Source: an uncultured Chloroflexia bacterium (GTDB lineage Bacteria > Chloroflexota > Limnocylindria > Limnocylindrales > CSP1-4). Taken from it: a stretch of 64,000 nt of DNA. How positions within the stretch are numbered: position 1 is the stretch's first letter; the number at the start of each line of letters is the position of its first letter. Positions 1 through 64,000 of this stretch are shown in pieces. The DNA lies in assembly GCA_963794525.1 (NCBI GenBank), contig CAWCEC010000004.1, positions 81,222 to 145,221 of the forward strand, read 5' to 3'. A program made the position numbers and the translations under genes. The notes under the pieces were generated by a model. It did no database searches, was not told the origin of the DNA, and was given only the letters and a program-made list of their open reading frames with translations.

Positions 1-2
1 CC

Positions 3-392
3 CGACATGCGGACATCTGGCAGTGGTTCGCCGGGACCGATCAGGTCGAGCTGTTCCGGCACAAGGACCAGGTGCTTCGCGAGCACTGCCGGGCCGAGGG
101 GCGGGACGAGACTCGGATCGAGCGGATGATCGGATGCAAGTTCATCCTGCGGTCATCCCCGGAGGAGGCAGCGCGCGTCGCCGACGAGCTCATCGCCGTC
201 CACAAGTGGCCGGCGTCGATCCGCGAGGTGGTCTGGGCGTCCACGCCGCAGCAGGTCGCCGACTGGCTCACCCCGTTCGTCGAGGCTGGGGCCGGATCGT
301 TCTGCCCACAGATCGGCTGGCCCTACGACCGCGAGACCATCGAGCGCTTGATCGGCGAGGTGAAACCCATCGTCGATGCGCGCACCGGCTGA
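3..392 (+). CDS. LLM-class (luciferase-like) flavin/F420-dependent oxidoreductase, C-terminal part (5' truncated by window)
   Basis: Frame open from the window edge: RHADIW...LREHCRAEGRD..IER...TPQQVADWL..FVEAGA, a typical LLM C-terminus. It resembles the C-terminus of the LLM at 45374-46303. Confidence 0.75.
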   Translation, partial: RHADIWQWFAGTDQVELFRHKDQVLREHCRAEGRDETRIERMIGCKFILRSSPEEAARVADELIAVHKWPASIREVVWASTPQQVADWLTPFVEAGAGSFCPQIGWPYDRETIERLIGEVKPIVDARTG

Positions 393-402
393 GGCGTCGG
401 AC

Positions 403-1770
403 ATGCGGAGCGTCTCGCTCGATCGGCTCGGGTTGCCGGCCTTCGCCTACGGCCCATTTCGGATCTTCTTCGCGTCCAGCCTGTTCGCGAACATCGGGAT
501 CTTCCTGTTCATGGCAGCGTTCGGCTGGTTCATCCAGACCGAGACCGGCTCGGCCGCGATGGTCGGCCTGGGCTCGGCGATCATGGGATTGCCCTGGCTG
601 TTGTTGATGCTGCATGCCGGGATGCTGACCGACCGGCTCGGCCCCCGACGGCTGATCGCCGGATCCTTCCTCGGTGGCGGCCTGGTGATGGCGCTCGTCG
701 CGTTCGTCGCGCTGTTGCCGGAGCCGTCGATCCCGATCGTGCTCGCCAGTGCGTTCCTGATGGGCATCCTGATGACGCTCGGAGCCCCCGGGTCGATCTC
801 GATCGTGGGCGACCTCGTGCCGCCGGCTGCGGTCTCGAGCGCGGTCGGCCTCAATTTCCTGCTGATCAACGGTGCGCGGATCGCCGGCGGGCTGGGCGCC
901 GGATGGCTCCTCGCCGACGGTCGTGAACCCGGCTGGACCATCCTCATCGGAGCGATCATGTTCGCCGCTCCGGGTGTGTTCATCTGGCGGCTGCATACCC
1001 GGGCCCCAGTCCCGACCAAACGACTTCCCGGCGGGGCCGCGCTGATCCGCCCGATCGTCGAGGCCGGCCGCCACGCGCTCCGCAATCCCACGCTGGGCAC
1101 GATCCTGCTGCTGTCGGCCGGTCCCGGCCTGATCGGGCTGCCCTACAACTTCCTCCTGCCCGTGGCCGCCGTGGAGCTCGGCATCGGTGCCGAGGGGCTC
1201 GGCCTCCTGCTGGTCGCCGTCGGTACGGGCGGCCTGCTGGCCGGGCTCGCGGCCGAGCACGCGCAGCGCCGGCTCGGCCACGGTCGGTCGATCCTCCTCG
1301 GTCTCGCGAGCGCGGCAGGCGGTCTCATCGTGTTCGGGCTCGGACCCCCGCTGCCGGTGTCGATCCTCTCGGTCGCGTTCGTCGGCGGAGGCTTCGTCGT
1401 CTACGCATCGGCCAGCCTGACCCTCGTCCAGGCGCTCGCGCCGCCGTCGCTCCGCGGACGCCTGACGTCGGTGTTCTCGCTGCTGTACTGGGGCCTGATG
1501 CCGGTCGGGGGACTCCTCGGTGGGCTGTCGGCCCAGGCGTTCACGGCGCGAACGACGATGCTCGCCGCTGGACTGGGACTGGTCCTGCTTGGAGTCGTTG
1601 CCATGATCCGCCGACCGCAGGTGCTTACGCTGGCCGTCTCCCGCGATGGGCTCCGGATGCACGGCGATCTCGCCGGCACCGGTCTCGCAGAGCCATGGCT
1701 CGGTGTCCACCTGGCTCCACCACCCGACGCCGATGTGGGCGTGGACCAGCGGGCGGCTGCGCGCCGATGA
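403..1770 (+). CDS. MFS transporter (MFS_3/EntS-like)
   Basis: About 12 hydrophobic segments; motif A-like GMLTDRLGPRR; C-half LVQALAPPSLRGR. ATG at 403, just after the upstream stop. Confidence 0.9.
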   Translation: MRSVSLDRLGLPAFAYGPFRIFFASSLFANIGIFLFMAAFGWFIQTETGSAAMVGLGSAIMGLPWLLLMLHAGMLTDRLGPRRLIAGSFLGGGLVMALVAFVALLPEPSIPIVLASAFLMGILMTLGAPGSISIVGDLVPPAAVSSAVGLNFLLINGARIAGGLGAGWLLADGREPGWTILIGAIMFAAPGVFIWRLHTRAPVPTKRLPGGAALIRPIVEAGRHALRNPTLGTILLLSAGPGLIGLPYNFLLPVAAVELGIGAEGLGLLLVAVGTGGLLAGLAAEHAQRRLGHGRSILLGLASAAGGLIVFGLGPPLPVSILSVAFVGGGFVVYASASLTLVQALAPPSLRGRLTSVFSLLYWGLMPVGGLLGGLSAQAFTARTTMLAAGLGLVLLGVVAMIRRPQVLTLAVSRDGLRMHGDLAGTGLAEPWLGVHLAPPPDADVGVDQRAAARR

Positions 1771-1777
1771 TGTGGCT

Positions 1778-2704
1778 ATGACTGATCAGCCGAACCTGTG
1801 GGATGCGCCGGCGGTCGAACCGCTCCACTTCATCGCCGACAGCCGCTGGGGTCAGGACGGGCTTCCGCCTGGTGCCTGGTTCGGTCGCGTCTCGGCGGTC
1901 GTCGCGGCACCGGACGGCAGGATCGTCGCGTTCCAACGGGGACCGGCCATCGATCCGGTGGTCCTGTTCGACCCGGATGGCCACTCGACGTCGAGCTGGG
2001 ACGCGAACATCGGTCTCGCCCACGGGATGCGGATCGATCGAGCGGGTCACCTGTGGCTGACCGATGCGGGCCGCCACCGCGTGCTCAAGACGACGATCGA
2101 CGGCGACGTCCTGCTCGAGATCGGGACGCCCGACGTGAGCGGCACCGATGAGCGGTCGTTCAACGCGCCGACCGACCTGGCGTTCGGGCACGACGGCTCG
2201 ATCTACGTGTCCGACGGTTACGGCAACTCGCGGGTCGTCCACTTGGACCCCGATGGTGGCTACATCGGGGCGTGGGGGCGACGCGGTTCCGCGCCCGGCG
2301 AGTTCGACACGCCCCATTCGATCGCGGTCGTGGCCGACGGCCGGGTGCTTGTCAGCGACCGGCACAACCACCGCATCCAGATCTTCGACGCTGACGGGAA
2401 CTACCAGACCGAATGGCGCCACCTCGGCGCGACCCAGTGCCTGACCTACGGGCCGGGCGGCGACCTGTGGGCGATGACCCATCGGTCGATCGACGAGATC
2501 CTGAGCTTCGACTCGATCGCGGGGCGGCTCGTGAGGCTGGATCCCGTGACTGGAGCGATCACCGGCTGGTTGCCGACGCCCGGTCACATGATGCACGCCA
2601 CCGCGGGTGGCGACCTGTGGGTCGCGAGCCTGTCGGGGACCGTGATCAGGTTCCGTCCGGGCTGGCGGGCGCAGGGTCCGGACGGCGTCCAGGAACGGTT
2701 CTAG
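1778..2704 (+). CDS. NHL-repeat peptidyl-alpha-hydroxyglycine alpha-amidating lyase (PAL)-family protein
   Basis: NHL repeats with AHGMRID, FNAPTDLAF, YVSDGYGNSR, PGEFDTPHSI, SDRHNHRIQIFD; no signal peptide. Confidence 0.85.
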   Translation: MTDQPNLWDAPAVEPLHFIADSRWGQDGLPPGAWFGRVSAVVAAPDGRIVAFQRGPAIDPVVLFDPDGHSTSSWDANIGLAHGMRIDRAGHLWLTDAGRHRVLKTTIDGDVLLEIGTPDVSGTDERSFNAPTDLAFGHDGSIYVSDGYGNSRVVHLDPDGGYIGAWGRRGSAPGEFDTPHSIAVVADGRVLVSDRHNHRIQIFDADGNYQTEWRHLGATQCLTYGPGGDLWAMTHRSIDEILSFDSIAGRLVRLDPVTGAITGWLPTPGHMMHATAGGDLWVASLSGTVIRFRPGWRAQGPDGVQERF

Positions 2705-2714
2705 CGGACGACCG

Positions 2715-3944
2715 ATGGCCAGTGCGGAGTTCGACCTGCCGGCCCAGCACCTGACGCTGCCGGTTGCGCCGACCACCACCTTCCCCGAGGTCGGCGAGAC
2801 CGAGGATGCGGTGGTCGCCCAGGTCGAGACCCGCCTCCGCGACAACCGGTTCCCGCCGGACCGGAACTTCGCCATCACCTACTCCGGGACGCCGCAGGCG
2901 ATCAGCCGGCGTGTCGAGTCGCTGGCGCAGGGCACGTTCTTCGTCGAGTGGGCCGACGAGACCGAGACCGGCACGCTCGGGTTCGAGCGCGAGGCGGTCC
3001 GGATGATGGGCGCCCTGCTCGGCGCGCCCGAAGCAGCCGGCGTGATCACGACGGGTGGCACGGAATCGAATATCGCAGCGCTCCGGCTGATGCGGAACCG
3101 GGCGCAGCGGTCGGCGCCCGAGGTCATCGCGCCGGTGACGATGCATTTTTCGTTCCGTCTCGGGGCCGAGCTGCTCGGGATCCGGCTGGTCGAGATCGAC
3201 GTCGGCGACGACTTCCGCCCGCGGATCGACGACGTGGCGCGGGCCATCACTCCGAACACGGTGGGGCTGGTCGCGTCCGCACCGGCCGGCAGTTTCGGGG
3301 TCATGGATCCCATCGAAGCGATCGCCGACCTTGCCGAACGGAAGGGGTTGCCGCTCCACGTGGACGCGGCGTTCGGCGGCTTCATCCTGCCGTTCATGCG
3401 CGACCTCGGCCACGAGGTGCCGCCGTTCGACTTCGCCCTGCCGGGCGTCACGACGATGATGACCGACGGCCATAAGCTCGGGCTGCTGCCGGTCGCCACG
3501 GGCTTCTTCCTGTCGCGCGACGCGCAGCTGTTCGAGACGATCCCGACGGAGCGGACGCTGATCCATACGACGTCGTCGACCAAGCCCGGCAGCCGCGCGG
3601 CCGCGGCCTGGGCCACGTTCCGGCACCTTGGTCGGGTCGGCTACGTCGCATCCACGGCACACGTGCTGGGCCTGCGGGACCGGATCGTCGCGGGCGTGAC
3701 GGCCATCCCGGGCATGGCGCTGATGGCGCCGCCGTTCATCACGGTCGTCGGTTTCACCTCGGAGACCATCGACCTGCGCCAGGTCCACGAGCAGCTGGCA
3801 AGCGACGGCTGGGGGCAGAGCTACGGCGAGCTGCGCGGACGGTCGTTCATCCGGTTGTCCATCCACCCGTCGCGGACGATCGAGGCGGCGAACGGGTTCA
3901 TTCGCGCGTTCGAGGGGGCGGCGCAGGACGCTCGCCGGCCCTGA
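2715..3944 (+). CDS. Group II PLP-dependent decarboxylase (MfnA tyrosine/aspartate decarboxylase-like)
   Basis: TTGGTESN, HFS, LHVDAAFGGF, DGHK (PLP lysine). Confidence 0.85.
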   Translation: MASAEFDLPAQHLTLPVAPTTTFPEVGETEDAVVAQVETRLRDNRFPPDRNFAITYSGTPQAISRRVESLAQGTFFVEWADETETGTLGFEREAVRMMGALLGAPEAAGVITTGGTESNIAALRLMRNRAQRSAPEVIAPVTMHFSFRLGAELLGIRLVEIDVGDDFRPRIDDVARAITPNTVGLVASAPAGSFGVMDPIEAIADLAERKGLPLHVDAAFGGFILPFMRDLGHEVPPFDFALPGVTTMMTDGHKLGLLPVATGFFLSRDAQLFETIPTERTLIHTTSSTKPGSRAAAAWATFRHLGRVGYVASTAHVLGLRDRIVAGVTAIPGMALMAPPFITVVGFTSETIDLRQVHEQLASDGWGQSYGELRGRSFIRLSIHPSRTIEAANGFIRAFEGAAQDARRP

Positions 3945-3945
3945 C

Positions 3946-6144
3946 GTGCTGCGGTTGCTCGGGTACACGAACCGGCTGAGCGTCGCGCCCGGCGAGACCA
4001 TCGACTTCCTGGTCAGCTGCGAGGGACCCGACTATGAGGCTCGCCTCGTCCGGTTGATCCACGGCGACGAGAACCCGGACGGGCCTGGCTTCAAGCAGGT
4101 CCTCGTGCCATCCGCCATCGACGGTCGGTACCCGGGCCGACACCAGGCGATCAGGAGCGGCTCCTACGTCGAGATCCCATTGCCGGCTGGGAGCAGCGGA
4201 GCGTCGCTGGCCTTCTCGGTGTACCTGATGCCGACGAACCCGGGTGCCGGCGTGCAGGTCATCGCCAGCATCGGCGACCCCGTTGGCGCGATGGGTTGGG
4301 GCCTCATCCTGGCGGAGGACGGCGCCGTCGAGCTCGTCGTCGGGTCGACCCGGATCTCAACGGGCGCTCCCGTCCATCGCTGGACCTGGTACCGGATCGA
4401 ATGCACGGTCGAAGGCGGTCGCGGCACCGTGCGCCAGACCCCGCTCCGCAGCCTGCCCAACGACCTGTCCGCCGGCGAAGGATCCGGTGAGATGGCGCTG
4501 CCGCCCCTCGATGGGCCGCTGATCCTCGGCGCGATGCGGACCGCGGACGGCATGGCCGCATGCCTCGACGGCAAGCTCGACGAACCGGTCCTGGCGGGCG
4601 TCGGCGCCTGGGACTTCGCTGCGGACATGTCGAGCGATCGGATCACCGACCGGTCGCCGACTGGGCGCCACGGATGGACGGTCAACACGCCGACCCGTGC
4701 GGTCACCGGTCATCGATTCGATGCGAGCGTCGCCGACTTCCACCTCGCGCCCGAGCAATGGTCGGCGATCCATCTCCACCGGGACGATCTCGACGACGCC
4801 GGCTGGGACGTGGGGTTCTCCCTGACCATCCCCGACGACCTGCCGAGCGGGGTCTACGCCGCCTGGCTTCGGTCCGCTGACGACGAGGACCATCTCCCGT
4901 TCACGGTGCGCCCGCCACGAGGGACCGCGCGATCACGGATCGCCGTCCTGATGTCGACGTTGACCTACACCGTCTACGCCAACTACACCGACCTGGGACC
5001 CGGTGCATGGCAGGAAGGCGCGACGAACACCTGGACGTCGGGCGCACCACACGCCGACCCGACCCTGTTCCGGGATGCCTACCGGTACATCGACGAGAAC
5101 GCGCTATACGGGACCTACGACCTGCACCTGGACGGCTCCGGCGTGGTGTACGGCTCGTTCCTCCGACCGATCCTCAACATGCGCCCGAAGTTCCGGTACC
5201 GGGTGTGGGCGGCGCCACCCCGCTTCCCGGCAGACCTCTACCTCGTCGACTGGCTCGATCACGAAGGCATCGAGGTCGACTTCATCACCGACCACGATCT
5301 CCAGGTCGAGGGCGCCGAACTGCTCGATCCGTACGCCGTCGTGGTCTCGAGCTCGCATCACGAGTACTGGAGCCGCCAGATGCTCGACGCGCTCGAGGGC
5401 TACCTGGGTGCCGGCGGCCGGTTCATGCTGCTGGGCGGCAACAGCCTGTTCGGCGTCGCCTCGTTCGATCCGGATCCTGCGAAGCCGCACCGGGTCGAGG
5501 TGCGGCGCTGGGGTGCGCCGTGGCCGTTCGAGGTGGCGCCCGCCGAACGCGTCCACTCGACGACCGGTGAGCTCGGCGGCACGTGGCGGAACCGCGGGCG
5601 CCCGCCGAACGGGATCGTCGCGGTCGGAACCAGCGCCGCCGGGTTCGACCGGGCGGTCCCGTACAAACGGATGCCCGACTCGCACGATCCGCGCGTGCGG
5701 TTCGTCTTCGAGGGGATCGGCGACGACCAACTGATCGGCGACCAGCCCAACCTCCAGACTCGATGGGGCGCTGCCGGCTACGAGGTCGACCGGTTCGATC
5801 ATGAGCTCGGGACGCCGGCGGCGGCCCTCCTACTGGCGTCATCGGTCGGCTTCAGCGACGGCTACCGGCCGATGCTCGACGAAGTCCTGTGGTTCATGCC
5901 GGGTCGGGACGGCAAGCGGACGGACGATCCCCAGCTCGACGGCGAGCCGCACCGGTTCGTGCGTTCGGACATGGCGTACCTCGAGTACCCGAACGGCGGC
6001 GCGGTGTTCTCGGTCGGCTCGATCGCGTGGCGCGGTGGGATCGCCTACAACGGGTACGACAACACGGTGGCGCGGGTGACAGGAAACGTATTGCGCCGGT
6101 TCGCCGAACGTCCGCGAGGTGCGTCGCCGAGCGATCCGGCGTGA
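3946..6144 (+). CDS. N,N-dimethylformamidase large (beta) subunit family protein
   Basis: N-terminal GY..RLSVAPGETIDF.VS...LVRLIHGD.NPDGPG, LamG-like insert, DDLDDAGW, SGVYA, TY..YAN, RPILNMRP, HHEYWS, GYEVD, GGAVFSVGSIAW. Confidence 0.9.
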   Translation: MLRLLGYTNRLSVAPGETIDFLVSCEGPDYEARLVRLIHGDENPDGPGFKQVLVPSAIDGRYPGRHQAIRSGSYVEIPLPAGSSGASLAFSVYLMPTNPGAGVQVIASIGDPVGAMGWGLILAEDGAVELVVGSTRISTGAPVHRWTWYRIECTVEGGRGTVRQTPLRSLPNDLSAGEGSGEMALPPLDGPLILGAMRTADGMAACLDGKLDEPVLAGVGAWDFAADMSSDRITDRSPTGRHGWTVNTPTRAVTGHRFDASVADFHLAPEQWSAIHLHRDDLDDAGWDVGFSLTIPDDLPSGVYAAWLRSADDEDHLPFTVRPPRGTARSRIAVLMSTLTYTVYANYTDLGPGAWQEGATNTWTSGAPHADPTLFRDAYRYIDENALYGTYDLHLDGSGVVYGSFLRPILNMRPKFRYRVWAAPPRFPADLYLVDWLDHEGIEVDFITDHDLQVEGAELLDPYAVVVSSSHHEYWSRQMLDALEGYLGAGGRFMLLGGNSLFGVASFDPDPAKPHRVEVRRWGAPWPFEVAPAERVHSTTGELGGTWRNRGRPPNGIVAVGTSAAGFDRAVPYKRMPDSHDPRVRFVFEGIGDDQLIGDQPNLQTRWGAAGYEVDRFDHELGTPAAALLLASSVGFSDGYRPMLDEVLWFMPGRDGKRTDDPQLDGEPHRFVRSDMAYLEYPNGGAVFSVGSIAWRGGIAYNGYDNTVARVTGNVLRRFAERPRGASPSDPA

Positions 6145-6146
6145 CC

Positions 6147-7277
6147 ATGCGGATCGAGGTCGAGGGCCACGCCACGGTCTGGGAAGCGTCGCCTGACGAT
6201 CCGGCGGGCCATGCCTGCGAGCCGCGGATCCTCCGCCGATCGACCGGCGACATCCTGCTCGCCCATCGCGTCGGCACGCGGCGCGAGAGCAACGACGGCC
6301 GGCCACATCTCCTGGAGAGCACCGATGGTGGGCACCGCTGGGCCACGCTCGGTCGTCCCCTCGACGGGCTCGCTGACCATGGCTGGGACCTGCGCGGCGC
6401 CGCGCTCGCCGAGCTGCCCTCGGGCGACCTGCTGACCGTGGTCGTCGCGCTCGACAAGTCCCTCGACCGGCCGACCTACAACCCGGAGACCGAAGGACTG
6501 GTCCCGGTCGCGAACCACATTGCGGTGTCCGCCGACGGGGGTCGAAGCTGGCGGCAGCTCGCCGATCTCGCGGGTGGCCCGGTGCCCCAGACCGCGTCGC
6601 AGGGCTTGCTCGTCCTGCCGGATGGCGACGTCCTGTGCACGTTCGAGACGTTCAAGGAGTACGACGAGCCCGGGACCTGGCGATACCTCGGCGGGCTGCT
6701 GCGCTCGACGGACGGCGGAAGGACCTGGGGCGACAGCGCGATCTCGGCGTCATCGGATCCGGATGGGGACCCGCACGACACCATGTGGTGGGATCCGCGG
6801 ATCGGCCGCCTGGCGTCGGGCGAGCTCGTCCAGTTCATGTACGCCTTCCGGCATCGGTCGCGAACGGAAGGTCCGGTGCACGTGGCATGGAGCCATGACG
6901 ACGGGCGGACGTGGTCGGCGCCGCTGTCAACGGGTCTGCCGGGCCAGGCGAGCTATCCGGTCCCGCTCGAGGACGGACGGCTCGTCCTCCTGCAACAGCG
7001 CCGTGGCGACGAGCAGTCGATCGTCGCCCTGGCGAGCGACGACGACGGCCGGACGTTCGACGCGGGTTCGGAAACGGTGGTGTACCGGCACGAGGCGACG
7101 TCGGCGCCCGGTGCCGACGGGTCCCTGAGCGCCGTCGACTACCTCATGTCGATGGACCGGTTCACCTTCGGCCACCCCTGCGGCGTGGCCACCGGCCCCG
7201 ACGAGGTCCTGGCCATCTGGTACGCGGGTGGGGGCACGCGAACCGCCATCCGGAGCGCCCGCCTGCGCATCAGGTAG
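6147..7277 (+). CDS. BNR/Asp-box beta-propeller (sialidase-fold) protein
   Basis: Five Asp-boxes (STDGGHRW, SADGGRSW, STDGGRTW, SHDDGRTW, SDDDGRTF); no signal peptide. Confidence 0.85.
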   Translation: MRIEVEGHATVWEASPDDPAGHACEPRILRRSTGDILLAHRVGTRRESNDGRPHLLESTDGGHRWATLGRPLDGLADHGWDLRGAALAELPSGDLLTVVVALDKSLDRPTYNPETEGLVPVANHIAVSADGGRSWRQLADLAGGPVPQTASQGLLVLPDGDVLCTFETFKEYDEPGTWRYLGGLLRSTDGGRTWGDSAISASSDPDGDPHDTMWWDPRIGRLASGELVQFMYAFRHRSRTEGPVHVAWSHDDGRTWSAPLSTGLPGQASYPVPLEDGRLVLLQQRRGDEQSIVALASDDDGRTFDAGSETVVYRHEATSAPGADGSLSAVDYLMSMDRFTFGHPCGVATGPDEVLAIWYAGGGTRTAIRSARLRIR

Positions 7278-7310
7278 CGCGCGCGACGGCGTGGTCAGTG
7301 GCTGGCGCGA

Positions 7311-8072
7311 TCAGTGGCCCGCGCGGCCACCCGAGATGTCGAAGACCGCACCGGTGGAGAACGACGCCTCGTCCGAGGCGAGCCAGGCGACCATCGCCGC
7401 GACCTCCTCGGGGCGCCCAAGCCGGCCGATGGGGTGGCGACGGCGAACCTCGTCGATCTCGTCCTCGGGCAGGTGGGACCAGTTCCGGGTCATGATCGAT
7501 CCGGGCGTGATCGCATTGACGAGGATCCCTCGAGGTGCGACCTCGAACGCGAGCGCCTTCGTCAGGCCGATCACGCCGGCCTTTGCCGCCGCATAGGCGA
7601 CCGGGTTGTGTTTGCCTTCCTTGCCGGCGATCGACGAGATGTTGACGATCCGGCCGTAGCCGCGCTCCAGCATCATCGGCAGGACCGCCCGACAGCCGTG
7701 GAAGACGCCGGTCAGGTCGACGTCGATCGTGCGCTGCCAGGTCTCGAGCGGCATCTCCCAGGTCGGGATCAACTCCTCGCCGATCCCGGCGTTGTTGACC
7801 AGGATGTCGATCCGGCCCGCCCACACCGAGACCGCTTCCACCATGGCCTCGACCGATGGGTAGGAGGTCACATCCACGGCCACCGCGAGCGCGACATCAC
7901 CGGACGGGTCGAGCCGGCGGGCGAGCGCTTCGGCGTCATCGAGGGCGAGGTCCGTGACGACGACCCGCAGCCCATCGCGCACGAGTCGCTCGCACATGGC
8001 CGTCCCCAGGGCGCCGGCGGCACCCGTGACGATCGCCACGCGCCTGTCCTCCCCCTGATCCCGCTCCTGCAT
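7311..8072 (-). CDS. SDR family NAD(P)-dependent oxidoreductase
   Basis: TGAAGALG, NNAG, catalytic S...YAAAK, NAITPG, GRLGRPEEVA. Confidence 0.93.
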   Translation of the reverse strand: MQERDQGEDRRVAIVTGAAGALGTAMCERLVRDGLRVVVTDLALDDAEALARRLDPSGDVALAVAVDVTSYPSVEAMVEAVSVWAGRIDILVNNAGIGEELIPTWEMPLETWQRTIDVDLTGVFHGCRAVLPMMLERGYGRIVNISSIAGKEGKHNPVAYAAAKAGVIGLTKALAFEVAPRGILVNAITPGSIMTRNWSHLPEDEIDEVRRRHPIGRLGRPEEVAAMVAWLASDEASFSTGAVFDISGGRAGH

Positions 8073-8137
8073 CCCGCGGAGTGTAAGTCACACTGGACAG
8101 GAGGCGCCCAGTTGCAGTGCTATCCTACCGCTCGCCC

Positions 8138-9250
8138 ATGATCGACCTGCGGTCCGACACCGTGACGCTGCCATCGCCCGAGATGCGGCGCGCGATGGCG
8201 AACGCGGAACTGGGCGACGACGTGTTCGGCGACGACCCGACGGTGCGCGCACTCGAGGAACGCGCCGCCGAGCTGCTCGGCACCGAGGCCGGCCTCCTCG
8301 TGACCAGCGGGACCATGGGCAACCTGGTCGGGCTGATGGCCCACGTGCCGCGTGGCGGCGAGATCATCGGGCCCGCCGAGATCCACACCTTCTCGAGCGA
8401 GGCGGCCGGACATGCCGTCGTGGTCGGCGCGTCGGTCCGCGGCATCCCACCCGCCGATGACGGCACGATCGACCCGGCGGCGATCCGCTCGGCCGTCCGT
8501 GACCCGACGGACGTCCACGAGCCCATCACCGCGCTGATCACGCTCGAGAACACCCATTCGTTGTCGATGGGCCAGCCGCTCACCCCCGCCTACACCAAGA
8601 CGATCGCGTCGGTCGCGCGCGAGATCGGCGTGCCGCTGTTCATCGACGGGGCGCGCCTGTTCAACGCGGCGGTCGCGCTCGGGGTGCCGGGGCGCGACCT
8701 GGTGCCGCCGGGAGCGTCCGCGACGTTCTGCCTGTCCAAGAGCCTGGCCTGCCCCGTGGGCTCGCTGGTGGTCGGCGACGCCGGAGTCATCGCGAGGGCG
8801 CGTCGCGCCCGCAAGCTCGTGGGCGGCGGTATGCGCCAGGCCGGGGTCATCGCGGCGGCCGGTCTGGTCGCCCTCCGGGACGGACCCGCCGGGATGATCG
8901 AGCGGCTCGCCGATGATCACGCCAACGCCCGCCGGCTCGCGGATGCCCTGGCATCCATGCCGGGCGTCACCCGCCTCGACCCGACCAGGGTCAGGACGAA
9001 CTTCGTGCTCTTCGGCCTCGGCGCCCAGTCGTGGCCTGACGACACGGTGGCGCGAGCAGCCGTCCTCCGACAACGGGCCGAGTTCCTGGCCGCGCTCGCC
9101 GACCGCGGGGTCCGGATGATCGAGTACCCGAAGGGCATGGTCCGGGCGATGCCGCACTACGGCGTCGAGTCAGGCGACATCGAGCGCGCCATCACCGCGA
9201 CCCGCGCCACGCTCGCCGACGTGGGCCTGTCGAGCGCCGTTCCCGCCTGA
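8138..9250 (+). CDS. ltaE: Low-specificity L-threonine aldolase
   Basis: IDLRSDTVT, GDDVFGDDPTV, SGTMGN, LENTH, DGARLFNA, CLSK, GGGMRQAG. Confidence 0.9.
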   Translation: MIDLRSDTVTLPSPEMRRAMANAELGDDVFGDDPTVRALEERAAELLGTEAGLLVTSGTMGNLVGLMAHVPRGGEIIGPAEIHTFSSEAAGHAVVVGASVRGIPPADDGTIDPAAIRSAVRDPTDVHEPITALITLENTHSLSMGQPLTPAYTKTIASVAREIGVPLFIDGARLFNAAVALGVPGRDLVPPGASATFCLSKSLACPVGSLVVGDAGVIARARRARKLVGGGMRQAGVIAAAGLVALRDGPAGMIERLADDHANARRLADALASMPGVTRLDPTRVRTNFVLFGLGAQSWPDDTVARAAVLRQRAEFLAALADRGVRMIEYPKGMVRAMPHYGVESGDIERAITATRATLADVGLSSAVPA

Positions 9251-9275
9251 TCGCGAGGGCGGGGCTGCCGTGACC

Positions 9276-9686
9276 CTAGTCGTACCGCCATTGCAGGCGG
9301 GTGGGGGTCACGACGATCAGGACGCGATCCTCCTTGATCTCCTCCCAGTGTCGCTGTGACGCCTCTTCCGTCGGCTCGTACTTGCGGATGAGGTCGAGCG
9401 TCGTGTCCTTGACGTCGCCTTCGATCACCTCGGCGGTGCCGAAGACCTGGACGTAGTTCTCCCGTCGCTTGCCCGCGTCGATGCACAGCGTGATCCGCGG
9501 GTCGCGCTTGAGGTTGCGGACCTTGACGGTCCAGTCGAGCGTGCTGATCCAGAACCGCTCGCCGTCCCACCAGTACCAGTTGGGCGTCAGCTGGGGCGTG
9601 CCGTCGGGCTGGATGGTGGCCACGATCGCGTGGACCTGGGTCCGGAGGAACGCTTCCTTCTCCGGAGTCAGCTCGGCGTCCGTCAC
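9276..9686 (-). CDS. PPOX-class F420-dependent oxidoreductase
   Basis: VATIQPDGTPQLTP.W, KVRNLKRDPRITL; 136 aa; GTG start overlaps the upstream stop. Confidence 0.85.
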   Translation of the reverse strand: MTDAELTPEKEAFLRTQVHAIVATIQPDGTPQLTPNWYWWDGERFWISTLDWTVKVRNLKRDPRITLCIDAGKRRENYVQVFGTAEVIEGDVKDTTLDLIRKYEPTEEASQRHWEEIKEDRVLIVVTPTRLQWRYD

Positions 9687-12107
9687 GCTCCACCGCCGAG
9701 GTCGAGGGCCAGGATCGCGGCCTCCACGATGTGGCCGGCATCGATCCCGCTCGATGCGTACAGGTCGGGGATGGCGCCGGATTGTCCGAACGTGTCGACC
9801 CCGAGCGGCACCACGGGAGCCCCGAATACGCCACCGACGAAGCTGAGGGCGTGCGAGGACGCGTCGGCGACGGTGACGATCGGCGCCCGGCGTTCGTCAG
9901 GCGGGATCAACGTCGCGAGATGGCCGACGTCGTCCGGCCGGCCGGTCCGCAGCGCCTGGAGCCGCCCGCCATGCTGCCCGGCGGCAAGCCGCTCGGCCGA
10001 GGTCACCACGATCAGGTTGGCGGCGATCTCCTCCCGATGCAGGATCCGGACGGCCTCGATCGCCTCCGGCACGATCGAGCCCGCCGCGACGACCTCGACG
10101 GTGGGGCTGCCGGCCGGCAGATCCGCGGAGGCCGCCTCGAGGAGCCGGTAGCCACCCGCGAGGACCGCGTCACGCCAGCCGTCGAGGCCCAGCCGCTCCT
10201 CGATCGGCGCGGCCAGCGCCTGGTCGATGGGGCGCGTGCCGAGCCGCAGGTAGGTGGCGAACCCATCGTGTGGATCGAGACATCCCCGGATGCCCTCGAG
10301 GATCGTCCAGACGACCTCCCGGGCGAACACGGGCTCATAGCCACGCAGCCCGGGCAGCTCGATCCCGAGGGACGGCGTCACCGTGGACTGGTGGGCGCCT
10401 CCCTCCGGCGCGAGGGTCACGCCCGAGGGCGTCCCGACCAGGATGAACCGGGACCGGACGTAGAGCGCGTAGATCAGCGCATCCAGGCCGCGGGCGATGA
10501 ACGGGTCGTAGACCGAGCCGATGGGCACGAGCCGTTCGCCGAACAGCTCGCCGGTCAGGCCGAACTGGCTCAGCCACATGAACAGGTTCATCTCGCTGAT
10601 GCCGAGCTCGATGTGGCGTCCGGTGGGACCCAGGGTCCAATCGAGCGGGCGCTTCTCCTCGGCGAGGTCGGGGCCCGTGTCCGGTGCGAACACCCCGGCA
10701 CGATTGATCCAGCCTCCAAGGTTCGTGGAGACGGCCACGTCCGGTGCCGCGGTGACCAGCCGTGGACCCGTCTCGGCGTCCCGGGCGAGAGCCGCCAGGG
10801 TGTCCCCGAACGTCTGCTGCGTACTCGTTCGGGCCGGGATCCGCACATCGGGCGCGGCCAGGACGGGCATGACCGATGGTGCGATGTCGCGCGACGGGTC
10901 GTCGTATCCGAGCTCCTGCCGGCGCCGCTGCGCCAGCCGTCCTTCGGGCGAGCCCTCGGCGGAATCCCGCCCACGGGTCGGTCGGGTCGGCCCCGAGCGG
11001 CTCGCTCAACGCATCGATCTGTTCCGCGCGGAGGAGGGCGGAATGGTTGACGCTGTCGCCGGCGAAGGGCAGCCGCCAGCCCTTGATGGTGTACGCGAAC
11101 AGCACCGTGGGCCTGCCTCGCTCGCGATCGGCCGCACGCAGCGCTCGATCGAGCACGTCCAGGTCGTGACCGCCCAGGTCGGCGAGCAGCCCCGGGAGCT
11201 CGGGATCGGGCACGTCCGCGACCACACGCGCCAGGGCGTCCCGTCGCGATGGCGCCGCTCCGTCCACCAGGCGGGTCCGCGCCTCGTCGCCGGGCCGCCT
11301 GATCAGCACCTGGTATTCCTCGTTCGGCATGTCGTCGATCCGCTCGCGAAGCGCGTCGCCATCGGGCCGTGCGAAGTGCGCCTCCAGCCGGCGTCCGTAC
11401 TTGGCCTCGATCGCATGCCAGCCCGCCGCCGCGAACATCGCCTCCACCCGACGGATGCGGATCCCCGGAACGACCCGATCGAGACTCTGGCGATTCAGGT
11501 CGACGATCATCGTCACGTTCCCGAGCTCGCCCAGGCCCTCCTCGAGGATCGCCTCCCAGACGTTGCCTTCGTCAAGCTCCGCATCGCCGACCAGGGCCAC
11601 GAACCGCCGATCGGGCTGGCTCGCGACGCTCTCGCCGAAATGCGACCGCAGGTAGCGATCGGCCAGGGCGGCGAACATCGGGGCGACCGCCCCGAGGCCC
11701 ACGGAGCCCGTGGAGAAGTCGACCGGATCGGGATCCTTGGTCCGCGACGGATACGACTGCAGGCCGCCGAAGTCACGCAGCCGAAGGAGCATCGACGGGT
11801 CCAGGTTGCCGAGCAGGTACTGGATCGCGTGGTAGGCCGGCGACGCGTGCGGCTTCACCGCGACCAGGTCGCCGGCTCGCAGCCAGCGGAAGTAGAGCGC
11901 GGTCAGGATCGACACGACCGATGCGCTCGACGCCTGGTGCCCGCCGACCTTGATCCCATCGCGGTTCGGGCGGACGTTGTTGGCCTCGTGGATCATCCGG
12001 ATCGCCAGCCACAACACGCGGCGCGCGATCGCGTCCAGGGCCGGATCGTCGGTCCCACTGGCGGGCGATCGTGTCGGCATGTCGGCGACGGCCACTGGCT
12101 GGGTCAC
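9683..12107 (-). CDS. Pyruvate dehydrogenase E1 (AceE-type, transketolase-like ThDP enzyme); frameshifted near 10960
   Basis: KVGGHQASSAS, LQSYP, STGSVGLG, GDAELDEG, LNRQSLD in one frame; ELGISEMN, YDPF, EGGAHQS, LGVDTFGQSG in another. Confidence 0.85.
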
Positions 12108-12153
12108 TCCCTCTGCGCGACGTGGAGGGTCGTCGCATCGTTCGTCCGGTAAT

Positions 12154-12171
12154 TCGGGACGACAGTCCCGA
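12154..12171. promoter_or_regulatory. Inverted repeat TCGGGAC-N4-GTCCCGA, candidate IclR operator
   Basis: Perfect 7-bp arms in the divergent gap between the E1-like gene and the IclR gene, next to an AT-rich -10-like stretch (CATACT). Confidence 0.5.
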
Positions 12172-12193
12172 TATCCTGATACCATACTGTGCC

Positions 12194-13030
12194 ATGACCG
12201 GCATCGCGGGGTCAACGGCGGACGGACGGCGGGGCGACGCTGCCAGGGGACCGATGGCTCGCTGGGTGCGCGTGCTCGAAGCGTTCGCCGAGCAGGGCGA
12301 ATGGGGCGTCCGCGATCTCGCCCGGTCGAGCGGGATCCCGCGCAGCGCCACCCATCGGATCCTCCACGACATGGCCGGCCTCGGCCTGCTGGCCAACACG
12401 GACGAACCCGGTCGCTTCCGGGTCGGACCGGACCTGGCGCGGATCGGCAGTGGTGTGGCGGCCCACCTCGAGGTGCAGCGCGTCGCCCGGCCGATCCTCG
12501 AGGCGACCGCGGCGGCCATCGGCGAGACGATCGTGCTCGCCGTGTACGACCCGCAGCGTCGCCGATTCTCGGCCGTCGATGCCGTCGAGACCGACCACCC
12601 GATCCGCTACCTGTGGGAGTCGCTCCGGGACTGGAGCGAGCTCCATCTCGGCTCGTCGGGCAAGGGGATCCTGGCGTTCCTGCCGTCCGAGGAGCGGGAC
12701 GCGATCATCGATCGCCTGCCCGATCCGATCCCCGGCCGGCGCCCGATCTCCAAGGCTCGCCTGCGCCGTGAGCTCGATGCGGCCCGACGGCGTGGGTACG
12801 TGGTGAGCCACGGCGAGCGCTACGACGGCGCCGTCGGCATCTCCGCGCCGATCCGCGACGCTCGCGGCCGGATCGTCGGCGACCTCATCGCGACCTGGCC
12901 GGACAACCGGACCAGCGCTGCCAAGGAGCGCCGCGCCGGGTCGACCGTCCGCGAGGCGGCCGACGAGCTCTCGCGTCGGCTTGGTTGGGACGACGGGCGC
13001 AGCGCGGCGCAGCCGCGCCCGCGGCCGTGA
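12194..13030 (+). CDS. IclR family transcriptional regulator
   Basis: HTH GVRDLARSSGIPRSATHRIL; effector domain GETIVL, LHLGSSGKGILAF, GISAPIRD. Confidence 0.93.
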   Translation: MTGIAGSTADGRRGDAARGPMARWVRVLEAFAEQGEWGVRDLARSSGIPRSATHRILHDMAGLGLLANTDEPGRFRVGPDLARIGSGVAAHLEVQRVARPILEATAAAIGETIVLAVYDPQRRRFSAVDAVETDHPIRYLWESLRDWSELHLGSSGKGILAFLPSEERDAIIDRLPDPIPGRRPISKARLRRELDAARRRGYVVSHGERYDGAVGISAPIRDARGRIVGDLIATWPDNRTSAAKERRAGSTVREAADELSRRLGWDDGRSAAQPRPRP

Positions 13031-14046
13031 GCCGCCCCATCAGGCTGGGGATCGTCGGCGCGGGGAAGATCGTCCGAGCAGAACACGTGCCGAGGTTCCG
13101 GGCGATCGACGGCGTGGAGCTCGCGCTCGTCGCCAATCGCACGGCGGCGTCCTCGCAGCAGGCTGCCGCCGAGTTGGGCATCGAGCGCTGGGTCGACGAC
13201 TGGCGCGCGCTGGTCGACGACGACGGGATCGATGCCGTCCTGGTCGGTGCCTGGCCCTACCTGCACGCCCCGGTCACGATCGCCGCGCTCGAAGCCGGCA
13301 AACACGTCCTCACGGAGGCGCGCATGGCCGCCACCGCCGACGAGGCGCTGACCATGCTCCGGGTGTCGCGGGCCCACCCGGACCTGGTCGCCATGGTCGT
13401 CCCGGCGTCGTTCTCCCTGTGGGCGGACGCCACCATCAGGCGGCTGCTGGCCGACGGCGCCATCGGGCGCGTTCGCCATCTGCGCCTGACATGGCAGTCG
13501 AGCGGGCCCGACGAGGCGGGCGAAGCGTGGCGCTGGCAACGCCGCTACAGCGGTGAGAACGTCATGTCGTTGGGGATCGTGTACGAGGCGATCGCCCGCT
13601 GGCTCGGTCAGGCGACGTCGGTGACGGCCGTGACCTCCTACCCGGCGCCCACCGGCGACGTCGCGATCGACGTTCCCGACCACGTGCTCGCGATCCTGGA
13701 GTTCCCCGACGACGTCACGGCCTCGATCGAGATGTCCGCTCGAACGCAGCCGCCCGCCTCGAACACCGCGACGATCTTCGGGTCGGAGGGCACGATCGAG
13801 ATCGACTTCGGGGCCCAGCGGATCCGTCGCGCCCCTGCCGACGGCGAGTGGGCAGACGTCGAGGTCCGCGACGAGGACCGGGCGGGCTGGACCGCCGAGA
13901 TCGACTTCGTGGCATCGATCCGCGATGGACGCCCGGTGACGTTGACCGACTTCGCCACCGGCGCGCACTACATGGCCGTCGTCGAGGCGATCGATCGGTC
14001 TGCCGCCAAGGGCGGTCGTGAGCCGGTCCGGGCGATCGAAGCGTGA
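13027..14046 (+). CDS. Gfo/Idh/MocA oxidoreductase
   Basis: GIVGAG, ALEAGKHVLTEARMA (variant of EKP); GTGA overlap with IclR. Confidence 0.88.
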   Translation: MSRPIRLGIVGAGKIVRAEHVPRFRAIDGVELALVANRTAASSQQAAAELGIERWVDDWRALVDDDGIDAVLVGAWPYLHAPVTIAALEAGKHVLTEARMAATADEALTMLRVSRAHPDLVAMVVPASFSLWADATIRRLLADGAIGRVRHLRLTWQSSGPDEAGEAWRWQRRYSGENVMSLGIVYEAIARWLGQATSVTAVTSYPAPTGDVAIDVPDHVLAILEFPDDVTASIEMSARTQPPASNTATIFGSEGTIEIDFGAQRIRRAPADGEWADVEVRDEDRAGWTAEIDFVASIRDGRPVTLTDFATGAHYMAVVEAIDRSAAKGGREPVRAIEA

Positions 14047-14900
14047 CGACGGTGCTCGACTTCTCGCGGTCCACGATGACGTTCCGGATCGACATCGACA
14101 AGATCCCGCCGCGGACGCTCAGCCACCGGCCGCCCTACCCGATGAACAACGCCCGGGTCGTGCTCGACTGCCGCTGCCGGATCACGGAGCGGACGAGCGG
14201 CCGCACCCACACGATCGTGCTCGGGGCGAGCTGCAAGACGGAACGCGTCGGCGCCGACGCGGACCTGTGGCTGGTGCCGAACGGCGACTTCATCCCGATC
14301 TTCTCCGACGACGAGTTCATGCACATCAAGACGTTCGCGCGGGCGGGCATGGTCTCGCAGCTCGAGTCGCCGGGCTGCGGCGAACAACCCGACCGACTTC
14401 GGGTCCCGATCGAGGGGACCTTCGAGCGGGTCCACCTCGACCTCGTCGAGCGCGAGGGCGAACGGCTGGAGGGTGCCACGGCGATCGTCGAGGCGGTGCT
14501 GGCCAACGACCGCCTGATCGGGATCCATCGCTTCGAGTCGGACCGCTACCGCGTCGAGATCGAATACCCGGTCAAGACCATCAATGCCAACGAGCGCGAG
14601 TGGGTCTACCAGACCGATACCGGTCCGATCCTCTTCCCGGATCTCGACTGCGATCCGGCCGAGCTCCTGTCGCGGCTGGAGCTCGCCTTCACGGCCGCCA
14701 ACGATCCGAGCTGGGCGGAATTCATCGTCCGCGTTCCGACGCGGATCGCCGACGACGTGGACGTCTACCACTACTCGAAGGCCGTCCGCCTGGACGACAT
14801 CGTCAACGAGTTCTACCGGATCAGCGAGGACGGTCCGGTCACCTCTCGTCGCGTCGAGTTGCCGGCCCGCGCATCGGGCGCAGCAGGAGGATCCGCATGA
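14043..14900 (+). CDS. Hypothetical protein (285 aa)
   Basis: Codon usage like its neighbours; GTGA and ATGA overlaps with both flanking genes; no motif I recognise. Confidence 0.8.
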   Translation: MTTVLDFSRSTMTFRIDIDKIPPRTLSHRPPYPMNNARVVLDCRCRITERTSGRTHTIVLGASCKTERVGADADLWLVPNGDFIPIFSDDEFMHIKTFARAGMVSQLESPGCGEQPDRLRVPIEGTFERVHLDLVEREGERLEGATAIVEAVLANDRLIGIHRFESDRYRVEIEYPVKTINANEREWVYQTDTGPILFPDLDCDPAELLSRLELAFTAANDPSWAEFIVRVPTRIADDVDVYHYSKAVRLDDIVNEFYRISEDGPVTSRRVELPARASGAAGGSA

Positions 14901-16024
14901 AGATCACCGGCATCGAGTCCCGGGTCATCGGCTACGACATCGCCGAGGCATGGGGCGAAGGCGTCATGCCGGAGGCCATCACCTCGACCTGGTACGAGTA
15001 CTCGTTCGACACGTTCCAGACCGACGAGGGCGTCGTCGGCTACACGATGCAGAACGCCAACCTGCGCGATGGCGCCGCCGTCGTCCACGTGCTCCACGAC
15101 CTGTATGCGCCGCAGGTCATCGGCGAGGACCCGCTCCAAAGCGAGGCGCTGTGGACCAAGCTGCGGCGGCTGAATCGTCACGCCTACAACCTGTCGGACT
15201 CGATCGCCGGGGCCATCGATGTCGCGGTCTGGGACATCCGGGGCAAGGTGGCGGGCCTGCCGATCGCCACGATGCTGGGGCTGGCGCGCGAGAGGATCCC
15301 GGCCTACGCCACGGCCCGCAACGTCGAGCCCAGCCCGGAAGACGTCTTCAAGGAGGCGCAGGAGCGCAAGGCCCAGGGCTACCACGCGTTCAAGATCCAG
15401 TTCTGGGACGGCCTCGATCGCGACGTCCCGCGTTTCCGGGCGGCGCGCGAGGCGGTCGGCGACGACTACCCGCTGATGCAGGATGCGGCCGGCATGTACA
15501 GCTACACCCAGGCGATCGAGGCCGGCAGGGTCCTCGGCGATCTCGGCTACACCTGGTTCGAGGAGCCGATCCCCGACCGCAACCTGTTCCAGCTCAAGCG
15601 CTTGACCGACCAGCTCGCGGTGCCGATCCTCGCCGGCGAGACGTCACGCGTCCACGAGCTCGCCGAAGGCATGCGGATGGGCGCGTTCGACATCGCCCGC
15701 GGCGACGTGCTGATGAAGGAGGGCATCACCGGTCTGCGCAAGGCGGTCGGGATGGCCGAACTCCTGGGCTTCGACCTCGAGGTCCACGGCATCAACCAGC
15801 CGTTGCTGGATGTCGCGAACCTCCACGTGGCGCTGTCGATGCCGAACTGCCGCTGGTCCGAGACGTTCCACCCGATCTACTACCGGGGCCTCAAGGGCGG
15901 CCCGCTCGACATCGATGCGGAAGGGTACAAGCACCTGCCACCCGGTCCGGGCCTCGGCGTCGAGCTCGACTGGGACTGGATCGACGACAACACGCAGGAG
16001 GTCGTGCGCACCCCGGCGGCCTAG
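14897..16024 (+). CDS. Mandelate racemase/muconate lactonizing enzyme (enolase superfamily)
   Basis: AGGAGG RBS; AIDVAVWDIRGK, FKIQ, metal ligands QD/FEEP/GE, EVH, PGPGLGVELD. Confidence 0.92.
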   Translation: MKITGIESRVIGYDIAEAWGEGVMPEAITSTWYEYSFDTFQTDEGVVGYTMQNANLRDGAAVVHVLHDLYAPQVIGEDPLQSEALWTKLRRLNRHAYNLSDSIAGAIDVAVWDIRGKVAGLPIATMLGLARERIPAYATARNVEPSPEDVFKEAQERKAQGYHAFKIQFWDGLDRDVPRFRAAREAVGDDYPLMQDAAGMYSYTQAIEAGRVLGDLGYTWFEEPIPDRNLFQLKRLTDQLAVPILAGETSRVHELAEGMRMGAFDIARGDVLMKEGITGLRKAVGMAELLGFDLEVHGINQPLLDVANLHVALSMPNCRWSETFHPIYYRGLKGGPLDIDAEGYKHLPPGPGLGVELDWDWIDDNTQEVVRTPAA

Positions 16025-16038
16025 CGGGATCGCGCGAG

Positions 16039-17056
16039 CTACAGGCGGATGACGGCGTCTTCCTGCCATGACCGCAGGGCACCGGTCGCCATGGCCACGG
16101 CGATCAGGCCGTCCTCGCCGGTGATGGCCGGCGGCCGGGCGTCCCGAACGGCCTCGACGAGGTCGCGGACCTGATCGGCGAACCCGCGGCGGAAGTAGGG
16201 CGCATGCTCGTCCCAGGTCGTGTTGGCGTCGGTGAACCGTTCGTCGCGATAGACCGCTTCGCGGGTGTCGCCACGGAGGAGGTCGACGCCACCGTAGGCG
16301 TGGACATCGACGACCGCCTCGGACCCGATGACGGTGTAGTGGGCGCGTTCGGTTGCCGCGGTGCCCGGGATCTCGTACGACATGAAGAGGTCGGCCAGTA
16401 CGCCACCCGGGAAACTGGAACGTCGCCATCCCGGTCAGATCGGGCATGTCCGTCCGGCGCGACGCGAAGCGCGCCACGACGAGCTCCGGCTCGCGCCCGG
16501 CATACCAGCGCACGATGTCGCAGCCGTGGCTGCCCCAGTCGAGCCACGCTCCGCCCTCGCGTGGATCGAGCGGCCAGCCGGTATTGGGGTAGCCGGGGAA
16601 CAAGCGGTGGACGTGGATCGCGATGGGTTCGCCGGCCTTGCCCTCGGCGACGAGGTCGTGGCCCACCCGGACTGCTTCGAGCCAGCGCGAGATCTTGGCG
16701 AGGCTGAGGTAGACACCCGCAGCAGCGCAGGCGTCGATCATCTGCTGGCATTCCTCGACGGTCAGGCCCATCGGCTTCTCGAGGATGATGTGTTTGCCTG
16801 CGGCGGCCGCCGCGAGGACGTTGGGGAGGTGCGCCGTGTGCGGTGTCGCGATCACGACGGCGTCGATATCCTGGCGAGCCAGCAAGGCCTCGATCGACGG
16901 CTCCGTCTCCGCGCCGAATTCGGCTGCCAGCGCCGGTGCGCGCGTGCCGCTCGTCACGGCCGCAAGCCGGGCGGCGCCGGGTTCTTGCTCGGTGATCGCG
17001 ACGGCGTGGATATGGGCCATTTGACCGGCCCCGATCATCCCGAAGCTGACCGTCAT
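16039..17056 (-). CDS. Gfo/Idh/MocA oxidoreductase; frameshifted near 16410
   Basis: GMIGAG, ATPHTAH, GKHIILEKPM, GGAWLDWGSH; the C-terminus continues in the 16039-16383 frame. Confidence 0.88.
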
Positions 17057-17080
17057 GGAAGACCCTCACGCTTGGCGCCA

Positions 17081-17092
17081 ATTGTCGACAAT
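17081..17092. promoter_or_regulatory. GntR-type operator ATTGTCGACAAT
   Basis: Perfect 12-bp palindrome in a divergent gap; overlaps a minus-strand TATATT (-10-like). Confidence 0.8.
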
Positions 17093-17163
17093 ATACCGCT
17101 CGGGCGGCGAGCGGATGCGCGTGGCAGCATGTCTTGCAGGCTCCAACGTGGAGGATGACGCCG

Positions 17164-18532
17164 ATGGGCGTGACCGGCGGACCAGGCGATCCGGTCGACG
17201 TGCTCGTTTGCGGCGCCGGCATGGCCGGGTTGTGCGCGGCAGCCAGCGCGGTCCAGGCCGGAGTCCGTCCGCTCGTGATCGAGAAGGGCCAGGCGCCCGG
17301 CGGATCGATGCGGATGTCCGGCGGCACGATCTGGACGGCCCCGAGCATGCCCGTCATGGAGACCTGGGTCCCCGCGGGAGACCGTGAGCGCCAGCGGCGG
17401 CTCGTGGATTGCATCGAACCAGGGCTGGTGTGGCTGGAATCGCTAGGCGTCGTGCGGAAGATGCCGATCGCGAGCGATCGACAAGTGGGAGCCGAAGTCG
17501 AACCCGGCGACCTGACCGATCGCCTCGTCGCTGCGATCACCTCGTGGGGTGGGCGGCTCGTCACGGATACGGCGCTCGAGGCCATCGAACGTGGCGACGG
17601 CGCGACGGACCCGTTCACGGTGACCGTTGCCGACGCCGGCGGAGGTCGCCGCACGATTCGGGCCCGTTCGGTCGTCCTCGCCACGGGCGGCTTCGGTGGT
17701 GGGCCCGACCTCCTGACCCGGTACGTCAGCCCCTTCGCCGACTCGATGCTCCTTCGTGCGAACCCGAACAGCGCCGGGGACGGATTGCTGGCGGCCATTG
17801 GGGCCGGAGCGCGGACCTCGCCGTCGATGTCGACCTTCTACGGCCACACGATGCCGGGCCTTCCGGCGGACGTGCCACCGGACCGATGGGTTTCGGTCAC
17901 GCAGTACTACACGCAGGACGCGATCCTCGTGAACGCACGTGGCGAGCGGTTCTTCGACGAGAGCCGATCCATGGCGGACGAAACCGCGCCGTTCGAGATC
18001 GTCCGCCAGCCGGGCGGCAAGGCATGGCTGGTGATGGATCGAAGGATCCACGACGACGAGCCGCTCGCGGGTCGGTCGCCGTGCCCGGGCTCGCGAGGCC
18101 TACGCGAACGCCGTCGCGGCCGGCGCCCCGAACGTGACCGCCGACACGCTCGACGGGCTCGCGGACGGGCTGGCGGCGCTTGGTGTCGAGCGGTCCGGAT
18201 TCCTGGCCACGATCCAAGCGTTCGGACGGGCGGCGGCCGCTGGGACCGCCGCGCAACTCCCCGTCCCCCGCCGACGAGCGGCATTCGGTCTGGTCGAGCC
18301 ACCGTTCCGGGCGCTGGGCGTCCGCCCCGGGATCACCTTCACGCTCGGAGGCATCGATGTCGACAGCGACCTGCGCGTGCTCGACGACGACGGTCGACCG
18401 ATCCCGGGCTTGTACGCAGCCGGCGCCGATGCGGGGGGGACGTACGACGGTGGGTACATGGGTGGGCTCGTGCTGGGCCTGGTCCAGGGACGGGCGGTCG
18501 GACGGGCGCTGGCCGGCCTGGCCGGACCGTAG
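17164..18532 (+). CDS. FAD-dependent oxidoreductase (FAD_binding_2, fumarate reductase/TcuA-like flavoprotein); frameshifted near 18085
   Basis: GAGMAG, IEK..PGGS..SGG, LATGGFGG, GDG, VNARGERFFDE, TFTLGGIDVD, IPGLYAAG. Confidence 0.87.
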
Positions 18533-18544
18533 GAGGAGGCGTGC

Positions 18545-18970
18545 ATGAACGAGCCAGGTGAGCCGCGGGTCTTCCACTTGGCCGATGTGCTGATCGGGGC
18601 CAACGATCCGACCTCGCGCTCTGCGCGGATCGTGACTCCCGAAACGACGGGTTCTGAGCGGCTCTACGCCGGAATGTTCTGGAGCGAGCCCGGATCACGC
18701 GGCGGCTGGTCGTTCCGGGGCGACGACCCCGACGAGGGCCGGACGCTCGATGGCATCCCGCACCTCGGCTCCCACGATGAAGTCTATCTCTGCCTCCGCG
18801 GCAGGGTCAGGGTCACGTGGGAGGGTGGCGCGTTCGAATTCGGCGCAACCGACGTCGTCTACTTCGCGGCCGGCCATACCTATCGGACCGAGGTCGTCGG
18901 CGACGAGGCGGTCCAGGTGTTCTATGTGATGGGCCCGGCGCCACGATGGATGACCACGCTCGAGACGTAG
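18545..18970 (+). CDS. Cupin-domain protein
   Basis: AGGAGG RBS; PG...H....DEVYLCLRG and DVVYFAAGHTY cupin motifs. Confidence 0.75.
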   Translation: MNEPGEPRVFHLADVLIGANDPTSRSARIVTPETTGSERLYAGMFWSEPGSRGGWSFRGDDPDEGRTLDGIPHLGSHDEVYLCLRGRVRVTWEGGAFEFGATDVVYFAAGHTYRTEVVGDEAVQVFYVMGPAPRWMTTLET

Positions 18971-19015
18971 GCCGTCAACGCCGATCGCGCGGCCTGACCT
19001 TGCCCTCGGCGCTCG

Positions 19016-19816
19016 CTAGACGGTGGCGGACCCCTCCGCGGCGGCCGCGCCGCGGGCGAGTGCAAGCTCGGTGCGACCGCCCTCCGTGATCAGTCCGAGC
19101 TCGTTGGCGACCGTCACCATCAGGAAGCCTTGCTCGAGATAGCGCCGCGCGGTGCGCCCGTCACCGGTATGGATCCCGGGCGCCACGCCGTGGCGACGGC
19201 AGGCAGTCAGGACGGCAGCGATCGCGTCCGCGTGCGTCGTCGCCTCCGCCGGTGTCCAGTCTTCCGACCAGGCCGACATCCCGAGACCGAGACCGAGATC
19301 GCCGGGTCCGATGTAGACCGCATCGACGCCCGGCGTCGCGGCGATCGCGTCGACGTTCCGGAGGCCCTCGGCGGTCTCGACCATGACCACGCAGGCGGCC
19401 TCGTCGAGCCCCTCGAGTCGCCTGGACGCCCGTGCCAGTGGTCCGCGCAGCGCTCCCACGGAACGCCCGCCACGTGGCGGGTAGTGGCACGCCGCGGCCG
19501 CGCGCGATGCTTCGTCCGGATTCCCGACCATCGGCACGACGATCGCGACGGCTCCGACATCGAGGGCCTTGCCGATCTGCGCGAAATCGTTGGCCGGGAC
19601 GCGGGTCGTGGGCGCCGCGCCGCGCAGCTCGATCGCACGGAACACGCCCGCCAGGCTCGTGCCGCCCGCCATGCCGTGTTGCTGGTCGACACAGATCTCG
19701 TCGAACCCGCACGAGGCCAGGTACTCGCCGATCTGCGGGTCGGCGGTCGTGAGCCAGCCACCGAGACTTGGTCTGCCCGAATGCCACAGCTCGAGCAGCG
19801 GGTTGACCGAGGCCAT
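19016..19816 (-). CDS. HpcH/HpaI class II pyruvate aldolase
   Basis: GFD.ICVDQQHG, RVPAND, ALDVGA..IVVPMV, YPPRGGRS, MVET, YIGPGDL; GGAGG RBS. Confidence 0.92.
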   Translation of the reverse strand: MASVNPLLELWHSGRPSLGGWLTTADPQIGEYLASCGFDEICVDQQHGMAGGTSLAGVFRAIELRGAAPTTRVPANDFAQIGKALDVGAVAIVVPMVGNPDEASRAAAACHYPPRGGRSVGALRGPLARASRRLEGLDEAACVVMVETAEGLRNVDAIAATPGVDAVYIGPGDLGLGLGMSAWSEDWTPAEATTHADAIAAVLTACRRHGVAPGIHTGDGRTARRYLEQGFLMVTVANELGLITEGGRTELALARGAAAAEGSATV

Positions 19817-19869
19817 GGGCGTCCTCCGGTGGCTGCCGTCCGGGGACGGCGACGGTGGGTGCGTCGATG

Positions 19870-19885
19870 TAGATTGTCTACAATC
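19870..19885. promoter_or_regulatory. GntR-type operator TAGATTGTCTACAATC
   Basis: Near-perfect copy of the 26505 palindrome in the aldolase/MFS divergent gap. Confidence 0.8.
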
Positions 19886-19920
19886 GGTGATGATACGCGG
19901 AGGCGACCGCCGTTTCCCCC

Positions 19921-21185
19921 TTGGATGCATTCCCCGCCCTGCGAGTGGCGTCGTACCGGCGGCTGCTGGTCGCGCTGACGATCTGCCAGCTCGGCCTCCA
20001 CGCCTTCGAGACCGCCCTCTTCTGGACGGCCCTCGAGCGCACGGGGTCCGCCCTGCTCGTCGGTCTGTTGCTGGCCAGCCTGGTCGTGCCCGTCCTCGTG
20101 CTGACCGTGCCGGTCGGCCTGCTGGTGGATCGATTCGGTCCGCGCCGGCTGCTCCTCCCGGCGGCGTGCGTGGCGGCGGGCGGCTTGGGGCTCGCCACCG
20201 TCGTCCTGGCCTCGACCGACCTCGGGTTCGGATCGGCGCTGCTGCTCGCGCTGGCGGAGGGTGCCTTCTTCGCGTGCTGGGCCATCCCCGCGCAGGTGCT
20301 CGGCAGTCGCATCGTCGATCGCGACCAGATGCCCAGCGCCATCGGCCTGTCCGCCCTGCCGTCAGGCATCGGCTCGTCGTTCGGCGGCCTGCTGCGGCGG
20401 GTTGGTCCTGCAGGCCGCTGGTCTGGTGCCCGTCTTCGCGCTTGCGACCGGCTGCCTCGCGGTCACGGCGATCATCATCGTCGGGCTGCCCAACCTGCCC
20501 GGGTTCGGACCGGGCGCCGGGCGGACGCTGATCGTGGGTCAGCTCAGCGATGCCTTCACGTGGGCACGGCTGACACCGATCGCGCTCGCCGTCATCGCGC
20601 TGGGCGCCGCAGCCGGCTTCTTCCTGATGAGCCGATTCGGGCTCGTGCCGGTGCTGGTCCGCGATGGGCTCCAGGCGGGACCGGCTGCCCTGGGGCTGAT
20701 GACGATGGCCGGCGGCATCGGGTCGATCGCTGGGGACGGTCGTGACGGATGCCACGGGCCGGCGGCTTCGCCGCGGACGTGTGCTGCTCGGGGCGCTCGG
20801 TGTGTCGGGACTGAGCCTCGCACTGCTCGGGATCGCGCCGCATCTCACGGTCGCCCTGGCGTTCGGTGGGCTCGTCACGATGGCGATGATCATCTACAAC
20901 GTCACCTCGATGACCCTCCTCCAGGTGCTCGCGCCGCCGCGCATGCGCGGGCGGATCCTCGCCATCTACGATCTCGTGCGTCTCGGGGTCGTCCCGCTCG
21001 GCAGTCTCGCCGCGGGGTTGCTCGTGCCGATCGTGGGCGTGGCGGGCGTCTTCGTCGCGTTCGGCGGGTTCGTGCTGGTCGCCGTCGCCGTGGCTACCGT
21101 CGCCTGCCGGCCGCTGGTCGCCCTCGACCTGGAGGACGCGATCGCGCGGTCCGGGAGGCTGATCGGCGACTCGCCGACCGGCTAG
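19921..21185 (+). CDS. MFS transporter; frameshifted near 20395 and 20735
   Basis: GLLVDRFGPRR motif A, hydrophobic helices across three frames, LLQVLAPPRMRGR; resembles 403-1770. Confidence 0.83.
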
Positions 21186-21965
21186 GGCGGCGCGTCCCGG
21201 CCGACCGACTCGAACCGACGCAGCAGCGCATCCTCGCGAAATCCGATCCGCGCGTAGACGGATCGACCCATGACCGACGCGGTCAGGCTCGCTCGCTGGT
21301 ATCCCGCTTGCCGCGCGATGGCGAGCACCGCGAGCGTGGCCGTGGTGCCGTGCCCGGCGCCCCTCGCCTCGGGCACGGTCCCGACGTTGGTCACGAACCC
21401 GCTGTCGCCGCCGGGGAACAGCGATGCGCAGGCGACGGCCGCATCGCCATCACGGACCAGCACGTGCCACCACGGGGGAGGCGTCTCGCCCAGCGCCCCG
21501 CGATAGAGCTCCGTCCACGCGTCGATCCCTCTGGCATCTGACCAGCCGTAGGACCGCGCCATCACCCCGAGCCATTCATCGAGCGCGTCGTCGCCCACCT
21601 CATCGACCGCCCCGGCCGGTGACGGGAGCCCGGGCAGATCGATGACCATCCCGTACTCGGGCTCCGCCTCCGACAGGCCCCATGACAGGAGGCGCGCCGG
21701 GAGATCGGCGGGCTCGCTGGACTCGCCCATCCACCACGTCACCGGCACGCGACCGCCGTCGGACGCCGCGGCGTGTGCCGCCTCCAGCCTCGCGTCGATC
21801 GCCGCGGGATCGCCCCGGACCCTGATCCGATGGACGTGGTTGAGGCTCGCCGAGTGGCCGACCCGAGGCCAGCCAGGCGATCTCGTCGTCCTCGTGCAAC
21901 CGCGCTCCCGGGAGGCGTCCGAGCAGCGAGAACGCGCTGCTGAGGGCGCGCTCGGACGCCGTCAC
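21182..21965 (-). CDS. GNAT family N-acetyltransferase; frameshifted near 21850
   Basis: NVGTVPEARGAGHG acetyl-CoA motif, ASVMGRSVYARIGF; GTG start overlaps the enolase stop. Confidence 0.83.
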
Positions 21966-23137
21966 GCGACGCGGACGCCGGCCCCGTCGATGGTTCGCGT
22001 CTCGACGGCATGGCGGCGCAGGTAGTCCTCGTCGATGTCGACGCCGAGGCCCGGGCCGTCGGGGACGTCGACCCAGCCCTTGTCGACGTGCAAGGGTGTC
22101 GCCAGCAGACCCGGCACGATGCGGGTTGTCGTCGACGCCGTACTCCAGGTACAGGAGATCGGACGCCGGCGAGCGGTTGGGATCGGGCAGGCTGGCCAGG
22201 ACCTGCAGTCCCGCGGCGATGCCGATGGCGTTGTTCGACGTGTGCGGCATCGCCGCGATCGAGTGGACTGCCGCGAGGTCTGCGATCCAGAGGGTCTCCG
22301 TGACGCCGCCGCAGATCACCGGCTCGGGCTGGACGATGTCGACGCCGCCACTTCCAAGGAGGGCGATCGCCTCGCTCCTGGACTGCAGGATCTCGCCACC
22401 CGCGAGCGCGATGTCCAGGGCCGCCGCGAGACGCGGGTACCCGGCATATCCCTCGCGCTGGTGGACTGGTTCCTCGAACCAGATGAACCCCAGCCCGTTG
22501 AGGATGTTGCCCATCTCGATGGCCCGCGGGAACGTGTAGCCGGCATTGCCGTCGGCCATCAGATGGAAGTCGTCGGGGACGCTGGCACGCACCTCTCTCG
22601 AGGAGCTTCGCCTCGTGGGCGACCGGATACCGCCCGACCCGGAACTTCATCGCCGTGAAGCCGGCCTCCCGGATGCGCTCGACTTCCGCGGGCCACGTGT
22701 CGGCCGGGTCCTTGCCTTCGATGTAGCCACCGGAGGCCGCGTAGGCGCGTACGCTCGACCGCTGCGGACCGCCGAACGACGCGGAGATCGAGATCGCCGA
22801 GCTGCCGTGCCCGGAGGTCCTCGAGCGCGATCATCACCGCGGAGACCGCGTACGGGTGCTCGGCCGACCAGCGGACGTCGCGGATGTGGGCGCGCAACGG
22901 CTGCGCCGACTTGCCGATCAGTACCGGGGCCGTCGCCTCCACGATCGCGGGGATGCCCGGCACCGCGTACGTCTCGCCCCAGCCTGCGCGACCGTCGGCA
23001 TCGGTGATCTTGACCAGCACGTAGGCGTGCGTGCTCGACAGGGCGATCGACGGGCCGGTCCGCGGATCAAGCGTGTGGCTGACCAGGAAGGTCTCGACCT
23101 GGCGGATGACCCGGCCTTCATCGGTTCCTGACGGCAT
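21962..23137 (-). CDS. MR/MLE enolase-superfamily protein; several frameshifts (~22790, ~22590, ~22100)
   Basis: GWGETY, MKFRVGR, MADGN, WFEEP, GGE, QPE, MPH, LEY, GPGLG spread over frames. Confidence 0.85.
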
Positions 23138-23141
23138 GGTT

Positions 23142-24168
23142 TCAGTACCCTCGTTCTGGATCGACGCGATTGAGGAGCGGATCCCCGGCCACGAACCGGC
23201 GAAGGTTCTCCGCGACCAGGCTGGGCAGCTCGCGCGGTCGACGCCCCAGACACGTGCGGGGTGATGACGACGTTGGGCATGCGCCAGAGCGGGCTGGTCG
23301 GTGGGCAGCGGCTCCTCCCCGAAGACGTCGAGGACGGCGCCACCGATGCGGCCCGCAGCAAGGACCTCGGCGAGGGCATCCTCGTCGACGACCGGTCCAC
23401 GCCCGGTGCTGATCGAGCCAGGCATGACCGGGCAAGGCGCCGAGGACCTCGCGGCTGACGACGCCCCGGCTGGCCGCCGTGAGCGGCAGGGTGATCGAGA
23501 CGAAGTCGGCTTCGGCGACCACCTCGCGGAGCGCTTCGATGCCGGCGATCCGTTCGGGGATCGAGCCGTCCGGATCGCCGGTGCCCGGATGCCGGAACCC
23601 ATCGTCCGCGTGGATGGTCGGGTTGGCCTTGACGGCGATGACTCGCATGCCGTGAGCTGCGGCCAGCCTGGCGATCTCCCGCCCGATCCCGCCGTAGCCG
23701 ACGATGACGAGGGTCTTGCCGCGGACCGTGTCGCCGAGCAGATCGTCCTCACGTCCCTCCGGCCATCGTCCGGTCAGCTGCTGCTCGCGGCGCTGGTCTA
23801 CCTTCTCGGCCACGCGGAGGATCGCGGCGATCGTGTACTGGGCGATCGATGTGGCGTACGCGCCGCGGGCGTTGGTCAGAGCGATCTCCGACGGCCACGA
23901 GGTATCCTCGTCCAGCAGGTGCTCCACGCCGGCAGACAGCACCTGGAGCCAGCGAAGGCTGGGCGTCCTCGTTCGATCGCTTGGCAGCCGGCGCCCGATA
24001 ACGCCGTCGAGATCGGTCGCGGCGACCTCGTCGATTGCGGCCTGGTCCGTGCCGTCCGCGATCCTGCAGATGCAGGTGCGGCGAGATCGCCTCGAACGCG
24101 GCGATCGCCTCCGGTTCGAACGCGAAGGCGATCCCGACCGTCACGTCGGCACCGGGAAGGCTGGTCAC
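23142..24168 (-). CDS. D-2-hydroxyacid dehydrogenase; multiple frameshifts
   Basis: LSAGV, TNARG, IVGYGGIG, TLPLT, GRGPVVDE, LDVFGEEPLP, ITPHVSG, NRVDPERGY. Confidence 0.87.
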
Positions 24169-25394
24169 GCGTACTCGATCGCGCCCGGCCGGTACGGGTG
24201 CGCCTCGACGAAGGCCGGATCGAGCGTGATCCCGAGGCCGGGTGCGCTCGGCCGTTCGACGAACCCATCCACCAGGCGGATCGGCTCACTGAGCAGCTGC
24301 TGGCGGATGTTGTCGGGTGCCAGGGCGTACTCGACGAACCGGGCGTTCGGGCTCGCGAACGCGACATGGAGGTTGGCCATGAAGCCCGGACCGACCGCTG
24401 CGCCGGTGTGCACGATCAGCCCGACGTGGCGCGCCTCGGCGAACCGGGCGATGTCACGGGTGACGGCGACGCCGCCGACATGGGTGGCGTCGGGCTGGAC
24501 GTAGTCGAACGCCCCGGCATCGATGAAGCGGCTGAACTCGTCGATCCCGGTCAGGCACTCGCCGCCCGCGATCGGCACCCGGGTCGCGGCACGGAGCTCC
24601 GCGTAGCCGGCCGGGTCGTCGTAGCGAAGCGGCTCCTCCATGAACAGGAGGTCGAACGGCTCCAGTGCCTTCGCCAGGTCCAGTGCGGTCCGTCGCGACC
24701 ACGGCTCGCGCACCTGGACCGCATGACAGTCCGTGGCGAGCTCGACGTCCGGCCCGAGTGCCTCGCGCAGCGCCCCGAACTTGTCCCGCTCGTCCGCGAC
24801 CCGGATGGCCGTGCCGGCGCCGTACCACGTGCCATACGGCGGGTCGCCGGGCGCGGTCGTGAAGCCACCCGGTCGGCCCTCGAACCCGGTTCCGATCTTC
24901 AGCCCGCGGAAGCCGAGCGAGCTGTAGCGGCGCGCCTGGTCGACCGTGCGTTCGAGCGGCCAGGCACCGGTACCGCCCGACGCATAGAGCGGCAGCCGAT
25001 CATGGGCGGGGCCGCCCAACAGCTCGTGGACCGGCCGACCGGCGACCTTGCCCGCGACGTCCCACAGCGCCATCTCGACGCCGGACAAGACCGACAGGCC
25101 GAGGCCGACCCGGCCCCACCAGAGCGACCGCTGGTAGAGCTCGCGAGCGCAGGTCTCCGGCTGCCGGGGATCGAGCCCGAGAGTGATGAGCAAGCCGCCG
25201 TAGTAGTCGACGAGCGGCGGCACGGTGTCCGCGCAGAAGTAGCCCATGATCGTCTCGCCGACACCGACTACGCCGTCATCGGTCTCGACGACGACGAGTG
25301 CCGCGGTCCGCTCGAACAGCTCGCCCGGCTGCCAGAAGGGATCGCCCGTCCAGGGCACCGTGACGAGGGCGGTCCGGACGGCCGTGACCCGCAC
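24165..25394 (-). CDS. MR/MLE enolase-superfamily protein
   Basis: GVGE, SGVEMALWDVAGK, LKIG, TDCH, MEEP, GGE, QPD, IVH, PGLG. Confidence 0.92.
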   Translation of the reverse strand: MRVTAVRTALVTVPWTGDPFWQPGELFERTAALVVVETDDGVVGVGETIMGYFCADTVPPLVDYYGGLLITLGLDPRQPETCARELYQRSLWWGRVGLGLSVLSGVEMALWDVAGKVAGRPVHELLGGPAHDRLPLYASGGTGAWPLERTVDQARRYSSLGFRGLKIGTGFEGRPGGFTTAPGDPPYGTWYGAGTAIRVADERDKFGALREALGPDVELATDCHAVQVREPWSRRTALDLAKALEPFDLLFMEEPLRYDDPAGYAELRAATRVPIAGGECLTGIDEFSRFIDAGAFDYVQPDATHVGGVAVTRDIARFAEARHVGLIVHTGAAVGPGFMANLHVAFASPNARFVEYALAPDNIRQQLLSEPIRLVDGFVERPSAPGLGITLDPAFVEAHPYRPGAIEYA

Positions 25395-25402
25395 GCGACG
25401 GC

Positions 25403-26437
25403 TCAGCCGGCCGCGTCGACGACGAGGTCGCCGGGAACGGCGTCGACGCTCGGCAGGCCGCACAGGCCGGCGTCATCGGCGAGCTCGGCGCGCAATCCAT
25501 CGAGGACTCGCGCGACGCCTTCTGCCCCACCCACGGCCAGGCCCCACATCGCGGGCCGCCCGATCATCACCGCCCGAGCGCCGAGGGCAAGGGCCACGAG
25601 GATGTCGCTGCCACTGCGGACGCCGCCGTCGAGGTAGACCTCTGCCCCCGCAGCACCCGCGACGACGTCGGGAAGCGCGTCGAGGGTCGAGAGCGAACGC
25701 TCGAGCTGGCGGCCGCCATGGTTCGACACGATCACGCCCGCGGCGCCCGCGTCCACCGCGCGAGCGGCATCGGCGCGCGTCATCACGCCCTTGGGGACGA
25801 TCGGCAGGCTCGTCACGGATCGCAGCCAGGACAGGTACTCCCAGGTGTTCGACGCAACGAGGCCGGGTGACGTCTCGAAGTGCGCGAACCGGGCGCCGCC
25901 CGGCAGGCGGAAACCCAGCCGTGGCGAGGTGTGGTTCACGCCGATCGGCGTGTTGACGAGGGGAACGATCGCGCGGCAGCCGGCGGCCTCCGCGCGAGCG
26001 ACGACCGCGGCAAGCGCATCGCGATCGTCCCAGTTGTAGAGCTGGAACCAGAGCGGCAAGCCGGGCGCCGCAGCCGCGATCTCCTCGACGCTCGTCGTCG
26101 CGTTGACGGCGACCACGAGGAGACTTCCGGCTTGCGCGGTGCCGGTAGCCATCGCGAGCTCGCCGTCCGGGTGGACGGCACGCTGCAAGCCCATCGGCCC
26201 GACCATGACCGGGGCGGCGATCGGGGCACCGAGCACGGTCGTTGCCGTCCGCACATCGGACACGTCGACGAGGACACTCGGGCGGAGGCGTCGCCGTCGG
26301 AACGCGGCCTCGTTGTCGCCGTCGAAGCCCACCCCCGATCCCGATCGGATCCATTCGAAGGTCGGTGTGTCGAGCAGGTGGCGAGCGACGTCCTGGTAGA
26401 TCCGCGGATCGAGACGCGCGACGAGCGAGTCGCTCAT
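25403..26437 (-). CDS. FMN-dependent alpha-hydroxy-acid oxidase (divergent)
   Basis: LRP.VLVDVS, HPDGE, WFQLY, PKGV, VSNHGGRQ, DGGVRSGSD, GRP. Confidence 0.9.
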   Translation of the reverse strand: MSDSLVARLDPRIYQDVARHLLDTPTFEWIRSGSGVGFDGDNEAAFRRRRLRPSVLVDVSDVRTATTVLGAPIAAPVMVGPMGLQRAVHPDGELAMATGTAQAGSLLVVAVNATTSVEEIAAAAPGLPLWFQLYNWDDRDALAAVVARAEAAGCRAIVPLVNTPIGVNHTSPRLGFRLPGGARFAHFETSPGLVASNTWEYLSWLRSVTSLPIVPKGVMTRADAARAVDAGAAGVIVSNHGGRQLERSLSTLDALPDVVAGAAGAEVYLDGGVRSGSDILVALALGARAVMIGRPAMWGLAVGGAEGVARVLDGLRAELADDAGLCGLPSVDAVPGDLVVDAAG

Positions 26438-26504
26438 CAGCGGTTGGGTGAGAATGGCATCCGAACCCTCGTTCGCCCGATGGACGGGCGGGTTCCTGAC
26501 AATG

Positions 26505-26522
26505 TAGATTGTCGACAATCTA
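26505..26522. promoter_or_regulatory. GntR operator, perfect 18-bp palindrome TAGATTGTCGACAATCTA
   Basis: Directly upstream of the GntR gene; its right arm forms the -10 (TAGATT) of a minus-strand promoter with TTGACT at 26546-26541 (18-bp spacer). Confidence 0.88.
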
Positions 26523-26587
26523 ATGTTCGGGCTCGGGACGAGTCAAGCCGATCGGCCCGCGCCCGACGGAGGTGCGCCGTGGGGGTC

Positions 26588-27271
26588 GTGAACCTGTTGC
26601 CCGTCGAGCGGCGCGTCCTCCGACACGAGGTCCTCGCGGGACTGCGCAACGGGATCCTCGCGGGCGACATCACGCCCGGCACCCGCCTCCTGGAGGTTCC
26701 ACTCGCCAACGAGCTGGGCGTCAGCCGGGGACCCGTTCGCGAGGCGCTCCGCCAGCTCGAGCAGGAGGGGCTGGTCGAGTTCTATCCGCATCGAGGGGCC
26801 GTCGTCGTCGGCGTCGCCGAGGTCGAGGTCGAGACGATCTACGGGATCCGCGCTCTGCTGGAGGGGCGGGCATTCGCGCGGGCCTGCCGCGTGGTGACCG
26901 ATGACGACCTGGACGCGCTCGCGGAAACGGTCGAGCGGATGGTCGCCGCCAGCGAAGCTGGCGACGTCGCCGCCGTCACCGAGTACGACCTGCAGTTCCA
27001 CGGACGGGTCGTCGAGATCTCGGGCTTCCAGTACCTGCGCCGCCTGTGGGCGAGCATCGATGGCGTCGTCCGCGCGCGGACGGCCGCGAGCGCGTCGCGA
27101 CCGGAGCTGGCCGATCCGATCGAGGCGCGGGACTGGTTGATCGGACCATCGATCGAACACCGCGAGCTCGTCGACGCGCTTCGAAGCCGGCGACCCGCGC
27201 TCGCGTCGCGCGCCGCGACGGTCCACGTGACACAAGGGCTGGACCGCCTACGGGCCGACACCCGTCGGTGA
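26588..27271 (+). CDS. GntR (FadR/FCD) transcriptional regulator
   Basis: wHTH LANELGVSRGPVREALRQLEQEGLV; FCD domain D.QFH...EH...H. Confidence 0.93.
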   Translation: MNLLPVERRVLRHEVLAGLRNGILAGDITPGTRLLEVPLANELGVSRGPVREALRQLEQEGLVEFYPHRGAVVVGVAEVEVETIYGIRALLEGRAFARACRVVTDDDLDALAETVERMVAASEAGDVAAVTEYDLQFHGRVVEISGFQYLRRLWASIDGVVRARTAASASRPELADPIEARDWLIGPSIEHRELVDALRSRRPALASRAATVHVTQGLDRLRADTRR

Positions 27272-28368
27272 TCGAGCGGGCGGAGGTCCTCGTCCTCAGT
27301 CACCGGCTGTCCCGCACACGCCTGTTCTCGACGGGATCGAATGTCACTCGCGATTCGGTCGTCGTCCGCCTCGCGGACGGCGACGGGCGGATCGGGTGGG
27401 GTGAGACCTATCTCGTTCCAGGGGCAGTGGACGCCTGTCGCGCGATGGCCGGCGAGCTCGGCGGTCGCGACCCCGACTCGGCCGCGAGCGAGCTGACCTC
27501 GCGTCGGTCGGTGCATCGATGGGCGCTCGGGGCAGTATCGATGGCGCTCGACGACCTGCGTGCGCGCCGGCGGGGCGTGGCGGTCTCCGACCTGTATGGG
27601 ACCCGCGTGCGCGCTCGGGTCCGGCCATATGCCTCGAGCCGCGGCTACGTCGACGGCATGGACCCGGCCGACGCTTGGGGCGAGGAGGCCGCCGCCGTGA
27701 GCGGCGACGGTTTCCGGGCGATGAAGCTGCGGATCGGGCGGTTCGACCTCGCGGGCGAGCTCGACGCGATCGAACGGGTCGTGACCGGATCGCCGCCGAT
27801 GACCTGGATGGCCGACGGTAACGGTGCGTATTCGCTCGACGAGAGCCGCCGGGTTGGCGCCGCCCTGGAGGCGCTCGACTTCCGCTGGCTCGAGGAGCCC
27901 CTGCCGACCTCAGACTACGCGGCGTACGCGCCGCTCGCGCGCGAGCTCCGGATCCCGCTTGCCGGTGGGGAGATCCTCGAATCGGCCGAGGCCGCGACCC
28001 CGTTCCTGGCCGGTGGCTCGTTCGACCTCGTGCAGCCCGATGTCTCCATCTGCGGCGGGATCGCCGGGGTGCTCGAGATCGCCCGTGCTGCTGCTGCGGC
28101 GGGGACGGTCACGGTGCCCCATGCGTGCAGCGGCGCGATCGCGATGGCCGCCACGCTCCAGGTCCTGGCCGTCCTCGAGGTACCACAGGACGCGCCGCCT
28201 TGGGCCGAGCCGCTGCTCGAGTTCGACGTGGGTGAGAACCCGATCCGGACGGACCTCTCCACGACGCCGCTCACGCCGGTCGATGGCTGGATCGAGATCC
28301 CTGGCGGGCCGGGATTGGGCATCGAGGTCGACGAAGCGGCCGTTCGCCGGCTGTCGATCGCCGCCTGA
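27268..28368 (+). CDS. MR/MLE enolase-superfamily protein
   Basis: GWGETY, MKLRIGR, MADGN, LEEP, GGE, QPD, VPH, GPGLG; paralog of 21962-23137. Confidence 0.92.
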   Translation: MIERAEVLVLSHRLSRTRLFSTGSNVTRDSVVVRLADGDGRIGWGETYLVPGAVDACRAMAGELGGRDPDSAASELTSRRSVHRWALGAVSMALDDLRARRRGVAVSDLYGTRVRARVRPYASSRGYVDGMDPADAWGEEAAAVSGDGFRAMKLRIGRFDLAGELDAIERVVTGSPPMTWMADGNGAYSLDESRRVGAALEALDFRWLEEPLPTSDYAAYAPLARELRIPLAGGEILESAEAATPFLAGGSFDLVQPDVSICGGIAGVLEIARAAAAAGTVTVPHACSGAIAMAATLQVLAVLEVPQDAPPWAEPLLEFDVGENPIRTDLSTTPLTPVDGWIEIPGGPGLGIEVDEAAVRRLSIAA

Positions 28369-28382
28369 CGTCGCTGCCCGGC

Positions 28383-29192
28383 ATGTCGATCCAGCCGGAG
28401 GCAGCGTCGCTGGATGCGAACTTCGCCGAGCTCCTCGCGTGGTACGCCGCATGGCCGGGAGGCGAGATCCGGCGCGACCGCGACCTCCTCCTGACATCGG
28501 CAGGGGTGCCGTTCCGCGCCATCAACGCCGCGTCACTGGCCGATCTCGCGCCGGACGCGGCAGCGGACCGCATCGCCGACGGGGTGGCCTGGCTGGCCGC
28601 CCGGACCGACCGCTGGCGCTGGCTCGTGGGACCGACGTCGCGACCGCCGGACCTCGAGGCGTTGCTTCGGGCCGCCGGGATTGTCCTCCTCAGCGACAAC
28701 CCGGGCATGGCGCTGGACCTTCGGGCCTGGGAACCTGGGGCGCCGGGGCCTGCCGGGCTGCGAATCGAGCTCGTGGTAGACGAGGGCGGGCTCGCTCGCT
28801 GGCGGGACGTCCAGCAACGCGGTCTCGGACTCGATGACGAGGCGACCGACGCCTGGTGGGTCGCCCATCGCCGTCCCGGGTTCGATCCTGCGCATCCCCT
28901 GCAGAACTGGGTCGCGAGTCTCGAGGGCGGGCCGGTCGCGGCGGCCGCCCTGTTCGTGGGTGCGGGCGTTGCCGGGATCTACAACGTGTGCACCGTGCCC
29001 GAAGCCAGGGGTCGCGGGATCGGACGTGCGGTCACGGGCGCGGCGCTCGACGGGGCCGTGTCGCGCGGTCTCAGCCTGGCGATCCTAGGCGCGTCGGAGA
29101 TGGGCTTCCCCGTCTATCGGCGGATGGGCTTTCGCGAGGTGTCGAGACTGCGCTCGTACGCGCCGCCACCGCCCGCAACGCCGGCGGTGTAG
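28383..29192 (+). CDS. GNAT family N-acetyltransferase
   Basis: AGIYNVCTVPEARGRGIG, ASEMGFPVYRRMGF. Confidence 0.9.
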   Translation: MSIQPEAASLDANFAELLAWYAAWPGGEIRRDRDLLLTSAGVPFRAINAASLADLAPDAAADRIADGVAWLAARTDRWRWLVGPTSRPPDLEALLRAAGIVLLSDNPGMALDLRAWEPGAPGPAGLRIELVVDEGGLARWRDVQQRGLGLDDEATDAWWVAHRRPGFDPAHPLQNWVASLEGGPVAAAALFVGAGVAGIYNVCTVPEARGRGIGRAVTGAALDGAVSRGLSLAILGASEMGFPVYRRMGFREVSRLRSYAPPPPATPAV

Positions 29193-29209
29193 CCCCTTCC
29201 ACTGCCTCG

Positions 29210-30108
29210 CTATGCGTGCGAGCGGAACTCCCCTGCACCAGCGGGTCGGACTGCGAACGCCATCGTGGGCGTGTTCCAGGTCACCCCGATCCGACCGGAG
29301 CGTTCGAGCGTGATGAGGCCGCCCCGACCGTTCACGCGGGCGAGGGCAGCGAGCGCTCGTTCGGCCGCCACCTGCGGGTCGAGACCCTCACCCATCAGGT
29401 CCGCGGCCCGTTTGGCCAGCACGACCGGGATGATCCGTTCGCCGTGCCCCGAGGTCGTGACAGCCCCCGACTCGTTGTCGGCATACAGGCCCGCCCCGAT
29501 GAACGGCGAGTCCCCCACGCGACCGGGCGGTTTGAATGGCATCCCGCCGGTCGACGTGCCCGCGGCGAGGTTCCCGGTGTGGTCGAGGGCGACGGCGCCG
29601 ACCGTATCGCGGCCGAACATCGACTTCACCCAGTCCGGATCCGGGTGGGCGCGGCGCTCCTCCCAGGCAAGGCGCTCGGCCTCGGAGACCATGTCGGCTG
29701 GGTCGCACGTCTCGACGCCGGCTCGCTCGGCGAACCGCCGCGCGCCGGCCCCGGTGAACACGGCGAACGGGCTCTCGAGGACGCGTCGGGCGAGCGTGAT
29801 CGGGTTCGGCACGCCCACGTACCGACGTGACCGACCCGACGTCGAGCTTCGCGCCGTCCATGATCCCGGCGTCGACCTCGATGACCCCCTCCTCCGTGAG
29901 CGCCGAACCGCGGCCGGCGCCGAAGATGCCCGAGTTCTCGAGCGTCGCGGACGGCCGCCTCGACGGCATCGAGGGCGCTGCCGCCGCCGTCCAACGCACG
30001 CCATCCGTCGCTCGCTGCGGCCAGGCAACCGTCACGGAAGCGAGCCCGCTGGTCGGGCGGGATATCGAACGCGCCGCCGTGGACGGCGATCGCAGCGAAC
30101 CCTGTCAT
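29210..30108 (-). CDS. Isoaspartyl peptidase/L-asparaginase (Ntn hydrolase); frameshifted
   Basis: AVHGGA, SALDAVEAAV, DAGIMDG, NPITLAR, DTVGAVALD (Thr nucleophile), STGG, GRVGDSP, SGHGE. Confidence 0.9.
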
Positions 30109-31235
30109 CGCGTCTCCGGCGTGGCGTCCAGCAGGTCGCCGATGGTGCCGGCGGCCTTGAGGCCGTGACCTGTCAGTGCCACGACGACGATACCGTCGCC
30201 CGGTCCGAGCCGGGCCAGACCGGCGAACGCCGCGGCCGAGGTCGGTTCGGCGAACAGCCCCTGTCCGAGGAGGCCACGGAGGGCGTCACGGATCTCCGTA
30301 TCGGTCACTTCGACGATGTCGCCGCCGGTCTGTCGGATGGCCCTGAGGATCTGCCGCGAGCGAGGCGGTTTCGCGATGCGGATGCCCTCGGCGATCGTCG
30401 GGCCCGGTTCCACCGCTCTCGCGTCGTCCAGCCCTTCTCGAAACGCAACGGCGAGGGGGGCGCAGGCACTGCTCTGGACGCCGACGAGCCGCGGGATCCG
30501 CTCGATCAAGCCGGCATCCCGGAGCCGACCGAAGCCGAGGTGGGCGCCGAGCAGCAGCGTGCCCCCGCCGAGCGGTGCCACCAGCGTGTCCGGCGCTTTT
30601 CCTCCGAGCCCCTCGAAGACCTCATAGGCGAACGTCGCGGTGCCCGCGAGGAAGGCCGCCCCCCAGAGATGTGAGGCGTACACGACGTCGGGTCCGGACA
30701 CCTCGACGGTGGCCCGCGCCGCCTCCCCGGCTGCCGACCGCGGCCCCGGCACGGTGGTGATCGTGGCGCCATGTGCGCGAGCCTGGGCCAGCTTGGCCGG
30801 CGACGCGTCGGCCGGGACGAACAGGTGAGCGTGCAGGCCGGCCCGCGCCGCGTAGGCGGCGAATGACGCTGCGGCATTGCCCGACGAATCGACGACGATC
30901 CCGCGGATGCCCCCGGCGCGCAGCCACGACAGGGTCACGGCGGTGCCACGGTCCTTGAACGACCCGGTGGGCAGCCCGCCCTCGAGCTTCGCCACCACGC
31001 GGCCTTGCACTCCGGTCACGTCGACGAGCGCCGTGCGCGGCTCGCCGAGGGTGACCGGGTCCAGCTCGGGCAGCCAGCCGCGATATCGCCACAGGCCCTC
31101 GGCCGTGCCGGTCGCGAAGGTCGCTGCCTCGGCCGCAGGCAGGTCGATCTCGAGCGGTGAGCCGCACGCCTGGCAGCGCCACGGCCGACCTGACGCTTCG
31201 AGGCCACACGACCCGCACCGCACGTCGGCCACCAC
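30105..31235 (-). CDS. Threonine synthase-like fold-type II PLP enzyme
   Basis: N-terminal CxxC...CxxC, GLWRY, TLGE..T, PTGSFKDRG, DSSGNA, EPTSA, LTGHGLK. Confidence 0.87.
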   Translation of the reverse strand: MVADVRCGSCGLEASGRPWRCQACGSPLEIDLPAAEAATFATGTAEGLWRYRGWLPELDPVTLGEPRTALVDVTGVQGRVVAKLEGGLPTGSFKDRGTAVTLSWLRAGGIRGIVVDSSGNAAASFAAYAARAGLHAHLFVPADASPAKLAQARAHGATITTVPGPRSAAGEAARATVEVSGPDVVYASHLWGAAFLAGTATFAYEVFEGLGGKAPDTLVAPLGGGTLLLGAHLGFGRLRDAGLIERIPRLVGVQSSACAPLAVAFREGLDDARAVEPGPTIAEGIRIAKPPRSRQILRAIRQTGGDIVEVTDTEIRDALRGLLGQGLFAEPTSAAAFAGLARLGPGDGIVVVALTGHGLKAAGTIGDLLDATPETR

Positions 31236-31240
31236 GCTCG

Positions 31241-32308
31241 TCAGGCGTCGAGCGGAAGCGCCACCGCCGCGCCACTCGCCGCCGAGCGGTCGGCCGCCTC
31301 GACCATCTCGACGGCCGCGCGCCCGTCGCGTCCGGTGACGACCGGCGGACGACCCTCGCGGATGGCTCCCGCGAAGTCCTCGACCTGTGCGGCGAACCCC
31401 TTGAGCCGGTTCGGATCGAGGTAATCGCCCAGGAAGTCGAACGTCGCCTGCTCGGCCACGACTCGCCAGTCCGAGCCGGACCCGAGCCGGACCTGGCCGT
31501 AGTGATCGGCTTCGATGATGCCGGCCGATCCGATGATGCGCGTCCAGTCGTTGGGCGCGAGGCCGGGCTCCGGTGTCTCGTAGGTCATGAGCATCTGCAC
31601 CATGACGCCGTTCGCCATCCGGTACTGGACCATCGCGGACATGTCCACGGGCGGCGGTTGCCCATACGTCCGGTAGTCGGCGAACGCCAGCACGGCCTCC
31701 GAGCCGGTGAGCCAGCGGACGGCGTCCGTCTCGTGCACGCCCCAATCGAGGAACTGCGACCCCTCGGCCGGATCGAACGCCCACGCCTTCTTGGGGATGA
31801 TGACCCGCCCGGTGGCCTCGTCCACGATGTCCTCGAGCAGGAACGAGGTCCACGTGCCCTGCATCTGGATCATCCGGATGTCCCCGATCGCGCCGTCGTC
31901 CACGAGGCCCTTCATGGCCAGCGGCGCATCCCGGAAGCGGGTGACGAAGTTGACCGTGAGGACCACGCCCGCGTCGGCGCAGGCATCGATGATCGCGTCG
32001 CAGGCTGCCACCGACACCGCCATGGGCTTCTCGATATAGACGTGTTTCCCCGCCGCGGCCGCGGCCAGTGCCTGGGGCAGGTGGGCCCGGTGCGGCGACG
32101 TGATGACGACCGCCTCGATCTCGGGGCGCCCGAGGAGGTCGTCGAGCGACGCATCGGCGGCGACACCGAATTCGTCTGCGACGGCATGCGCACGGCGGCC
32201 TCCCCAGATCGACACGAGCTCGGCCTTGGGAACATGCCGGGTCAGGCACGCGGCGTAGGTACGCCCCATGTAACCGGAGCCGATCACGCCAATGCCGACC
32301 GGACGCAT
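31241..32308 (-). CDS. Gfo/Idh/MocA oxidoreductase
   Basis: GVIGSGYMG, GKHVYIEKPM, FLDWGVH. Confidence 0.92.
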   Translation of the reverse strand: MRPVGIGVIGSGYMGRTYAACLTRHVPKAELVSIWGGRRAHAVADEFGVAADASLDDLLGRPEIEAVVITSPHRAHLPQALAAAAAGKHVYIEKPMAVSVAACDAIIDACADAGVVLTVNFVTRFRDAPLAMKGLVDDGAIGDIRMIQMQGTWTSFLLEDIVDEATGRVIIPKKAWAFDPAEGSQFLDWGVHETDAVRWLTGSEAVLAFADYRTYGQPPPVDMSAMVQYRMANGVMVQMLMTYETPEPGLAPNDWTRIIGSAGIIEADHYGQVRLGSGSDWRVVAEQATFDFLGDYLDPNRLKGFAAQVEDFAGAIREGRPPVVTGRDGRAAVEMVEAADRSAASGAAVALPLDA

Positions 32309-33033
32309 CAGGGCGTGTCGTCCGTCGCAGCGGCTGCCGACAGGTCGACTCCCCGAACGAGTTCATCGACCTTGCCCCCGAGCCGGACGGGGTCGCCGGG
32401 CAGATCCTCGGGCGGTGGCAGCCGACGGAACGGGACGGCGAACACCGCATCGAATGCCTCGGCATGACGCGACGGCCAGCCGATATCGAGGGCGTAGCGC
32501 AGGCCCTGGCCGACTTCCCACTCGACCAGATCGCGCGGCCATTCGTCCTCGAGGCCACGCGTCATGACCGCGGCCAGCTCCACCTTCCTCGCGACGACAT
32601 CGGTCGGCAGGTCGATCCAGACGTTCGGCCGGAACTCGAGCGTGGTCGACGCGATCGGAAAGCGCAGGACCCGGCTTCGAGTCGCGAACGTGCCGGCAAG
32701 ATCGACGGCGTCGAGCAGGACGCGCCCGGTGGTCGTGTGGTCTGCCGTCCAGTCCCCGCTCGCCGGGGGCCCGAAGACGTACGTGGGCCGACGCACCCGT
32801 AGGATCTCGGCCAGCGCCTCCTTCACCCGCTGAGCATGATCCGAGATCCGGTGGTACGGCGCGTCGAGGAACTCGATCGACGCACCGAACGCGGCGGCGA
32901 CATCCCGTGCGGCCGATTGCTGGATCGAGGACACGGCCACGATGTGGATGTCGTCGTCGGCGTGTGTCAGGAGCGTGCCGCCGAGGCCGTAGATGAAGTC
33001 ATCGGTGTGCGGCGTGACGACCAGGATGTCCAC
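32308..33033 (-). CDS. PIG-L/LmbE family N-deacetylase
   Basis: ILVVTPHTDD..YGLGGTL, second motif WTADH, C-terminal HAEAF; GGAGG RBS. Confidence 0.8.
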   Translation of the reverse strand: MDILVVTPHTDDFIYGLGGTLLTHADDDIHIVAVSSIQQSAARDVAAAFGASIEFLDAPYHRISDHAQRVKEALAEILRVRRPTYVFGPPASGDWTADHTTTGRVLLDAVDLAGTFATRSRVLRFPIASTTLEFRPNVWIDLPTDVVARKVELAAVMTRGLEDEWPRDLVEWEVGQGLRYALDIGWPSRHAEAFDAVFAVPFRRLPPPEDLPGDPVRLGGKVDELVRGVDLSAAAATDDTP

Positions 33034-33068
33034 TGCTTGCCTCCGCGTGTCGTGCCGGGTCGGAACCG

Positions 33069-33998
33069 TCAGGCGCCGTCGGGCTCGAGCCAGTCGCGGT
33101 ACCCCTCGAGGAGATACGTGCGACAGGCGCGATAGTCGTCGTCGGTGAAGCCCTGGTACGGGGACAGGAGTCGCAGCGGGAAGTCGGGCAGCATCCCGAG
33201 CTTGACCAGCATCTTGTCGTAGGCCCCGTCCATGTGGGGACCGGGCGCAGGCTGGGCCCACAACCCCGTGCTCATCGCCTGGAAGTCGTGTTGCAGGCGC
33301 ATCAGCTCGCCGACGTCGCGGGTCCGTCCCGCCTCGAACAGCGCGAGGGTCATGTGCGGCGAGAGCTCAGCGTACGACGCCAGCAGCGAACACTCCCCGA
33401 ACATCGAGCCGTGCGGGAAATTGCCCTCGCCCATGAAATGCTGGAGCTCGCCCGACTGGCTGATGAGCTCCTCCGCCGCGGCGATCCCCCCGCCGGTCGT
33501 CTTGGTCGCCACGAGGTTGGGGACCTCCGCGATGATCCGCGCGTAGTCCCGACCCGTCAGGACCCGCTTCGTCCGCGGCAGGTTGTAGTTGAGGAAACGC
33601 GACTCTGGGAAGCGACCGCAGGTATCGGCGAAGAAGCGCAGCAGCTCGTCGTCGTTGACCGGTCCCCACGACGGCAGGGAGATCTGGAACATCCGGAACC
33701 CGACGTCGTGGGCGTACTCGATGCGTTCCACGATCTGGGCGGTCGAGAGCCCGATCACGCCGACCATCGCGCTCGCGTCCGGGACGCGGGTCTCCTCGTA
33801 GAAGACTTCGACGACGCGACGGAACCGACGGGTGTCGACGGCGTATCCCTCGCCACCGGTCCCGAACACGTACACGTGCCGGAAGCCGGCCGCGAAGACC
33901 TGCCGGACCTCTTCGCGGAAGAGCTCCTCGACGAGCTCGAACCGCTCGTCCCACGGCGAGGGGCAGGCGACCAGGATCGCCTGCGGATAGCGCGCCAT
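33069..33998 (-). CDS. Dihydrodipicolinate synthase/N-acetylneuraminate lyase family aldolase or dehydratase
   Basis: FGTGGEG, YNLP, VATK (Schiff-base lysine), TIM-barrel length. Confidence 0.83.
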   Translation of the reverse strand: MARYPQAILVACPSPWDERFELVEELFREEVRQVFAAGFRHVYVFGTGGEGYAVDTRRFRRVVEVFYEETRVPDASAMVGVIGLSTAQIVERIEYAHDVGFRMFQISLPSWGPVNDDELLRFFADTCGRFPESRFLNYNLPRTKRVLTGRDYARIIAEVPNLVATKTTGGGIAAAEELISQSGELQHFMGEGNFPHGSMFGECSLLASYAELSPHMTLALFEAGRTRDVGELMRLQHDFQAMSTGLWAQPAPGPHMDGAYDKMLVKLGMLPDFPLRLLSPYQGFTDDDYRACRTYLLEGYRDWLEPDGA

Positions 33999-34999
33999 CA
34001 GCCGGACGCCGGGATCCGTCCGGCATCCTCGAGCAGCCCGAGAACGTAGCCGGCCGCGAGTCGATGCAGGTCCTGGGCCGCCTCGCGTGAGGAGGCCGCG
34101 ACGTGCGGGGTGAGGATGACGTTGGGCAGACCGATCAACGGGTCCGGCTGGGTCGGCGGCTCGCTCGCCCGAACGTCGAGGGCGGCGACCGCGACGCGTC
34201 CATCGCGCAGGGCGTCGGCCAGCGCGAGCTCGTCGATGTGACCGCCGCGCGCGACGTTGACGAGGATCAGGCCCCACCGGCTGCGCTCGAGCGCAGCGCG
34301 AGAGATCAGGGGTGGCGCACCCGGCGACAGCGCGGCGCAGATCACGATCGCATCCGACCGGGCGAGCAGCTCGTCGAAGTCGGCCAGCTCGAGCTCGTCG
34401 TCGCCCGTCGCGTCGATGAACGGGTCGTATGCGATCGTCCGAAATCCGAACCCGCGCGCCTTCCGAGCGACCAGCCGTCCGGTCCGTCCGGCGCCGGCGA
34501 TCCCCAGGGTCTGGCCGCGCAAGCGATGGATCCCGGCGATCTGCGTCCGATCGCGCAACGGCCATTCCCCGAGCGCCGTGGCAGTGGCGATCGGCAGGAG
34601 GCGGCGCTGCGCCGCCAGTAGCAGGGTCAGCGCATGATCGGTGACCTCATCCGTGCAGTAATCCGGCACGTTCCGCACGGGGATGCGGGCCGCGCCAGCG
34701 GCAGTGCTGTCCACCTTGTCCATGCCGATGCTGTAGCAGAGGATCCCGGCACACCGCTCCAGGCTGGCGATGCGATCGGCGTCGAGCCGTCGGACACCGG
34801 TGACGATGACGGCATCGGCGCCGCGGATCGCTGCGTCCGCGGCCGCATCGTCCGCCGGGACGGCCAGGTCCACACCGCGGTCCGCCAGGACGCCGGCCTC
34901 CGCGTCGAACGACCAATCGCCCGGGATCGGATCGAAGACCACGACGCTCGGACGGCCGCCATGACCGGTTCCCGTCGACGGCGTCGCAGTCGCGGTCAA
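33998..34999 (-). CDS. D-isomer 2-hydroxyacid dehydrogenase (CtBP-like)
   Basis: IGMDKVD, NVPDYCTDEV, GAGRTG, VNVARG, LDV..EP, LTPHVA. Confidence 0.9.
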   Translation of the reverse strand: MTATATPSTGTGHGGRPSVVVFDPIPGDWSFDAEAGVLADRGVDLAVPADDAAADAAIRGADAVIVTGVRRLDADRIASLERCAGILCYSIGMDKVDSTAAGAARIPVRNVPDYCTDEVTDHALTLLLAAQRRLLPIATATALGEWPLRDRTQIAGIHRLRGQTLGIAGAGRTGRLVARKARGFGFRTIAYDPFIDATGDDELELADFDELLARSDAIVICAALSPGAPPLISRAALERSRWGLILVNVARGGHIDELALADALRDGRVAVAALDVRASEPPTQPDPLIGLPNVILTPHVAASSREAAQDLHRLAAGYVLGLLEDAGRIPASG

Positions 35000-35009
35000 C
35001 CTGCCACCG

Positions 35010-36363
35010 TCACGATGCCGCGACCCGGGACGGCGAGGCTGGCGCTCGAGGGACGCCGTACATCGCCAGGTCACGCAGGACGTCCTCGGCCGCCTGGAGC
35101 ATGCGGGCGACGTCCTCATCCGTGTGGGCGGCCATGAGGTGGTTGCGCTTGAGATTGAGCGGAAGCATCAGGAACCCGCGCTCGGTCATGCCCCGATGGA
35201 ACGCGACATACAGGTCCGCGTCGCTGGTCAATGCGTCATCGAACGAGCGGACCTCACCTTCCGTGAAATAGCACACGAAGACCGAGCCGAAGCTCGTCGG
35301 CTGGGCGACCAGTCCGACTCGGTCGACGATGCCCTGGAGCTCCGTCTCGATCATCTGCCCGAGCCGAAAGAGGCGGCGGTGGATGGCTCGGTCGTCGGCC
35401 TCGAGGATCTCGATCGTCGCAAGTGCAGCGGCGAGCGACATGGGATGCCCGTTGTAGGTCCCGCCGAACATCACGCTGCCCTCGGGCCGCGTGTTGAACC
35501 GCTCCATCAGGTCGGCCCGGCCGCACAGGACGGCCAGGGGATAGCCATTGGCGATCGCCTTGGCGAACGTGGTGAGGTCGGGTTTCACGCCACAGATCGC
35601 CTGGTAGCCACCCAGGTCGTGTCGAAAGCCGGTGACCACCTCGTCGAAGATCAGGACCGTGCCAGCCTCGGTAGTGGTGCGCCGCAGGGCGGCCATGAAG
35701 TCGTCGGTCGGGACGACGCAGCCGATCGTGTGGATGACCGGCTCGAGGATGACGGCGGCGATCTCGTGGCCGCGCTCTCGCATCAACGATCTCGAGGGCG
35801 TCGACGTCGTTGAACGGGAGGACGATCAGCCATTCGAGGGCCTGGGGCAGGATCCCGGCCGAGATGGGGTCGATGGTCCCGACGCGGTCCGGCCGGCTGA
35901 TCACGTTGGCGCCGATGTAGTCGTGCCAGCCGTGGTAACAGCCCTGGAACTTCACCATGAATCGGCGACCGGTCGCAGCCCGCGACACGCGGATCGCGTG
36001 GTAGGTGGCCTCGGAACCGCTGTTCGAGTAGAGCACCCGCTCCGCTGAGGGGACGTGCTCGCGGATCTTCTCGGCGAGCTGGATCTCCAGCTCGTTGGAT
36101 CCCGCGCCGACGACGTCGAGCTCGGCCGCGGTCTCCATGGCGCGCTCCCGGACTCGGTCGTCGGCGTGGCCCAGGATGATCGGGCCGAACCCGGCATGGA
36201 AATCGACGTACTCGCGACCGTCGGCATCCCACATCCGACCGCCTCGCGCGCGCGTGAACACCAACGGTGGGTCGAGGAACCGGAGGCTCGATGACACGCC
36301 GCCGGGGATCAGCCCCTGGGCGCGGGCCGCGAGCGCCGCCGAACGCCCGTTGGCGGATGTCAC
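35010..36363 (-). CDS. Class III aminotransferase (glutamate-1-semialdehyde aminomutase-like); frameshifted near 35790
   Basis: IPGGVSS, WDADGREYVDF, NSGSEAT, FQGCYHG, ILEPV, IFDEVVTGFR, FAKAIANG, GTYNGHP. Confidence 0.9.
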
Positions 36364-36390
36364 GTATGGACGCTCGTACGGCCTCGATTG

Positions 36391-36408
36391 TACATTGTCG
36401 ACAATCTA
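36391..36408. promoter_or_regulatory. GntR operator TACATTGTCGACAATCTA
   Basis: One mismatch to the 18-mer; overlaps the minus-strand -10 TAGATT, with TTGACG at 36432-36427 (18-bp spacer). Confidence 0.85.
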
Positions 36409-36457
36409 CGTGTGGATGCTCGCGTCCGTCAAGGTCGGATACCGGAATCCAGCGGGT

Positions 36458-36499
36458 TTGACACGCCGAAAGTCGGCTCGTAGGTTTGTCGACAATCTA
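36458..36499 (+). promoter_or_regulatory. Sigma70-type promoter TTGACA-N17-TAGGTT with overlapping operator TTGTCGACAATCTA
   Basis: -35 at 36458, -10 at 36481, operator core 36486-36495; GGAGG RBS and ALDH ATG at 36532 follow. Confidence 0.82.
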
Positions 36500-36531
36500 C
36501 ATAACGTCGGACGGGCGATGGAGGCACAGCG

Positions 36532-38015
36532 ATGGCGATCGTCGAGCGTACCGGGACAGTCTCCCATTTCATCGCCGGATCGAGATCAGCCCTCCGCGTC
36601 AGGACGGACGTTCGCCTCCATCGATCCATCGACCGGCGAAGAGATCGCCCAGGTGGCCTTCGGCGAGGCCGAGGACGTCGATCGAGCCGTGGCCGCCGGC
36701 CGCGCCGCCTTCGAATCCGGGGCGTGGTCGAAGGCGTCGCCGGGCCATCGAGCGACCGTCCTCCGACGCCTGGCCGACCTCATCCGCGACAACGCGGATC
36801 GCATCGGTGCGATCGAATCGCGCGATACCGGCAAGCCGCGTCGCGCAGGCGACCGGCGAGGTCATCCTGGGCGCGGACTTCGTGACCTATTTCGCCGGGC
36901 ACGCCGAGCTTCCGAACGGGCGTACTCACCCGGCCGACGCCGGCTATTTCGTGTATTCCGTGCGCGAGCCCTATGGCGTGGTCGGGGCGATCAGCCCGTG
37001 GAACTACCCGTTCCTGCTCGCGTGCTGGAAGACGGCGCCGGCGCTGGCGAGCGGCAACTCGGTCGTCATCAAGATGGCCGAGCAGACGCCGCTGTCGACG
37101 CTCGAGCTCGGGCGGCTCACGGTCGAGGCGGGCATGCCCGACGGCGTGTTCAACGTGGTCCACGGCGACGGCCCGACGACCGGGGCGGCCCTCGTCGCGC
37201 ACCCGGACGTGCCCAAGCTGACCTTCACGGGATCCACCGCGACCGGGCAGGCGATCCTGCGGTCGGCCGCCGACCACATCAAGAGCGTCCACCTCGAGCT
37301 CGGCGGCAAGACACCCAACATCGTCTTCAGCGACGCCGACATGGAGCAGGCGATCTCGGGCTCGCTGTTCACGGCCTTCTACAACACCGGGCAGATCTGC
37401 ACGAGCGGTTCGCGGCTGCTGGTGCAGCGCAAGGACGCCGACCGGGTCATCGACGGCTTCGTCGAGCGGGCACGCAACATCAAGGTGGGTGACCCGGGCG
37501 ACGCGTCCACGCAGCTCGGCCCGCTGATCAGCGAAGAGCAGTACGAGCGCGTCACCGGGTACATCGAGGAGGGCCGTCGTGGCGGCGCGCGCGTGGCTCT
37601 CGGTGGCGGTCGGCCACAGGTCCCCGTCGCAGGCGGGTACTACGTCGAGCCGACCATCTTCGTGGACGTCACGCCGGACATGCGCATCGCCAAGGAGGAG
37701 ATCTTCGGGCCGGTCCTCTCTGTGCTCACGTTCGACGACGAGGACGAGGCCATCCGCATCGCCAACGACGTCATGTACGGCCTGGCGGCGACGGTCTGGA
37801 CCACCGATCTCGGCCGCGCGTTCCGGGTCGCGGAGCGGATCGATGCCGGGATCATCTGGACCAACTGCCCGCACTACCTGCCGGTCAACGTCCCCTACGA
37901 GGGCCACAAGATGTCGGGCCTGGGCGAGGACCTCGGCGTCGAGGCGCTCAACACCTTCACGCATCTCAAGACCCACTGCGTGAATTTCGGCGGCGCAAAG
38001 ATGGAATGGGCCTGA
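36532..38015 (+). CDS. Aldehyde dehydrogenase; frameshifted near 36585 and 36840
   Basis: ISPWNYP, KMAE, FTGS, LELGGK, GQICTSGSR (catalytic Cys), EEIFGPV, YGLAA. Confidence 0.92.
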
Positions 38016-39097
38016 TCGCCGCGGATCCGCTGGCCCGGATCCGGGAGGAGTTCCGGCCGGGCGAGGGCATCACCTACCTCGACACGGCGACGTACGGGCT
38101 GCCGCCCCGGGCGACGGTCGAGGCGCTCGAAGGCGCGCTCCGCGCCTGGCAGGCCGGCACTGCCGACTGGCAGCGTGACTGGGACGAACCGAGCGATCAG
38201 GCGCCGCGCGACTTCGCGTCGCTGATCGGCGCGCCGCCCGACACGATCGCCACGATCCCTGCGGCGTCGGTGGGCACGGGGCTGGTGGCCGGGTTGCTTG
38301 GGCCCGGTGACGAGGTCGTGACGCCCGCCGATGAGTTCACCTCGACCCTGTTCCCACTGCTCGTCGCCAAGGAGCGCGGGGCTGACATCCGGGAGGTCGC
38401 GTTCGACGACGTGGCCGCCTCGATCGGTCCGTCCACGCGGATGGTCGCGTTGAGCCTCGTCCAGATGCAGACCGGGCGCGTCGCCGACATGGCGGCCATC
38501 CTCGACGCAGCCGAACGTCACGGCGCCCGCGTGCTGGTCGACGGCACGCAGGGGATCCCGTTCGTGCCGCTCGACGGCATGATCGAACGGATCGACTATC
38601 TGGTCTGCTCGGCCTATAAACACCTCCTCTCGCCGCGCGGCACGGGCTACCTGTACGTGCGCCGCGACCGGTGGGACGAGCTCCAGCCGGCCAACGCCAA
38701 CTGGCGGGCGGCCGACCAGCCGTACGCCAGGTATTTCGGCGGGCCGCTGACGCTCGCCCCGGATGCCCGCCGCTTCGATGTCTCGCGCGGCTGGTTGCCG
38801 TGGGTCGGCGCGACGACGTCGCTCCGGCTCCTGGCCGATTGGCGGACGACCGGTGCGTTCGATGCCGTCCGACGTCTCGCGGAGGGGCTCGCGGCGCGCC
38901 TCGAGGTGCCATGGTTCGGCAGCTCGCTCGTGTGTGCGCCGCTGGCCGATGGCGAGGCCGCCCGGAGCGCGCTGGCCGCCGCCGGGATCCGCGCGTCCGT
39001 CCGTGGCACGGCGATCCGCTTCGCGGTCCACGTCTACACGACCGAGGCGGACCTGGATCGAGCGGCGGAAGCGATCGCTCCCTTCAGGGAGGGCTGA
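38006..39097 (+). CDS. Class V PLP-dependent enzyme (cysteine desulfurase/kynureninase-like)
   Basis: YLDTATYG, EFTS, VDGTQ, SAYKHLLSPRG, RFAVHVY; no desulfurase Cys motif seen. Confidence 0.83.
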   Translation: MGLIAADPLARIREEFRPGEGITYLDTATYGLPPRATVEALEGALRAWQAGTADWQRDWDEPSDQAPRDFASLIGAPPDTIATIPAASVGTGLVAGLLGPGDEVVTPADEFTSTLFPLLVAKERGADIREVAFDDVAASIGPSTRMVALSLVQMQTGRVADMAAILDAAERHGARVLVDGTQGIPFVPLDGMIERIDYLVCSAYKHLLSPRGTGYLYVRRDRWDELQPANANWRAADQPYARYFGGPLTLAPDARRFDVSRGWLPWVGATTSLRLLADWRTTGAFDAVRRLAEGLAARLEVPWFGSSLVCAPLADGEAARSALAAAGIRASVRGTAIRFAVHVYTTEADLDRAAEAIAPFREG

Positions 39098-39184
39098 ATG
39101 GGGAGATGACCCCGACATCGCGGACGAGCCGGCCGGGCTGAGCGGCTCTCATCACACACCCGGACAGGTCAAAGGAGGCGGCAC

Positions 39185-40513
39185 ATGCGCAAGGACCTCG
39201 GACGAGAACAGGGTTGGCGTTCGTTCGCCCTGGTCGCAGTGACGGCCGTCGCGGTGACGGCCTGTACCGGTGGCGGCGCCACGACGGCACCAACGACCGT
39301 GCCGGCATCCGCTCCAGCGGCGTCGGCGGACGCCTCGGCGGGCACCGAAACGCTCTCCGGCAAGCTCCGGGTCGACTTCCTCGCGTACGACGCGAAGATG
39401 CAGCCCTGGGTCGACCAGATGAAGACCGAGTTCAACGCGTTGCATCCGGATGTCGAGCTGACGCTGGAGATCCCGAACCTTGATCAGTATCGCAATTCGC
39501 TGACGACGCAGGCCCAGGGCGAGAACCCACCCGACGTCGCGCAGATCGCCACGTCCTGGATGCCGGCTCTGGCCGACGGCGGCGTGCTGGACGACTGGGA
39601 GGCGGCGGGCTACAGCACGGACCTGCTGGGCCAGATGGAGCCGGCGCTCCGTGACGGAGCGAAGTACCAGGACACATTGTTCGGGCTGTCGTACGGCGCG
39701 TCCGCTCGGGCCGTCTTCTACAACACGGATGCGTTCACGACCGCGGGAATCACGGAACCGCCAGCCACGTGGGACACCTTCCTCGCGGCCATGCGCACGC
39801 TCAAGACGTCCGGTGCCGCGAAGGTGCCCTTCTTCTACGAAGGCAAGGGCCAGGAGGCGATGGCGGCCTGGTTCCCGTATGTGTACTTCGCCTACGGCGG
39901 CGAGTTGACGGATGCGAGTGGCAAGCTCGCGATCGACCAGGCCGCCTGCGTGAGCGGCCTCACGGTCTGGGACACGATGAACAAGGAAGGGCTCTTCGAG
40001 GAGAACGTCACGGCCGCCGACTTCACGGCGCAGAGCAAGGCGATGTCGAGCGGTGATGCCGCCACGACCATCAGCGGTCCGTGGGGCGCCGCCTGGTTCG
40101 CTCCCGACCAATCGACCGAGAAGTATTCGACCTTCCCGATCCCGGCGGGCACCACGCAGGCGACGGTCGGCGTGACCGATGTGTACGTGCTCTTCAAGGA
40201 CAGCCAGAACAAGGACGCGGCCATCGCCTTCACTGAGTTCCTCATGGACCCGGACCGGAATCTCCAATTCGTGAAGGACCGCGGCTTCCTGCCCATCTAC
40301 TCGTCGCAGTTCTCGCTACCCGACTTCCAGGAGGGCCCGCTCAAGGCATTCACCGACGCGCTCGCAGGTGCCAAGTTCATCCCGTTGAACGCGGCGTGGA
40401 CGCAGTTCGACAAGATCGGAACGGACGCGATCACCGCGATGTTCCTGGACAAGAGCGGGCCGGACAAGGCGTGCCAGGCGATGGTCGACGGGCTCGCAGG
40501 CATCCAGCAGTAG
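39185..40513 (+). CDS. Carbohydrate ABC transporter substrate-binding lipoprotein (CUT1)
   Basis: Lipobox AVTAC, Ala/Pro/Thr linker, PPDVA, FYNTDAF..AGITEPPATWD, SGPW; AAAGGAGG RBS. Confidence 0.92.
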   Translation: MRKDLGREQGWRSFALVAVTAVAVTACTGGGATTAPTTVPASAPAASADASAGTETLSGKLRVDFLAYDAKMQPWVDQMKTEFNALHPDVELTLEIPNLDQYRNSLTTQAQGENPPDVAQIATSWMPALADGGVLDDWEAAGYSTDLLGQMEPALRDGAKYQDTLFGLSYGASARAVFYNTDAFTTAGITEPPATWDTFLAAMRTLKTSGAAKVPFFYEGKGQEAMAAWFPYVYFAYGGELTDASGKLAIDQAACVSGLTVWDTMNKEGLFEENVTAADFTAQSKAMSSGDAATTISGPWGAAWFAPDQSTEKYSTFPIPAGTTQATVGVTDVYVLFKDSQNKDAAIAFTEFLMDPDRNLQFVKDRGFLPIYSSQFSLPDFQEGPLKAFTDALAGAKFIPLNAAWTQFDKIGTDAITAMFLDKSGPDKACQAMVDGLAGIQQ

Positions 40514-40540
40514 GAGCCCCTGCACCGGCCGAGGACGTCG

Positions 40541-41500
40541 ATGGCCAGCGCACGGACCACCACGCCGCTCGTCACTGGATCGCGCGCCCCTGCGTCGACG
40601 TCCCCGGTCGCAGGGTCGCGCCGGCGGCGAAGGCGCCGTTTCGATAGCGCGTACCTGTTCCTGCTTCCGGCAGCCGTGCTGCTGCTGTTCGTCTTCGGCT
40701 ACCCGACGGTCCAATCCGTCCTGCTGTCCGTCCAGCGCAACAAGGGCATTCGCGACCCCGGGCAGTTCATCGGGCTCGACAACTTCGTCGAGTTGTGGAA
40801 CAAACCCGTGTTCTGGCAGGTCACCTGGCAGACCTTCGTGTGGACGGTCGGAGTCGTGGCCATCACGACCGTGCTCGCCTACACCCTGGCCCTGATCCTC
40901 AACCAGCGGTTCCGGGGCAAGGCCATCTTTCGAACGATCGTCATCCTGCCGGCGGCGACGTCGCTCGCGGTCTCGGCGATGGTCTGGAAATTCGCATTCG
41001 ACCCGAACGGCCTCGTGAACCACACGCTTTCGGGCTTCGGGGGGACGGACGATGGCATCCCATGGCTCGCCGACAACCCGCAGGCGATGGCCGCGATCAT
41101 CTTCGTCGGGATCCTCGTGTCGGTGCCGCTGACCGGCGTGATGATCGCCGCCGCGATGCGCAGCATCCCGCGTGACCTGTACGAGGCCGCCGGGATCGAT
41201 GGAGCGAGCCGCCTCGCTCAGATGTTCCGGATCACGCTCCCGCTGACGCGCACGATGCTCCTCATCACCGTGCTGGCGAACTTCGTCGTGGCGTTCAACT
41301 CGTTCCCCATCATCTTCGTGATGACGAACGGGGGACCGATCAACCGGACCGACATCCTTGCCACGTACTTGTACCAGCAGGGCTTCCAGATCCTGAATTT
41401 CGGGCTCGCATCGGCGCTCGCCGTCGTCGTCCTCGCGATCCTGCTCGTCCTGAGCCTGGCATACGTGCACCTGCTGATCCATCGGACGAAGGTCGGCTGA
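40541..41500 (+). CDS. Carbohydrate ABC transporter permease
   Basis: FIGLDNF, EAA loop [15 protein letters not shown]. Confidence 0.93.
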
Positions 41501-42405
41501 TGGCCGTTCGAGCGCAGGTCGCCGCCGCCCCACCGCACGCTGCGCGGGCAGCGGCGACCCACCGCCGCGATCCGAACGCGCGGTCGCGCTGGATGAGCAC
41601 GGGGCTGTGGATCGGCATCGGCCTGTTCACGATCCTGTCGGCGTTCCCGTACCTGATCATGATCACGACAATGGTGAAGTCCGGCGCGGAGATGGCGCAG
41701 CCGACGCACTGGATCCCGCAGAACATCGATCTGTCCGCGATCTACGCCGCCCTGACCAGCGATGCCACGTGGACCTATATCAAGAACAGCTCGATCATCG
41801 CTGTCGGCCAGACGCTCATCGTCATGCTCGCGGGCGTCCCTGCCGCCTACGCCCTCGCTCGCCTCGAGTTCCGCGGTCGCAAGCCCTTCCTGGATCTCAT
41901 CCTCATCACGCAGATGTTCTCGCCGGTCGTCCTCCTCATCCCGTTGTTCCGCCTGTACAACGAGCTGGGGATGCTGGGGACGCTCCAGGGCGTGATCATC
42001 GCCGGATCGGCGTTCACGCTGCCATTCTCGATCTGGCTGCTGACCGGCTTCTTCCGCGCCATCCCCGTCGAGCTCGAGGAAGCGGCTCGGATCGACGGTT
42101 ACAACCGGATCGGGGTCCTCCTGCGGATCATCCTGCCCCTCTCGATACCCGGCCTGGTGGCGACCGCGATGTACGCCTTCATCATCGGCTGGAACGAATT
42201 CGTCTTCGCGGTGACCTTCCTTCCGGGCACGCCGGAGAACCAGCCGGTCACGGTCGGTGTGTTCATGAACATCGGGAAATGGGACATCGACTGGCAGCGC
42301 CTGATGTTCATGGCACTGCTCGGCACGGCGCCAGTCCTGGTGATCTTCGCCGCGATCCAGAAGCAGCTCGACCGCGGCTTCGCGTCGATCGCGTCGGGCC
42401 GCTGA
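41500..42405 (+). CDS. Carbohydrate ABC transporter permease
   Basis: [24 protein letters not shown]. Confidence 0.93.
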
Positions 42406-42434
42406 CCGGCGCCCGGATCGCATCAAGGAGTCCG

Positions 42435-43700
42435 ATGGCGTCGGTCACCCTCCACCAGGTTCGGAAGGTCTTTCCCAACGGCTTCGAAGCGATCAGCGGC
42501 CTCGACCTCGAGATCGCCGACGGCGAGTTCATGGTCCTCGTCGGACCGTCCGGATGCGGCAAGTCCACGCTGCTGCGGATGATCGCCGGGCTCGAGCCGG
42601 TCACGGACGGGACGATCCTCATCGGCGATCGGGATGTCACCGATGAGCCGCCCGCGGCACGCGACATCGCGATGGTGTTCCAGAGCTACGCGCTCTACCC
42701 ACATATGCTGGTCCGCGAGAACCTGGCGTTCGGGTTGCGACGCCGACAAACGCCCGGCCAGCTGATCCGCGAGAAAGTCGGCGGCGTGGCCCGCGTGCTC
42801 GGGCTCGGCGATCTCCTCGAACGTCGACCAGGCCAGCTGTCCGGTGGTCAGCGCCAGCGGGTGGCGATCGGACGAGCGATGGTCCGGGAGCCGGTCGTCT
42901 ACCTGATGGACGAGCCCCTGTCGAACCTGGACGCGAAGCTCCGTGTGTCGATGCGTGCCGAGCTTGCGCGTCTCCATGATCGGCTCGGGGTGACCACGAT
43001 CTACGTCACCCACGACCAGACGGAGGCCATGACCCTCGGCGACCGGGTCTGCGTCATGCTCGATGGGCAGATCGTGCAGGTCGACACCCCGACGCGGCTG
43101 TTCACGGACCCGGCCGACACCTTCGTCGCCGGCACGATCGGCTCACCCGCGATGAACCTCGCGATCGCCACCATCGAGGACGGGGCCGTCCGGTTCGGCG
43201 CGCACCGGATCGAGCTGACCGGCCACCAGCGAGACCGCGTCGGTGGTCGCGCTCGAGTCGTCATCGGGCTGCGACCGAGCGATTTCCGGCTGCGATCGAG
43301 TGACTTCGCGCTCGACGAGGGCGTCCCGGTCGCGAGCGTCGCCCGGATGCCCATCGAGGCCGAAGTCGTGGAGCAGCTCGGAGCCGAGCAGATGATCGTC
43401 TTCCCGATCGCGGTGTCGAGGTACGTCGCGCCGGGCACGGCAGGTCAGCCGGCCGACGGAGCGGCGCCGCCGGAGGGCGCGGACGACGAGACGTTGCTCG
43501 CCGAGCCGGAGACGACGCGGTTCACCGCGCGACTCGACATGCGCAGCACGATCCGTCGCGATCAGCGCGTCGACGTCTACTTCGACGCCGAGCGGCTGTA
43601 CCTGTTCGACTCGGAAACGGGCCTGGCGCTCGAGGACGTGGCGAGCGCGCCCGACCTGACGGCCGTGCCGGCCGGTACTCCGGCCAGCAGCCCCGCCTGA
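42435..43700 (+). CDS. ABC transporter ATP-binding protein (MalK/UgpC-like)
   Basis: [43 protein letters not shown]; AAGGAG RBS. Confidence 0.95.
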
Positions 43701-43715
43701 CGCACCTCCGCCACG

Positions 43716-44597
43716 ATGCGCGTGCTTATCACGGGCGGGTCGGGGTTCGTCGGGCGGCGCGTCGTCCGGACGCTCGCGCCCGACCACGAGGTATTCACCG
43801 CGCAGCGACGCGTCCTGTCCCCGAGCCAGCACGGCGTCCACGATCTCGAGCTGGACCTGGCCGAACTGACGCCGGAGACGCTCGCCCGGTCGACGGGCGG
43901 CAGGCTCGATGCGGTCGTTCACCTGGCCGCTCGCCTCGACAACCCGTTCGGTGTCGATCACACACTCGCGGAGCTGGCGTCCTCCAACGTCGTCGCGACG
44001 CTCCGGCTGCTCGAGGCGTCTGCGGCGCTTGGGATCCGGCGGTTCGTCCACGGCTCGACCGGCGGCGTCAGCAGGAATCCGCCCGCCGGTGGGCGGATGC
44101 ACGAGGAGGATCCGGCGGGTCCGGTGAACCCGTATGGCCTGACCAAACATCTCGCCGAGCAGGCCGTCAGCGCGTATCGCTGGCCGTTCGAGACGGTCAG
44201 CCTTCGCTACTTCGTGCCGTACGGTCGCGACGGATCGAACCCGCTGTTCCAGCACGTGATCGCGGCGATCGAGCATGGCGAGGCCATCGTCGTCGGCGCC
44301 AGCGGCGGCCACGAGCTGAATCCGATCCACATCGACGACGCGGTCGATGCGACCGTCCGCGCGATCGATGCTCCGGGCCTCCCTCCCGTCCTCAACATCG
44401 CGGGTCCGGATGTCGTATCGATCGCCGAGCTGACCCGGCTCCTGGCGGCCGCCCTCGATCGTCCTGTCATCCTCCGGGAGGGCCCGGGATCAGACGAGAG
44501 CTGGGTGGCGGACATCGAGCAGATGTCGCGGCATCTCGGCCGCCCCAGGGTCGGGATCGCGGATGGGATCCGTCGGGAGTGGGGTCGCCCGGGTTGA
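43716..44597 (+). CDS. NAD-dependent epimerase/dehydratase (extended SDR)
   Basis: TGGSGFVG, HLAA, ST, YGLTK, LRYF. Confidence 0.9.
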   Translation: MRVLITGGSGFVGRRVVRTLAPDHEVFTAQRRVLSPSQHGVHDLELDLAELTPETLARSTGGRLDAVVHLAARLDNPFGVDHTLAELASSNVVATLRLLEASAALGIRRFVHGSTGGVSRNPPAGGRMHEEDPAGPVNPYGLTKHLAEQAVSAYRWPFETVSLRYFVPYGRDGSNPLFQHVIAAIEHGEAIVVGASGGHELNPIHIDDAVDATVRAIDAPGLPPVLNIAGPDVVSIAELTRLLAAALDRPVILREGPGSDESWVADIEQMSRHLGRPRVGIADGIRREWGRPG

Positions 44598-44641
44598 CGC
44601 CGTCCCGGCCACCGTGCCGCGGCCGGTAGGCGCAAGGGCCC

Positions 44642-45322
44642 CTATTCCGTGATGAGCACCGCGCGGACGGGTGAGGCGCAAGCGCCGGTGAGCGCCAGGG
44701 GCGTTGCCACGAGTTTCGGCTTCCGAGCGCCGCTGACCTTGTCCAGGTTCACCACGGGCGCCAGCAGCAGGATGTCGGTACTGAAGAAGCGCTCGAAGAA
44801 GCCCTGGGGATCGCGCGGAGAATCCGCGCGAGGCGTGTCCGCGCCCATGATCGATGGCCCCTGGTCCATGATCCAGAACCACAGATCACGGGAGACGTAG
44901 GGCGGCCGGTCGAGGAAACGCTCCGGCTCCCGCCAGGCCGTGTCCCAGCCCGTGTGGATCAGGACCGCATCGCCGGCCTCGATCGTCAAGCCATCCTGGT
45001 CGAGCGCTCGACGCGCCTCGTCGAGCGTCACCTTCTCGCCCTCGTCCTTGGGCGTGTGGATGACGACCGTCGGCACCATCCACACGCGTTCCAGGGGAAC
45101 CTGCTCGATCGTCTCGCGACCGGCGACGGCGTGCGCTGCTGTCTCGAGGTACGTCCCCGTCTGCGAGGCCATGGAGAGGTAGTCCATGAACAGGCTGCCC
45201 CGGTACGGCTCGGGCATGTCGATCTGGTGGATGTCGACCCCTCCGACCGGCAGGTCCAGGTACGGCGCGCCGTAATACCACATGCCCGAATAGATCGGCC
45301 CTGAGATGTCGATCAGACCCAT
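44642..45322 (-). CDS. Cyclase/kynurenine formamidase family protein with atypical metal motif
   Basis: IDISGPI..GM, QTGTYLE (in place of HxGTHxD), GDAVLIHTGW, GAD, NL, PL...GACASPVRA. Confidence 0.83.
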   Translation of the reverse strand: MGLIDISGPIYSGMWYYGAPYLDLPVGGVDIHQIDMPEPYRGSLFMDYLSMASQTGTYLETAAHAVAGRETIEQVPLERVWMVPTVVIHTPKDEGEKVTLDEARRALDQDGLTIEAGDAVLIHTGWDTAWREPERFLDRPPYVSRDLWFWIMDQGPSIMGADTPRADSPRDPQGFFERFFSTDILLLAPVVNLDKVSGARKPKLVATPLALTGACASPVRAVLITE

Positions 45323-45373
45323 TGCTGACTCCTCCGCTGATGGGCAGTCACGCCGAACGGTGCGGCGGCCTGT

Positions 45374-46303
45374 TCACGGCCCGAAATGGGGCCGCACATC
45401 GTCAAGGAACAGCTCGATGTCGGCCGTTCCGGGGAACCCCGGGAACACGAGCTGGACGTGCTGGAACCCCAGCTCGATCAGGGCCTCGAGGTGGTCGACC
45501 ATCGCCGCTGGGTCGCCGGCGAACGCGACGACGTCGCCCTCCAGTCGCGACCCCGCGGCGCGCCGGGCGGCCGCCCCGTCGGTATCGAGGAACGCCACGA
45601 AGGTGATGGTCCGCACGATGGACGCCGGGTCGCGTCCGACCGTGGCGCAATGCTCCTCCAGCGCCGCGACCTTCCTCCGAAGCACCTCCATCGGGCGCGA
45701 CATGGCGTTCCACCAGTCGGCGTGTTCGGCGACCGCCCGCAACGTCAGCCTCTCCCCGTCACCGCCGATCATGATCGGCGGCGTCGGTCGTGGCACCGGC
45801 GCGGCCAGGGCGTCCTCCAGGCGATAGTGCTGGCCGTCGTAGGACACCGGACCCCCCGTCCAGAGCGCCCGGATGACCTCGATCCCCTCGACCATCTGCT
45901 CGATCCGGGTCCGGATCGGCGGGAACTCGTAGCCGTACGCGCGGTACTCGTCTTCGGCCCAGCCCGCGCCATAGCCGAGGATGAACCGCCCGTTGGTGAG
46001 GTGCTGCAGCGACGCCGCCATCTTGGCCAGGAGCGGCGGGTGGCGATACGAGTTGGCCATGACGATCGTGCCCAGCTGCGGATCGGGGAAGCGGGCGGCG
46101 ATCCAGGTCAGGAGGGTCCAGCATTCGAGGCGGAACCGGTCCTCGGTCATGAAATGGTCCGAGACCCAGATCGATTCGAACGCCGGCGCGGCAAGCGACA
46201 GCACCCGGTCGAGGTCCGCTGTGAACGTCGCCGGATCGACCCGTTCGATCAGGCGGTCGCCCGTCGGCGGGTTGTAGCCGAACGCCAGCCGCGGCCGCTC
46301 CAT
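45374..46303 (-). CDS. LLM-class flavin/F420-dependent oxidoreductase
   Basis: WVSDHF, YRHPPLLAKMAASL, GRFILGYGAGW..EY.AYG, PPIMIGG.GE. Confidence 0.92.
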   Translation of the reverse strand: MERPRLAFGYNPPTGDRLIERVDPATFTADLDRVLSLAAPAFESIWVSDHFMTEDRFRLECWTLLTWIAARFPDPQLGTIVMANSYRHPPLLAKMAASLQHLTNGRFILGYGAGWAEDEYRAYGYEFPPIRTRIEQMVEGIEVIRALWTGGPVSYDGQHYRLEDALAAPVPRPTPPIMIGGDGERLTLRAVAEHADWWNAMSRPMEVLRRKVAALEEHCATVGRDPASIVRTITFVAFLDTDGAAARRAAGSRLEGDVVAFAGDPAAMVDHLEALIELGFQHVQLVFPGFPGTADIELFLDDVRPHFGP

Positions 46304-46307
46304 CCGG

Positions 46308-47458
46308 CTACCCGGCCCCGAGCGGATGCTGCGCCACGACCGCTTCGACGATATTCGCGCCGAGCCCCGGGCGGTCCGGAACGATCAACTCGCCGTCGAC
46401 GATCTCGAGCTTCTGGTCGATGAGGTCCCACTTCCAGGGAACGTCGTCCATGTCGATCTCCAGGATCTCGAGGTTCGGCATGGCGGCGCACAGGTGGGCG
46501 TTGATCAGCGTGGCCAGCGGACTCATGTAGTTGTGCGGCGAGAACATCGTGTCGTAGTGCGCGGCAAGCTCGCAGATGCGCCGCGCCTCCGAGAGCCCGT
46601 TGGCCAGCGTCTCGATCATGACCACGTCCGTGACGTGTCGCTCCAGGAACGGGCGGAACTGCTCGCGCCGGATGAGGGCCTCGCCGTGGCAGATCCTGGT
46701 GCGGGTCTGCCGCCGGGCCGACAGGAGGGCGTCGGGATCGAAACCCTCGGCCTCGAGCCAGTACAGGTCGAACGGTTCCAGTGCCCGGGCCAGCCGGACG
46801 ATGCCACCCATCCGGTACTCCTGGCCCACGTCGAACAGGATGCCCATCGACGGGCCGACCCGATCGCGCAGCGCGCCCACGAACGTCACGGCCGCCTCGA
46901 TCCGCGCGTGGTCGATCGCACCATCGAGCGTCGGTGGGAGGCCCGACGCGAGACCCGGCACCAGGAGGTTCGTCTTGAGCGCCCGGAACCCGGCACGCTC
47001 CACGTCGTCCACGAGCGCGATCCACGCCTCGAGGCTTCGCGCCGGCTCGACCCCGAGCGCCTCCGGGTCGATGGCGCGGTAGGACGCGAAGTGCGACCAG
47101 TACAACGGGATCCGGTCGCGATACAGCCCGCCGAGCAACTCGTACACGGGCACGCCGAGCCATTTGCCCTTGATGTCGTGGAGCGCGATGTCGAGCGCGC
47201 CGATGACCTTCATCCGCTCCGGGACGCCGGCCCGGCCCGAGTCCCACAGGCGCCGTGCGATCAGCTCGATCCGGCGCGGGTCCTGGCCGATGAGCTCCCG
47301 CCCGATCAACCGGATGGCCTCGGCAAGGGACGGCGAGGCATGCCAGTCGTAGCCCTCTCCCCAGCCGACGATCCCCTCGTCGGTCGTCACCTTGACGAAC
47401 AGGAAGTCGCGACCGCCGATGCCGCTGTCGCAGGTGATCGGCTCGACCGCCACGATCT

Positions 47459-47462
<4 letters not shown>
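46308..47462 (-). CDS. MR/MLE enolase-superfamily protein (galactonate dehydratase-like clade)
   Basis: FVKVTTDEGIVGWGE, DIKGK.LGVPVYELLGG, YWSH, LKTN, WLE, HGE, SPHN, LEID; GTGA overlap. Confidence 0.92.
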
Positions 47463-48626
<1,164 letters not shown>

Positions 48627-48698
48627 CGCCGGATGGCTCCGCCGAGGCCGTCCAGGTCATTCGCGGACAGCGTGCTCCTCCGTTGACAGGGCCTCGAG

Positions 48699-48708
48699 TT
48701 GTCTACAA
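48699..48708. promoter_or_regulatory. GntR-type operator TTGTCTACAA
   Basis: In a divergent gap; followed by TATACCG as at 17081; TTGACA at 48683. Confidence 0.75.
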
Positions 48709-48870
48709 TATACCGGTAGGCGTCGTCGATCGGTCGGGGGCGCCGTGGCTCCTCTTTTGGGCCGCCGGGTATTTCCCCTATGCCCGGTCGATGCGCGGGA
48801 CTGGCAGACTCCTCCGCCGTCCCGCGCATCACACGCCCAGGACCAGCGCTGCCGTACGGGAGACATCTCG

Positions 48871-49901
48871 ATGAGCGTCGGGTTCGGGCTCCTGGGGTCC
48901 GGGTTCATGGCCCACACGTACGCCGAGTCGCTCGCCAAACACGTCCCCAACGCCCACCTCGCGGCGGTCGCCCTTGGGATCCCGAGCGCCGGGGCTGGTC
49001 GAGGAGTACGACGTGGCCCTCGAGCCCACGGCCGAGGCGCTGCTGGCGCGCGATGACGTCCAGGCCGTCATCATCGCCACCCCGCACTCGACCCACGTGT
49101 CACTCGCCATCGAGGCGGCGGCCGCCGGGCGCCACGTCTACCTCGAGAAGCCGATGGCCGTCACCCTCGCCGAATGCGACCGCATGATCGAGGCCTGTCG
49201 CGCCGGCCGGCGTCCTCCTCACCGTGAACCACGTCACCCGCTATCGCCGGTCGCCACGGACGGCCAAGGGCCTCGTCGACGAGGGCGCGATCGGGGACCT
49301 GCGGATGGTCCGCGTGCTGAGCTCGGTGATCGGCTATCTCCCGGACGACCACGGGTGGGCCAAGAACCCCGAGGAAGGCGGCGCGTGGCTCGACATGGGC
49401 GTCCACATGTTCGATGCGCTGCGCTGGTTCACCGATTCCGAGGTCGACGTGATCTTCGCCAGCATCCGCGATTTCGGCGGCCTCGAGCATCAGCGCCGCA
49501 CGGGACTGGCCGAGACCGTGATGCGCAACGGCGTCCTCACCCAGCTGCTCGTGAGCATGGAGATGCCGGCGCCCGGGCTCGGCTCACAGAGCCAGTGGAC
49601 GCTGGTCGGGAGCGACGGGATCATCGAGTCGGATTCGTACGGCAAGGTGCGCCTGGGACGGGGCGATACCTGGGAGCTGGTCTACGAGATGCCCCCGTTC
49701 GCGCTGAACGCGGACGTCTACAGCCCGGTCCGGCTCGAGGCGTTCGCCGCCCAGGTCGAAGGGTTCGCCGCGGCGATCGAGGCCGGCGGCGCACCCGGCA
49801 TGGCCGGCGAGGACGGCCGCGCCGCGGTGGAGCTCGTCGAGGCGGCCGCCCGTTCGTCGTCGAGCGGGCAGGCCGTGCGCCTCCCGCTCGCTCCCGCCTG
49901 A
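48871..49901 (+). CDS. Gfo/Idh/MocA oxidoreductase; frameshifted near 48980 and 49205
   Basis: GLLGSGFMA, ATPHSTH, HVYLEKPM, GGAWLDMGVH; paralog of 31241-32308 and 16039-17056. Confidence 0.9.
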
Positions 49902-49925
49902 CGCGGGTTCGGAGCGTCCACACCG

Positions 49926-51072
49926 TTGCGCATCGTCGACCGCTCGGTCCTCAGCGCGGCTGTACCGGGAACCTCCCGGGCCGCCGCGACCTTCCCGACA
50001 TTCACCGTCCTGGCGGACGGCAGCCTGCTCGCGACCTACAGCATCGGATCGACCAAGGACAGCGACGACCTGACGGTCGAGCTTCGGCGGTCGATCGACG
50101 GCGGGGCGACGTGGGACGAGCCGCGCGCCCCGTTCGAGACGACCCTGGACGGGCCGGCGCGGCTCGCTCAAGTTCGCCCCGATCACGAGGCTCGATGGCG
50201 ATCGGCTGATCATCGTGGCGTTGTGGATCGATCGCGAGGCGTTCCCGGGTCAGCCGCTCTTCAACCCCGAGACCGAGGGGTGCCTGCCGATGGCGATCCT
50301 CGTCGCCGACTCGGCCGACGCCGGGGAGACCTGGTCATCGTGGCGACGGGTGGCGATGCCGGCCGACGTCGGTCCGCCGAGCCTGACCAACGCGATCGTC
50401 CGCTTCCCGAGCGGCCGTCTCCTGCTGAGCGTCGAGACCAACAAGGAGTACCTCGACACCTCACGCTGGTTCCAGCGTGTCGTCCACCTCTGGTCGGATG
50501 ACGACGGCGTCACGTGGTCGGCGCCGACGACGGTCGTGGCCGACCCGACCGGTCGGATCGGGACCTGGGACCAACGAGGGGCCGTGGCGGCCGATGGGCG
50601 CCTCGTCAGCTTCGCCTGGATCTACGACTTCGAGGCGGTCGCCTACCTGGACATCCAGCGGCGGATCAGCGCCGACGAGGGCCGTTCCTTCGGGGAGCCG
50701 GTCGACCTCGGCTTCGCCGACCAGCCTGGCCACCCGGCCATCCTGCCGGACGGCCGCGTCGTGCTCGCCTGGGTCGATCGGTTCGGCTCAGGCTCGATCC
50801 GGGCTCGCCTCGCAGCCTCGACCGAGGCACCGTTCGAGCCGGACACCGAGATCGTCCTGTTCGATGCCGCCGCCGATGCGACGAGCGCCGCCCGGACCGG
50901 GTCGTCGGCGACCGCCACGACAGGCGATGCGCTGGAGCAGATGCAGACCTGGTCGTACGGTCTGTGTTACGCCGACGCATTACCGGATGGCGACGTCGGG
51001 GTCGTGCACTATGCCCCGGGAACCGCCGGCGGGATCGAGATCCGCTGGATCCGCCTGGCGGTCGATGGCTGA
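49926..51072 (+). CDS. BNR/Asp-box sialidase-fold protein; frameshifted near 50165
   Basis: SIDGGATW, SADAGETW, SDDDGVTW, SADEGRSF; NPETEG and WDQR shared with the paralogs. Confidence 0.85.
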
Positions 51073-51087
51073 CGGCATGAGGGAGCG

Positions 51088-52143
51088 ATGACCGACGAGG
51101 CGGACCCGCTGGCAAACGCGACGCTCGCCGAGATGGAGACGTTCGCGGCCGCGCTGCTCCCCACCTACGCGCTCGACTACTACGCCTCGGGCGCGCGTGA
51201 CGAGCAGACGTTCCGGGGCAATCTCGCGGCGTGGGGCCGCTGGTGGCTGGTCCCGCGGATGCTCAACGACGTGTCGGCGGTGTCGCTCGCGACGACCGTG
51301 CTCGGCCAGCCGATCGCGCTGCCGATCCTGGTCGCGCCGATGGCGTCGCAGCGGCTCGCCCATCCCGACGGCGAGCTTGCCACGGCCCGCGCGGCGGCAG
51401 GGGCGGGCACGATCATGGTGGTGTCCACGAGCACGATGGTGCCGATCGAGGAGATCGGGGCGGTGCCGGATGTGGCCTTCTGGTTCCAGCTCTACCCGTT
51501 CCCGGACTTCGAGGAGACGCTCGCCATGATCGAGCGGGCCGTCGCAGCCGGGGCGAAGGCGATCTGCCTGACGGTCGACGTGGCCAGCCATATCGATCCG
51601 AAGCGGCGGCCGCGAGGCGGCCTGGTCGCGCCGGCCTGGGTGGAGTACCCGATGCATCCACCCAAGGCCGCGGACACGCTTGCCGCGCTGGACTGGCCCT
51701 ATCTCGAGCGTTTGCGCGCGCGCGTCAGCGTTCCGATCGTCCTCAAGGGGATCCTGCATCCCGACGATGCCCGGGCGGCCGCCGATGTGGGTGTCCCCGC
51801 CATCGTCGTGAGCAACCATGGCGGGCGCACCCTCGATGGGGCCGTCACGACCGCGGAGATCCTGCCCGAGATCGCCGATGCGGTGGGCGACCGGGTGGAG
51901 CTGCTCGTCGACGGCGGCATCCGGCGGGGCGTCGACGTGATCCGTGCGCTCGCACTCGGTGCCCGCGCCGTGCTGGTGGGCCGCCCGTTCCTGTGGGGGC
52001 TGGCCATCGCGGGAGAAGCCGGCCAGCGGCGCGTCTTCCGGACCCTGCGCGATGAGTTGGAGCAGGACGCCAGGCACTGCGGCATCGCCGATATCACCGC
52101 CGTGCCCCGAGACCTCGTCCGGATCAGTCGCCTCGGCATCTGA
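51088..52143 (+). CDS. FMN-dependent alpha-hydroxy-acid oxidase
   Basis: DYYASGA, HPDGE, WFQLY, LTVD, LKGI, SNHGGR, DGGIRRG, GRP. Confidence 0.93.
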   Translation: MTDEADPLANATLAEMETFAAALLPTYALDYYASGARDEQTFRGNLAAWGRWWLVPRMLNDVSAVSLATTVLGQPIALPILVAPMASQRLAHPDGELATARAAAGAGTIMVVSTSTMVPIEEIGAVPDVAFWFQLYPFPDFEETLAMIERAVAAGAKAICLTVDVASHIDPKRRPRGGLVAPAWVEYPMHPPKAADTLAALDWPYLERLRARVSVPIVLKGILHPDDARAAADVGVPAIVVSNHGGRTLDGAVTTAEILPEIADAVGDRVELLVDGGIRRGVDVIRALALGARAVLVGRPFLWGLAIAGEAGQRRVFRTLRDELEQDARHCGIADITAVPRDLVRISRLGI

Positions 52144-52144
52144 C

Positions 52145-53237
52145 GTGCGAATCACGGATATCCGGCTCGACAGCCTGTCGATCGGCCCGACCCTGGTCCA
52201 GGTCGTCACCGACGAGGGCGTCGTCGGCCTGTCCGAGCTCGGCTGGCACGACCCCGCGATCTTCCGCGGCCACCTGGAGCGTGTCATCAAGCCGCAACTC
52301 ATCGGCGCGGACCCGCTGGCGCCGGGCCGCATCCGCGAGCGCCTGGTCAATGGCACGCGCGAGCTCCCGTACCCGACCACCAGTGCCTTCGCCGGCGTGA
52401 TCGACATCTGCCTGTGGGACCTCATGGGCAAGCGCGCCGGTCTGCCGCTCTACGCCCTGCTGGGCGGCGCCGCCCGGACCGACATCCCGCTGTACTGGAG
52501 CGTCGGCGCCGGCTTCGCCAAGACGGTCGAGGGGATGGTCGCCGACGTGCTGCGCGGGCGGAGCCAGGGGTTCGAGGCGTTCAAGATCCGGATGGACTGG
52601 GGTCCGCTCCAGCGCGACGTGGACCCGGCCAAGGACATCGAGATGGCTCGTCGGTGCCGGGAGGCGCTCGGCCCGGACGTCTGGATCGGCTTCGACGCCA
52701 ACCGCGGCTATTCGGTCGGGACGGCGATCCGCGTCGGGCGCCAGCTGGAGGCGCTCGGGTTCGCACATTTCGAGGAACCGCTCCCGGAGCATGACCTGGC
52801 CGGCCTGCGCGAGGTCTGCCGCGCCCTGGACATCCCGGTCTCGACCGGCGAGCAGCTCCATGACCGCTGGGGATTCCGGGATCTCCTCGCCGCGGCGGAC
52901 CCGGACATCCTCCAGCCGGACATCGTCGACGCGGGCGGGATCAGCGAGGTGATGCGCATCTTCGAGCTCGCCGCGAGCCACGCCAAGCCGGTCATGCCGC
53001 ACAGCCCGGCGGCCGGGATCCTCGCGACCGCCAGCCTGCACGCCTATGCGACCGTGGCGTCGACGCAGGCGCCGCACGAGTACTCCGTCGAGTACGGCCC
53101 GCCGCCCGAACGGATCGCCGAGCTGTTCGAGGAGCCCATCGAGCCGCAGGCCGGTCGGATCCGGCTGCCCGACCGGCCGGGCCTGGGCCTGGTGCTCGAT
53201 GAAGCCGGCGGTCGCGCGGCTTCGCGTCGACGCCTAG
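52145..53237 (+). CDS. MR/MLE enolase-superfamily protein; frameshift near the C-terminus (~53205)
   Basis: TDEGVVG, IDICLWDLMGK, FKIR, FDAN, FEEP, TGE, QPD, MPH, PGLG. Confidence 0.92.
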
Positions 53238-53260
53238 CCGAGCGTCGCGGCGCGGCGATC

Positions 53261-54868
53261 TCAGGCGAGCAGGACGCGACCGGGGCGGACCTCGTCCGGC
53301 TGCCGGCCGTCGACGACGACGCGTCGACCGGCCACCATCACGTGCTGGACACCGACGGGCGGGAGGGTCGGCTCGCGGAACGTCGCGCCATCAGTGATGG
53401 TCGCGGGATCGAAGACGACGAGGTCCGCGATCGCCCCCTCGACGATCCGCCCGCGATCGACCAGTCGCGCGCGGTCGGCCGGCGCCGACGTCGACATCCG
53501 GATCGCCCGTTCGAGGGTCAGCAGGCCGTGGGCTCGCACGTACGACCCCAGCAGGCGCGGGTAGCACCCGAACGATCGCGGGTGGGGCCGGCCGGCGCTC
53601 GACGGTCCGTCCGGGTCCATCGCCAGGCCGTCCGAGCCGATCGACGTGAGCGGGTGGGTCAGGACCGCCCGCAGGTCGTCCTCGGATCGACCGTACGCCA
53701 CCATCTGGATCCGGTTGTCGCTTCGAGCGATGAGGTCGAGGGCCGCCTCGCCGGGATCCATCGACCATCGTGCGGCGACGGCCTCCACGGTCAAGCCGAG
53801 CGTCTCTTCGAGATCCGGCTCGGTCGATGCCACCTCGATCTCGTCCCAACCGAAGAACAGGCTGTCGCGCCAATCGGCGTGGATCCTGGCGCGTTCGGTC
53901 GGGCTGGCCAGCCGCGCGACGATGGCGGACGGACCGCCTGCCTGCGCCCACTCGGGCAGCAGCTGGGACAGGTTGGCGCTTCCGGCGATGTACGGATAGA
54001 TGTCGATGCCGACGTCGACACCGTCGTCGTGGGCACGTTCGATCCGTTCGAGCGCGCGGGGAACGGCGCCCCAGTTGCGCCGGCCGGCGACGGCGAGGTG
54101 CGAGATCTGCAGCCGGCAGGCACTCAGTCGCGCGATCGTGAGTGCCTCGTCCACCGCATCGAGCAGGTGGTCGCTGTAGTTGCGCATGTGGATCGCGAAC
54201 AGACGGTCATGCCGTGCGACGGCGCGGCCGATGGCGACGAGCTCATCCCGGTCGGCGGACATCGCCGGCGGGTACATGAGCCCGGTGGACACGCCGATCG
54301 CCCCCGCATCCAGGCAGTCGTCGATGGCCGCGACCAGCGCCGAGCGCTCGCCGGCATCGAGCGGGCGCGCGGCTTCTCCTGCCACCGAGATCCGGAGTGG
54401 CAGGTGGCCGATGAGTGGCGCCGTGTTCAGCGCAAGGCCCTCCCGCTCCAGCGCCGCGGCGTAACCGCCGAGGTCGGTCCAGTGCCACCGCACGCCGGGG
54501 TCGGGATCGATCGTCGCGTTCGCGGCCCGGATCTCGGACGCGGCCATGGCCGGGAGCGGCACGGCGCCCATCCCGCAGTTGCCGTTGACCTCGGTGGTCA
54601 CGCCCTGGGCGACCTTGCTTCGAGCGCGCCCGTCGCTGAGGAGTGTCAGGTCCGAATGGCTATGGAGGTCGACCCATCCCGGCGCCACGACCAGGCCGGT
54701 CGCATCCACCCGTTCGAGACCGTCCGTCCCTGCCTCGGCCAGGTCGCCGATCGCGTCGATCCGGCCGGCACGGACGGTCACGTCGGCACGCCGACCGGCG
54801 GAGCCGGTCCCATCGATCACGGTCCCGCCGACGATCACGAGGTCCGCATCGGCGCCGCCGGTCACCAT
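53261..54868 (-). CDS. N-acyl-D-amino-acid deacylase (D-aminoacylase)
   Basis: GGTVIDGTG, APGWVDLHSHSD, QGVTTEVNGNCG, STGLMYPP, HMR, ISH, IGSDG, HPRSFG, GAIADLVVFDP. Confidence 0.93.
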   Translation of the reverse strand: MVTGGADADLVIVGGTVIDGTGSAGRRADVTVRAGRIDAIGDLAEAGTDGLERVDATGLVVAPGWVDLHSHSDLTLLSDGRARSKVAQGVTTEVNGNCGMGAVPLPAMAASEIRAANATIDPDPGVRWHWTDLGGYAAALEREGLALNTAPLIGHLPLRISVAGEAARPLDAGERSALVAAIDDCLDAGAIGVSTGLMYPPAMSADRDELVAIGRAVARHDRLFAIHMRNYSDHLLDAVDEALTIARLSACRLQISHLAVAGRRNWGAVPRALERIERAHDDGVDVGIDIYPYIAGSANLSQLLPEWAQAGGPSAIVARLASPTERARIHADWRDSLFFGWDEIEVASTEPDLEETLGLTVEAVAARWSMDPGEAALDLIARSDNRIQMVAYGRSEDDLRAVLTHPLTSIGSDGLAMDPDGPSSAGRPHPRSFGCYPRLLGSYVRAHGLLTLERAIRMSTSAPADRARLVDRGRIVEGAIADLVVFDPATITDGATFREPTLPPVGVQHVMVAGRRVVVDGRQPDEVRPGRVLLA

Positions 54869-56389
54869 CCGAAGAGCCCGGCCGCGTTCGTCCAGAAGAC
54901 GCGATCCATCGCCGCGGCCGGGATGCCGGCATCGCGGTACGTCCCGAGCACGAATGCCGGCTCCAGCAGCGGTGCGTCGCTTCCCCACAGCAGCCGCTCC
55001 GGCCCGGCGATCGCGACGGCCTCGCGGACCGTCGGGAGGTGCGCGAAGCTGCTGGAGAGTTCCAGGTAGACGTTGTCGTGCGCGGCGACGAGGCGAGCGC
55101 CTTCGACGCTCGGGGTGCCGAGCCCACCGTGCGCGATCACGATCGGCAGCCGTGGATGCCGTCGAGCGATGTCCCCGAGCGCGACGTCCCAGCCGTCGCC
55201 CATGTTGTGGATCTTGACCGGGCGGCCGAATCGGGCGAGCAGGTCGAACAGCTCGGTCATGGCTCGCGAGGCGGTGGGCGTCCCGGTCCATTCGCCGTGG
55301 ACCTTGACGCCCAGGACGCCCGGTGCGTCCAGGTAGCGGCGCAGCTGGTCCGCGGTCGTCTCGAGGTCGGTGGGATCGGCGACGACGTACCCGTAGAGCC
55401 CGTCGCTGCCGTGAGCGGCTGCGGCGCGCGCGGCTTGCTCGTTGCCGCGCTCGGGATCTCCGAAGATGCGCGAGCGCGGCGGACGCCACGGCCCGCTGCG
55501 TCGGCGCGACGCGCAGTCCGTCGAGCAACCGGTCGTCGGCAACCTGCGGGACGTCGAAGTCGAGCGGCCCGAAGTGGCTGTGCACGTCGCAGGCACGGGC
55601 CGGGCCATCCGGCTCGGTCAGGTCGATCGGACCGTCCGGAAGCCCGAACAAACGGATCGCGTTGTGTCCGAGGATCGCGCGCTTGGCATCGGCCGGGATC
55701 GCCGCCGCGAGGACGGCGCCGATCGGCGACGCGGCGGCCCGGCGGGGGCTGCCGGTCCCGAGCAGGACGCGTTCGGCTCCGATCGTCCGCACGGCGGTCT
55801 CGATCGCTCGGAAGTGGGCCAGCCCGCTGGTCTCGAGATGGAGATGCGGATAGCGGACGGCCGCCGCCAGGTCGTCGACGATGTGGCTGTAGTGGGCGCC
55901 CAGGAGCACCACCGGGATCCCGAGATCGGCGGTCGCCGCCCCGATCACGCTGGCCGCGCCGGGACGGTCCACCGGGATCAGGAGTGGCAGCCCGGCAAGG
56001 CCGATCGCCCGCAGGACGTCGCCGACCGCATCGGACGGCGGCCCATCACCGGCCCAGCCCTCGAGGCGATAGCCGACCGCCCCTGATCGCTTCGCCTCGT
56101 CGACCCGCTGCGGACCTGCCCCGCTCTGCCGTGTCCCGATGACGGCGATCGCCCGGAGCCCGTTGGCGGGCTCTGCCGCCGCCTCCAGCGCCAGCCGGTT
56201 GCCGGTCGGCCCGTGGGCCCAGGTGGCGAGGAGCGATGACGCCAGCGACAGCCGGATGCCGTGGGCAAGGCGCTCCGAGACGAGGGATCCGAGTGCGGCC
56301 CCGGCCGTTCCGGCGGTGCCGTGGTCCGGCCCGAATACCGCGTGGACGTCGATGAAGCCGCGCGTTGATCCGCTGCTGGGGTCGGCCAC
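54862..56389 (-). CDS. Two-domain amidohydrolase (tandem Amidohydro_2-like barrels); frameshifted near 55480
   Basis: N-domain DVHAVFG...HLETS...GAERVLLGT.SP; C-domain DVHSHFG...VKVH...KIH...IAH...GPERLLWGSDAP. Confidence 0.83.
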
Positions 56390-57526
56390 CTAGCGGAACC
56401 GGCCGCGACCGATGACCGGCCACCGTTCGACGACCCGCTCACCGTCGACCGCGACGAGCTCGTCATGCATGTTCACCGCGCCGCACGCGTGGTTGGGGAT
56501 GATCCGAACGCGCTCACCGATCCGCCAGCCTGGATCCGGCGCTCCGGCCGGCAGCTCGATGACCCCGTGCTCCTCGGTCGCGCGAACGATCGCGAGGTCG
56601 GGCCGGGTCAGCGGCCGGCCCCACGTCCCCCAGCCGTAATCCTCGCCGGCCAGCGCCTTGATCCCGGCATCGAGCACGTAGCGGTCCGCCCGCGCGTGGC
56701 TGACGACGGTCGCCATGACCGTCAGCGCGCAGTCGTCGAGCGTCGCCGGGCCAAGACTGACCTGCTTGAGGTCCTGGAACGCGTACACACCGGCCCGCAG
56801 CTCGGTCACTCCCGGGACCTTCACCGCGTGGCGCGCGGTCGGCGTGCTGCCGACGGTCACGACGTCCGCACGGAGCCCGCGGTCGCGCATGGAACGGGCG
56901 ATGGCGATCGCATCCTCGCCCTCCCGCCGACCGATGGCCGCCTGGCGCTCGGGGTCCGTGGTGCCATACGCGTTCCCGTAGTTCATGACGCCGACGAGCT
57001 CGAGGCCCGGCAGGTCGGCGACGCGCTCCGCCAGCTCGACCGCCGCGTCGGGTGACGCGGTTCCAGACCGGCCTGCCCCGCCATCCAGGCTGACGACGAC
57101 GTCGGCGCGGCGGCCGCGCTCGGCGAGGAAGGCCGATGCGGCCGCCGCTGCGTCGAACGTGTCCACCTCGAAACGGACCTGTGCACGGTCCATCAAACGG
57201 ACCAGGCGCTGGAGCTTCGCGTCGCCGACCAGCGGGTAGGCGACGAACAGGTCGTCGAAGCCTGCATCGGCCATCGCCTCGGCCTCGCCGAGCTTGGCCA
57301 CGGTCAGACCGACCGCCCCGTGCGCCACCTGTCGTTCGGCGACCTCGCGCGTCTTGTGCGTCTTGGCATGCGGTCGATGCACGACGCCGGCGTCCCGGGC
57401 GACGGCGGCCATCGCCGCCAGGTTCGCTTCGAGCCGCGCGACATCGACGAGGGCGACCGGGGTATCGAGATCGCCGAGATAGCGGCCGGTGGCGGACTGC
57501 CGTGCGGCCGACGCCCCCTGGGTCAC
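56390..57526 (-). CDS. DSD1/D-threonine aldolase family (fold-type III) PLP enzyme
   Basis: LDTP, RPHAKTHK, VAKLGEAE, GSTPT, ELRAGVY, DAG.K, EEHG, PNHAC. Confidence 0.92.
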   Translation of the reverse strand: MTQGASAARQSATGRYLGDLDTPVALVDVARLEANLAAMAAVARDAGVVHRPHAKTHKTREVAERQVAHGAVGLTVAKLGEAEAMADAGFDDLFVAYPLVGDAKLQRLVRLMDRAQVRFEVDTFDAAAAASAFLAERGRRADVVVSLDGGAGRSGTASPDAAVELAERVADLPGLELVGVMNYGNAYGTTDPERQAAIGRREGEDAIAIARSMRDRGLRADVVTVGSTPTARHAVKVPGVTELRAGVYAFQDLKQVSLGPATLDDCALTVMATVVSHARADRYVLDAGIKALAGEDYGWGTWGRPLTRPDLAIVRATEEHGVIELPAGAPDPGWRIGERVRIIPNHACGAVNMHDELVAVDGERVVERWPVIGRGRFR

Positions 57527-58694
57527 GTCGCGACCCGCTCGAGGTAGTACGCGGAGCCGAGGGCGAAGCCGGCGGCGATCCGGCTCAGCTCCGTGACGGC
57601 GAGCTCCTCATGGTCACTGTGGTTGGTGATGGGATCGGGCCCATAGCCGACGGCCGGGATCCCGGCTTCGCGCACGAAGTGCACCGCGTTGGTGGCCACC
57701 CGCGCCCGCACGAGGCGAAGCTCGCGTTCGAACAGGTCTCGATGGGCGTCGACCATGGCGCCCACGATCGGCTCCCGGGGGTCGACCGCGAAGCTCTCCG
57801 CGATCGGGACCGCGCGCAGGTCGATGTTCGCGCCGGTCTGCCGGCGGATGCCGTCGACGAGCGACTCCAGCTCCGCGGCGACCTCGGCCAGGTCGGACGA
57901 GCCGTCATGGCGTCGCGTTCCGGCCAGCTCGGCACGCACGGGCAACCGGTTCGGATAGTCACCCGAGGCGAATTGCCCGATGAACAGCGAGGGCTTCGGG
58001 GATGGTGCCGGATCGGCCGCCAGTCGGTCGCGCAGGCCGGCCAGGGCGTCATGGAGCTGTCGACCGACCTCGACGGGATCGATCGTGCCGGGCTCGGCCA
58101 CGGTCTCGTGGACGGCCATCCCGGCACGCTCCACCTCGATCTCCCAGAAGGTCAGACCCAGGCCGGCGATCGGCAGCTCGACCCCGCCGCCGAGCTCACC
58201 GGTGATCACGGCATCGCCATGGATGCCCCTGGCGATCAACGCGTGGAGTGGTTCGTTCCCACCGCTCTCGTGCTTCCCGTGGAGGGTGATGAGGACCCGC
58301 CCCGCGGCCGGCTGATCAACGGAGCGAAGCAGGCGGATGGCCGCGACCATCGCGGCATCGGGGCCCTTCATGTCGGCGGCACCGCGGCCGACGAGGCGGT
58401 CGCCGAGCCGCTCGGGGGGCGTGTGCTCGACGTCGATCGCGTCGAGGTGGCCGTGCCACTGGATGGTCGGACCGTCCGTCGGCGCCGAGCTCGGCGATCA
58501 CGCTCGGGCTGTCGGGGTACTCGCGATCCAGTCGGACGCGGGCCCCCGCGTCGGACAGCTCGGCGGCCATCCGATCGGCGATGACGGCCTCGTGTCCGGG
58601 TGGGCTCCAGATCTGCAGCAGGTCAAGGGTCAGACTCGGCGATCGGCTCAGGATCGATGGTTCGACAGGCGTCGCGCAGGTCGGCCAGGCTCAA
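57523..58694 (-). CDS. M20 family metallopeptidase/deacetylase (ArgE/DapE-like); frameshifted
   Basis: SPPGHE, GHLD, GRGAADMKG, HES, GE, AVH, YGP, HSDHE; TTG start overlaps the GntR stop. Confidence 0.83.
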
Positions 58695-59486
58695 GCGCGA
58701 CCCCTGTCGCTCGGCCCTCTCGCCCCATCGCGCTTGCGTCGTGGGGCGCCGAGACCGGCCAGCATCGTCGGGACCTCGAGGACGTGTTGGCGCGCCAGCG
58801 TGGCGGCATAGTCCGGGTCTCCGTCGCGAAGGGCGTCCACGAGCACCGTGTGGGAGCCGGCGGCATTCTTGAGGAAGTACCTGGCGGTCGACCCGGGACG
58901 GTCGAGGGCCTGGTACGAGCGCACCCTGACCAGCCCATCGAGGCCCGACCAGATGTGGCGCAGCAGCGTCATGCCGGACCACTCCACGATCAGGCCGTGG
59001 AATCGCAGGTCGATACTCCGCGATCGCCCCCACCTCCTGGCTCCTGATCGCCCCCCGCATCTCCTCGATAAGTGCCTCGAGCCGTGCCAGCTCCGGCTCG
59101 CCGATCACGTCGACGGCGGCCGCGGTCGCCCGTCCCTCGATCACCGCGCGGAGCTCGTAGATCGCATCGATCTCGGCTTCGGGCAGCCCGACCACGACGG
59201 CCCCCCGGTGCGGGAAGATCTCGACCAGCCCCTCCTGCTCGAGATGGCGGATCGCCTCCCGGACGGGTGCGCGGCTGACGCCCATCCGCTCGGCGATGTC
59301 GGCCTCGAGGAGGCGTGATCCCGCCGTGATCTCATTGGCGAGGATCGCGCTGCGCAGGGCGCTCAGGACCTCCTGGCGGAGCACACGAGGCTGGATCCGC
59401 TGGAGATTGAGCCCGGCCCCGGGCTGGCCCGGTTCCGTCACCGAGCTGTCGTCGCGAGGGGGTTCATCGCGCCGTCCCGTCGTCAT
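58691..59486 (-). CDS. GntR (FCD) transcriptional regulator; frameshifted near 59010
   Basis: RVLRQEVL..LR, IAERMGVSRAPVREAIRHLEQEGLVE.FPHRGAVVVG; close paralog of 26588-27271. Confidence 0.9.
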
Positions 59487-60771
59487 CGAGCCCGCCCGCC
59501 CGCGGCCGCCGGGATCGGCATCGCCTGCGGGCCGACCGGCGTCCCCGCCTGGAGCACGAGGCCCGGCGAGCGCAACGCGGAGATGGACGCCAGCGGGTCC
59601 GCATCGACGACCAGCAGGTCGGCGATGTGGCCCACTTCGAGGAGTCCGACGTCGGACAGCCCGAAGAGTCGTGCCGTGACGGTGGTCGCCGATGCGAGTG
59701 CTGCCTGCGGGTCCATGCCGTGTGCAACGTACAGCTCGAGCTCGCCGACCATGTCGCCCACGGGAACCAGCGGGGCACCTCCGTCGTTGCCCGCCGCGAT
59801 GCGGACGCCGGCCTTGATGGCGGCCTGCAGGAAGACGACCAGGCTGTCGTGGAGGGCCTCGCACTGCTCGACCACGAAGTCGGGGATCCCCGCAGCGACC
59901 CCATGGTCGATGATCCGCCGGTCCGACAGGATCGTGGGGACGAGCGCCGTGCCGCGCTCCAGCATCAGGTCGATCGCATCCTGGTCGCCGCCGTGGCCGT
60001 GCTCCACCGAGTCGACCCCCGCGCGGACGGCATTGAGGATGCCGATCCGGCTTTCGGCGTGTGCGGCGACGGGCACGCCGCGTTTGTGGGCTTCCTCGAC
60101 GGCCGCAGCCATCTCGTCCACGGTCAGCTGCGGCTGGCCGGCCTGCCGTCCGCCGGTCATCATGCCGCCCGTCGCCATCAGCTTGATCGACCCGGCACCG
60201 GCCCGCAGGTTCTCTCGGGTCGCCCGTCGCACGGCGTCGGGGCCGTCCGCCTCGAGACCGATCCACCAGCCGTGGCCGCCGGTCATCGTCACGACTCGAC
60301 CGCTCGGGATCACCCGTGGGCCCGGGATCTCACCGGCGTCGACGAGTCTCGCGAGCTCGATGTCGATCCCGTCCGGGCCGCCGACGTCGCGGATCGTCGT
60401 CACGCCCGAGCGGAGCGTCGCGTCGAGGCGAGCGGCGGTGCGGATGACGGTCTCGCTCCGGTTCTCGGACGCGCAGGGCCGCCTCGGGGTCGGGCCCGCC
60501 GTCAAGGCAGACGTGCGCGTGGGCGTTCATCAGACCAGGCACGACCCACCGGCCCGTCGATCTCGATGACCTCCGCTCCGGGCGCCTCGAGGTCGCGACC
60601 GATCGTGTCGATGCGCCCGTTCCGGATCAGCAGGTCGGTCGCTTCCGGTCGCGCGCCGCGGGCATCGACCAGGTGACCGCCGCGAAGCAGCAGCCCGCCG
60701 TGCCGCTCGTGATCGCGCGGCCCGCGCAGCCCGTCGCCGAGGTCCGTCCCGTTCGATCCGCCGCCGATCAC
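59483..60771 (-). CDS. Metal-dependent amidohydrolase (Xaa-Pro dipeptidase/Sgx-like); frameshifted near 60545 and 60470
   Basis: PGLMNAHAH, GVTTIRDVG, TGGHG, IKLMATGG, AAHA, VEHG, GNDGG, ADLLVV..DP. Confidence 0.88.
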
Positions 60772-61895
60772 GGCCGGATGCGCGCCCAGCGCGCACTCCG
60801 GGCGTCACCGCTGCCACCGTAGAACGTGACGAGCACCTGCCCGTCGGCCAGCAGGGCGCCGCGGGCATGCCCGAACTGCCATGCCCCCATGTCGTTCCAG
60901 AACTCGCCCTGCGCTCGCGGACCGCCCGCACCCGGTTCCGTGCCGGCGTCGCTTGCCCAGACGACCACCTCGTCGGCCGGATCCCAGGTCCGCCCGAAGT
61001 CGTGGCTCAGGGCGGCGCGGATGCCGGGTGGGTCGGCCCGGTGCGAGTAGACCGCCAGGAGCCGGTCACCACCCAGCGCGATGGGCTGGCAATGCTGGCC
61101 GGCCAGACCGGTGCCGACGGGCGACGTCCAGGTGCGACCATCGGCCGTCCCCCACGCGACATGGATGTCGACGTCCTGACCGGCCGCCGGATCGTGGGTC
61201 CAGAACATGTTGACCAGTCGGCCATCCGTCGGGTGCGTGTCCAGGCGCTGGTCCCAGTAGAACAGGGCATCGTCCGGATGGTGGGCGACGAGGACGTCCG
61301 TCTGCCATGTCGCACCCTCGTCGGTCGACAGGCGCAGCCAGGCGGCCGGCTTCCCGGGCGCCGGATCGTCGCGCTCCTTCCAGTGCTCGAACGGCTGGGC
61401 GAGCGTCCCATCCGACAGGCGCAGCAGCGGGCCCGTGGTCGACGCCCCGGGATGCGGACCGAGGTCGATGCGTCGACGCTGCGGCCAGCTCCGGCCGCCG
61501 TCGGTCGAGACCAGGTGGTATGCCCGCATCCCCAGGAGCCCTTGCGTCTCGGGGTGGACCCACGGCTGCGTCGGGTCGGTCCGGTCCGTCCAGAGCACCG
61601 ACGCGGTGAGCTCGCCGGGCGTCAGCTCGGCGATGTACCAGCCCCGGGTCTCACCGGGCCAGTCCTCCCACACCCGCTCGGACAGGCCCAGGAACCGAAG
61701 CTCCCACGTGTCACCCGCGTCGACCGACGCGAAGATGGCGGTCTGGCCGTCGGGACCCTCGCGATCGGTCCCGAGGCGGCACGTGACCAGCACCGAATCG
61801 TCCGCCAGCCGGATGGCGGACGTCGCCGATGCCGAACGCAAGTTGATCGGGGCCGTCTGGGCGTCCCAGATCACGCCGGAGGCCAGGACGTCCAT
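60768..61895 (-). CDS. BNR/Asp-box sialidase-fold protein
   Basis: SVDAGDTW, STDGGRSW, STDEGATW, TADGRTW, SHDFGRTW; HPETQG, WDQR, MGAWQFGH; GAGGA RBS. Confidence 0.87.
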   Translation of the reverse strand: MDVLASGVIWDAQTAPINLRSASATSAIRLADDSVLVTCRLGTDREGPDGQTAIFASVDAGDTWELRFLGLSERVWEDWPGETRGWYIAELTPGELTASVLWTDRTDPTQPWVHPETQGLLGMRAYHLVSTDGGRSWPQRRRIDLGPHPGASTTGPLLRLSDGTLAQPFEHWKERDDPAPGKPAAWLRLSTDEGATWQTDVLVAHHPDDALFYWDQRLDTHPTDGRLVNMFWTHDPAAGQDVDIHVAWGTADGRTWTSPVGTGLAGQHCQPIALGGDRLLAVYSHRADPPGIRAALSHDFGRTWDPADEVVVWASDAGTEPGAGGPRAQGEFWNDMGAWQFGHARGALLADGQVLVTFYGGSGDARSARWARIRP

Positions 61896-61930
61896 CAGGT
61901 CCTCACTCGATCCGCGTTCGCGCTACGTGT

Positions 61931-61946
61931 CGAATGTATACGATAT
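61931..61946. promoter_or_regulatory. AT-rich divergent promoter with GntR/FadR-like site ATGTATACGA
   Basis: GTATAC palindromic core in the divergent gap; -10-like TACGAT (+) and TACATT (-). Confidence 0.45.
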
Positions 61947-61999
61947 CCCGGCCAGCGGACGTCATCCCATGTCGCCGCGCACCGCCATCGGAGACGCCC

Positions 62000-63131
62000 G
62001 TGACCGTCGAACGCGCGCCGGCCAGATCCCCCGCCGTGGGGATGACCAAGGCGGAGCTCGACACCCCGGTCATGCTGCTCGACCTCGACCGGTTCGAGGC
62101 CAATGCCCGTCGGCTGGCGGACGCCATCAGGGCCGGCGGCAAGGACTGGCGGCCACATTCGAAGGGCCACAAGTCGCCCTGGATCGCCCGCCGCCAGATG
62201 GAGCTCGGGGCGATCGGCGTGACCTGCGCCAAGGTGTCGGAAGCGGAGGTCATGGTCGACGGCGGCGTGCCATCGGTCCTGATCGCGAACGAGCTCGTGA
62301 CGCCCGGGCAAGGTGGAGCGGGCGGCGCGACTGCTGGCGCGGGCCGAGGTGATGATCGGCGCCGACGATCCATTCCACGTGCGCCTGGCATCGGACGTGG
62401 CCTCCCAGCTCGGCGTCGAGATCCCGATGGTCGTCGACGTGAACGTGGGGATGGACCGGACGGGCGTCGCTCCCGGCCGGCCGGCGCTCGAGCTGGCGCG
62501 CGCCATCGACGGCGCGCCCGGCCTGCGGTTCGCGGGGATCATGGGCTACGAGGGCCACGTCCTGACGGCCTGGCCCGATGAGGAGAAGCGAGCCGCAACG
62601 GCGGCGGCGGGCGCCGGGCTGATCGAGTCACGACAGCTGATCGAGGCCGACGGGATCGAGGTTCCCATCGTCAGCGGCGGCGGCTCGGGCAACTACATGT
62701 TCGCCGCGTCGCTCGACGGCCTGACCGAGCTGCAGGCGGGTGGGGCGTGCCTCATGGATGCGTTCTACGGCAAGCTGTGCCACCTCGAGGAGCTCGGCTT
62801 CGAGTACGCGCTGACCATCCTGACGACGGTTACGAGCCGACCGACGACCGAGCGCGTCATCACCGACGCCGGGTTCAAGACGCTGTCCGCGCGCGAGGAA
62901 GGGCAGCCCATCCTGCTGGACCGGCCGGGCGTCGAGCTGCAATACCTGTCGGCCGAGCATGGGCTCTGGATCCGCGGCGCCGACAGCCCCGACATCCGGA
63001 TCGGCGATCAGCTCGAGATCATCCCTGACTACCACGACACCACGACGTTCCGTCACGACGCCTTCGTGGGCATCCGGGGCGACGTGGTCGAGGAGGTGAT
63101 CCCGCTCCTGGCCCGCGGAAAGCTGGCCTGA
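62000..63131 (+). CDS. DSD1/D-threonine aldolase family PLP enzyme; frameshifted near 62310
   Basis: ELDTP, WRPHSKGHK, CAKVSEAE, GMDRTG, MGYEGH, SGGGSG, ELQAG, DAGFK, SAEHG, YHD. Confidence 0.9.
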
Positions 63132-63136
63132 GCGCG

Positions 63137-64000
63137 ATGGATCTGGATCTCCTCATCCGGGGCGGGACCGTCGTCGATGGGACCGGATCACCCGGCGTGA
63201 CGGCCGACGTCGGTGTCCGCGGCGACCGGATCGTCGCGGTCGGGCAGCTCGGGGACGCGCGGGCCGCCCATGTCGTCGACGCCACGGACCGCATCGTGGC
63301 TCCCGGGTTCATCGACGTCCACGTCCACTCGGAGACGGCGCTCCGCGGCAACGGCGACATCTGGGGCTCGGTGCTGCAGGGCGTGACGACGCACCTGACG
63401 GCCCCCGACGGCTTCGGCTGGGCGCCGCTGCCCCAGGACGCTGCGGCCGAGCTCTGGCGCTCGACGGCATTCGCCTATGGCCAGGCGGACCTCGCGCCCG
63501 ACTGGCCGACGATCGAGCGCTACCTCGACTCCTTCGCGGATCTCCCGGTCAACGTCGTTCCGATGGTGCCCCACCAGGCCGTGCGTTTCGCCGTGCTGGG
63601 CTGGGACCCTCGCCCGGCCGATCCGGGCGAGCTGGATCGGATGTCCGAGCTCACCAGGGACTGGATGGAGGCCGGCGCGGTCGGGCTCAATACCGGGCTC
63701 GACTACCAGCCGGCCGCCAGCAGCGACACCCGCGAGCTCGTCGAGCTCGCCCGCGTCGTCGCGGAGTACGGCGGGATCTATGCGGCGCATATCCGCTATA
63801 CCGGGGTCGGGCGAGCCGGCAGCGTATCGCGAGTCGATCCAGATCGGTCGCGAGGCCGGCATCCCCATCCGCGTGTCGCACGAAACGGTCGATGACGAGA
63901 CCGAACCGGTGCTCGACGAGGCCCAGCGGGCCGGCGTCGACTTCGGGATCGACTGGTACGCCTATCCCGCCGGGTCGAGCCACCTCCTCGTCTGGCTGCC
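63137..64000 (+). CDS. N-acyl-D-amino-acid deacylase family protein (3' truncated; frameshift near 63820)
   Basis: DLLIRGGTVVDGTG, APGFIDVHVHSE, QGVTT, TGLDYQP, HIR, VSH. Confidence 0.88.

Follow-up and report, generated by a model that had tools for sequence, protein, structure and literature searches.

The window analysed here, that is, the whole stretch of 64,000 nucleotides from an uncultured Chloroflexia bacterium, opens with a row of six genes, all on the forward strand (Table 1). The spacings along the row are 10 (or a 17-base overlap), 7, 10, 1 and 2 bases. A sequence-only reading of this DNA had described six co-oriented genes with gaps of about 1–10 bp, and the gene calls in the window bear out both this description and the coordinates it gave. 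Its view of the extent of the row, however, has to be revised. The six genes are indeed present, but the row continues upstream on the same strand into an array of ca 17 kb, which comprises an Opp-type ABC importer, three F420-type luciferase-like (LLM) proteins, a Gfo/Idh/MocA protein, the MFS transporter, the NHL protein, the PLP enzyme, the amidase and the BNR protein. The part upstream of the row consists of the importer, with five genes of the Opp/Dpp type, two more LLMs and the Gfo/Idh/MocA gene. On the other side, the convergent short-chain dehydrogenase gene is found at the same position in nine close loci, and the GntG-family gene is syntenic in relatives. The amidase gene is borne on a 664-kb contig of a soil Chloroflexota genome, in which it is present as a single copy.

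Table 1. Genes at the start of the window (positions within the window; negative positions lie upstream of it).
Feature	Position	Strand	Basis or remark
LLM3, C-terminal part, F420-type luciferase-like oxidoreductase	1..392	+	gene begins ~559 bases before the window (~-559)
MFS transporter (MFS_3/MFS_1, distantly EntS-like)	376 or 403..1770	+	Pfam
Cytoplasmic six-bladed NHL beta-propeller, PAL-like	1778..2704	+	Pfam, fold comparison
PLP enzyme, group II decarboxylase / sphingosine-1-phosphate-lyase fold	2715..3944	+	Pyridoxal_deC
Single-subunit mononuclear-iron amidase, homologous to the large subunit of N,N-dimethylformamidase	3946..6144	+	DMFA2_C
Cytoplasmic sialidase-fold BNR_2 beta-propeller	6147..7277	+	BNR_2
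Short-chain dehydrogenase, convergent	7311..8072	-	adh_short_C2, 210 bits
GntG-family PLP-dependent threonine-aldolase-like enzyme	8117..9250	+	NF041359, 386 bits (cut-off 230)

It is important to point out that the upstream genes (importer, two LLMs and Gfo/Idh/MocA) are all interrupted, by several frameshifts, in the assembly; the MFS, NHL, PLP enzyme, amidase and BNR genes give single-frame, end-to-end matches to relatives. The upstream array may be partly decayed in this genome, or the assembly may be poor there. Eleven sequencing runs each contain a small share of the stretch (0.05–0.10 of its words), and the pieces recovered from four of them correspond to relatives of another strain, at 88–95% likeness, which are uninformative on assembly error versus true frameshift.

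The first gene of the row is affected in the same way. The frame of LLM3 shifts between about −23 and +6, and one base is absent at window position −22 in soil contigs. Because the frame changes near the start of the window, the open frame 3..392 represents the C-terminal piece only, which reaches 21.9 bits in Pfam, below the cut-off of 27.9. For the intact LLM3 orthologue of a relative, the nearest subfamily is TIGR03560 with 189.2 bits, and the second LLM scores 182.4 bits; neither reaches the F420 subfamily cut-off of 231.4. Both proteins belong to the LLM superfamily (Pfam Bac_luciferase, 114–166 bits), and the NtaA/DmoA-type FMN-dependent monooxygenase subfamily is not the top scorer. The luciferase-like gene named in the sequence-only reading is thus part of the row, but it is frameshifted, starts upstream of the window and lies nearest to F420-dependent subfamilies, at scores below their cut-offs. 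The MFS transporter matches MFS_3 and MFS_1 with 111 and 109 bits, respectively, and EntS with only 74 bits (cut-off 324). Since the NCBIfam relatives that it matches (EntS, Tap and Mef(A), all far under cut-off) are efflux or export pumps, biosynthesis or export would fit this gene as well.

The amidase matches DMFA2_C (PF20254) with 262.9 bits, at a cut-off of 27. Its best match of known structure is the large subunit of N,N-dimethylformamidase (DMFase), DmfA2 of Paracoccus sp. DMF (6LVB; E 3e-130, 439 bits), with which residues 4–156 and 188–721 are aligned, that is, the full length. In the accessible part of PMC7686228, Y399, Y440 and E521 are given as the iron ligands of DMFase, and H519 and N547 as essential residues. 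The corresponding Y344, Y391, E473, H471 and N499 of the amidase retain this Tyr/Tyr/Glu, His and Asn arrangement, four of them being invariant and N499 nearly so among 18 homologues. With a full-length match and all five active-site residues in place, the earlier description of the protein as DMFase-beta-like holds.

The surroundings of the amidase are, however, unlike those of DmfA2. The DMFase large subunit is inactive alone and needs a small subunit of 15 kDa, as far as the accessible part of PMC7686228 describes it, and no gene for this small alpha-subunit lies beside the amidase gene, which is separated by 1 bp from the PLP gene upstream and by 2 bp from the BNR gene, with no small open reading frame between. 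A true DMFase of alpha2beta2 composition was rejected on this ground. The family also contains the N-acetyl-(R)-beta-phenylalanine acylase (8HUY/8I59/8I5A), which is known by its PDB title. The acylase scores lower against the amidase than DMFase does (8HUY, 319 vs 439 bits, E 4.8e-94), and the match is one continuous stretch over residues 1–727. Since 8HUY is deposited as chains of one protein, the family includes single-protein N-acetyl-amino-acid acylases. The formamide proposed as substrate in the sequence-only reading is not indicated by anything here, and the acylase too is a member of the family.

The PLP enzyme, a protein of 409 residues, matches Pyridoxal_deC (PF00282) with 64.9 bits (cut-off 27). 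It had been called an MfnA-like decarboxylase; the group II decarboxylase fold is right, but the score against the MfnA family TIGR03812 (236.8 bits) lies below the cut-off of 299.4, and the sphingosine-1-phosphate (S1P) lyase StSPL (3MAD; E 1.6e-53, 185 bits) is a better match than MfnA (3F9T; E 1.6e-29, 106 bits). The enzyme shares fold-type I with both of these, and its K254 is aligned with the lysine of the ‘..HK..’ motif in the StSPL chain, which we take to be the PLP-binding one. Unlike the S1P lyases, which have some 500–550 residues in the listed chains, it is short. Judging from the sequence, either decarboxylation or cleavage of a C−C bond could be its reaction.

The association of these two enzymes was examined in 79 loci picked by similarity to the amidase, with a PLP orthologue counted at a coverage of at least 60% and E ≤ 1e-10 within 10 kb. 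Because the loci were chosen by similarity and many are kin, the counts are not independent. The PLP enzyme is found by the amidase in 58 of the 79 loci, co-oriented in every case (58/58) and with a gap below 150 bp in 22; it is absent in 21, five of which have less than 1.2 kb of flank on at least one side. When only loci with at least 5 kb of flank on both sides are considered, the partner is present in 45 of 58, namely in 44/51 at an amidase identity of 48% or more and in 1/7 below 48%. By record title, the pair occurs in Chloroflexota (44/54), Spirochaetia (7/8), Acidobacteriota (4/10), Actinomycetota (2/3) and Opitutaceae (1/1). A partner that is fixed and co-oriented across five phylum-level groups offers a concrete handle on the role of the amidase. 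The pair was not found in the literature searched (dimethylformamidase with decarboxylase, PF20254, DmfA2; main texts). A word-based protein search gave 3549 relatives.

The row as a whole is also conserved elsewhere. All six genes recur in seven other loci, and the NHL, PLP enzyme, amidase and BNR genes in eight, all from closely related Chloroflexota. Such recurrence exceeds what chance would give, and the absence of conservation that would have counted against the sequence-only reading is not seen. Only in these 7–8 close loci do NHL, BNR, MFS and LLM join the pair. The conserved core is thus the amidase–PLP enzyme pair; the LLM, NHL, MFS and BNR genes are clade-specific.

From what is observed at these loci, we infer a reaction order, a substrate class and a direction, catabolism rather than synthesis, as follows. 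The row would be a cytoplasmic catabolic cluster built round the two-gene core, in which deacylation of an N-acyl compound by the amidase precedes the step of the PLP enzyme; on the sequence evidence, we consider the chances of this reading to be about even. The amidase would hydrolyse the amide (N-acyl) bond to give a free amine or amino acid. A PLP enzyme requires a free primary amine to form the external aldimine, and the one found here would then decarboxylate the product of the amidase or cut a C−C bond in it. The NHL and BNR proteins, the LLMs, Gfo/Idh/MocA, the MFS transporter and the Opp-type importer would be additions specific to this Chloroflexota lineage, to which close relatives add a PIG-L deacetylase and an enolase resembling sugar-acid dehydratases. 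Together, these accessory genes would import, trim or further oxidise a larger N-acylated substrate, possibly linked to sugars or peptides.

The catabolic reading is supported by the neighbours of the pair in other loci. A class-III (omega-type) aminotransferase is found in 14 of the 79, and the annotated representative loci contain aldehyde dehydrogenase, a PucR-type regulator, amidohydrolases and Gfo/Idh/MocA; of importer parts, an ABC inner-membrane permease is present in one locus (L036) and a solute-binding protein in another (L054). The joint presence or absence of the block among genomes of the genus agrees with it too, as do, for the cytoplasmic location, the N-termini as judged by eye. 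On the other hand, the reading is weakened by the inactivity of the lone DMFase large subunit, given that the amidase has none of its small subunit beside it, by the 21 loci without the PLP partner, by the export pumps among the matches of the MFS transporter, by the divided family scores of the PLP enzyme, and by the frameshifts in the upstream genes. Should the pair turn out to be merely another module for N-acetyl amino acid catabolism, this would be a useful annotation, although not a surprising one.

One can also speculate about a more specific role. The known DMFase acts on a man-made solvent, yet genes for its large and/or small subunits are found in 924 of 20,762 complete prokaryotic genomes (ca 4.5%), according to the portion of 10.1101/2021.03.18.435917 at hand, which raises the question of their natural role. 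DMFase relatives that have no small subunit and are paired with a PLP enzyme might constitute an unrecognised bacterial route of the type ‘deacylase plus lyase’, where the iron amidase would remove the acyl residue from the nitrogen of an amino alcohol, an amino sugar or a sphingoid-like base, and the S1P-lyase-type enzyme would split the chain. We regard this as unlikely, but if true, it would supply the DMFase family with a class of natural substrates and account for the repeated gathering of glycosidase-like propellers round the amidase.

The BNR protein is one of these propellers. It matches BNR_2 with 57.7 bits, its Atlas neighbours are BNR_2 clusters, and its model (pLDDT 78) has as best predicted fold match Dfer_1899 (5HX0), a protein of unknown function, followed by GH33 sialidases at 13–18% identity; Foldseek gives E ~1e-13 and TM ~0.6. 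Like these proteins, it is a sialidase-type six-bladed propeller with BNR/Asp-box repeats; unlike the GH33 enzymes, to which its identity is low, it has no signal-peptide-like start. By eye, this is the case for the N-termini of the NHL protein, the amidase and the BNR protein alike, and a secreted sialidase or a secreted PAL was rejected for this reason.

A sialidase fold in the row would suit a salvage of amino sugars or glycosides. Here, the sialidase-fold and further propellers would free an amino sugar or amino polyol in N-acylated form, deacylation would fall to the amidase, joined in relatives by PIG-L, and the PLP enzyme would perform a retro-aldol-type cleavage rather than a decarboxylation, after which Gfo/Idh/MocA, a sugar-acid-type dehydratase and aldolases would finish the carbon skeleton. 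Several observations are consistent with this scheme, among them the higher score of the PLP enzyme against S1P lyases than against MfnA. In relatives, a PIG-L deacetylase gene lies between the NHL and PLP genes; the Gfo/Idh/MocA protein is iolG-like and the enolase found in relatives comes closest to sugar-acid dehydratases, with neither score reaching its cut-off; and IclR, Gfo, MR_MLE and HpcH aldolase genes belong to the neighbourhood, at 12–21 kb. In addition, a protein of 529 residues, belonging to no Pfam or NCBIfam family, accompanies the pair in 26 of the 79 loci, mostly between the amidase and PLP genes; it is found with the pair in other Chloroflexota, and the Atlas clusters closest to it carry the automatic name GH32, which is a lead only. 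However, the glycosidase-like proteins are all remote from characterised enzymes, and the propellers differ by clade, the BNR and NHL families being unrelated to the 529-residue protein by hhalign (E 0.16 and 0.23). The omega-aminotransferase neighbours, moreover, would better suit the amine product of a decarboxylase. Salvage of this kind is an improbable explanation.

The NHL protein bears on the route put forward in the sequence-only reading, namely oxidation of an N-substituted compound, cleavage of the carbinolamide, hydrolysis of a formamide and decarboxylation of an amino acid. In more detail, oxidation by an LLM would take place at the carbon adjacent to an amide nitrogen, the PAL-like lyase would cleave the carbinolamide so formed to a primary amide plus either an aldehyde or glyoxylate, the amidase would hydrolyse that amide or a formamide, and the decarboxylase would act on an amino-acid product. 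The PAL-like label itself agrees with the fold. The protein matches Pfam NHL with 72.7 bits and PAL (3FVZ) in one stretch (E 1.8e-28; family profile E 1.1e-45), and PAL (3FW0) is the best match of its predicted structure (pLDDT 90), ranking first among 48,161 chains with Z 31.7, an rmsd of 3.2, 276 of 329 residues and 30% identity; the runner-up is the NHL domain of TRIM2 with Z 29.3. The resemblance is to the PAL core of PAM, which is also six-bladed and aligned in a single stretch, whereas TRIM proteins match repeat by repeat. In sequence searches with the N-terminal 147 residues, with a family profile and with a more distant Acidobacteriota homologue, PAL took rank 22, 6 and 20, respectively. 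Unlike that PAL, the protein is bacterial, stand-alone and, by its N-terminus, cytoplasmic, and such a protein with PAL as its closest solved fold provides a second handle. The PAL literature consulted concerns the animal peptide-amidating enzyme.

H82, Y148, H180 and R195 are invariant in eight homologues of the NHL protein. H82 and H180 lie at offsets that fit the zinc histidines of PAL, whose zinc site is presumably a three-His triad; a candidate third histidine, at about residue 271, is kept only in six close sequences. A Tyr-Arg dyad takes part in PAL catalysis, according to the accessible part of PMC10303134. The candidates Y148 and R195 are 47 residues apart compared to 52 for that dyad, and this residue mapping rests on alignment offsets. 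The primary amide released by PAL would fit an amidase, NHL-like genes (37–39% identity) lie near the amidase in two Acidobacteriota loci (L024 and L025), and LLM, NHL, PLP enzyme and amidase remain grouped in the 7–8 close loci although their order varies. Against the route, the remaining 50 loci with the pair lack LLM and NHL, the best-scoring subfamilies for the LLMs are F420-dependent oxidoreductases and not FMN monooxygenases, the adjoining LLM is frameshifted here, and there is no sign of a formamide. The PHM-type copper monooxygenase family PF01082 has no match in this genome, which is 80% complete, but control genomes gave none either, so that this result does not speak for its absence. 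Overall, we find the route rather unlikely.

Biosynthesis of a small secreted amine metabolite was considered as well. In this case the decarboxylase would make the amine, tailoring enzymes would modify it and the MFS transporter would export it. Several siderophore pathways begin with a group II decarboxylase, and the PLP enzyme has a weak RhbB-type match (63.5 bits); the MFS_3/EntS-like type of the transporter and the patchy distribution of the block, as of an accessory island, are in line with this. Nevertheless, no synthetase, ligase, acyltransferase or NRPS/PKS genes were seen among the annotated genes, and a hydrolytic amidase as the invariant partner, together with the ABC importers, IclR/PucR regulators, aldehyde dehydrogenase and aminotransferases found elsewhere, points to breakdown, which makes a biosynthetic role quite improbable.

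Although the Paracoccus DMFase large subunit is the best solved match and its active site is retained, it is very doubtful that the amidase is a true DMFase degrading DMF or similar solvents among unrelated neighbours, as a small-subunit gene is missing beside it, the PLP pairing is kept across phyla, the small subunit occurs in only 41 genomes or MAGs (available portion of 10.1101/2021.03.18.435917), and DMF, which is unlikely to be the natural substrate, is synthetic (available portion of 10.1101/2019.12.17.879908).

Finally, among the 24 genomes of the genus, orthologues of the amidase, the PLP enzyme and the BNR protein are found in the same three, and the NHL orthologue in those three and in one fragmented genome. 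Members of the genus either carry or lack the block as a unit.

The sequence-only reading had placed six co-oriented genes with tiny gaps at the window start, and their coordinates, strands and family matches confirm this row at 1..7277 (see table; start codons of the row were picked by eye). From LLM to BNR, the spacings are 10 (or a 17-base overlap), 7, 10, 1 and 2 bases. The genes from MFS to BNR are each in one frame and match their relatives end to end. The 6 contigs of the source genome add up to 3.17 Mb, at 80% completeness and a G+C content of about 70%; the window is G000:C4:81222-145221. The window start is not the contig end, and same-strand genes continue upstream.

Genes of the row and of its two flanks, in window coordinates
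Feature	Position	Strand	Remark
Opp/Dpp-type ABC importer	upstream of window	+	SBP_bac_5, two permeases, two ATPases
Two further LLM genes, Gfo/Idh/MocA gene	upstream of window	+	
Amidohydrolase	upstream of window	divergent	
LLM (luciferase-like oxidoreductase), 3' end	stop at 392	+	
MFS transporter	376 or 403..1770	+	
NHL-repeat protein	1778..2704	+	
PLP enzyme	2715..3944	+	group II decarboxylase fold
Amidase	3946..6144	+	DMFA2_C protein
BNR protein	6147..7277	+	BNR_2
SDR	7311..8072	convergent with row	
GntG-family aldolase	8117..9250		386 bits, cut-off 230
Transketolase/E1-like gene	9683..12215	-	two overlapping ORFs
IclR, Gfo/Idh/MocA, MR_MLE, FAD oxidoreductase, HpcH aldolase	beyond transketolase-like gene		

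The invariant unit of the row is the pair of amidase and PLP enzyme. An amidase profile yielded 79 loci. Selection was by similarity to the amidase, and some of the loci are related to one another, so the locus counts are descriptive and no test is attached to them. In 58 of the 79, the amidase has the PLP enzyme as a neighbour, co-oriented in all 58 and separated by less than 150 bp in 22. For loci with full flanks the figure is 45 of 58, that is, 44/51 at amidase identities of at least 48% and 1/7 below 48%. By lineage, tallied from record titles against the neighbour table, the pairing is found in 44/54 Chloroflexota, 7/8 Spirochaetia, 4/10 Acidobacteriota, 2/3 Actinomycetota and 1/1 Opitutaceae loci, and in 0/1 from Proteobacteria and 0/2 from cyanobacteria. 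All six genes occur in seven loci, and NHL, PLP enzyme, amidase and BNR together in eight, all with Chloroflexota titles.

The other neighbours are variable: class-III aminotransferase (14/79), Gfo/Idh/MocA (18/79), MR_MLE (10/79) and, in annotated representative loci, amidohydrolases, PhyH, aldehyde dehydrogenase and a PucR-type regulator. The chromosome of the culturable actinomycete Dactylosporangium fulvum (L036, 3300-17300) carries the pair within a one-strand row of ABC permease, kinase-aminotransferase fusion (APH + class III), PucR regulator, PLP enzyme, amidase, SDR, amidohydrolase, D-serine-dehydratase-like enzyme and aldehyde dehydrogenase.

Of 24 genomes of the genus, the same three (G019, G022, G023) carry orthologues of amidase, PLP enzyme and BNR. 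The NHL orthologue is present in these three and also in G002, which is assembled in 540 contigs. A search of 16 genomes from the neighbouring family found none of the four. Paralogue-level matches were obtained for NHL in G021 and G024 (37-39% identity) and for the PLP enzyme in G002, G019 and G023 (33-38%), together with a weak amidase match of 88 residues in G016. The order in the relatives is LLM, Gfo, LLM, MFS, NHL, PIG-L/LmbE-type deacetylase, PLP enzyme, amidase and BNR, with RHH and MR_MLE on the opposite strand between the last two, and it is rearranged in one relative. The deacetylase, between NHL and PLP genes at the deacetylase/MR_MLE loci (L010:12159-13211, L013:8027-8938), and MR_MLE are both absent from the corresponding positions of the window.

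Compared with N-acetyl-(R)-beta-phenylalanine acylase (8huy), the amidase matches in a single stretch over residues 1-727 (E 4.8e-94). The PLP enzyme scores 236.8 against the MfnA profile, under the cut-off of 299.4. The simplest mechanism, to which we give about an even chance, is cytoplasmic and starts from an imported N-acyl compound. Namely, the amidase would deacylate this compound to a free primary amine, and the PLP enzyme would then decarboxylate the product or cleave a C-C bond in it. This order is proposed because the PLP enzyme can act only on a free primary amine, which the amidase would release. The aminotransferase and aldehyde dehydrogenase neighbours in other loci favour an amine product. 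No paper on this gene pair was found in the literature searched. The component families are all known; the novelty lies in the conserved module and in the PAL-like and sialidase-fold proteins that go with it.

Alternatively, the PLP enzyme could be a lyase with an amino polyol as its substrate, which we consider unlikely. Its match to sphingosine-1-phosphate lyase 3mad (185 bits) does outscore that to MfnA 3f9t (106 bits), and glycosidase-like neighbours point the same way. K254 of the enzyme is aligned to the lysine of the '..HK..' motif of 3mad, the PLP-binding motif. The BNR model (pLDDT 78) has a sialidase fold; it is nearest to 5hx0, a protein of unknown function, and GH33 sialidases follow at 13-18% identity. 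In another Chloroflexota group, a protein of about 529 residues adjoins the pair in 26 of the 79 loci (e.g. L046:12253-13839), in most of them between the amidase and PLP genes. It carries an Asp-box-like motif and belongs to none of the Pfam or NCBIfam families; the Atlas clusters closest to it bear the automatic name GH32, share no common Pfam and are a lead only.

The sequence-only reading had proposed LLM oxidation, PAL-like carbinolamide cleavage, formamide hydrolysis and amino-acid decarboxylation, a route that now appears rather improbable. The PAL-like (peptidyl-alpha-hydroxyglycine alpha-amidating lyase) fold of the NHL protein speaks for it. TRIM-type NHL domains match this protein repeat by repeat, and PAL matches in a single stretch (E 1.8e-28; family profile E 1.1e-45). 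Among 48,161 chains, PAL 3fw0 is the closest to the model (pLDDT 90), with Z 31.7, rmsd 3.2 over 276 residues and 30% identity; the next chain has Z 29.3. H82, Y148, H180 and R195 do not vary across 8 homologues. PAL catalysis uses a Tyr/Arg dyad, according to PMC10303134; Y148 and R195 are candidates for such a dyad, as judged from spacing and alignment offsets. However, the lineage-specificity of LLM and NHL counts against the route, as do the F420-type look of the LLMs (nearest to F420-dependent subfamilies, with scores under the cut-offs) and the broken state, in this assembly, of the LLM adjoining MFS.

This LLM starts at about -559 and has a frame shift between -23 and +6; its orthologues in relatives are in a single frame. 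Frame shifts occur every few hundred bases throughout the upstream genes, over ca 10 kb (-9800..0, or L003:5200-15000 in the locus around the window start), and there are none in the following 7.3 kb. These breaks may stem from an assembly consensus of uneven quality or from decay of the genes. Contigs 88-95% alike to L003:5000-20000 are present in soil-metagenome runs of three studies (P1-P3); in a word search, no soil-metagenome run contained half or more of the words of this stretch. The base at -22 is absent from the relatives' short-read soil contigs in three of four runs compared. Single-base indels between such contigs and the assembly were also seen at several upstream frame-break places.

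A biosynthetic cluster, for which the export-type MFS is the main basis, is a still poorer candidate. That the amidase is a true DMFase is highly improbable, as no small-subunit gene lies beside the amidase gene. The match is to the large subunit of the Paracoccus DMFase (6lvb, E 3e-130). According to PMC7686228, the large subunit is inactive without the small one, the Fe ligands are Y399, Y440 and E521, and H519 and N547 are essential. The alignment pairs these five with Y344, Y391, E473, H471 and N499 of the amidase, respectively; in 18 homologues four are invariant and N499 nearly so.

Downstream, the transketolase-like gene has its N-terminal domain in 10335..12215 and its middle and C-terminal domains in 9683..10870. 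Another frameshift is likely here, because relatives carry one frame of 864-877 aa. The window holds two more BNR-type paralogues, at 60774..61877 (-, 34% identity) and 50161..51036 (+, 32%). Elsewhere in the source genome (G000) there are another PLP enzyme with this fold (G000:C4:180416-181294, -, on the same contig outside the window) and a second PAL-like NHL gene (G000:C3:465369-466016, -), both at 38% identity. Neither adjoins an amidase, and the amidase of the row is the only DMFA2_C gene of the genome.

Follow-up and report, generated by a model that had tools for sequence, protein, structure and literature searches.

Three genes in a 64,000-nucleotide stretch of DNA from an uncultured Chloroflexia bacterium (the window) encode proteins with the Asp-boxes of sialidases, which raises the question of whether they are sialidases or carry out another reaction on the same fold. 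The three proteins are homologous, P0001 (paralog 1) aligning with the two other paralogs at 34% identity (E = 6e-48) and 32% identity (E = 2e-23). The initial annotation described six common motifs, Asp-boxes and the lack of a signal peptide, and our data bear out all of these features. The six motifs occur in the same order in all three translations, a sharing that is genuine and far above chance, and they recur across 116 diverse relatives (114 of 150 listed representatives plus P0001 and P0002, with 36 sequences under 330 aa left out). The translations contain five Asp-boxes each in P0001 and P0002 (paralog 2) and four clear ones in paralog 3. There is no signal peptide: in the AlphaFold models, a propeller strand already takes up residues 3–12 of P0001 and 2–10 of P0002, and 108 of the 116 family members start no more than 5 residues from the profile start. 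All three proteins match Pfam BNR_2 (PF13088), which places them in the sialidase-like superfamily, above its gathering threshold of 31.4 bits (57.7 bits for P0001, 50.4 for P0002 and 38.3 for the C-terminal part of paralog 3). No curated NCBIfam model scores above its cut-off for any of the three, the only match being that of P0001 to the F510_1955 glycosylhydrolase at 28.5 bits (cut-off 175), and the generic BNR_2 is the sole curated family that claims them. Additionally, the same genome contains two further full-length, more distant relatives (C4:61567-62706 and C2:666916-668238) and a remote one (C4:156112-157245), all of which miss most of the signature; the same-genus genome G023 has all five paralogs in intact form.

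Table 1 Propeller genes and neighbouring features in the window.
Feature	Position	Strand	Remarks
PLP decarboxylase-like gene	2715-3944	+	Pfam; NCBIfam MfnA-like 237 bits, below cut-off
DMFA2_C protein (DMFase-like)	3946-6144	+	Pfam; directly upstream of paralog 1
Paralog 1 (P0001)	6147..7277	+	376 aa; intact ORF; full signature
SDR	7311-8072	-	Pfam; recurs beside paralog 1 orthologs
GntG-family PLP aldolase	8117-9250	+	NCBIfam 386 bits (cut-off 230); recurs beside paralog 1 orthologs
Gfo/Idh/MocA oxidoreductase	48974..49901	+	Upstream of paralog 3; Pfam on both pieces
Paralog 3	49926..51072	+	TTG start; one extra base near 50150 (+1 frame change)
FMN-dependent alpha-hydroxy-acid dehydrogenase	51088-52143	+	Downstream of paralog 3; Pfam
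Enolase-superfamily gene	52145-about 53206	+	Downstream of paralog 3; Pfam
Amidohydro_2 gene	54862-55608		Pfam
Amidohydro_1 gene (carboxypeptidase/prolidase type)	59483..60557	-	Directly downstream of paralog 2; Pfam; frame-broken vs G023
Paralog 2 (P0002)	60768..61895	-	375 aa; intact ORF; full signature
D-threonine-aldolase-like PLP enzyme	about 61964-63131	+	Divergent from paralog 2; frame-broken; PDB 7dib 2e-68
D-aminoacylase-like amidohydrolase	63137 to window end (64000)	+	Divergent from paralog 2; PDB 1m7j 3e-80

The initial annotation listed three genes, of which those at 6147 and 60768 are intact, but the one at 49926 is not a single ORF under translation table 11: the N-terminal part of paralog 3 lies in the frame of the TTG codon, and the C-terminal part in the frame of 50074..51072. 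Its orthologs in the same-genus genomes G023 and G019 contain both parts in a single frame, and the DNA alignment at the break shows GGGCCGG in the window against GGGCGG, one base extra. Contigs from soil runs X1 (one contig) and X4 (two contigs) lack one base at 50150. The Gfo/Idh/MocA gene is also split, near 49203, where X1 and X4 contigs again lack one base. Moreover, comparison with G023 over the same 11 kb reveals frame changes in six other genes at an otherwise 67–88% identity, and such changes across neighbouring genes fit a pattern of indel errors in the source assembly, which consists of 6 contigs with 80% completeness. Because the orthologs are intact, the extra base near 50150 is most likely an assembly or base-calling error. 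The broken frame might also be taken to mean that the third copy, or even the whole set, consists of degenerating pseudogenes or spurious ORFs, which we consider very improbable in view of the intact orthologs, the related soil contigs without the extra base, the frame changes in the six other genes, and the intact P0001 and P0002 with their hundreds of homologs.

AlphaFold confidently models both P0001 (pLDDT 95.5, pTM 0.93) and P0002 (pLDDT 93.3, pTM 0.92) as six-bladed Asp-box propellers, whose nearest solved structure is 5HX0, followed by GH33 and GH93 enzymes. In VIA alignments 5HX0 matches P0001 with Z 37.0 over 332 residues and P0002 with Z 34.4 over 330 residues; its Foldseek E value is 1.6e-19, and it is also the best PDB sequence match (profile E = 1.3e-16). 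It resembles the family in having F-P-S at the start of blade 1, an R..R/K pair after strand 1B and an Arg equivalent to R286, but identity is 19–21%, and in the printed alignment neither E-x-x-K nor W-D-x-R is present and a His stands at the Q267 site. 5HX0 is a structural-genomics entry of unknown function (Dfer_1899 from Dyadobacter fermentans), so no function can be transferred from the nearest structure; our literature search found no paper mentioning it. GH33 exo-alpha-sialidases, among them that of Micromonospora viridifaciens (1EUR) and NanA (2VVZ), align with Z 32–34 over more than 300 residues, and the six-bladed propeller of the two models carries five Asp-boxes at C–D turns equivalent to theirs. 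The clade further resembles them in the Arg that closes strand 5B and possibly in an acidic residue of strand 4A, whereas identity is 12–18% and the clade proteins have no signal peptide or extra domains. A profile of blades 5–6 searched against the PDB found no sialidase, with 5hx0 as the only match. On par with GH33 is Abnx, the GH93 exo-alpha-L-1,5-arabinanase of Penicillium chrysogenum (3A72; Z 31.8 for P0001 and 31.5 for P0002), a secreted fungal enzyme of 12–15% identity that was compared by fold alone, and which demonstrates that the same propeller also serves chemistry on sugars without a carboxylate. As modelled, the fold of the clade is no farther from clan GH-E enzymes than from any other solved structure, and fold likeness by itself proves no function.

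GH33 sialidases use a RIP arginine, an Arg triad and a Tyr nucleophile. The global VIA alignment of P0001 with the Micromonospora sialidase (model residues 4–376 on chain residues 49–399; 311 residues, rmsd 2.7, Z 32.9) justifies a blade-by-blade comparison. The sialidase R-I-P, which holds the first triad Arg, falls on positions 24–26 in in-register HMMER alignments. Arg is not one of the five most frequent residues at position 24 (n = 116), and positions 25–27 read F-P-S in most members, with R27 in 8. The initial annotation found no RIP motif, which is true of two of the three paralogs, but P0001 reads C-E-P-R-I at this site; since R-I-P aligns with C24-E25-P26, the equivalent of the sialidase Arg in P0001 is nevertheless Cys24, an equivalence drawn from sequence and topology. 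The site of the second triad Arg, at the end of strand 4B, corresponds by strand topology and global alignment to position 235, which is Asp in 82/116 members and Arg only in P0001's own clade (n = 17 members), where R235 is nearly invariant and R27 invariant. The third triad Arg, which closes strand 5B, is present as R286 in 111/116 and comes 11 residues ahead of the Ser of the fifth Asp-box (8 in 1EUR). At the start of blade 6, positions 341–344 read F, G, H/L/A and P, and Tyr is not common at any of 342–344 (n = 116); as 5HX0 has G-Y-P opposite the G-H/L-P of the family, the position of the Tyr is recognisable. In sialidases, the Glu that partners the Tyr is found on strand 4A and is the residue altered in the mutant 2bzd sequence; in the family, this strand carries D216. 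D50 lies in the 1B–1C loop, where GH33 enzymes have an acid/base Asp, 4 positions from the aligned P. gingivalis D219 in an imprecise loop alignment. Judged from topology and these alignments, the family keeps the third Arg alone of the sialidase triad and may keep the strand-4A acid and the loop Asp, while conservation does not extend to the RIP arginine, the second arginine or the tyrosine nucleophile. This pattern, together with the BNR_2 assignment, supports the earlier proposal of a distinct, uncharacterised clade with a sialidase fold.

The initial annotation called the shared signature a non-sialidase one. The RIP Arg and the Tyr are indeed missing, but this does not exclude sialidase activity, because GH181 Amuc_1547 of Akkermansia muciniphila is active without both. 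By its published description, Amuc_1547 folds as a six-bladed propeller with Asp-boxes and is active as a sialidase although it has only two Arg plus a Gln, with His-Gln replacing the Tyr; it uses R234, R305, Q367, H349 and Q350, and has a linker and a CBM-like domain (PMC12018670). The clade likewise departs from the GH33 catalytic set and, in some members, has a His near the lost Tyr position. With this precedent, the three proteins could be glycosidases for nonulosonic or other 2-keto-3-deoxy acids that act on imported oligosaccharides with a non-canonical catalytic set, which we think doubtful. Such a role would suit the retained R286 and strand-4A acid, Arg 27 and Arg 235 of the P0001 clade, which could rebuild the triad, the recognisable Tyr position, and the one fusion of a family member (P0387) to a YhcH/YjgK/YiaL domain; the E. 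coli nan operon contains a gene of this domain family. Against it, position 343 is His in just 30/116 members and is followed by Pro in 97/116, not by Gln; the clade proteins end with the propeller, without the linker and CBM-like domain that Amuc_1547 is reported to have; and the three loci have amidohydrolases, PLP enzymes and dehydrogenases as neighbours, with no NanA/NanK/NanE-type gene flanking any paralog in the Pfam assignments. Amuc_1547 has no labelled row in the 34 PDB matches of profile A6 (E ≤ 1) or among the structural matches listed.

The family comprises 344 clusters at E ≤ 1e-30, a number that rises to 3441 when the threshold is relaxed to E ≤ 1e-10, and it occurs in soil, freshwater and marine metagenomes. 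After R286, the most conserved residues among the 116 members are Q267 (109), G342 (108) and G266 (105), followed by E167 (96), D216 (94, plus 14 Glu), W215 (90), R218 (86, plus 13 Lys), D103 (86), K170 (84, plus 9 Arg) and D50 (76). According to DSSP of the P0001 model, every conserved polar residue is located at the C-terminal end of a B strand, in a B–C loop or on an inner A strand. Going by strand topology, these residues would be on the face that holds the active site in GH33 enzymes, across the propeller from the Asp-box turns, and they may converge there in one pocket. The presence of conserved acidic residues from several blades on one face could also indicate a metal-dependent propeller hydrolase of the lactonase or esterase type, in which E167, D216, D103 and D50 ligate a central metal; the dehydrogenases and acid-sugar dehydratase-like enolases of the island would need a lactonase. 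We regard this as improbable: Drp35 (Z 21.9) and an SMP-30-like lactonase (Z 21.4), both six-bladed hydrolases that depend on a metal, do occur among the lower VIA matches, but far below GH33 and GH93 (Z 32–34), the basic R218, K170 and R286 stand among the acids, and the window already holds an Amidohydro_2 gene, of a family that includes sugar lactonases. To our knowledge, no Asp-box propeller of this type is a lactonase.

Each of the three paralogs belongs to its own, different conserved cassette (Table 1). The DMFA2_C gene stops at 6144, 3 nt before the ATG of paralog 1 at 6147, and the pair of PLP decarboxylase-like and DMFA2_C genes lies upstream on the same strand at 10 of the 12 paralog 1 ortholog loci with at least 3.3 kb kept upstream. 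The order of dehydrogenase and enolase-superfamily gene after paralog 3 is the same in G023. Amidohydro_1, with a PDB match to the L-Arg carboxypeptidase Cc2672 (8e-58), follows the paralog-2-type gene at 20 of 51 non-duplicate metagenome loci (17/36 of those with at least 300 nt downstream), and the two commonly share a stop–start overlap; the amidohydrolase cassette is missing from relatives at ≤54% identity. The D-threonine-aldolase-like gene is found divergently upstream at 12/51 loci; the divergent neighbours of paralog 2 in the window were placed by Pfam and by tblastn against G023. The gene neighbourhoods are heterogeneous.

Overlaps of stop and start, or distances within tens of bases at many loci (6144/6147 in the window), would also be expected of non-catalytic substrate-binding or scaffolding partners of the coupled enzymes (Amidohydro_1 for paralog 2, the DMFase-like protein for paralog 1), and some sialidase-fold proteins have no enzymatic activity. 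We see a slim chance for such a role, as a set of charged pocket-face residues persists throughout the 116 divergent members, a pattern usual for catalytic sites, and the partner differs for each paralog and is absent beside many relatives. The earlier suggestion of a signature enzyme of the island finds no support, given seven enolase-superfamily ORFs in the window against three propeller genes in separate cassettes. The case for sugar acids, which were proposed there as an assay panel, is weakened: the genes nearby indicate the breakdown of amides, D-amino acids, beta-hydroxy-amino acids and hydroxy acids no less than that of sugar acids.

The analysis shows homology, a common fold, conserved motifs and gene neighbourhoods, and no signal peptide. 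The reading we favour, at a probability of roughly 45%, is that the three genes are paralogs of one distinct clade of six-bladed Asp-box proteins with the sialidase fold and no signal peptide, which would act as cytoplasmic enzymes on carboxylate-bearing conjugates through a predicted pocket-face set of E167-x-x-K170, W215-D216-x-R218, G266-Q267, R286, D103 and D50. A single pocket, carboxylate clamping, acid/base catalysis and the kind of substrate are inferred parts of this reading. R286, the surviving triad arginine, would clamp the substrate carboxylate with the help of R218 and K170, while E167, D216 and D103 could serve as general acid/base for the cleavage or rearrangement of a C–O or C–N linkage, with no tyrosine becoming covalently bound to the substrate. 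Each paralog would work in a separate catabolic cassette that handles small conjugates taken up by the cell, and would pass its product to the neighbouring enzymes. The heterogeneous neighbourhoods and the absence of the amidohydrolase cassette from relatives at ≤54% identity weigh against this reading, and the P0387 fusion and the GH181 precedent lead back to sialic-acid-like substrates. A more specific version, which we rate as rather unlikely, is a new intracellular family on the clan GH-E scaffold that opens conjugates linking acidic sugars or hydroxy acids to short peptides or to D- or beta-hydroxy-amino acids, again through acid/base catalysis and with no tyrosyl intermediate. Candidate substrates would be muropeptide-like fragments, oxidised amino-sugar acids and depsipeptide-type natural products, whose products could feed the adjacent D-aminoacylase, D-threonine-aldolase-like enzyme, carboxypeptidase-type amidohydrolase and hydroxy-acid dehydrogenase; the P0001 clade, with arginines regained at 27 and 235, might then be a specificity variant tied to the DMFase-like amidase.

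Thousands of bacterial proteins are automatically annotated as 'exo-alpha-sialidase' or 'sialidase family protein' from Asp-boxes alone, and this clade, a sizeable family without prior characterisation, would show with its 344 clusters that part of that annotation is wrong. Its clear residue set makes it a defined target for mutagenesis, and two tightly conserved cassettes offer candidate substrates for assays. Any activity detected would represent new chemistry on the sialidase propeller and would fill a step in the little-understood catabolic islands of uncultured Chloroflexota that abound in soil.

The window has a G+C content of about 70% and corresponds to C4:81222-145221 of a 3.17 Mb assembly of six contigs that is 80% complete; the named relatives of its genes studied here are Chloroflexota MAGs. 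The initial annotation had described three paralogous genes whose products carry Asp-boxes and six shared motifs. Our translations confirm the Asp-boxes in all three proteins, as well as the six motifs in the same order, and two of the genes are intact ORFs, but the gene at 49926 is split over two frames. Each of the three proteins scores above the Pfam BNR_2 threshold, and paralog 1 (P0001) matches the other two with E-values of 6e-48 and 2e-23. A genome-wide profile search recovered two further full-length relatives and one remote relative, in all of which most of the signature is missing.

Table. Positions of the BNR_2 paralogs and of other features in the window
Feature	Position	Strand	Remark
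Paralog 1 (P0001)	6147-7277	+	ORF, 376 residues
Paralog 2 (P0002)	60768-61895	-	ORF, 375 residues
Paralog 3	49926-51072	+	N-terminal part in TTG-49926 frame, remainder in frame 50074..51072
DMFA2_C protein	3946-6144	+	N,N-dimethylformamidase large-subunit-like, 732 aa
NHL-repeat propeller	1646-2704	+	weak ScyF-like NCBIfam match
Enolase superfamily (MR_MLE)	14897-16024
Enolase superfamily (MR_MLE)	22559-23752		split gene/half-domain ORF
Enolase superfamily (MR_MLE)	24165-25394
Enolase superfamily (MR_MLE)	27427-28368		split gene/half-domain ORF
Enolase superfamily (MR_MLE)	46308-47462
Enolase superfamily (MR_MLE)	47459-48172		split gene/half-domain ORF
Enolase superfamily (MR_MLE)	52145-53206
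Sugar-type ABC transporter operon	39185-43700	+	SBP_bac_1, two permeases, MalK-like ATPase
Split gene/half-domain ORF	9683-12215
Split gene/half-domain ORF	35010-35786

AlphaFold predicted confident six-bladed propellers for P0001 (pLDDT 95.5, pTM 0.93) and for paralog 2, P0002 (pLDDT 93.3, pTM 0.92), with blade 6 closed by the N-terminal strand. The nearest solved structure is 5HX0 (Dfer_1899 of Dyadobacter fermentans), which has no assigned function, with Z-scores of 37.0 for P0001 and 34.4 for P0002, followed by the GH33 sialidases (Z about 30-34) and the GH93 arabinanase (31.8 and 31.5); the remaining matches reach at most 27. A literature search on 5HX0/Dfer_1899 found no paper mentioning 5HX0. 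The solved GH181 structure was not among the structure and PDB-sequence matches listed, an absence that is no argument against kinship.

To compare the catalytic residues with those of GH33, we mapped equivalences by strand topology. This mapping is justified because the model aligns globally with the Micromonospora sialidase 1EUR, because five Asp-boxes occupy the C-D turns of blades 1-5 in both proteins, and because HMMER aligns blade 1 in register; whole-protein HMMER alignments to sialidases slip by one blade, since the Asp-boxes dominate the score, and were left out. Among the catalytic residues of the Micromonospora enzyme, the Glu assignment is backed by the sequence of a mutant. In the in-register alignment, the sialidase R-I-P falls on C24-E25-P26 of P0001; in most members this site reads x-F-P-S, with R27 in only 8 of 116. 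Where strand 4B ends, at the second-Arg site, 82 of 116 have Asp; the third site, which ends strand 5B, carries R286; and the Tyr-nucleophile site, where blade 6 begins, shows F-G-(H/L/A)-P. When the PDB was searched with a profile of blades 5-6, no sialidase was retrieved, the sole match being 5HX0, whose G-Y-P aligns with the family G-H-P. On the models, D216 of strand 4A may tentatively be the counterpart of the sialidase Glu, and D50, in the loop that bears the sialidase acid/base Asp, that of the latter. In the P0001 clade, residues 27 and 235 are Arg, which may bear on its specificity.

PMC12018670 describes Amuc_1547 of GH181 as an active propeller sialidase that has neither the Arg triad nor the Tyr; therefore, loss of the GH33 set alone is compatible with sialidase-like activity. 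A non-canonical sialidase-type glycosidase is a rival reading of the clade.

The family is large. Hundreds of homologs were found for each of P0001 and P0002 (top identity 91% and 90%), named "hypothetical", "BNR repeat-like" or "exo-alpha-sialidase" in the sources, and a profile built from 57 members matched 344 representative clusters with E<=1e-30, a number that rises to 3441 when the limit is E<=1e-10. Among Chloroflexota, at least 9 of 301 genomes have a match at E<=1e-40, with six candidates scored per genome. The ESM Atlas returned only generic "BNR repeat-like" clusters, and a literature search on cytoplasmic or non-sialidase BNR_2 proteins and on BNR plus amidohydrolase clusters yielded no report of this clade; the "BNR repeat" protein of 10.1101/072470 is Ycf48-like and unrelated. 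In single clusters, family members are fused to a YhcH/YjgK/YiaL domain, to an Orn/Arg decarboxylase-like domain or to barstar. The first fusion is represented by P0387 (548 aa), which carries the domain (DUF386) at its N-terminus behind a lipoprotein-like signal and is among the few members whose N-terminal extension could accommodate a signal. The earlier view of the clade as uncharacterised and sialidase-like in fold is supported: no NCBIfam model claims the three proteins, and the AlphaFold models are propellers. A cytoplasmic location is proposed, and 108 of 116 sequences begin no more than five residues away from the first position of the profile.

Residue counts were taken over these 116 sequences, comprising 114 of 150 listed representatives (36 under 330 aa were dropped) and the two window proteins. 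The conserved core comprises R286 (111), Q267 (109), G342 (108), G266 (105), E167 (96), G117 (95), D216 (94, plus 14 Glu), H245 (91), W215 (90), R218 (86, plus 13 Lys), D103 (86), T115 (85), K170 (84, plus 9 Arg) and D50 (76). The E-x-x-K-E motif proposed initially does not hold family-wide in full, its final Glu being unconserved. We suggest with a confidence of 0.45 that the clade is an enzyme in which R286, R218 and K170 would clamp a substrate carboxylate and E167, D216 and D103 would provide acid/base chemistry on small imported conjugates. A metal-dependent hydrolase is a rival reading of the same clade.

Paralog 1 is preceded by a PLP decarboxylase-like gene and the DMFA2_C gene, a pair found upstream in 10 of the 12 ortholog loci whose sequence extends far enough; genes for an SDR, a GntG-family aldolase, an MFS transporter and luciferase-like proteins are repeatedly seen in the vicinity. 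NCBIfam gives no match for the DMFA2_C protein, which is closely coupled to paralog 1 and is conserved together with it; its ortholog at one relative's locus (L008) has an additional Laminin_G_3 domain. A further rival makes the propeller a non-catalytic partner subunit. The operon-like row of paralog 1 also holds a second, unrelated propeller, the NHL-repeat protein. At three Chloroflexota MAG loci (L010-L012), more distant P0001 relatives are accompanied by additional BNR_2 paralogs (two or three), several luciferase-like monooxygenases, a phosphotriesterase-family gene and a peptide/opine-type ABC transporter. The neighbours of a family member in another Chloroflexota genus (L049, G331:C41) are hydantoinase A/B, an M81 (MlrC-like) peptidase, an enolase-superfamily gene and a GH42 beta-galactosidase.

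Downstream of paralog 2, Amidohydro_1 occurs in 20 of 51 non-duplicate metagenome loci (15 directly adjacent, five after an enolase gene), or in 17 of the 36 with at least 300 nt downstream. A D-threonine-aldolase-like gene lies divergently upstream in 12 of 51 and is followed by a D-aminoacylase-like gene. Among solved structures, these neighbours come closest to the Cc2672 carboxypeptidase, to D-threonine or D-3-hydroxyaspartate aldolases, and to D-aminoacylase; relatives at 54% identity or less are without this cassette. According to PMC9537276, the ong pathway uses a D-aminoacylase-family enzyme together with a D-amino-acid deaminase to process an oxidised amino sugar, so that by analogy a sugar-acid reading of such cassettes is possible. 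The oxidised-chitin (ong) pathway itself was set aside as an explanation of the paralog 2 cassette and kept as a lead only, because the D-aminoacylase-like neighbour matches classical D-aminoacylase (3e-80) better than PpOngB (1e-47) and D-threonine aldolases are the closest match of the PLP neighbour.

Paralog 3 is flanked by a Gfo/Idh/MocA gene on one side and by an FMN dehydrogenase and an enolase-superfamily gene on the other, and the order BNR, FMN dehydrogenase, enolase is conserved in the same-genus genome G023. Its ortholog has both parts in a single frame in G023 and in a second such genome (G019), and DNA alignment with the orthologs places a single extra base in the window's gene, within a short G/C run. 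Contigs from two soil runs (one from X1, two from X4), which come from relatives rather than the same strain (one has 51 differences in 755 bases), have one base fewer at 50150 and are also one base shorter at 49203, the split point of the upstream Gfo/Idh/MocA gene. Six other genes within 11 kb (53.2-64 kb: AH3, D-Thr-aldolase-like, AH1, GntR, M20, changed twice, and Amidohydro_2) show frame changes against intact G023 proteins yet are 67-88% identical to them; the paralog 3 break therefore reads as an indel error of the assembly rather than as decay of the gene. With intact orthologs and a one-base difference as well, paralog 3 is unlikely to be a pseudogene, and pseudogenes are the least likely of the rival readings. 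Several further window ORFs cover only half a domain, and the widespread splitting looks like indel error too, which calls for caution with this genome's gene calls.

The window is a dense catabolic island, in which seven enolase-superfamily ORFs within 64 kb are accompanied by three Gfo/Idh/MocA genes, two FMN dehydrogenases and several amidohydrolases. Its lowest G+C, 0.65 at 40-42 kb, lies in the stretch that holds the ABC transporter operon.

Together, the three genes are true paralogs of an uncharacterised cytoplasmic clade that combines a modelled sialidase-like fold with predicted pocket residues of its own. The clade is of interest mainly as a well-defined assay target and as a caution on "sialidase" annotations.

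Follow-up and report, generated by a model that had tools for sequence, protein, structure and literature searches.

A catabolic island without sugar kinases in a Chloroflexota genome probably holds several parallel non-phosphorylative routes

RESULTS

Main finding. The 51-kb span described here (1.6%, or 1.61%, of a 3.17-Mb genome) begins at 13027 in the window, which is the whole analysed stretch of 64,000 nucleotides and the source of all coordinates without a contig prefix. With a probability of roughly 0.6, we consider it to be the core of an island of independently regulated and inherited operons, each encoding a short non-phosphorylative route. The island would exceed 100 kb (about C4:50-170 kb, contig C4) in the genome of a soil Chloroflexota, and it looks like several parallel pathways of a known style, not one new pathway. 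The enzymes of each operon would transform a carboxylic acid at its alpha-carbon, giving a 2-keto(-3-deoxy) acid, which an HpcH- or DHDPS-type aldolase would cleave to pyruvate and an aldehyde; an aldehyde dehydrogenase (ALDH) would then oxidise the latter. We infer every substrate and every reaction order from the genes.

Gene content and candidate modules. ORFs were called from a GC3 frame plot and assigned to families with Pfam and NCBIfam. In the window, no fewer than 13 genes or parts of genes are split by single-base frameshifts, which look like assembly errors. The inventory of a preliminary description (a CUT1 importer, four Gfo/Idh/MocA proteins or GFO, seven enolases, aldolases, ALDH, PLP lyases and others) is real, and every family that it named was recovered. 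We add an FAD oxidoreductase, a cupin, an MFS transporter, two GNATs, two GntR/FCD regulators, a threonine-synthase-like PALP enzyme, class-III and class-V aminotransferases, an extended SDR, a luciferase-like oxidoreductase (LLM) and two BNR_2 proteins. No protein of the span meets an NCBIfam equivalog (curated) cut-off. For this reason the substrate is not readable from the sequence, as had been stated before, and the module assignments rest on superfamily membership and adjacency. In the lists below, bits are NCBIfam scores against cut-offs where both are given, and G038 is a colinear genome of the same genus.

Module 1 (IclR; GFO1-14043-14900 protein-ENO1; GFO2; FAD oxidoreductase-cupin; HpcH; MFS) may be an MFS-fed sugar or sugar-acid route running from dehydrogenase to enolase-type dehydratase to aldolase. 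We identified no lactonase that could serve the island's sugar routes.

12071-13030, +, IclR-family regulator at the span edge (Pfam HTH_IclR, IclR_C); also beside the GFO1 operon at two loci of genus g27, L025 and L030
12985-14046, +, GFO1, Gfo/Idh/MocA oxidoreductase (Pfam), start probably 13027; top matches 76-83 bits, cut-offs 350-650
14043-14900, +, family-less conserved protein, translationally coupled, between GFO1 and ENO1
14897-16024, +, ENO1, enolase superfamily, mandelate-racemase/acid-sugar-dehydratase type (MR_MLE_N, MR_MLE_C); L-talarate/galactarate dehydratase 123 bits, cut-off 500; best PDB match 1rvk, 1.9e-43
16036-17056, -, GFO2, Gfo/Idh/MocA oxidoreductase (Pfam, NCBIfam); frameshift near 16406, unbroken in G038, contigs X1, X2 and X4 one letter shorter there
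17134-18532, +, FAD-dependent oxidoreductase, TcuA/KstD/flavocytochrome-c type (FAD_binding_2 in two frames, NCBIfam); split near 18079-18128, unbroken in G038, one letter omitted at 18079 in X1-X3
18545-18970, +, cupin-domain protein (Cupin_2 26.8 bits, slightly below the 27.2-bit cut-off)
19016-19798, -, HpcH/HpaI-family 2-keto-3-deoxy/4-hydroxy-2-oxo acid aldolase (Pfam); HpaI 135 bits, cut-off 369
19873-21185, +, MFS transporter (MFS_1 in three frames); frameshifts at ~20393 and ~20730, single ORF in G038

The 14043-14900 protein has no match in Pfam, NCBIfam or Atlas and 508 relatives among 1.84 billion representatives, whose neighbours in other genera include HpcH aldolase, DAO, MFS and TPP enzymes. 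Its AF2 model is all-beta (pLDDT 94.7) and has no clear fold match, with no Foldseek match at E<=1e-3 and a best VIA Z of 6.4 covering half of the model.

Module 2 (FMN_dh1-ENO3-2HDH1-ENO2-GNAT1; GntR1-ENO4-GNAT2) would handle 2-hydroxy or N-acyl-amino acids in both enantiomeric forms, with putative enolase-type racemases/dehydratases next to FMN (L-specific) and NAD (D-specific) dehydrogenases.

21182-21853, -, GNAT1 acetyltransferase, adjoining ENO2 (Acetyltransf_1; extent by G038 alignment)
~21965-23218, -, ENO2, enolase superfamily (Pfam, NCBIfam, G038 alignment), split by three frameshifts; compared contigs omit one letter at 22595 and at 22796
~23142-24068, -, 2HDH1, D-isomer-specific 2-hydroxyacid dehydrogenase, split (2-Hacid_dh_C in two frames, G038 alignment)
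24165-25463, -, ENO3, enolase superfamily, ManD/galactonate-dehydratase-like (Pfam, NCBIfam)
25403-26518, -, FMN_dh1, FMN-dependent L-2-hydroxyacid oxidase/dehydrogenase, directly upstream of ENO3 (FMN_dh 322 bits; NCBIfam matches below cut-off)
26579-27271, +, GntR1 regulator (Pfam GntR, FCD)
27268-28368, +, ENO4, enolase superfamily (Pfam, NCBIfam); best PDB match 4ggb, 4.5e-44
28383-29192, +, GNAT2 acetyltransferase, adjoining ENO4 (Pfam)

Module 3 (Asparaginase-PALP-GFO3-PIG-L-DHDPS-2HDH2-AT3; ALDH-AT5-ABC importer-SDR; cyclase-LLM) could break down an N-containing glycoside or polyol supplied by the ABC importer.

29210-~30100, -, Ntn-type asparaginase/isoaspartyl peptidase (Asparaginase_2); split near 29802-29815, G038 alignment in two frames
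30105-31202, -, threonine-synthase-like PALP enzyme (PALP 212 bits; NCBIfam 200 bits, cut-off 303)
31241-32308, -, GFO3, inositol-2-dehydrogenase-like Gfo/Idh/MocA (Pfam; NCBIfam 153 bits, cut-off 355)
32308-33033, -, PIG-L/LmbE-family de-N-acetylase (PIG-L 42.9 bits; extent from G038)
33069-33998, -, DHDPS/NAL-family lyase (DHDPS 38.9 bits); the transporter cluster of L010 has a homolog with 67% identity
33998-35119, -, 2HDH2, D-2-hydroxyacid dehydrogenase (Pfam, NCBIfam)
35046-36405, -, AT3, class-III aminotransferase, GSA-aminomutase-like (Aminotran_3 in two frames); split near 35786-35791, single ORF in G038
36486-38015, +, ALDH (Aldedh 488 bits; NCBIfam 464 bits, cut-off 669); by G038 alignment, a frameshift near 36838 takes the N-terminus out of frame
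38006-39097, +, AT5, class-V aminotransferase-fold PLP enzyme (Aminotran_5); adjoins the transporter in L010 too
39185-43700, +, CUT1-type ABC importer: lipoprotein binding protein, two permeases, MalK-type ATPase (Pfam); PDB relatives distant only, best 2e-18
39185-40513, +, its binding protein (SBP_bac_1, lipobox-like N-terminus)
40541-42405, +, its two BPD_transp_1 permeases (Pfam)
42435-43700, +, its ATPase with MalK OB fold (Pfam)
43716-44597, +, extended SDR, NAD-dependent epimerase/dehydratase family (Pfam); downstream of the transporter in L009 and L010 too
44642-45322, -, PF04199 "cyclase", kynurenine-formamidase-type metal hydrolase (Pfam; PDB kynurenine formamidase 3e-7); L009 and L010 have homologs with 62-63% identity
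45374-46303, -, LLM, luciferase-like (F420-type) oxidoreductase (Pfam; TIGR03560 211 bits, cut-off 231)

Module 4 would comprise ENO5 and ENO6, then GFO4, BNR2, FMN_dh2 and ENO7.

46308-47429, -, ENO5, enolase superfamily, in tandem with ENO6 (Pfam, NCBIfam)
47459-48626, -, ENO6, enolase superfamily, split (Pfam, NCBIfam)
48974-49901, +, GFO4, Gfo/Idh/MocA (Pfam; N- and C-domains in different frames)
50215-51072, +, BNR2, BNR_2 beta-propeller protein without signal peptide (Pfam)
51088-52143, +, FMN_dh2, FMN-dependent L-2-hydroxyacid oxidase/dehydrogenase, directly upstream of ENO7 (FMN_dh 377 bits)
52145-53230, +, ENO7, enolase superfamily (Pfam, NCBIfam), first in-frame stop at 55069; best PDB match 3n4e, 7e-61

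In module 5 (DAA1-two Amidohydro_2-DSD1a-M20-GntR2-AH1-BNR3; DSD1b-DAA2-Dpp-type ABC), N-acyl-D-amino-acid-like compounds or small peptides may be deacylated and then cleaved by PLP-dependent beta-elimination or retro-aldol reaction. The earlier wording "many amide hydrolases" seems too generous; known Amidohydro_2 (PF04909) enzymes of characterised function are generally lactonases and decarboxylases.

53261-54898, -, DAA1, D-aminoacylase family (Amidohydro_3, Pfam), NGNCG Cys motif subtype; PDB: N-acyl-D-Glu deacylase 3gip 8.9e-83, D-aminoacylase 1m7j 7.5e-80, PpOngB 9kb1 3.1e-75
54862-55608 and 55562-56389, -, two tandem Amidohydro_2 genes (Pfam); the first matches no PDB sequence at 1e-6
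56390-57526, -, DSD1a, fold-type III PLP enzyme (Pfam Ala_racemase_N, D-ser_dehydrat) of the D-Thr aldolase/D-threo-3-hydroxyaspartate dehydratase/D-Ser dehydratase family; PDB 4v15 3.9e-50, 3wqc 3.6e-49, 3anu 9e-45; BhcC 183 bits, cut-off 690
57523-58497, -, M20 ArgE/DapE-type deacylase (Pfam, NCBIfam), frame without start codon
58691-59486, -, GntR2 regulator (GntR, FCD), split, two domains in two frames
59483-60771, -, AH1, amidohydrolase-type carboxypeptidase/prolidase (Amidohydro_1 at 59483-60505; its N-terminal part probably lies in another frame, at 60502-60771); PDB Cc2672 L-Arg carboxypeptidase 1.4e-49, Xaa-Pro dipeptidase 7e-43, chain residues ~1-85 unmatched; 60% identical homolog in L010
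60768-61895, -, BNR3, BNR_2 beta-propeller protein without signal peptide (Pfam)
61934-63131, +, DSD1b, second fold-type III PLP enzyme (Pfam Ala_racemase_N, D-ser_dehydrat); split near 62302-62310, single ORF in G038
63137-64000 and past the window end, +, DAA2, second D-aminoacylase-type gene (Amidohydro_3, Pfam); split near 63804-63823 (G038 and G023 alignments), C-terminus found in L023

Clustering and kinases. The clustering of gene families is far from chance. In a whole-genome search, 7 of the 12 enolase-superfamily loci (MR_MLE_C over cut-off) lay inside the span (binomial P = 2e-10 that a stretch covering 1.61% of the genome would receive seven or more of them, with neighbouring paralogs being non-independent events), and C4:1-135 kb carries 9 of the 12. 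The region C4:61-165 kb holds three of four D-ser_dehydrat loci and five of six BNR_2 loci over cut-off, and a tblastn map is consistent with this concentration. Similar families run on for 20 kb into both flanks: two BNR_2, an HpcH, three GFO (one partial), FAH, DHDPS, DSD1, Amidohydro_3, three Dpp-type ABC systems, several LLM ORFs and an S15 peptidase. The striking co-location of the enolase loci could mean that the parts do serve one family of related substrates, as the preliminary description proposed, and the operons may share a regulator or respond to one class of inducers. Identities between paralogs are 24-44% for enolases (leaving out ENO5, whose query was off frame), 27-46% for GFO, 29-34% for BNR and 28% for DSD1a/b. 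These values suggest that the paralogs are old, and different specificities are therefore likely. ENO5 and ENO6 do not appear to be recent duplicates, judging from the enolase pairs, among which ENO5 itself is unscored.

No Pfam kinase or phosphatase domain was found at E<=1e-5 in the called ORFs of the window and 20 kb on each side. Six-frame genome searches placed no PfkB, FGGY, ROK, BcrAD_BadFG or glycerate kinase in C4:1-250 kb, the nearest member of these five families being a ROK at C4:250428. The claim that the locus has no sugar kinase or phosphatase is borne out, and the HMM search in the flanks found no kinases just outside the window. "Kinase-free" is true for the locus only, not for the genome: PfkB, FGGY, ROK and glycerate-kinase genes are present elsewhere.

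Regulation and inheritance. The span has at least 13 alternating same-strand blocks, a lower bound on transcription units, and three regulators inside it or at its edge (two GntR, and IclR at the edge), which speaks against one single pathway. The stretch 13027-33000 is colinear in 5 of 30 same-genus genomes (72-80% DNA identity); descent alone predicts such colinearity within a sub-clade of one genus, and it has little functional meaning. One colinear genome (G217) has AT5 joined directly to ENO5 and misses the ABC block 39185-46303, and G038 has no ortholog of ENO3 or 2HDH2. GC falls to 0.669 at 40-44 kb of the window. Among 200 other genomes of the order, two (of genus g24) carry an ortholog of the binding protein (63-69% identity); among 30 other genomes of its own genus, none does. 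These gaps and the rarity of the binding protein speak against one unit of inheritance. In g24, the importer is accompanied, in another arrangement, by ALDH, AT5, SDR, cyclase, LLM, DHDPS, FMN_dh, 2HDH and amidohydrolases, and no part other than module 3 is supported as a unit across genera. Genus g27 retains the block IclR-GFO1-14043-14900 protein-ENO1-GFO2. Beyond the genus, a D-aminoacylase lies within 1.5 kb of DSD1 relatives in 0 of 27 loci. Modules are conserved and inherited separately.

DISCUSSION

The locus had been read as a candidate for an undescribed kinase-free pathway. The dense kinase-free cluster stands; a single pathway and its novelty find no support. The proposed chemistry (oxidation, deacylation, and deamination or dehydration to a 2-keto-3-deoxy acid, followed by aldol cleavage) is reasonable for parts of the cluster, and its logic has precedents. 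A route for N-acetyl-D-glucosaminate with a D-aminoacylase-like deacetylase and a fold-type III PLP deaminase has been characterised (PMC9537276), and we count PMC6946804 as a further precedent. For cultured SAR202 Chloroflexota, parallel non-phosphorylative routes of enolase and dehydrogenase paralogs have been proposed and partly tested (PMC10444878).

Gene content and sequence quality

The 51-kb span from 13027 to 64000 is most likely a flexible, kinase-free catabolic island that would comprise several short routes of known style, to judge from its gene content and its inheritance. The preliminary description had listed four Gfo/Idh/MocA dehydrogenases (here GFO1 to GFO4), seven enolase-superfamily proteins (ENO1 to ENO7), many amide hydrolases, two DSD1-family PLP enzymes (DSD1a, DSD1b), aldolases and an ABC importer. 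This account of the gene content is confirmed: with genes called by their third-position GC pattern and families named with Pfam and NCBIfam, all listed families were found in the numbers given. Additional genes encode an FAD oxidoreductase, a cupin, an MFS transporter, two GNATs, two GntR/FCD regulators, a threonine-synthase-like PLP enzyme, class-III and class-V aminotransferases (the latter AT5), an extended SDR, an F420-type luciferase-like oxidoreductase, and two BNR_2 propeller proteins without signal peptides. None of the proteins of the span reaches a curated NCBIfam cut-off, and functions are therefore given at family level only.

The GC content of the window (C4:81222-145221, where C4 is the contig) is 70% over its whole length. 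Its genome (3.17 Mb, six contigs) has an estimated completeness of 80%, and soil-metagenome contigs from four runs in two studies match the window with 92-99% likeness. Just upstream of the span, a pyruvate-dehydrogenase-E1/transketolase-type gene of about 844 codons (9683-12215, minus strand), broken at ~10953, adjoins a PNPOx-like gene and a threonine-aldolase-type beta-eliminating lyase. An operon-like row on the plus strand (1646-7277) holds, in this order, an NHL-repeat protein, a PLP decarboxylase-fold enzyme, a 732-aa protein whose C-terminal domain is like the beta-subunit of N,N-dimethylformamidase, and a BNR_2 protein.

Comparison with the intact ORFs of a short-read relative of the same genus (G038; 180 contigs, 93% complete) placed 13 single-base shifts in the window:

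~10953, E1/transketolase-like gene
~16406-16416, GFO2
~18084-18128, FAD oxidoreductase
MFS transporter gene, two shifts
ENO2, three shifts
asparaginase, class-III aminotransferase, aldehyde dehydrogenase (ALDH), DSD1b and the D-aminoacylase-type gene DAA2, one shift each

Split Pfam matches suggest more shifts in the D-2-hydroxyacid dehydrogenase gene 2HDH1, ENO6, GFO4, the regulator gene GntR2, the M20 gene and the amidohydrolase gene AH1. In split genes, GC3 is high in both halves, and both are 60-90% identical to the ortholog. At 16406, 18079, 22595 and 22796, exactly one letter is missing from soil-metagenome contigs; this comparison covered 10001-30000 and recovered at least four of nine predicted shift sites among the matches listed. 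The shifts are most likely indel errors of the assembly, and we treated the genes as intact. Homopolymers were considered as their cause and rejected, runs of four or more being present in only 3 of the 11 intervals inspected. With about one shift per 4-5 kb, automatic annotation of the genome will report many of them as pseudogenes or fragments. Elsewhere in the genome, a glycerate kinase gene lies in four pieces (C2:602567-603507) and PfkB genes are fragmented (C2:394223-395087; C3:697134-697906). Indel errors would also lower the completeness estimate. Among same-genus genomes, few contigs tend to go with low completeness and many with high, and some genomes with few contigs reach 91-94%. 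The frame of ENO7 (52145-55069, plus strand) meets its first stop at 55069 and runs antisense through DAA1, the other D-aminoacylase-type gene; either a further frameshift hides the true stop or the C terminus is unusual.

Clustering and possible roles of the enolases

The clustering of families in the island is real. Twelve MR_MLE_C loci exceed the cut-off in the whole genome: seven lie in the span and two more at 6.9 kb and 54 kb of the same contig (C4), which places 9 of the 12 within 135 kb. The binomial probability of at least 7 of 12 loci in 1.61% of the genome is 2e-10, a value that overstates the clustering because neighbouring paralogs are not independent. The region C4:61-165 kb also carries three of the four D-ser_dehydrat loci and five of the six BNR_2 loci of the genome, and a tblastn map over all families agrees. 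The paralogs of the span are old, with pairwise identities of 24-44% for the enolases, 27-46% for the GFO proteins and 28% for DSD1a and DSD1b.

Six enolases (ENO1, 2, 3, 5, 6 and 7) have both MR_MLE_N and MR_MLE_C, and ENO4 has MR_MLE_C only (E<=1e-5). The best NCBIfam models of all seven are acid-sugar dehydratases (68-180 bits against cut-offs of 311-750), and the best PDB matches of the four that were searched (ENO1, 3, 4 and 7) are structural-genomics entries of the mandelate-racemase subgroup.

These assignments bear on a different reading, which we consider fairly unlikely: that the theme of the island is stereochemistry, with the salvage of D- and L-2-hydroxy acids, D-amino acids, N-acyl-D-amino acids and unusual peptides (e.g., from cell-wall debris), the enolases being mainly racemases or epimerases. 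Twice an enolase gene comes directly after a gene for an FMN-dependent L-2-hydroxyacid dehydrogenase (FMN_dh at 25403-26518 with enolase at 24165-25463; 51088-52143 with 52145-53230), and D-specific 2-hydroxyacid dehydrogenases lie nearby, which is the layout of the mandelate pathway. Twice, too, a GNAT is directly beside an enolase gene (21182-23218 and 27268-29192), as in the N-succinylamino-acid racemase route. The D-aminoacylases, the M20 deacylase, the carboxypeptidase-type AH1, the isoaspartyl-peptidase-type asparaginase and DSD1 types best matched by D-threonine aldolase and D-threo-3-hydroxyaspartate dehydratase would fit this reading, and so would the flanks, which encode three peptide importers of the Dpp type and an S15 peptidase. 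For SAR202, Saw et al. 2020 (PMC6946804) suggested that enolase expansion was driven by chirality. However, the seven enolases score best against dehydratase models and not against racemase or epimerase models, the PDB matches of the four searched are structural-genomics targets of the subgroup, and the four GFO genes, the PIG-L gene, the sugar-type CUT1 importer and the aldolases suit sugar-acid routes better.

Probably several routes rather than one

The preliminary description had taken the span for a single toolkit. The family inventory, the clustering and the lack of a kinase at the locus support it in part; its unity is not supported, because segments are inherited separately, the coding strand alternates at least 13 times, and there are several regulators (GntR1 and GntR2 in the span and an IclR gene at its edge). 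Conserved co-occurrence in other genomes is seen for separate modules and not for the whole span. Positions 13027-33000 are colinear in 5 of 30 same-genus genomes. G038 is colinear with the window from 6141 to 39097, without ENO3 and 2HDH2. The last 2.4 kb of its contig C9 after AT5 (L018:2096-4544), the place taken by the importer in the window, hold six ORFs that have no Pfam family at E<=1e-3 and no similarity to genes of the window. In another colinear genome of the genus (G217), AT5 is directly followed by ENO5, and the importer, SDR, cyclase and luciferase-like (LLM) genes are missing. In the window this block (39185-46303) shows a GC dip to 0.669, and its closest relatives come from another genus of the same family. 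Together, these observations suggest that 39185-46303 was gained or lost as a unit.

The importer is of the CUT1 type. Its family-1 binding protein (SBP_bac_1 at 130 bits, and SBP_bac_8) has a lipoprotein-like signal, an N-terminal hydrophobic stretch ending in ...VAVTAC. There are two BPD_transp_1 permease genes, and the MalK-type ATPase (ABC_tran plus OB_MalK) scores 428.7 bits against the UgpC subfamily, whose cut-off is 432. The PDB relatives of the binding protein are chitobiose-, sophorose- and maltose-type binders; at a best value of 2e-18 they are too distant for a ligand to be assigned from them. Searches for the binding protein found it in no genome of the 30 from the same genus and in only two of 200 from the order, both of one genus (g24). 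In both, the importer again adjoins the SDR and the cyclase, and in one also an ALDH, a class-V aminotransferase, an LLM gene, a DHDPS-like lyase, an FMN_dh, a 2-hydroxyacid dehydrogenase and AH1-like amidohydrolases, in an arrangement that differs from that of the window. No part other than this core of about ten genes is supported across genera as a functional unit.

These results make it quite unlikely that the whole 51 kb is one undescribed, CUT1-fed toolkit for N-acyl or amino-sugar acids and sugar-amino-acid conjugates. The extreme co-location of families speaks for it, as does the presence of PIG-L, two aminotransferases, GFO oxidoreductases, aldolases and ALDH with no kinase. Yet the importer block is missing from G217, where the rest stays colinear, as well as from each of the 30 genomes of the same genus that were searched, and no enolase or GFO gene lies within 10 kb to either side of the g24 importers. 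Moreover, the MFS transporter of the span and the three Dpp-type ABC systems of the flanks point to several entry points. The 20-kb flanks (C4:61222-81221 and C4:145222-165221) carry the same families as the span, plus three Dpp/Opp-type peptide ABC importers, several luciferase-like ORFs, a fumarylacetoacetase-family gene and the S15 peptidase. A SelA-like PLP enzyme is also encoded there, and the luciferase-like ORFs cluster at C4:77-81 kb, where some are probably frameshift pieces.

A biosynthetic cluster, e.g., for an aminocyclitol or an amino-sugar natural product, seems highly improbable. The GFO/inositol-dehydrogenase-like enzymes, the two aminotransferases, the PIG-L deacetylase, the extended SDR and the GNATs are all of types also known from aminocyclitol biosynthesis. 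Against this, Pfam searches of the window revealed no glycosyltransferase, nucleotidyltransferase, NDP-sugar enzyme, PKS/NRPS or exporter, and the importers with a binding protein, the catabolic-type regulators (IclR, GntR/FCD), the aldolases, the ALDH and the many old paralogs of degradative families argue for catabolism.

The lack of sugar kinases noted in the preliminary description holds when the search is widened. There are no kinase or phosphatase domains among the called ORFs of the window and 20 kb on each side, and six-frame family searches of the genome gave no match to PfkB, FGGY, ROK, BcrAD_BadFG or glycerate kinase in C4:1-250 kb. For PfkB, no match occurs on C4 before position 398546, and none in the window or flanks. 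Members of these families occur elsewhere in the genome, so that "kinase-free" applies to the island and not to the organism. The combination of aldolases and ALDH without kinases that marks pathways of the type of Lim et al. 2023 is found here, with HpcH, DHDPS-like and ALDH genes present and the five kinase families absent from C4:1-250 kb. Sugar or polyol dehydrogenases are represented by the four GFO genes, at family level only since all score below the NCBIfam cut-offs. The lactonase families SMP-30 and metallo-beta-lactamase were not found in the span. The two Amidohydro_2 (PF04909) genes could be lactonases, an activity known in this family.

The interpretation given in the preliminary description is thus partly supported. 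Its claim that the pathway is undescribed is not supported, since similar chemistry is already in print (PMC10444878, PMC9537276).

D-Aminoacylase and DSD1 pairs

Three pairings of a D-aminoacylase with a DSD1-type enzyme lie in C4:61-165 kb: DSD1b is adjacent to DAA2, a pair in the upstream flank is likewise adjacent, and DSD1a and DAA1 share one operon. The flank pair adjoins a DHDPS-like gene. Both DSD1a and DSD1b carry Ala_racemase_N and D-ser_dehydrat domains, and the nearest PDB relatives of DSD1a are a D-threonine aldolase and a D-threo-3-hydroxyaspartate dehydratase. DAA1 is clearly a member of the D-aminoacylase family (BbDam, 8.9e-83; AfDam, 7.5e-80; PpOngB, 3.1e-75), at a near-equal distance from N-acyl-D-glutamate deacylase, D-aminoacylase and the N-acetyl-D-glucosaminate (GlcNAc1A) deacetylase PpOngB. 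In PDB searches, AH1 resembles amidohydrolase-type carboxypeptidases and prolidases, and the first Amidohydro_2 gene has no sequence match at 1e-6.

A close precedent is the Ong pathway of Pseudoalteromonas, which uses GlcNAc1A from oxidised chitin. According to Jiang et al. 2022 (PMC9537276), OngB and OngC together turn GlcNAc1A into KDG: a D-aminoacylase-like enzyme deacetylates it, a PLP enzyme of fold type III with D-Ser deaminases and D-Thr aldolases among its relatives then deaminates it to KDG, and the KDG is subsequently phosphorylated. OngB-type deacetylases form a group apart from D-aminoacylases, and specificity residues are named in the structural account of OngB (PMC12017989). The chemistry proposed in the preliminary description is therefore already described in this route. 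As in the route so described, a putative deacetylase of the D-aminoacylase fold adjoins a fold-type III PLP enzyme of D-Ser deaminase/D-Thr aldolase kin, and deacetylation and deamination would proceed without prior phosphorylation. A GntR-type repressor gene is part of the operon here. The differences are that this locus lacks kdgK, the GH20 gene ongA, an SSS transporter and RidA, that GH20 (PF00728) and LPMO_10 (PF03067) gave no matches in the 80%-complete genome, and that PpOngB is no nearer a relative of DAA1 than the amino-acid deacylases are.

These comparisons bear on the single toolkit from both sides. The three pairings, mirroring OngB and OngC as described by Jiang et al., and the match of DAA1 to PpOngB favour it, whereas the slightly closer fit of DAA1 to amino-acid deacylases, the likeness of AH1 to carboxypeptidases and prolidases, the missing GH20 and LPMO_10, and the neighbourhoods of DSD1b relatives speak against it. 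Of 29 loci with DSD1b relatives from the whole phylum, 2 have a D-aminoacylase within 1.5 kb, both in the genus of the window, and none of the 27 loci outside it does; a GFO-like gene is that close in 9 of the 29, of which 8 belong to one genus (g113). The lack of GH20 and LPMO_10 in the 80%-complete genome, together with an adjacency unseen outside the genus, argues against a chitin-derived source.

In a hypothetical kinase-free variant of the route, encoded by the module of DAA1, DSD1a, DSD1b and DAA2, a 2-keto-3-deoxy acid would arise through a deacylase of the D-aminoacylase type and a PLP lyase of the DSD1 type. In contrast to the Ong pathway, this product would need to be cleaved unphosphorylated, by DHDPS- or HpcH-type aldolases. 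Such direct aldol cleavage without KdgK would be what is new here, as suggested by the absence of kdgK at the locus.

A conserved protein with no family

One gene between GFO1 and ENO1 stands apart from the families discussed so far:

14043-14900, plus strand, conserved 285-aa protein with no family; overlaps the GFO1 stop and the ENO1 start

This protein has no match in Pfam, NCBIfam or the ESM Atlas. It has 508 relatives among 1.84 billion protein representatives, and 38 aligned relatives gave no credible Pfam match (two were at chance level, E 0.006-0.007, to unrelated families). In the alignment, S10, E67 and P176 are invariant, and D6, N35, R38, C64, N181 and Q190-P195 nearly so. The AF2 model is all-beta and of very high confidence (pLDDT 94.7, pTM 0.91), and Foldseek found nothing in the PDB at E<=1e-3. 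The best VIA-align match was 5xta, of the VirK family (Z 6.4 over 103 residues, rmsd 3.4, C-terminal half only); this Z is within the background range stated for the tool, so we assigned no fold from it.

Among 150 other genomes of the family, 9 have the protein, and with the genus of the window it is present in five genera. The block IclR-GFO1-x-ENO1-GFO2, where x is the relative, is kept in one genus (g27). In two others (g26, g43) the relative follows an HpcH aldolase, with a DAO-type or FAD_binding_2 oxidoreductase, an MFS transporter, ThDP enzymes and M19/M24 peptidases. Two g24 genomes both have an MFS gene near it, together with a DHDPS-like gene in one and a BNR_2 gene in the other. 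Across the five genera its company is thus HpcH or DHDPS aldolases, FAD or GFO oxidoreductases, and MFS transporters. This makes it a candidate new enzyme of 4-hydroxy-2-oxo-acid pathways, e.g., a lactonase or an isomerase, and in the island it occupies the place where a lactonase would be expected.

That the DAA/DSD1 module is a kinase-free variant of a GlcNAc1A-type route and that this protein is a new enzyme of 4-hydroxy-2-oxo-acid pathways is a combination we judge unlikely. If true, the three DSD1/D-aminoacylase pairs and the seven old enolases would open a series of oxidised amino sugars and sugar acids to a soil member of the Chloroflexota. The value of the island lies mainly in this protein and in a compact set of targets for enzyme-function discovery: seven divergent enolases, four GFO proteins, three D-aminoacylase/DSD1 pairs, a rare ABC importer and the protein with no family.

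Comparison with known systems

The classical non-phosphorylative routes are the Weimberg and Dahms pentose routes and the diketo-hydrolase or aldolase routes for L-rhamnose and L-fucose. They are also cited by Lim et al. (PMC10444878). The island would resemble them in the order of steps: a sugar 1-dehydrogenase, an aldonate dehydratase of the enolase superfamily, a 2-keto-3-deoxy-acid aldolase of the HpcH or DHDPS family, and ALDH. It differs in that no enzyme exceeds the curated cut-off of any characterised member, and in that no recognised lactonase adjoins GFO1-ENO1, the protein with no family being there instead.

The mandelate pathway consists of mandelate racemase, an FMN-dependent (S)-mandelate dehydrogenase, a ThDP decarboxylase and an aldehyde dehydrogenase. 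The two FMN_dh-enolase adjacencies, a ThDP enzyme (9683-12215) and the ALDH in the window recall it, but the enolases score as dehydratase-like and not as mandelate racemase, and the ThDP enzyme is of the E1/transketolase type and not of the benzoylformate-decarboxylase type. This pathway is also mentioned by Saw et al. (PMC6946804).

A further close parallel is in the same phylum. For "Ca. Lucifugimonas marina" of SAR202, Lim et al. 2023 (PMC10444878) proposed that enolase and dehydrogenase paralogs provide several non-phosphorylative routes in parallel, by which sugars, lactones and sugar acids are used, and partly tested this by growth of cultured SAR202. The island shares with these accounts the combination of enolase paralogs of the mandelate-racemase type with dehydrogenases, aldolases and oxidoreductases, the absence of kinase-dependent routes, and the likeness of most enolases, by annotation, to galactonate or rhamnonate dehydratases. 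The differences lie in scale and arrangement. The SAR202 genome (3.08 Mb) is reported to have 80 enolase genes at 51.8% GC, with expansions spread genome-wide, whereas here there are 12 loci at 70% GC, 9 of them clustered in 135 kb of one contig, and the island adds deacylase, PLP-lyase, aminotransferase and peptide-importer modules to what is described there. If our reading is true, the SAR202 strategy of many parallel kinase-free routes would also exist in a soil lineage of the Chloroflexota, packed into one island.

Follow-up and report, generated by a model that had tools for sequence, protein, structure and literature searches.

A 20-bp palindrome confined to a 148-kb accessory region in the genome of an uncultured soil Chloroflexota bacterium, with a FadR-subfamily GntR protein as its probable repressor

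Bacillus subtilis GntR, the founder of the GntR family and a member of its FadR subfamily, combines a winged helix–turn–helix (HTH) with an all-helical effector domain, acts as a repressor at an operator lying in the promoter, and is released by a metabolite. FCD-type regulators of the LldR/PdhR/GlcC kind are encoded divergently from an FMN-dependent alpha-hydroxy-acid dehydrogenase. PdhR and GlcC are sensors of alpha-hydroxy and alpha-keto acids. In the available part of PMC11472048, the FadR-type consensus operator is given as TNGTNNNACNA, the LldR operator as TGGTCTGACCA, and the B. subtilis GntR operator as ATACTTGTA-TACAAGTAT, an inverted repeat that is even-centred and has TTGT..ACAA as its core; FadR-type regulators are described there as commonly autoregulating. 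The same part covers DipR of Alcaligenes faecalis, an autoregulated GntR/FadR repressor of a dipicolinate cluster with six palindromic operators in divergent and internal promoters, where they overlap the -10/-35 region. The palindrome described here is real, non-random and promoter-located, and is of the kind to which FadR/FCD GntR regulators bind, as initially annotated; its TTGT..ACAA architecture is that of even-centred operators such as the B. subtilis one given in that part of PMC11472048.

Copies of the palindrome and their promoters

The window, a stretch of 64,000 nucleotides with a GC fraction of 0.65–0.73 per kb, was scanned for TTGTMKACAA with up to one mismatch tolerated. Six matches were found, every one exact (17082, 19874, 26509, 36395, 36486 and 48699) and reading TTGTCKACAA; 100 shuffles of the window produced 0.83 matches on average and 4 at most, and none of them reached six. 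The initial annotation had these six places right, but mixed 18-mer starts with core starts. The complete element is the 20-bp palindrome GTAGATTGTCGACAATCTAC. Searching with the 18-mer at up to three mismatches recovered four of the six places (19870, 26505, which is perfect, 36391 and 36482; 0.02 expected), while the other two, at 17082 and 48699, retain the core together with a single arm and have at least five mismatches to the 18-mer. The window holds these six good sites and one degenerate remnant:

17077–17096: copy 1 (GCCAATTGTCGACAATATAC), in a divergent gap of 77 bp, flanked by a GFO/IDH/MocA oxidoreductase (minus strand) and an FAD oxidoreductase (plus strand); exact core, matrix score 29.1
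19869–19888: copy 2 (GTAGATTGTCTACAATCGGT), between an HpcH/HpaI-type aldolase (minus) and an MFS transporter (plus); matrix score 29.3
26504–26523: copy 3, the best copy, between the leftward FMN-dependent dehydrogenase operon and the rightward gntR1 operon; perfect 18-mer with 0 mismatches, matrix score 37.6
36390–36409: copy 4 (GTACATTGTCGACAATCTAC), its right arm the predicted -10 of the leftward aminotransferase-operon promoter; 18-mer with 1 mismatch, matrix score 37.8
36481–36500: copy 5 (TAGGTTTGTCGACAATCTAC); exact core, matrix score 25.8
48694–48713: copy 6 (TCGAGTTGTCTACAATATAC), the weakest in the window, between two enolase-superfamily genes (minus) and a GFO/IDH/MocA gene (plus); exact core, matrix score 21.7
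61928–61949: a seventh site, surviving only as a degenerate remnant, in the divergent gap 61895/62313 (also given as 61895–62000); matrix score 10.6

On the gene map, the stretch from 17 to 49 kb has five divergent gaps; all six copies lie within these, and each of the five is occupied. Divergent gaps outside 17–49 kb (8072/8138, 10870/10869 and 61895/62313) are without a good site, the last having the remnant only; the gaps orthologous to it carry full sites in relatives (G056-type and G045). A matrix scan of the whole genome, with a matrix built from the same sites that it then scored, gave 17 sites with scores of at least 19.7, clearly separated from the strongest match elsewhere (16.0). 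All are on contig C4 at 43.5–191 kb, up- and downstream of the window as well as in it, and are confined to 148 kb, or 4.7% of the 3.17-Mb assembly. The earlier idea of several operons under one motif stands, but its extent is about 148 kb and 17 sites rather than 37 kb and six. The sites, promoter-region copies of the inverted repeat TTGTCGACAA with its GT...AC core, are all flanked by Pfam-supported genes: 11 divergent gaps contain 13 of them, and the other four are in co-directional gaps; none of the 17 was found inside a Pfam-matched coding segment or in a convergent gap.

A short perfect palindrome repeated in the intergenic DNA of an accessory region could also be a non-regulatory repeat, such as a REP-like element, a terminator hairpin or a mobile-element footprint. 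We consider this scarcely plausible: convergent-gap copies and T-tracts are missing, the element is just 20 bp with flanks that are not common to its copies, it stays with orthologous first genes despite rearrangement, and the Pfam matches of the region include no integrase or transposase domain.

A sigma-70-like promoter scan of 17000–36990 gave three matches compared with 0.8 in shuffles, and all three overlap palindromes: TTGACT-18-TAGATT (minus strand, ending at 26517), TTGACG-18-TAGATT (ending at 36403) and TCCACA-18-TACAAT. The first two agree with the initial reading of the arm as a -10 box at 26505 and 36391. The TTGACA-17-TAGGTT promoter that had also been proposed was read directly from the sequence at 36460–36488, where the left arm of copy 5, TAGGTT, supplies the -10 for rightward transcription into the aldehyde dehydrogenase operon. 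Copy 3 lies between two back-to-back promoters, for each of which one of its arms is the predicted -10 box, and both -35 boxes, 17–18 nt to each side, are kept across species. Across the genome, a -35 with five or six of six matches lies 17–18 nt from an arm at five of the 17 sites, each directed at a gene; the other 12 are without a good -35 at the right spacing, so that predicted -10 occlusion is limited to 5/17. As the arm is the predicted -10 box at five promoters, an FCD-GntR bound to this operator would likely repress by promoter occlusion.

The same overlap invites a reading in which no dedicated repressor exists and the palindrome is just the compact core of a bidirectional promoter, made of two -10 hexamers facing opposite ways. 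Its arms (TAGATT, TACATT and TATATT) do match TANNNT, and the -35 boxes of the gntR1 gap fit. A -10 does not, however, require the invariant centre TTGTCGACAA; the good -35 missing at 12 sites and the four co-directional sites also speak against a promoter core, and the 51 congeneric genomes that are without the element must have promoters too. We therefore judge this reading very improbable.

Genes downstream of the sites and their distribution among relatives

Genes flanking the six window copies were identified with Pfam and NCBIfam:

15644–17056 and 16039–16383, minus: GFO/IDH/MocA oxidoreductase left of copy 1, split (Pfam)
17134–18532, plus: FAD oxidoreductase right of copy 1, split (Pfam)
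18545–18970, plus: cupin right of copy 1 (Pfam); copy 1 region 15644–18970
19016–19816, minus: HpcH/HpaI aldolase left of copy 2 (Pfam, NCBIfam)
19921–21185, plus: MFS transporter right of copy 2, split (Pfam, NCBIfam); copy 2 region 19016–21185
21182–26437, minus: operon leftward of copy 3, with an FMN-dependent alpha-hydroxy-acid dehydrogenase (25403–26437), an enolase-superfamily enzyme (24165–25394), a D-2-hydroxyacid dehydrogenase and a second enolase-superfamily gene (both frame-split, 21600–23942) and a GNAT protein (21182–21748) (Pfam; NCBIfam below cut-offs)
29210–36363, minus: operon leftward of copy 4, with a class-III aminotransferase (split), D-2-hydroxyacid dehydrogenase, DHDPS-family lyase, PIG-L-type deacetylase, GFO/IDH/MocA oxidoreductase, PLP enzyme (threonine-synthase-like) and Asparaginase_2-family Ntn hydrolase (Pfam, NCBIfam)
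36519–44597, plus: operon rightward of copy 5, with an aldehyde dehydrogenase, class-V aminotransferase, sugar-type ABC transporter (binding protein, two permeases, ATPase) and NAD-dependent epimerase/dehydratase (Pfam, NCBIfam)
44642–48626, minus: operon leftward of copy 6, with two enolase-superfamily genes (the first split), an F420/LLM-class oxidoreductase and a cyclase-family protein (Pfam, NCBIfam)
48872–53300 (3' end uncertain), plus: operon rightward of copy 6, with a GFO/IDH/MocA oxidoreductase (split), BNR_2 protein, second FMN-dependent dehydrogenase and enolase-superfamily enzyme (Pfam)

A recount gave 35 genes downstream of the six sites, the number initially estimated. Over the whole 148-kb region about 56 of 125 ORF pieces lie downstream of a site, in about 25 transcription units. 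The region is rich in enolase-superfamily, GFO/IDH/MocA and amidohydrolase proteins (at least eight of each by Pfam), hydroxy-acid dehydrogenases, aldolases, peptidases, and peptide and sugar ABC systems; a curated NCBIfam cut-off was reached by 0/31 proteins tested. We rejected a single-pathway catabolic cluster on these grounds, since one pathway cannot be drawn through enzymes of so many superfamilies. The earlier proposal of one catabolic unit induced by one metabolite is a hypothesis that goes beyond the sequence, for the same reasons and with a second GntR possibly involved.

Across 61 genomes of the genus, a 12-mer of the palindrome is carried by 10 and absent from 51. A gntR1 orthologue is present in nine of the 10 carriers, which are kin and so do not count as independent cases, while the motif-less genomes gave no gntR1 match above 49% identity. 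Four carriers (G055, G056, G045 and G074) were predicted by protein search and then found to have 8–14 copies, with 0 in the control G044. The tenth carrier, G073, has five copies of the 12-mer but neither gntR1 nor gntR2, and the contig with the copies is without a GntR gene; this genome is 63% complete. The FMN-dependent dehydrogenase orthologue is restricted to the same nine genomes as gntR1. Counterparts of copies 2 and 5 are kept upstream of the aldolase and aldehyde dehydrogenase orthologues, respectively, in G056, G023 and G045, and the gap orthologous to copy 6 contains a site in G056. Overall, of 30 sites in stretches of these three genomes, 24 stand next to orthologues of genes that have a site in the present genome as well. 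In G045 the sites are spread over five contigs, with one cluster more than 90 kb from a contig end, which argues for a trans-acting regulon of modules over one fixed block. The earlier notion of a single unit would survive as a regulon, not as a fixed block, given the share of ORF pieces under a site and the scattering of modules in G045.

The candidate repressor, its paralogue and other regulators

The genes considered in relation to the palindrome are:

26579–27271, plus: gntR1, FadR-subfamily GntR regulator (winged HTH and FCD domain) (Pfam)
27268–28368, plus: enolase-superfamily gene 3' of gntR1
28383–29192, plus: GNAT gene, next 3'
58775–59411 (approximate), minus: gntR2, a gntR1 paralogue read in two frames in this assembly
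12194–13030: IclR-type regulator

With 56.4 bits, the HTH of gntR1 (PF00392) clears the Pfam cut-off of 27 (residues 249–309 of the long ORF, about 16–76 of the 230-aa protein; a second search put it at the same position), and so does its C-terminal all-helical FCD domain (PF07729) with 82.3 bits, the cut-off being 24.3. Its nearest solved chains are FCD-type GntR regulators (7xp0, E 6e-19), and PdhR is among its solved relatives (9jpj, E 5.7e-07). Assignment to a named GntR equivalog (PhnR, NanR or others) was rejected, every curated NCBIfam equivalog cut-off being missed (TIGR03338, the best, 112.5 against 271.5 bits; NanR 56.7 against 260; PRK11414 54.9 against 225).

The best palindrome copy lies 60–70 bp 5' of gntR1, and the element is found 70–100 bp upstream of the aligned start in 18/18 testable gntR1-type loci of other MAGs; in a 17-sequence alignment of the gap (60% mean identity) it is the invariant block. 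The exception is the rearranged G022, in which the gntR1 orthologue has a TGA and its own upstream gap is without a site. By sequence and setting, the strongest candidate for the binding protein is the FCD-GntR at 26579, and the placement of the site predicts that gntR1 is very probably autoregulated.

GntR2 is 53% identical to GntR1 over residues 4–137, and their HTH and wing are nearly identical (GVSR(G/A)PVREA(L/I)R(Q/H)LEQEGLVE..PHRGAVVVG). All three testable loci of GntR2-type genes have an upstream site, full in L055 (-52) and half-site-like in L057 and L058 (scores 18.7 and 19.7). In the window, gntR2 lies within the operon running from 61895 down to 56390, whose promoter has a full site in G056-type and G045 gaps. 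The two may therefore share the operator, so that the binder could be either or both and two effectors are possible. GntR2 as main or joint binder, with two FCD sensors of different effectors on one operator set, nevertheless seems unlikely to us. It is present in only five of the 10 motif-bearing genomes (G000, G019, G023, G045 and G055), and was not found in G056 (11 sites) or G074 (11–13 sites), both of which have gntR1; the gene is split over two frames in this assembly; and the best, most conserved site is at gntR1.

The whole region is present or absent as a package, as the dehydrogenase orthologue illustrates, and co-occurrence therefore cannot separate gntR1 from other regulators encoded there. 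The IclR-type gene and an XRE-cupin gene upstream of the window were each found in 5/5 carriers tested, a distribution that fits as well as that of gntR1; GntR3 was found in 1/5, and no LacI, TetR or LysR regulators were found in the region. There is little reason to expect that the IclR or XRE-cupin protein binds the palindrome: their own upstream gaps are without a site in this genome and in G023, the TTGT..ACAA inverted repeat is of GntR/FadR type, and the site is fixed 5' of gntR1 in all 18 testable loci. Instead, GTAGATTGTCGACAATCTAC is probably the operator of the FadR-subfamily (FCD) GntR at 26579–27271, which would be the repressor of a 17-operator regulon.

Proposed switch and comparison with known systems

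A GntR1 dimer would sit on the palindrome and block RNA polymerase at promoters whose -10 hexamer (TAGATT, or TACATT/TAGGTT) is one of the palindrome's arms. At the gap between gntR1 and the FMN-dependent dehydrogenase gene it would shut two back-to-back promoters together, its own included. A small-molecule effector binding in the FCD domain would release it, and the units behind the 17 operators would be co-induced.

A broader interpretation, which taken as a whole we hold only tentatively and think more doubtful than not, has four parts. One FCD-GntR would govern an accessory scavenging region of about 150 kb in an uncultured soil clade of Limnocylindria-type Chloroflexota, with a paralogue perhaps reading the same operator; the region would contain orphan genes by the dozen, for enolase-superfamily, GFO/IDH/MocA and amidohydrolase proteins and for peptide uptake; with each half-site a -10 box, the 20-bp palindrome plus a -35 would form a portable promoter-plus-operator module that has spread to at least 17 promoters and moves with rearranged gene modules; and the switch would respond to a convergent downstream metabolite (e.g. 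an alpha-hydroxy or alpha-keto acid) as effector, not to the substrate of each pathway.

Like B. subtilis GntR, gntR1 encodes a winged HTH and an all-helical effector domain, and the operator has the same even-centred TTGT..ACAA core; its centre is CG and its arms GTAGA, however, against AT and ATAC in the gnt operator, and there are 17 operators here against one locus there. Divergence from the FMN-dependent dehydrogenase recalls LldR, PdhR and GlcC, although these are distant in sequence and their operator centre spacing is odd rather than even. In Corynebacterium glutamicum, according to the available part of PMC2230225, GntR1 and GntR2 are functionally equivalent GntR-type paralogues that coordinate gluconate catabolism and glucose uptake, a precedent for a possible common operator of gntR1 and gntR2, whereas here half of the carriers lack gntR2. 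DipR, as covered in the available part of PMC11472048, resembles the proposed gntR1 switch in having one FadR-type repressor with several promoter-overlapping palindromic operators, and in a palindrome conserved across strains while the flanks drift; its autoregulation is what is predicted for gntR1. Its operator differs (GTATAC core), its effector is known and its targets are about 13 genes that make up one defined pathway, compared with about 25 transcription units over 148 kb here, with enzymes of many superfamilies. The switch is most likely of an ordinary kind, known from GntR regulators, and what is new is its unusually large scale.

Operator copies and their confinement to one region

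In the window, whose G+C content is 65-73% per kilobase, a search for the core TTGTMKACAA with one mismatch permitted returned six matches, all exact, at 17082, 19874, 26509, 36395, 36486 and 48699; shuffled sequence gave a mean of 0.83 matches and never reached six. These are the six copies described in the initial annotation, whose coordinates were correct within a few bases because some marked the start of an 18-mer and others the start of the core. That full 18-mer was present with at most three mismatches at four of the six core positions (0.02 expected), the copy at 26505-26522 being perfect, while the copies at 17082 and 48699 preserve only the core and one arm. Across the assembly (3.17 Mb, six contigs, 80% marker-gene completeness) there are 18 occurrences of the 10-mer core, 16 of which fall between 43.5 and 191 kb of contig C4; the window is bases 81222-145221 of that contig.

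Alignment of the copies gave a 20-bp palindrome, GTAGATTGTCGACAATCTAC. A genome-wide scan with a symmetric matrix, a check proposed with the initial annotation, identified 17 sites with scores from 19.7 to 38.3, all inside a 148-kb span of C4; the top match outside that span scored 16.0. Because the matrix was trained on the same sites that it scores, the gap between scores, rather than the scores, counts as evidence; the exact-core count and the genus survey are independent of the matrix. The scan upheld the non-random placement of the sites, and the set exceeds the six copies first proposed.

None of the 17 sites fell inside a Pfam-matched coding segment in Pfam scans of high-scoring ORFs. 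Thirteen lie in eleven divergent gaps, four in co-directional gaps and none in convergent gaps; a REP- or terminator-type repeat was rejected on site position. As had been claimed, a site is present in each of the five divergent gaps from 17 to 49 kb of the window. The divergent gaps at ~8.1, ~10.9 and ~61.9 kb are without a good site, the last (61895-62000, between a BNR_2 gene and a D-serine-dehydratase-like gene) holding only a degenerate palindrome remnant with a score of 10.6. The orthologous gap holds a full site in two congeneric genomes, G056 and G045, and the remnant represents either erosion or an assembly error.

The gene map was built on Pfam hits; the two gene callers used first missed or mis-called frame-broken genes and chose a spurious minus-strand ORF over gntR1, the candidate repressor gene. 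Pfam matches revealed about ten genes between 15644 and 50209 that are split over two frames, including those at the following positions:

17134-18561
19921-21185
21600-23942
35787-35791
36519-36885
47459-48626
48872-49901

A class-III aminotransferase, which is a single 462-codon frame in the orthologue from the congeneric genome G023, has one surplus base near 35787-35791 in the window, and soil-metagenome contigs of related strains have one base fewer at 35791. Such contigs belong to relatives that are 90-99% alike and served the indel question only; the differences listed for them also include single bases at 21852, 22108, 22595, 22796, 29820, 36528, 36583 and 36839, each within a split gene or next to one. 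The split genes are probably assembly indels rather than pseudogenes, the simplest reading given six contigs yet 80% completeness, with real decay as the less probable source.

Candidate regulators and conservation among relatives

The GntR-type helix-turn-helix (HTH) had ten matches in the assembly, three of them within the region. No LacI, TetR or LysR gene was found there, and a LacI-type operator (central CG) was rejected because that contig region has no LacI gene. The regulators considered were:

26579-27271, gntR1, with GntR and FCD domains both above the Pfam cut-off
~58775-59411, minus strand, gntR2, a paralogue of gntR1
downstream of the window, gntR3, 34% identical to gntR1
12194-13030, plus strand, IclR-type regulator in the accessory region
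G000:C4:66938-67606 (L002:10938-11606), upstream of the window, XRE-cupin regulator in the accessory region

The perfect operator copy lies 60-70 bp from gntR1. The IclR and XRE-cupin genes, each present in all five carriers tested (genomes holding the palindrome 12-mer), have no copy of the palindrome in their upstream gaps here or in G023.

To follow the operator across the genus, we used the 12-mer ATTGTCGACAAT, which was present in 10 of 61 genomes, at 1 to 13 copies each, and absent from the other 51. Nine of the ten carriers have a gntR1 orthologue, in eight at 70% identity or more over at least part of its length; the ninth, in G022, is a broken copy in two pieces at 56% and 76% identity. 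In the motif-less genomes no gntR1 match exceeded 49% identity. Four carriers were predicted by protein search with their motif counts then unseen, and each proved to hold 8-14 copies; a control genome with just a 40% gntR1 paralogue had none.

The closest gntR1 orthologues in public MAG records carry the titles Chloroflexota or Candidatus Limnocylindrales. Motif conservation upstream of orthologues, another check proposed at the outset, was borne out in those records: each of the 18 testable gntR1-type loci has the palindrome 70-100 bp before the aligned start, one additional locus being outside this number for want of upstream sequence. An alignment of 17 upstream regions had a mean column identity of 60%, within which the columns of GTAGATTGTCGACAATCT agreed in 90% of rows or more and were mostly without variation, and GTCAAGCC and ATGGACGGG were nearly invariant; the ribosome-binding site and start codon formed further conserved blocks. 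Judged by sequence, the copies are a real, well-conserved operator set of a putative FadR-type GntR repressor.

Linkage of sites to genes is also retained. Of the 30 sites in the stretches of three relatives, 24 lie next to orthologues (at least 55% identity, coverage of at least half) of genes under a site here, despite changed gene order. One site in G056 is flanked by two genes whose counterparts here are 14 kb apart. In G045 the sites are spread over five contigs, with one cluster over 90 kb away from the end of its contig, a scatter that fits a trans-acting factor with portable site-gene modules.

A second GntR protein could read the same operator. Read in two frames here, gntR2 shares 53% identity with gntR1 across residues 4-137, and its recognition helix/HTH and wing are almost identical to those of gntR1. 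Upstream of GntR2-type genes we found a full site at one locus and half-site-like matches at two. Its operon also encodes a BNR_2 protein, an Xaa-Pro dipeptidase, an ArgE/DapE-type deacylase and a D-serine-dehydratase-like enzyme; the promoter of the gntR2-containing operon in G045 bears a full site, as does the orthologous gap in G056, in which no gntR2 was found. Given the near-identical DNA-binding elements and these sites, gntR2 appears to belong to the regulon at the least, and may act on the same operator as gntR1. It was found in only five of the ten carriers, and G056 and G074 have at least 11 sites each with gntR1 alone, which argues for gntR1 as the common factor.

Co-occurrence has limits as evidence. 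Orthologues of the FMN-dehydrogenase neighbour of gntR1 occur in exactly the nine genomes having gntR1; the region comes or goes as a whole, so co-occurrence alone cannot single out gntR1, and since the carriers are relatives, the counts do not represent independent events. In G073, whose genome is 63% complete, five 12-mer copies lie on one contig (G073:C9:199278-259397) that contains no GntR gene, and no gntR1 or gntR2 orthologue was found in that genome. The G022 orthologue (L015, G022:C9:1570-5103) is interrupted by an in-frame TGA and lacks a site in its upstream gap, with a variant site, GATTGTTGACAATC, ~190 bp beyond its 3' end; the system may be in decay at this locus. Three things appear to single out gntR1: the type of operator, its fixed position suited to autoregulation, and the lack of sites at the IclR and XRE-cupin regulators.

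Promoter architecture

Promoter-like sequences described in the initial annotation, with an operator arm serving as the -10 box in the first two, were all confirmed in sequence:

ending at 26517, minus strand, TTGACT-18-TAGATT
ending at 36403, minus strand, TTGACG-18-TAGATT
abutting the operator copy at 36486, plus strand, TTGACA-17-TAGGTT

A sigma-70-like scan of 20 kb gave three matches only, the two minus-strand promoters and one overlapping match (0.8 in shuffles). Five of the 17 sites have a -35 box that agrees at five or six positions and is spaced 17-18 nt from an arm, each directed at a gene; no good -35 box was seen at the other 12. In the gntR1 gap, the minus strand carries a TTGAC box and the plus strand a TGGACG box, both kept at the correct spacing across 17 species, from which we infer that the two arms are the -10 boxes of two back-to-back promoters. 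A single bound repressor dimer would then block both. The design is neat, and offers a clean example of a predicted repressor site made of two opposed -10 boxes.

Gene content and comparison with known regulators

Tracing co-directional genes from each site gave 35 genes in the window, matching the ~35 first estimated, and, over the region as a whole, ~56 of 125 ORF pieces. The region encodes:

enolase-superfamily genes, at least 8
GFO/IDH/MocA oxidoreductases, at least 8
amidohydrolases, at least 8
D-2-hydroxyacid dehydrogenases and FMN-dependent hydroxy-acid dehydrogenases
DHDPS-type and HpcH-type aldolases
S15 peptidases, Xaa-Pro peptidases and thiamine-diphosphate enzymes
ABC transporters, peptide-type and sugar-type
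BNR_2 genes (5), D-serine-dehydratase-like genes (3) and DHDPS-family genes (4)

The idea of one catabolic unit found no support, either for a single inducer or for a single pathway. None of 31 window proteins tested reached a curated NCBIfam cut-off, and no pathway could be named. With their many paralogous families without curated assignment, window 1-16000 and G000:C4:145-191 kb are densely stocked with orphan enzymes. Just beyond the last operator copy, G000:C4:193806-197807 (L007:5806-9807, minus strand) encodes a 1333-residue protein with four GAF domains, GGDEF and EAL.

The host lineage is known from MAGs only, all titles of public records of gntR1 orthologues reading MAG, and to our knowledge it has no cultured member. 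Among the literature matches listed, no work joined Limnocylindria, Chloroflexota and regulon; those listed for TTGTCGACAA, which includes a SalI site, looked like primers or unrelated uses, and no title or abstract among them dealt with a GntR operator. An operator this clearly delimited, together with a named candidate repressor, offers a direct way to the effector, which, once found, would indicate the substrate class of ~50 enzymes without a curated family name, at least eight orphan enolase-superfamily members among them. The system is also an example of a regulon held together by a trans factor while gene modules move.

Genes for an FMN-dependent alpha-hydroxy-acid dehydrogenase and for enolase-superfamily enzymes are conserved beside gntR1; from these and from likeness to LldR-type regulators, our guess would be an organic-acid effector. 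Passages in a published account (PMC11472048) give the FadR-type consensus as TNGTNNNACNA, note even-centred operators, with Bacillus subtilis GntR as an example, describe effector release and autoregulation for the FadR-type model, and include DipR, one repressor with six operators in one cluster. By analogy, these passages support a general repressor model for the present operator set. It is an ordinary kind of system that involves no new principle, and is unusually large, with 17 operators in 148 kb.
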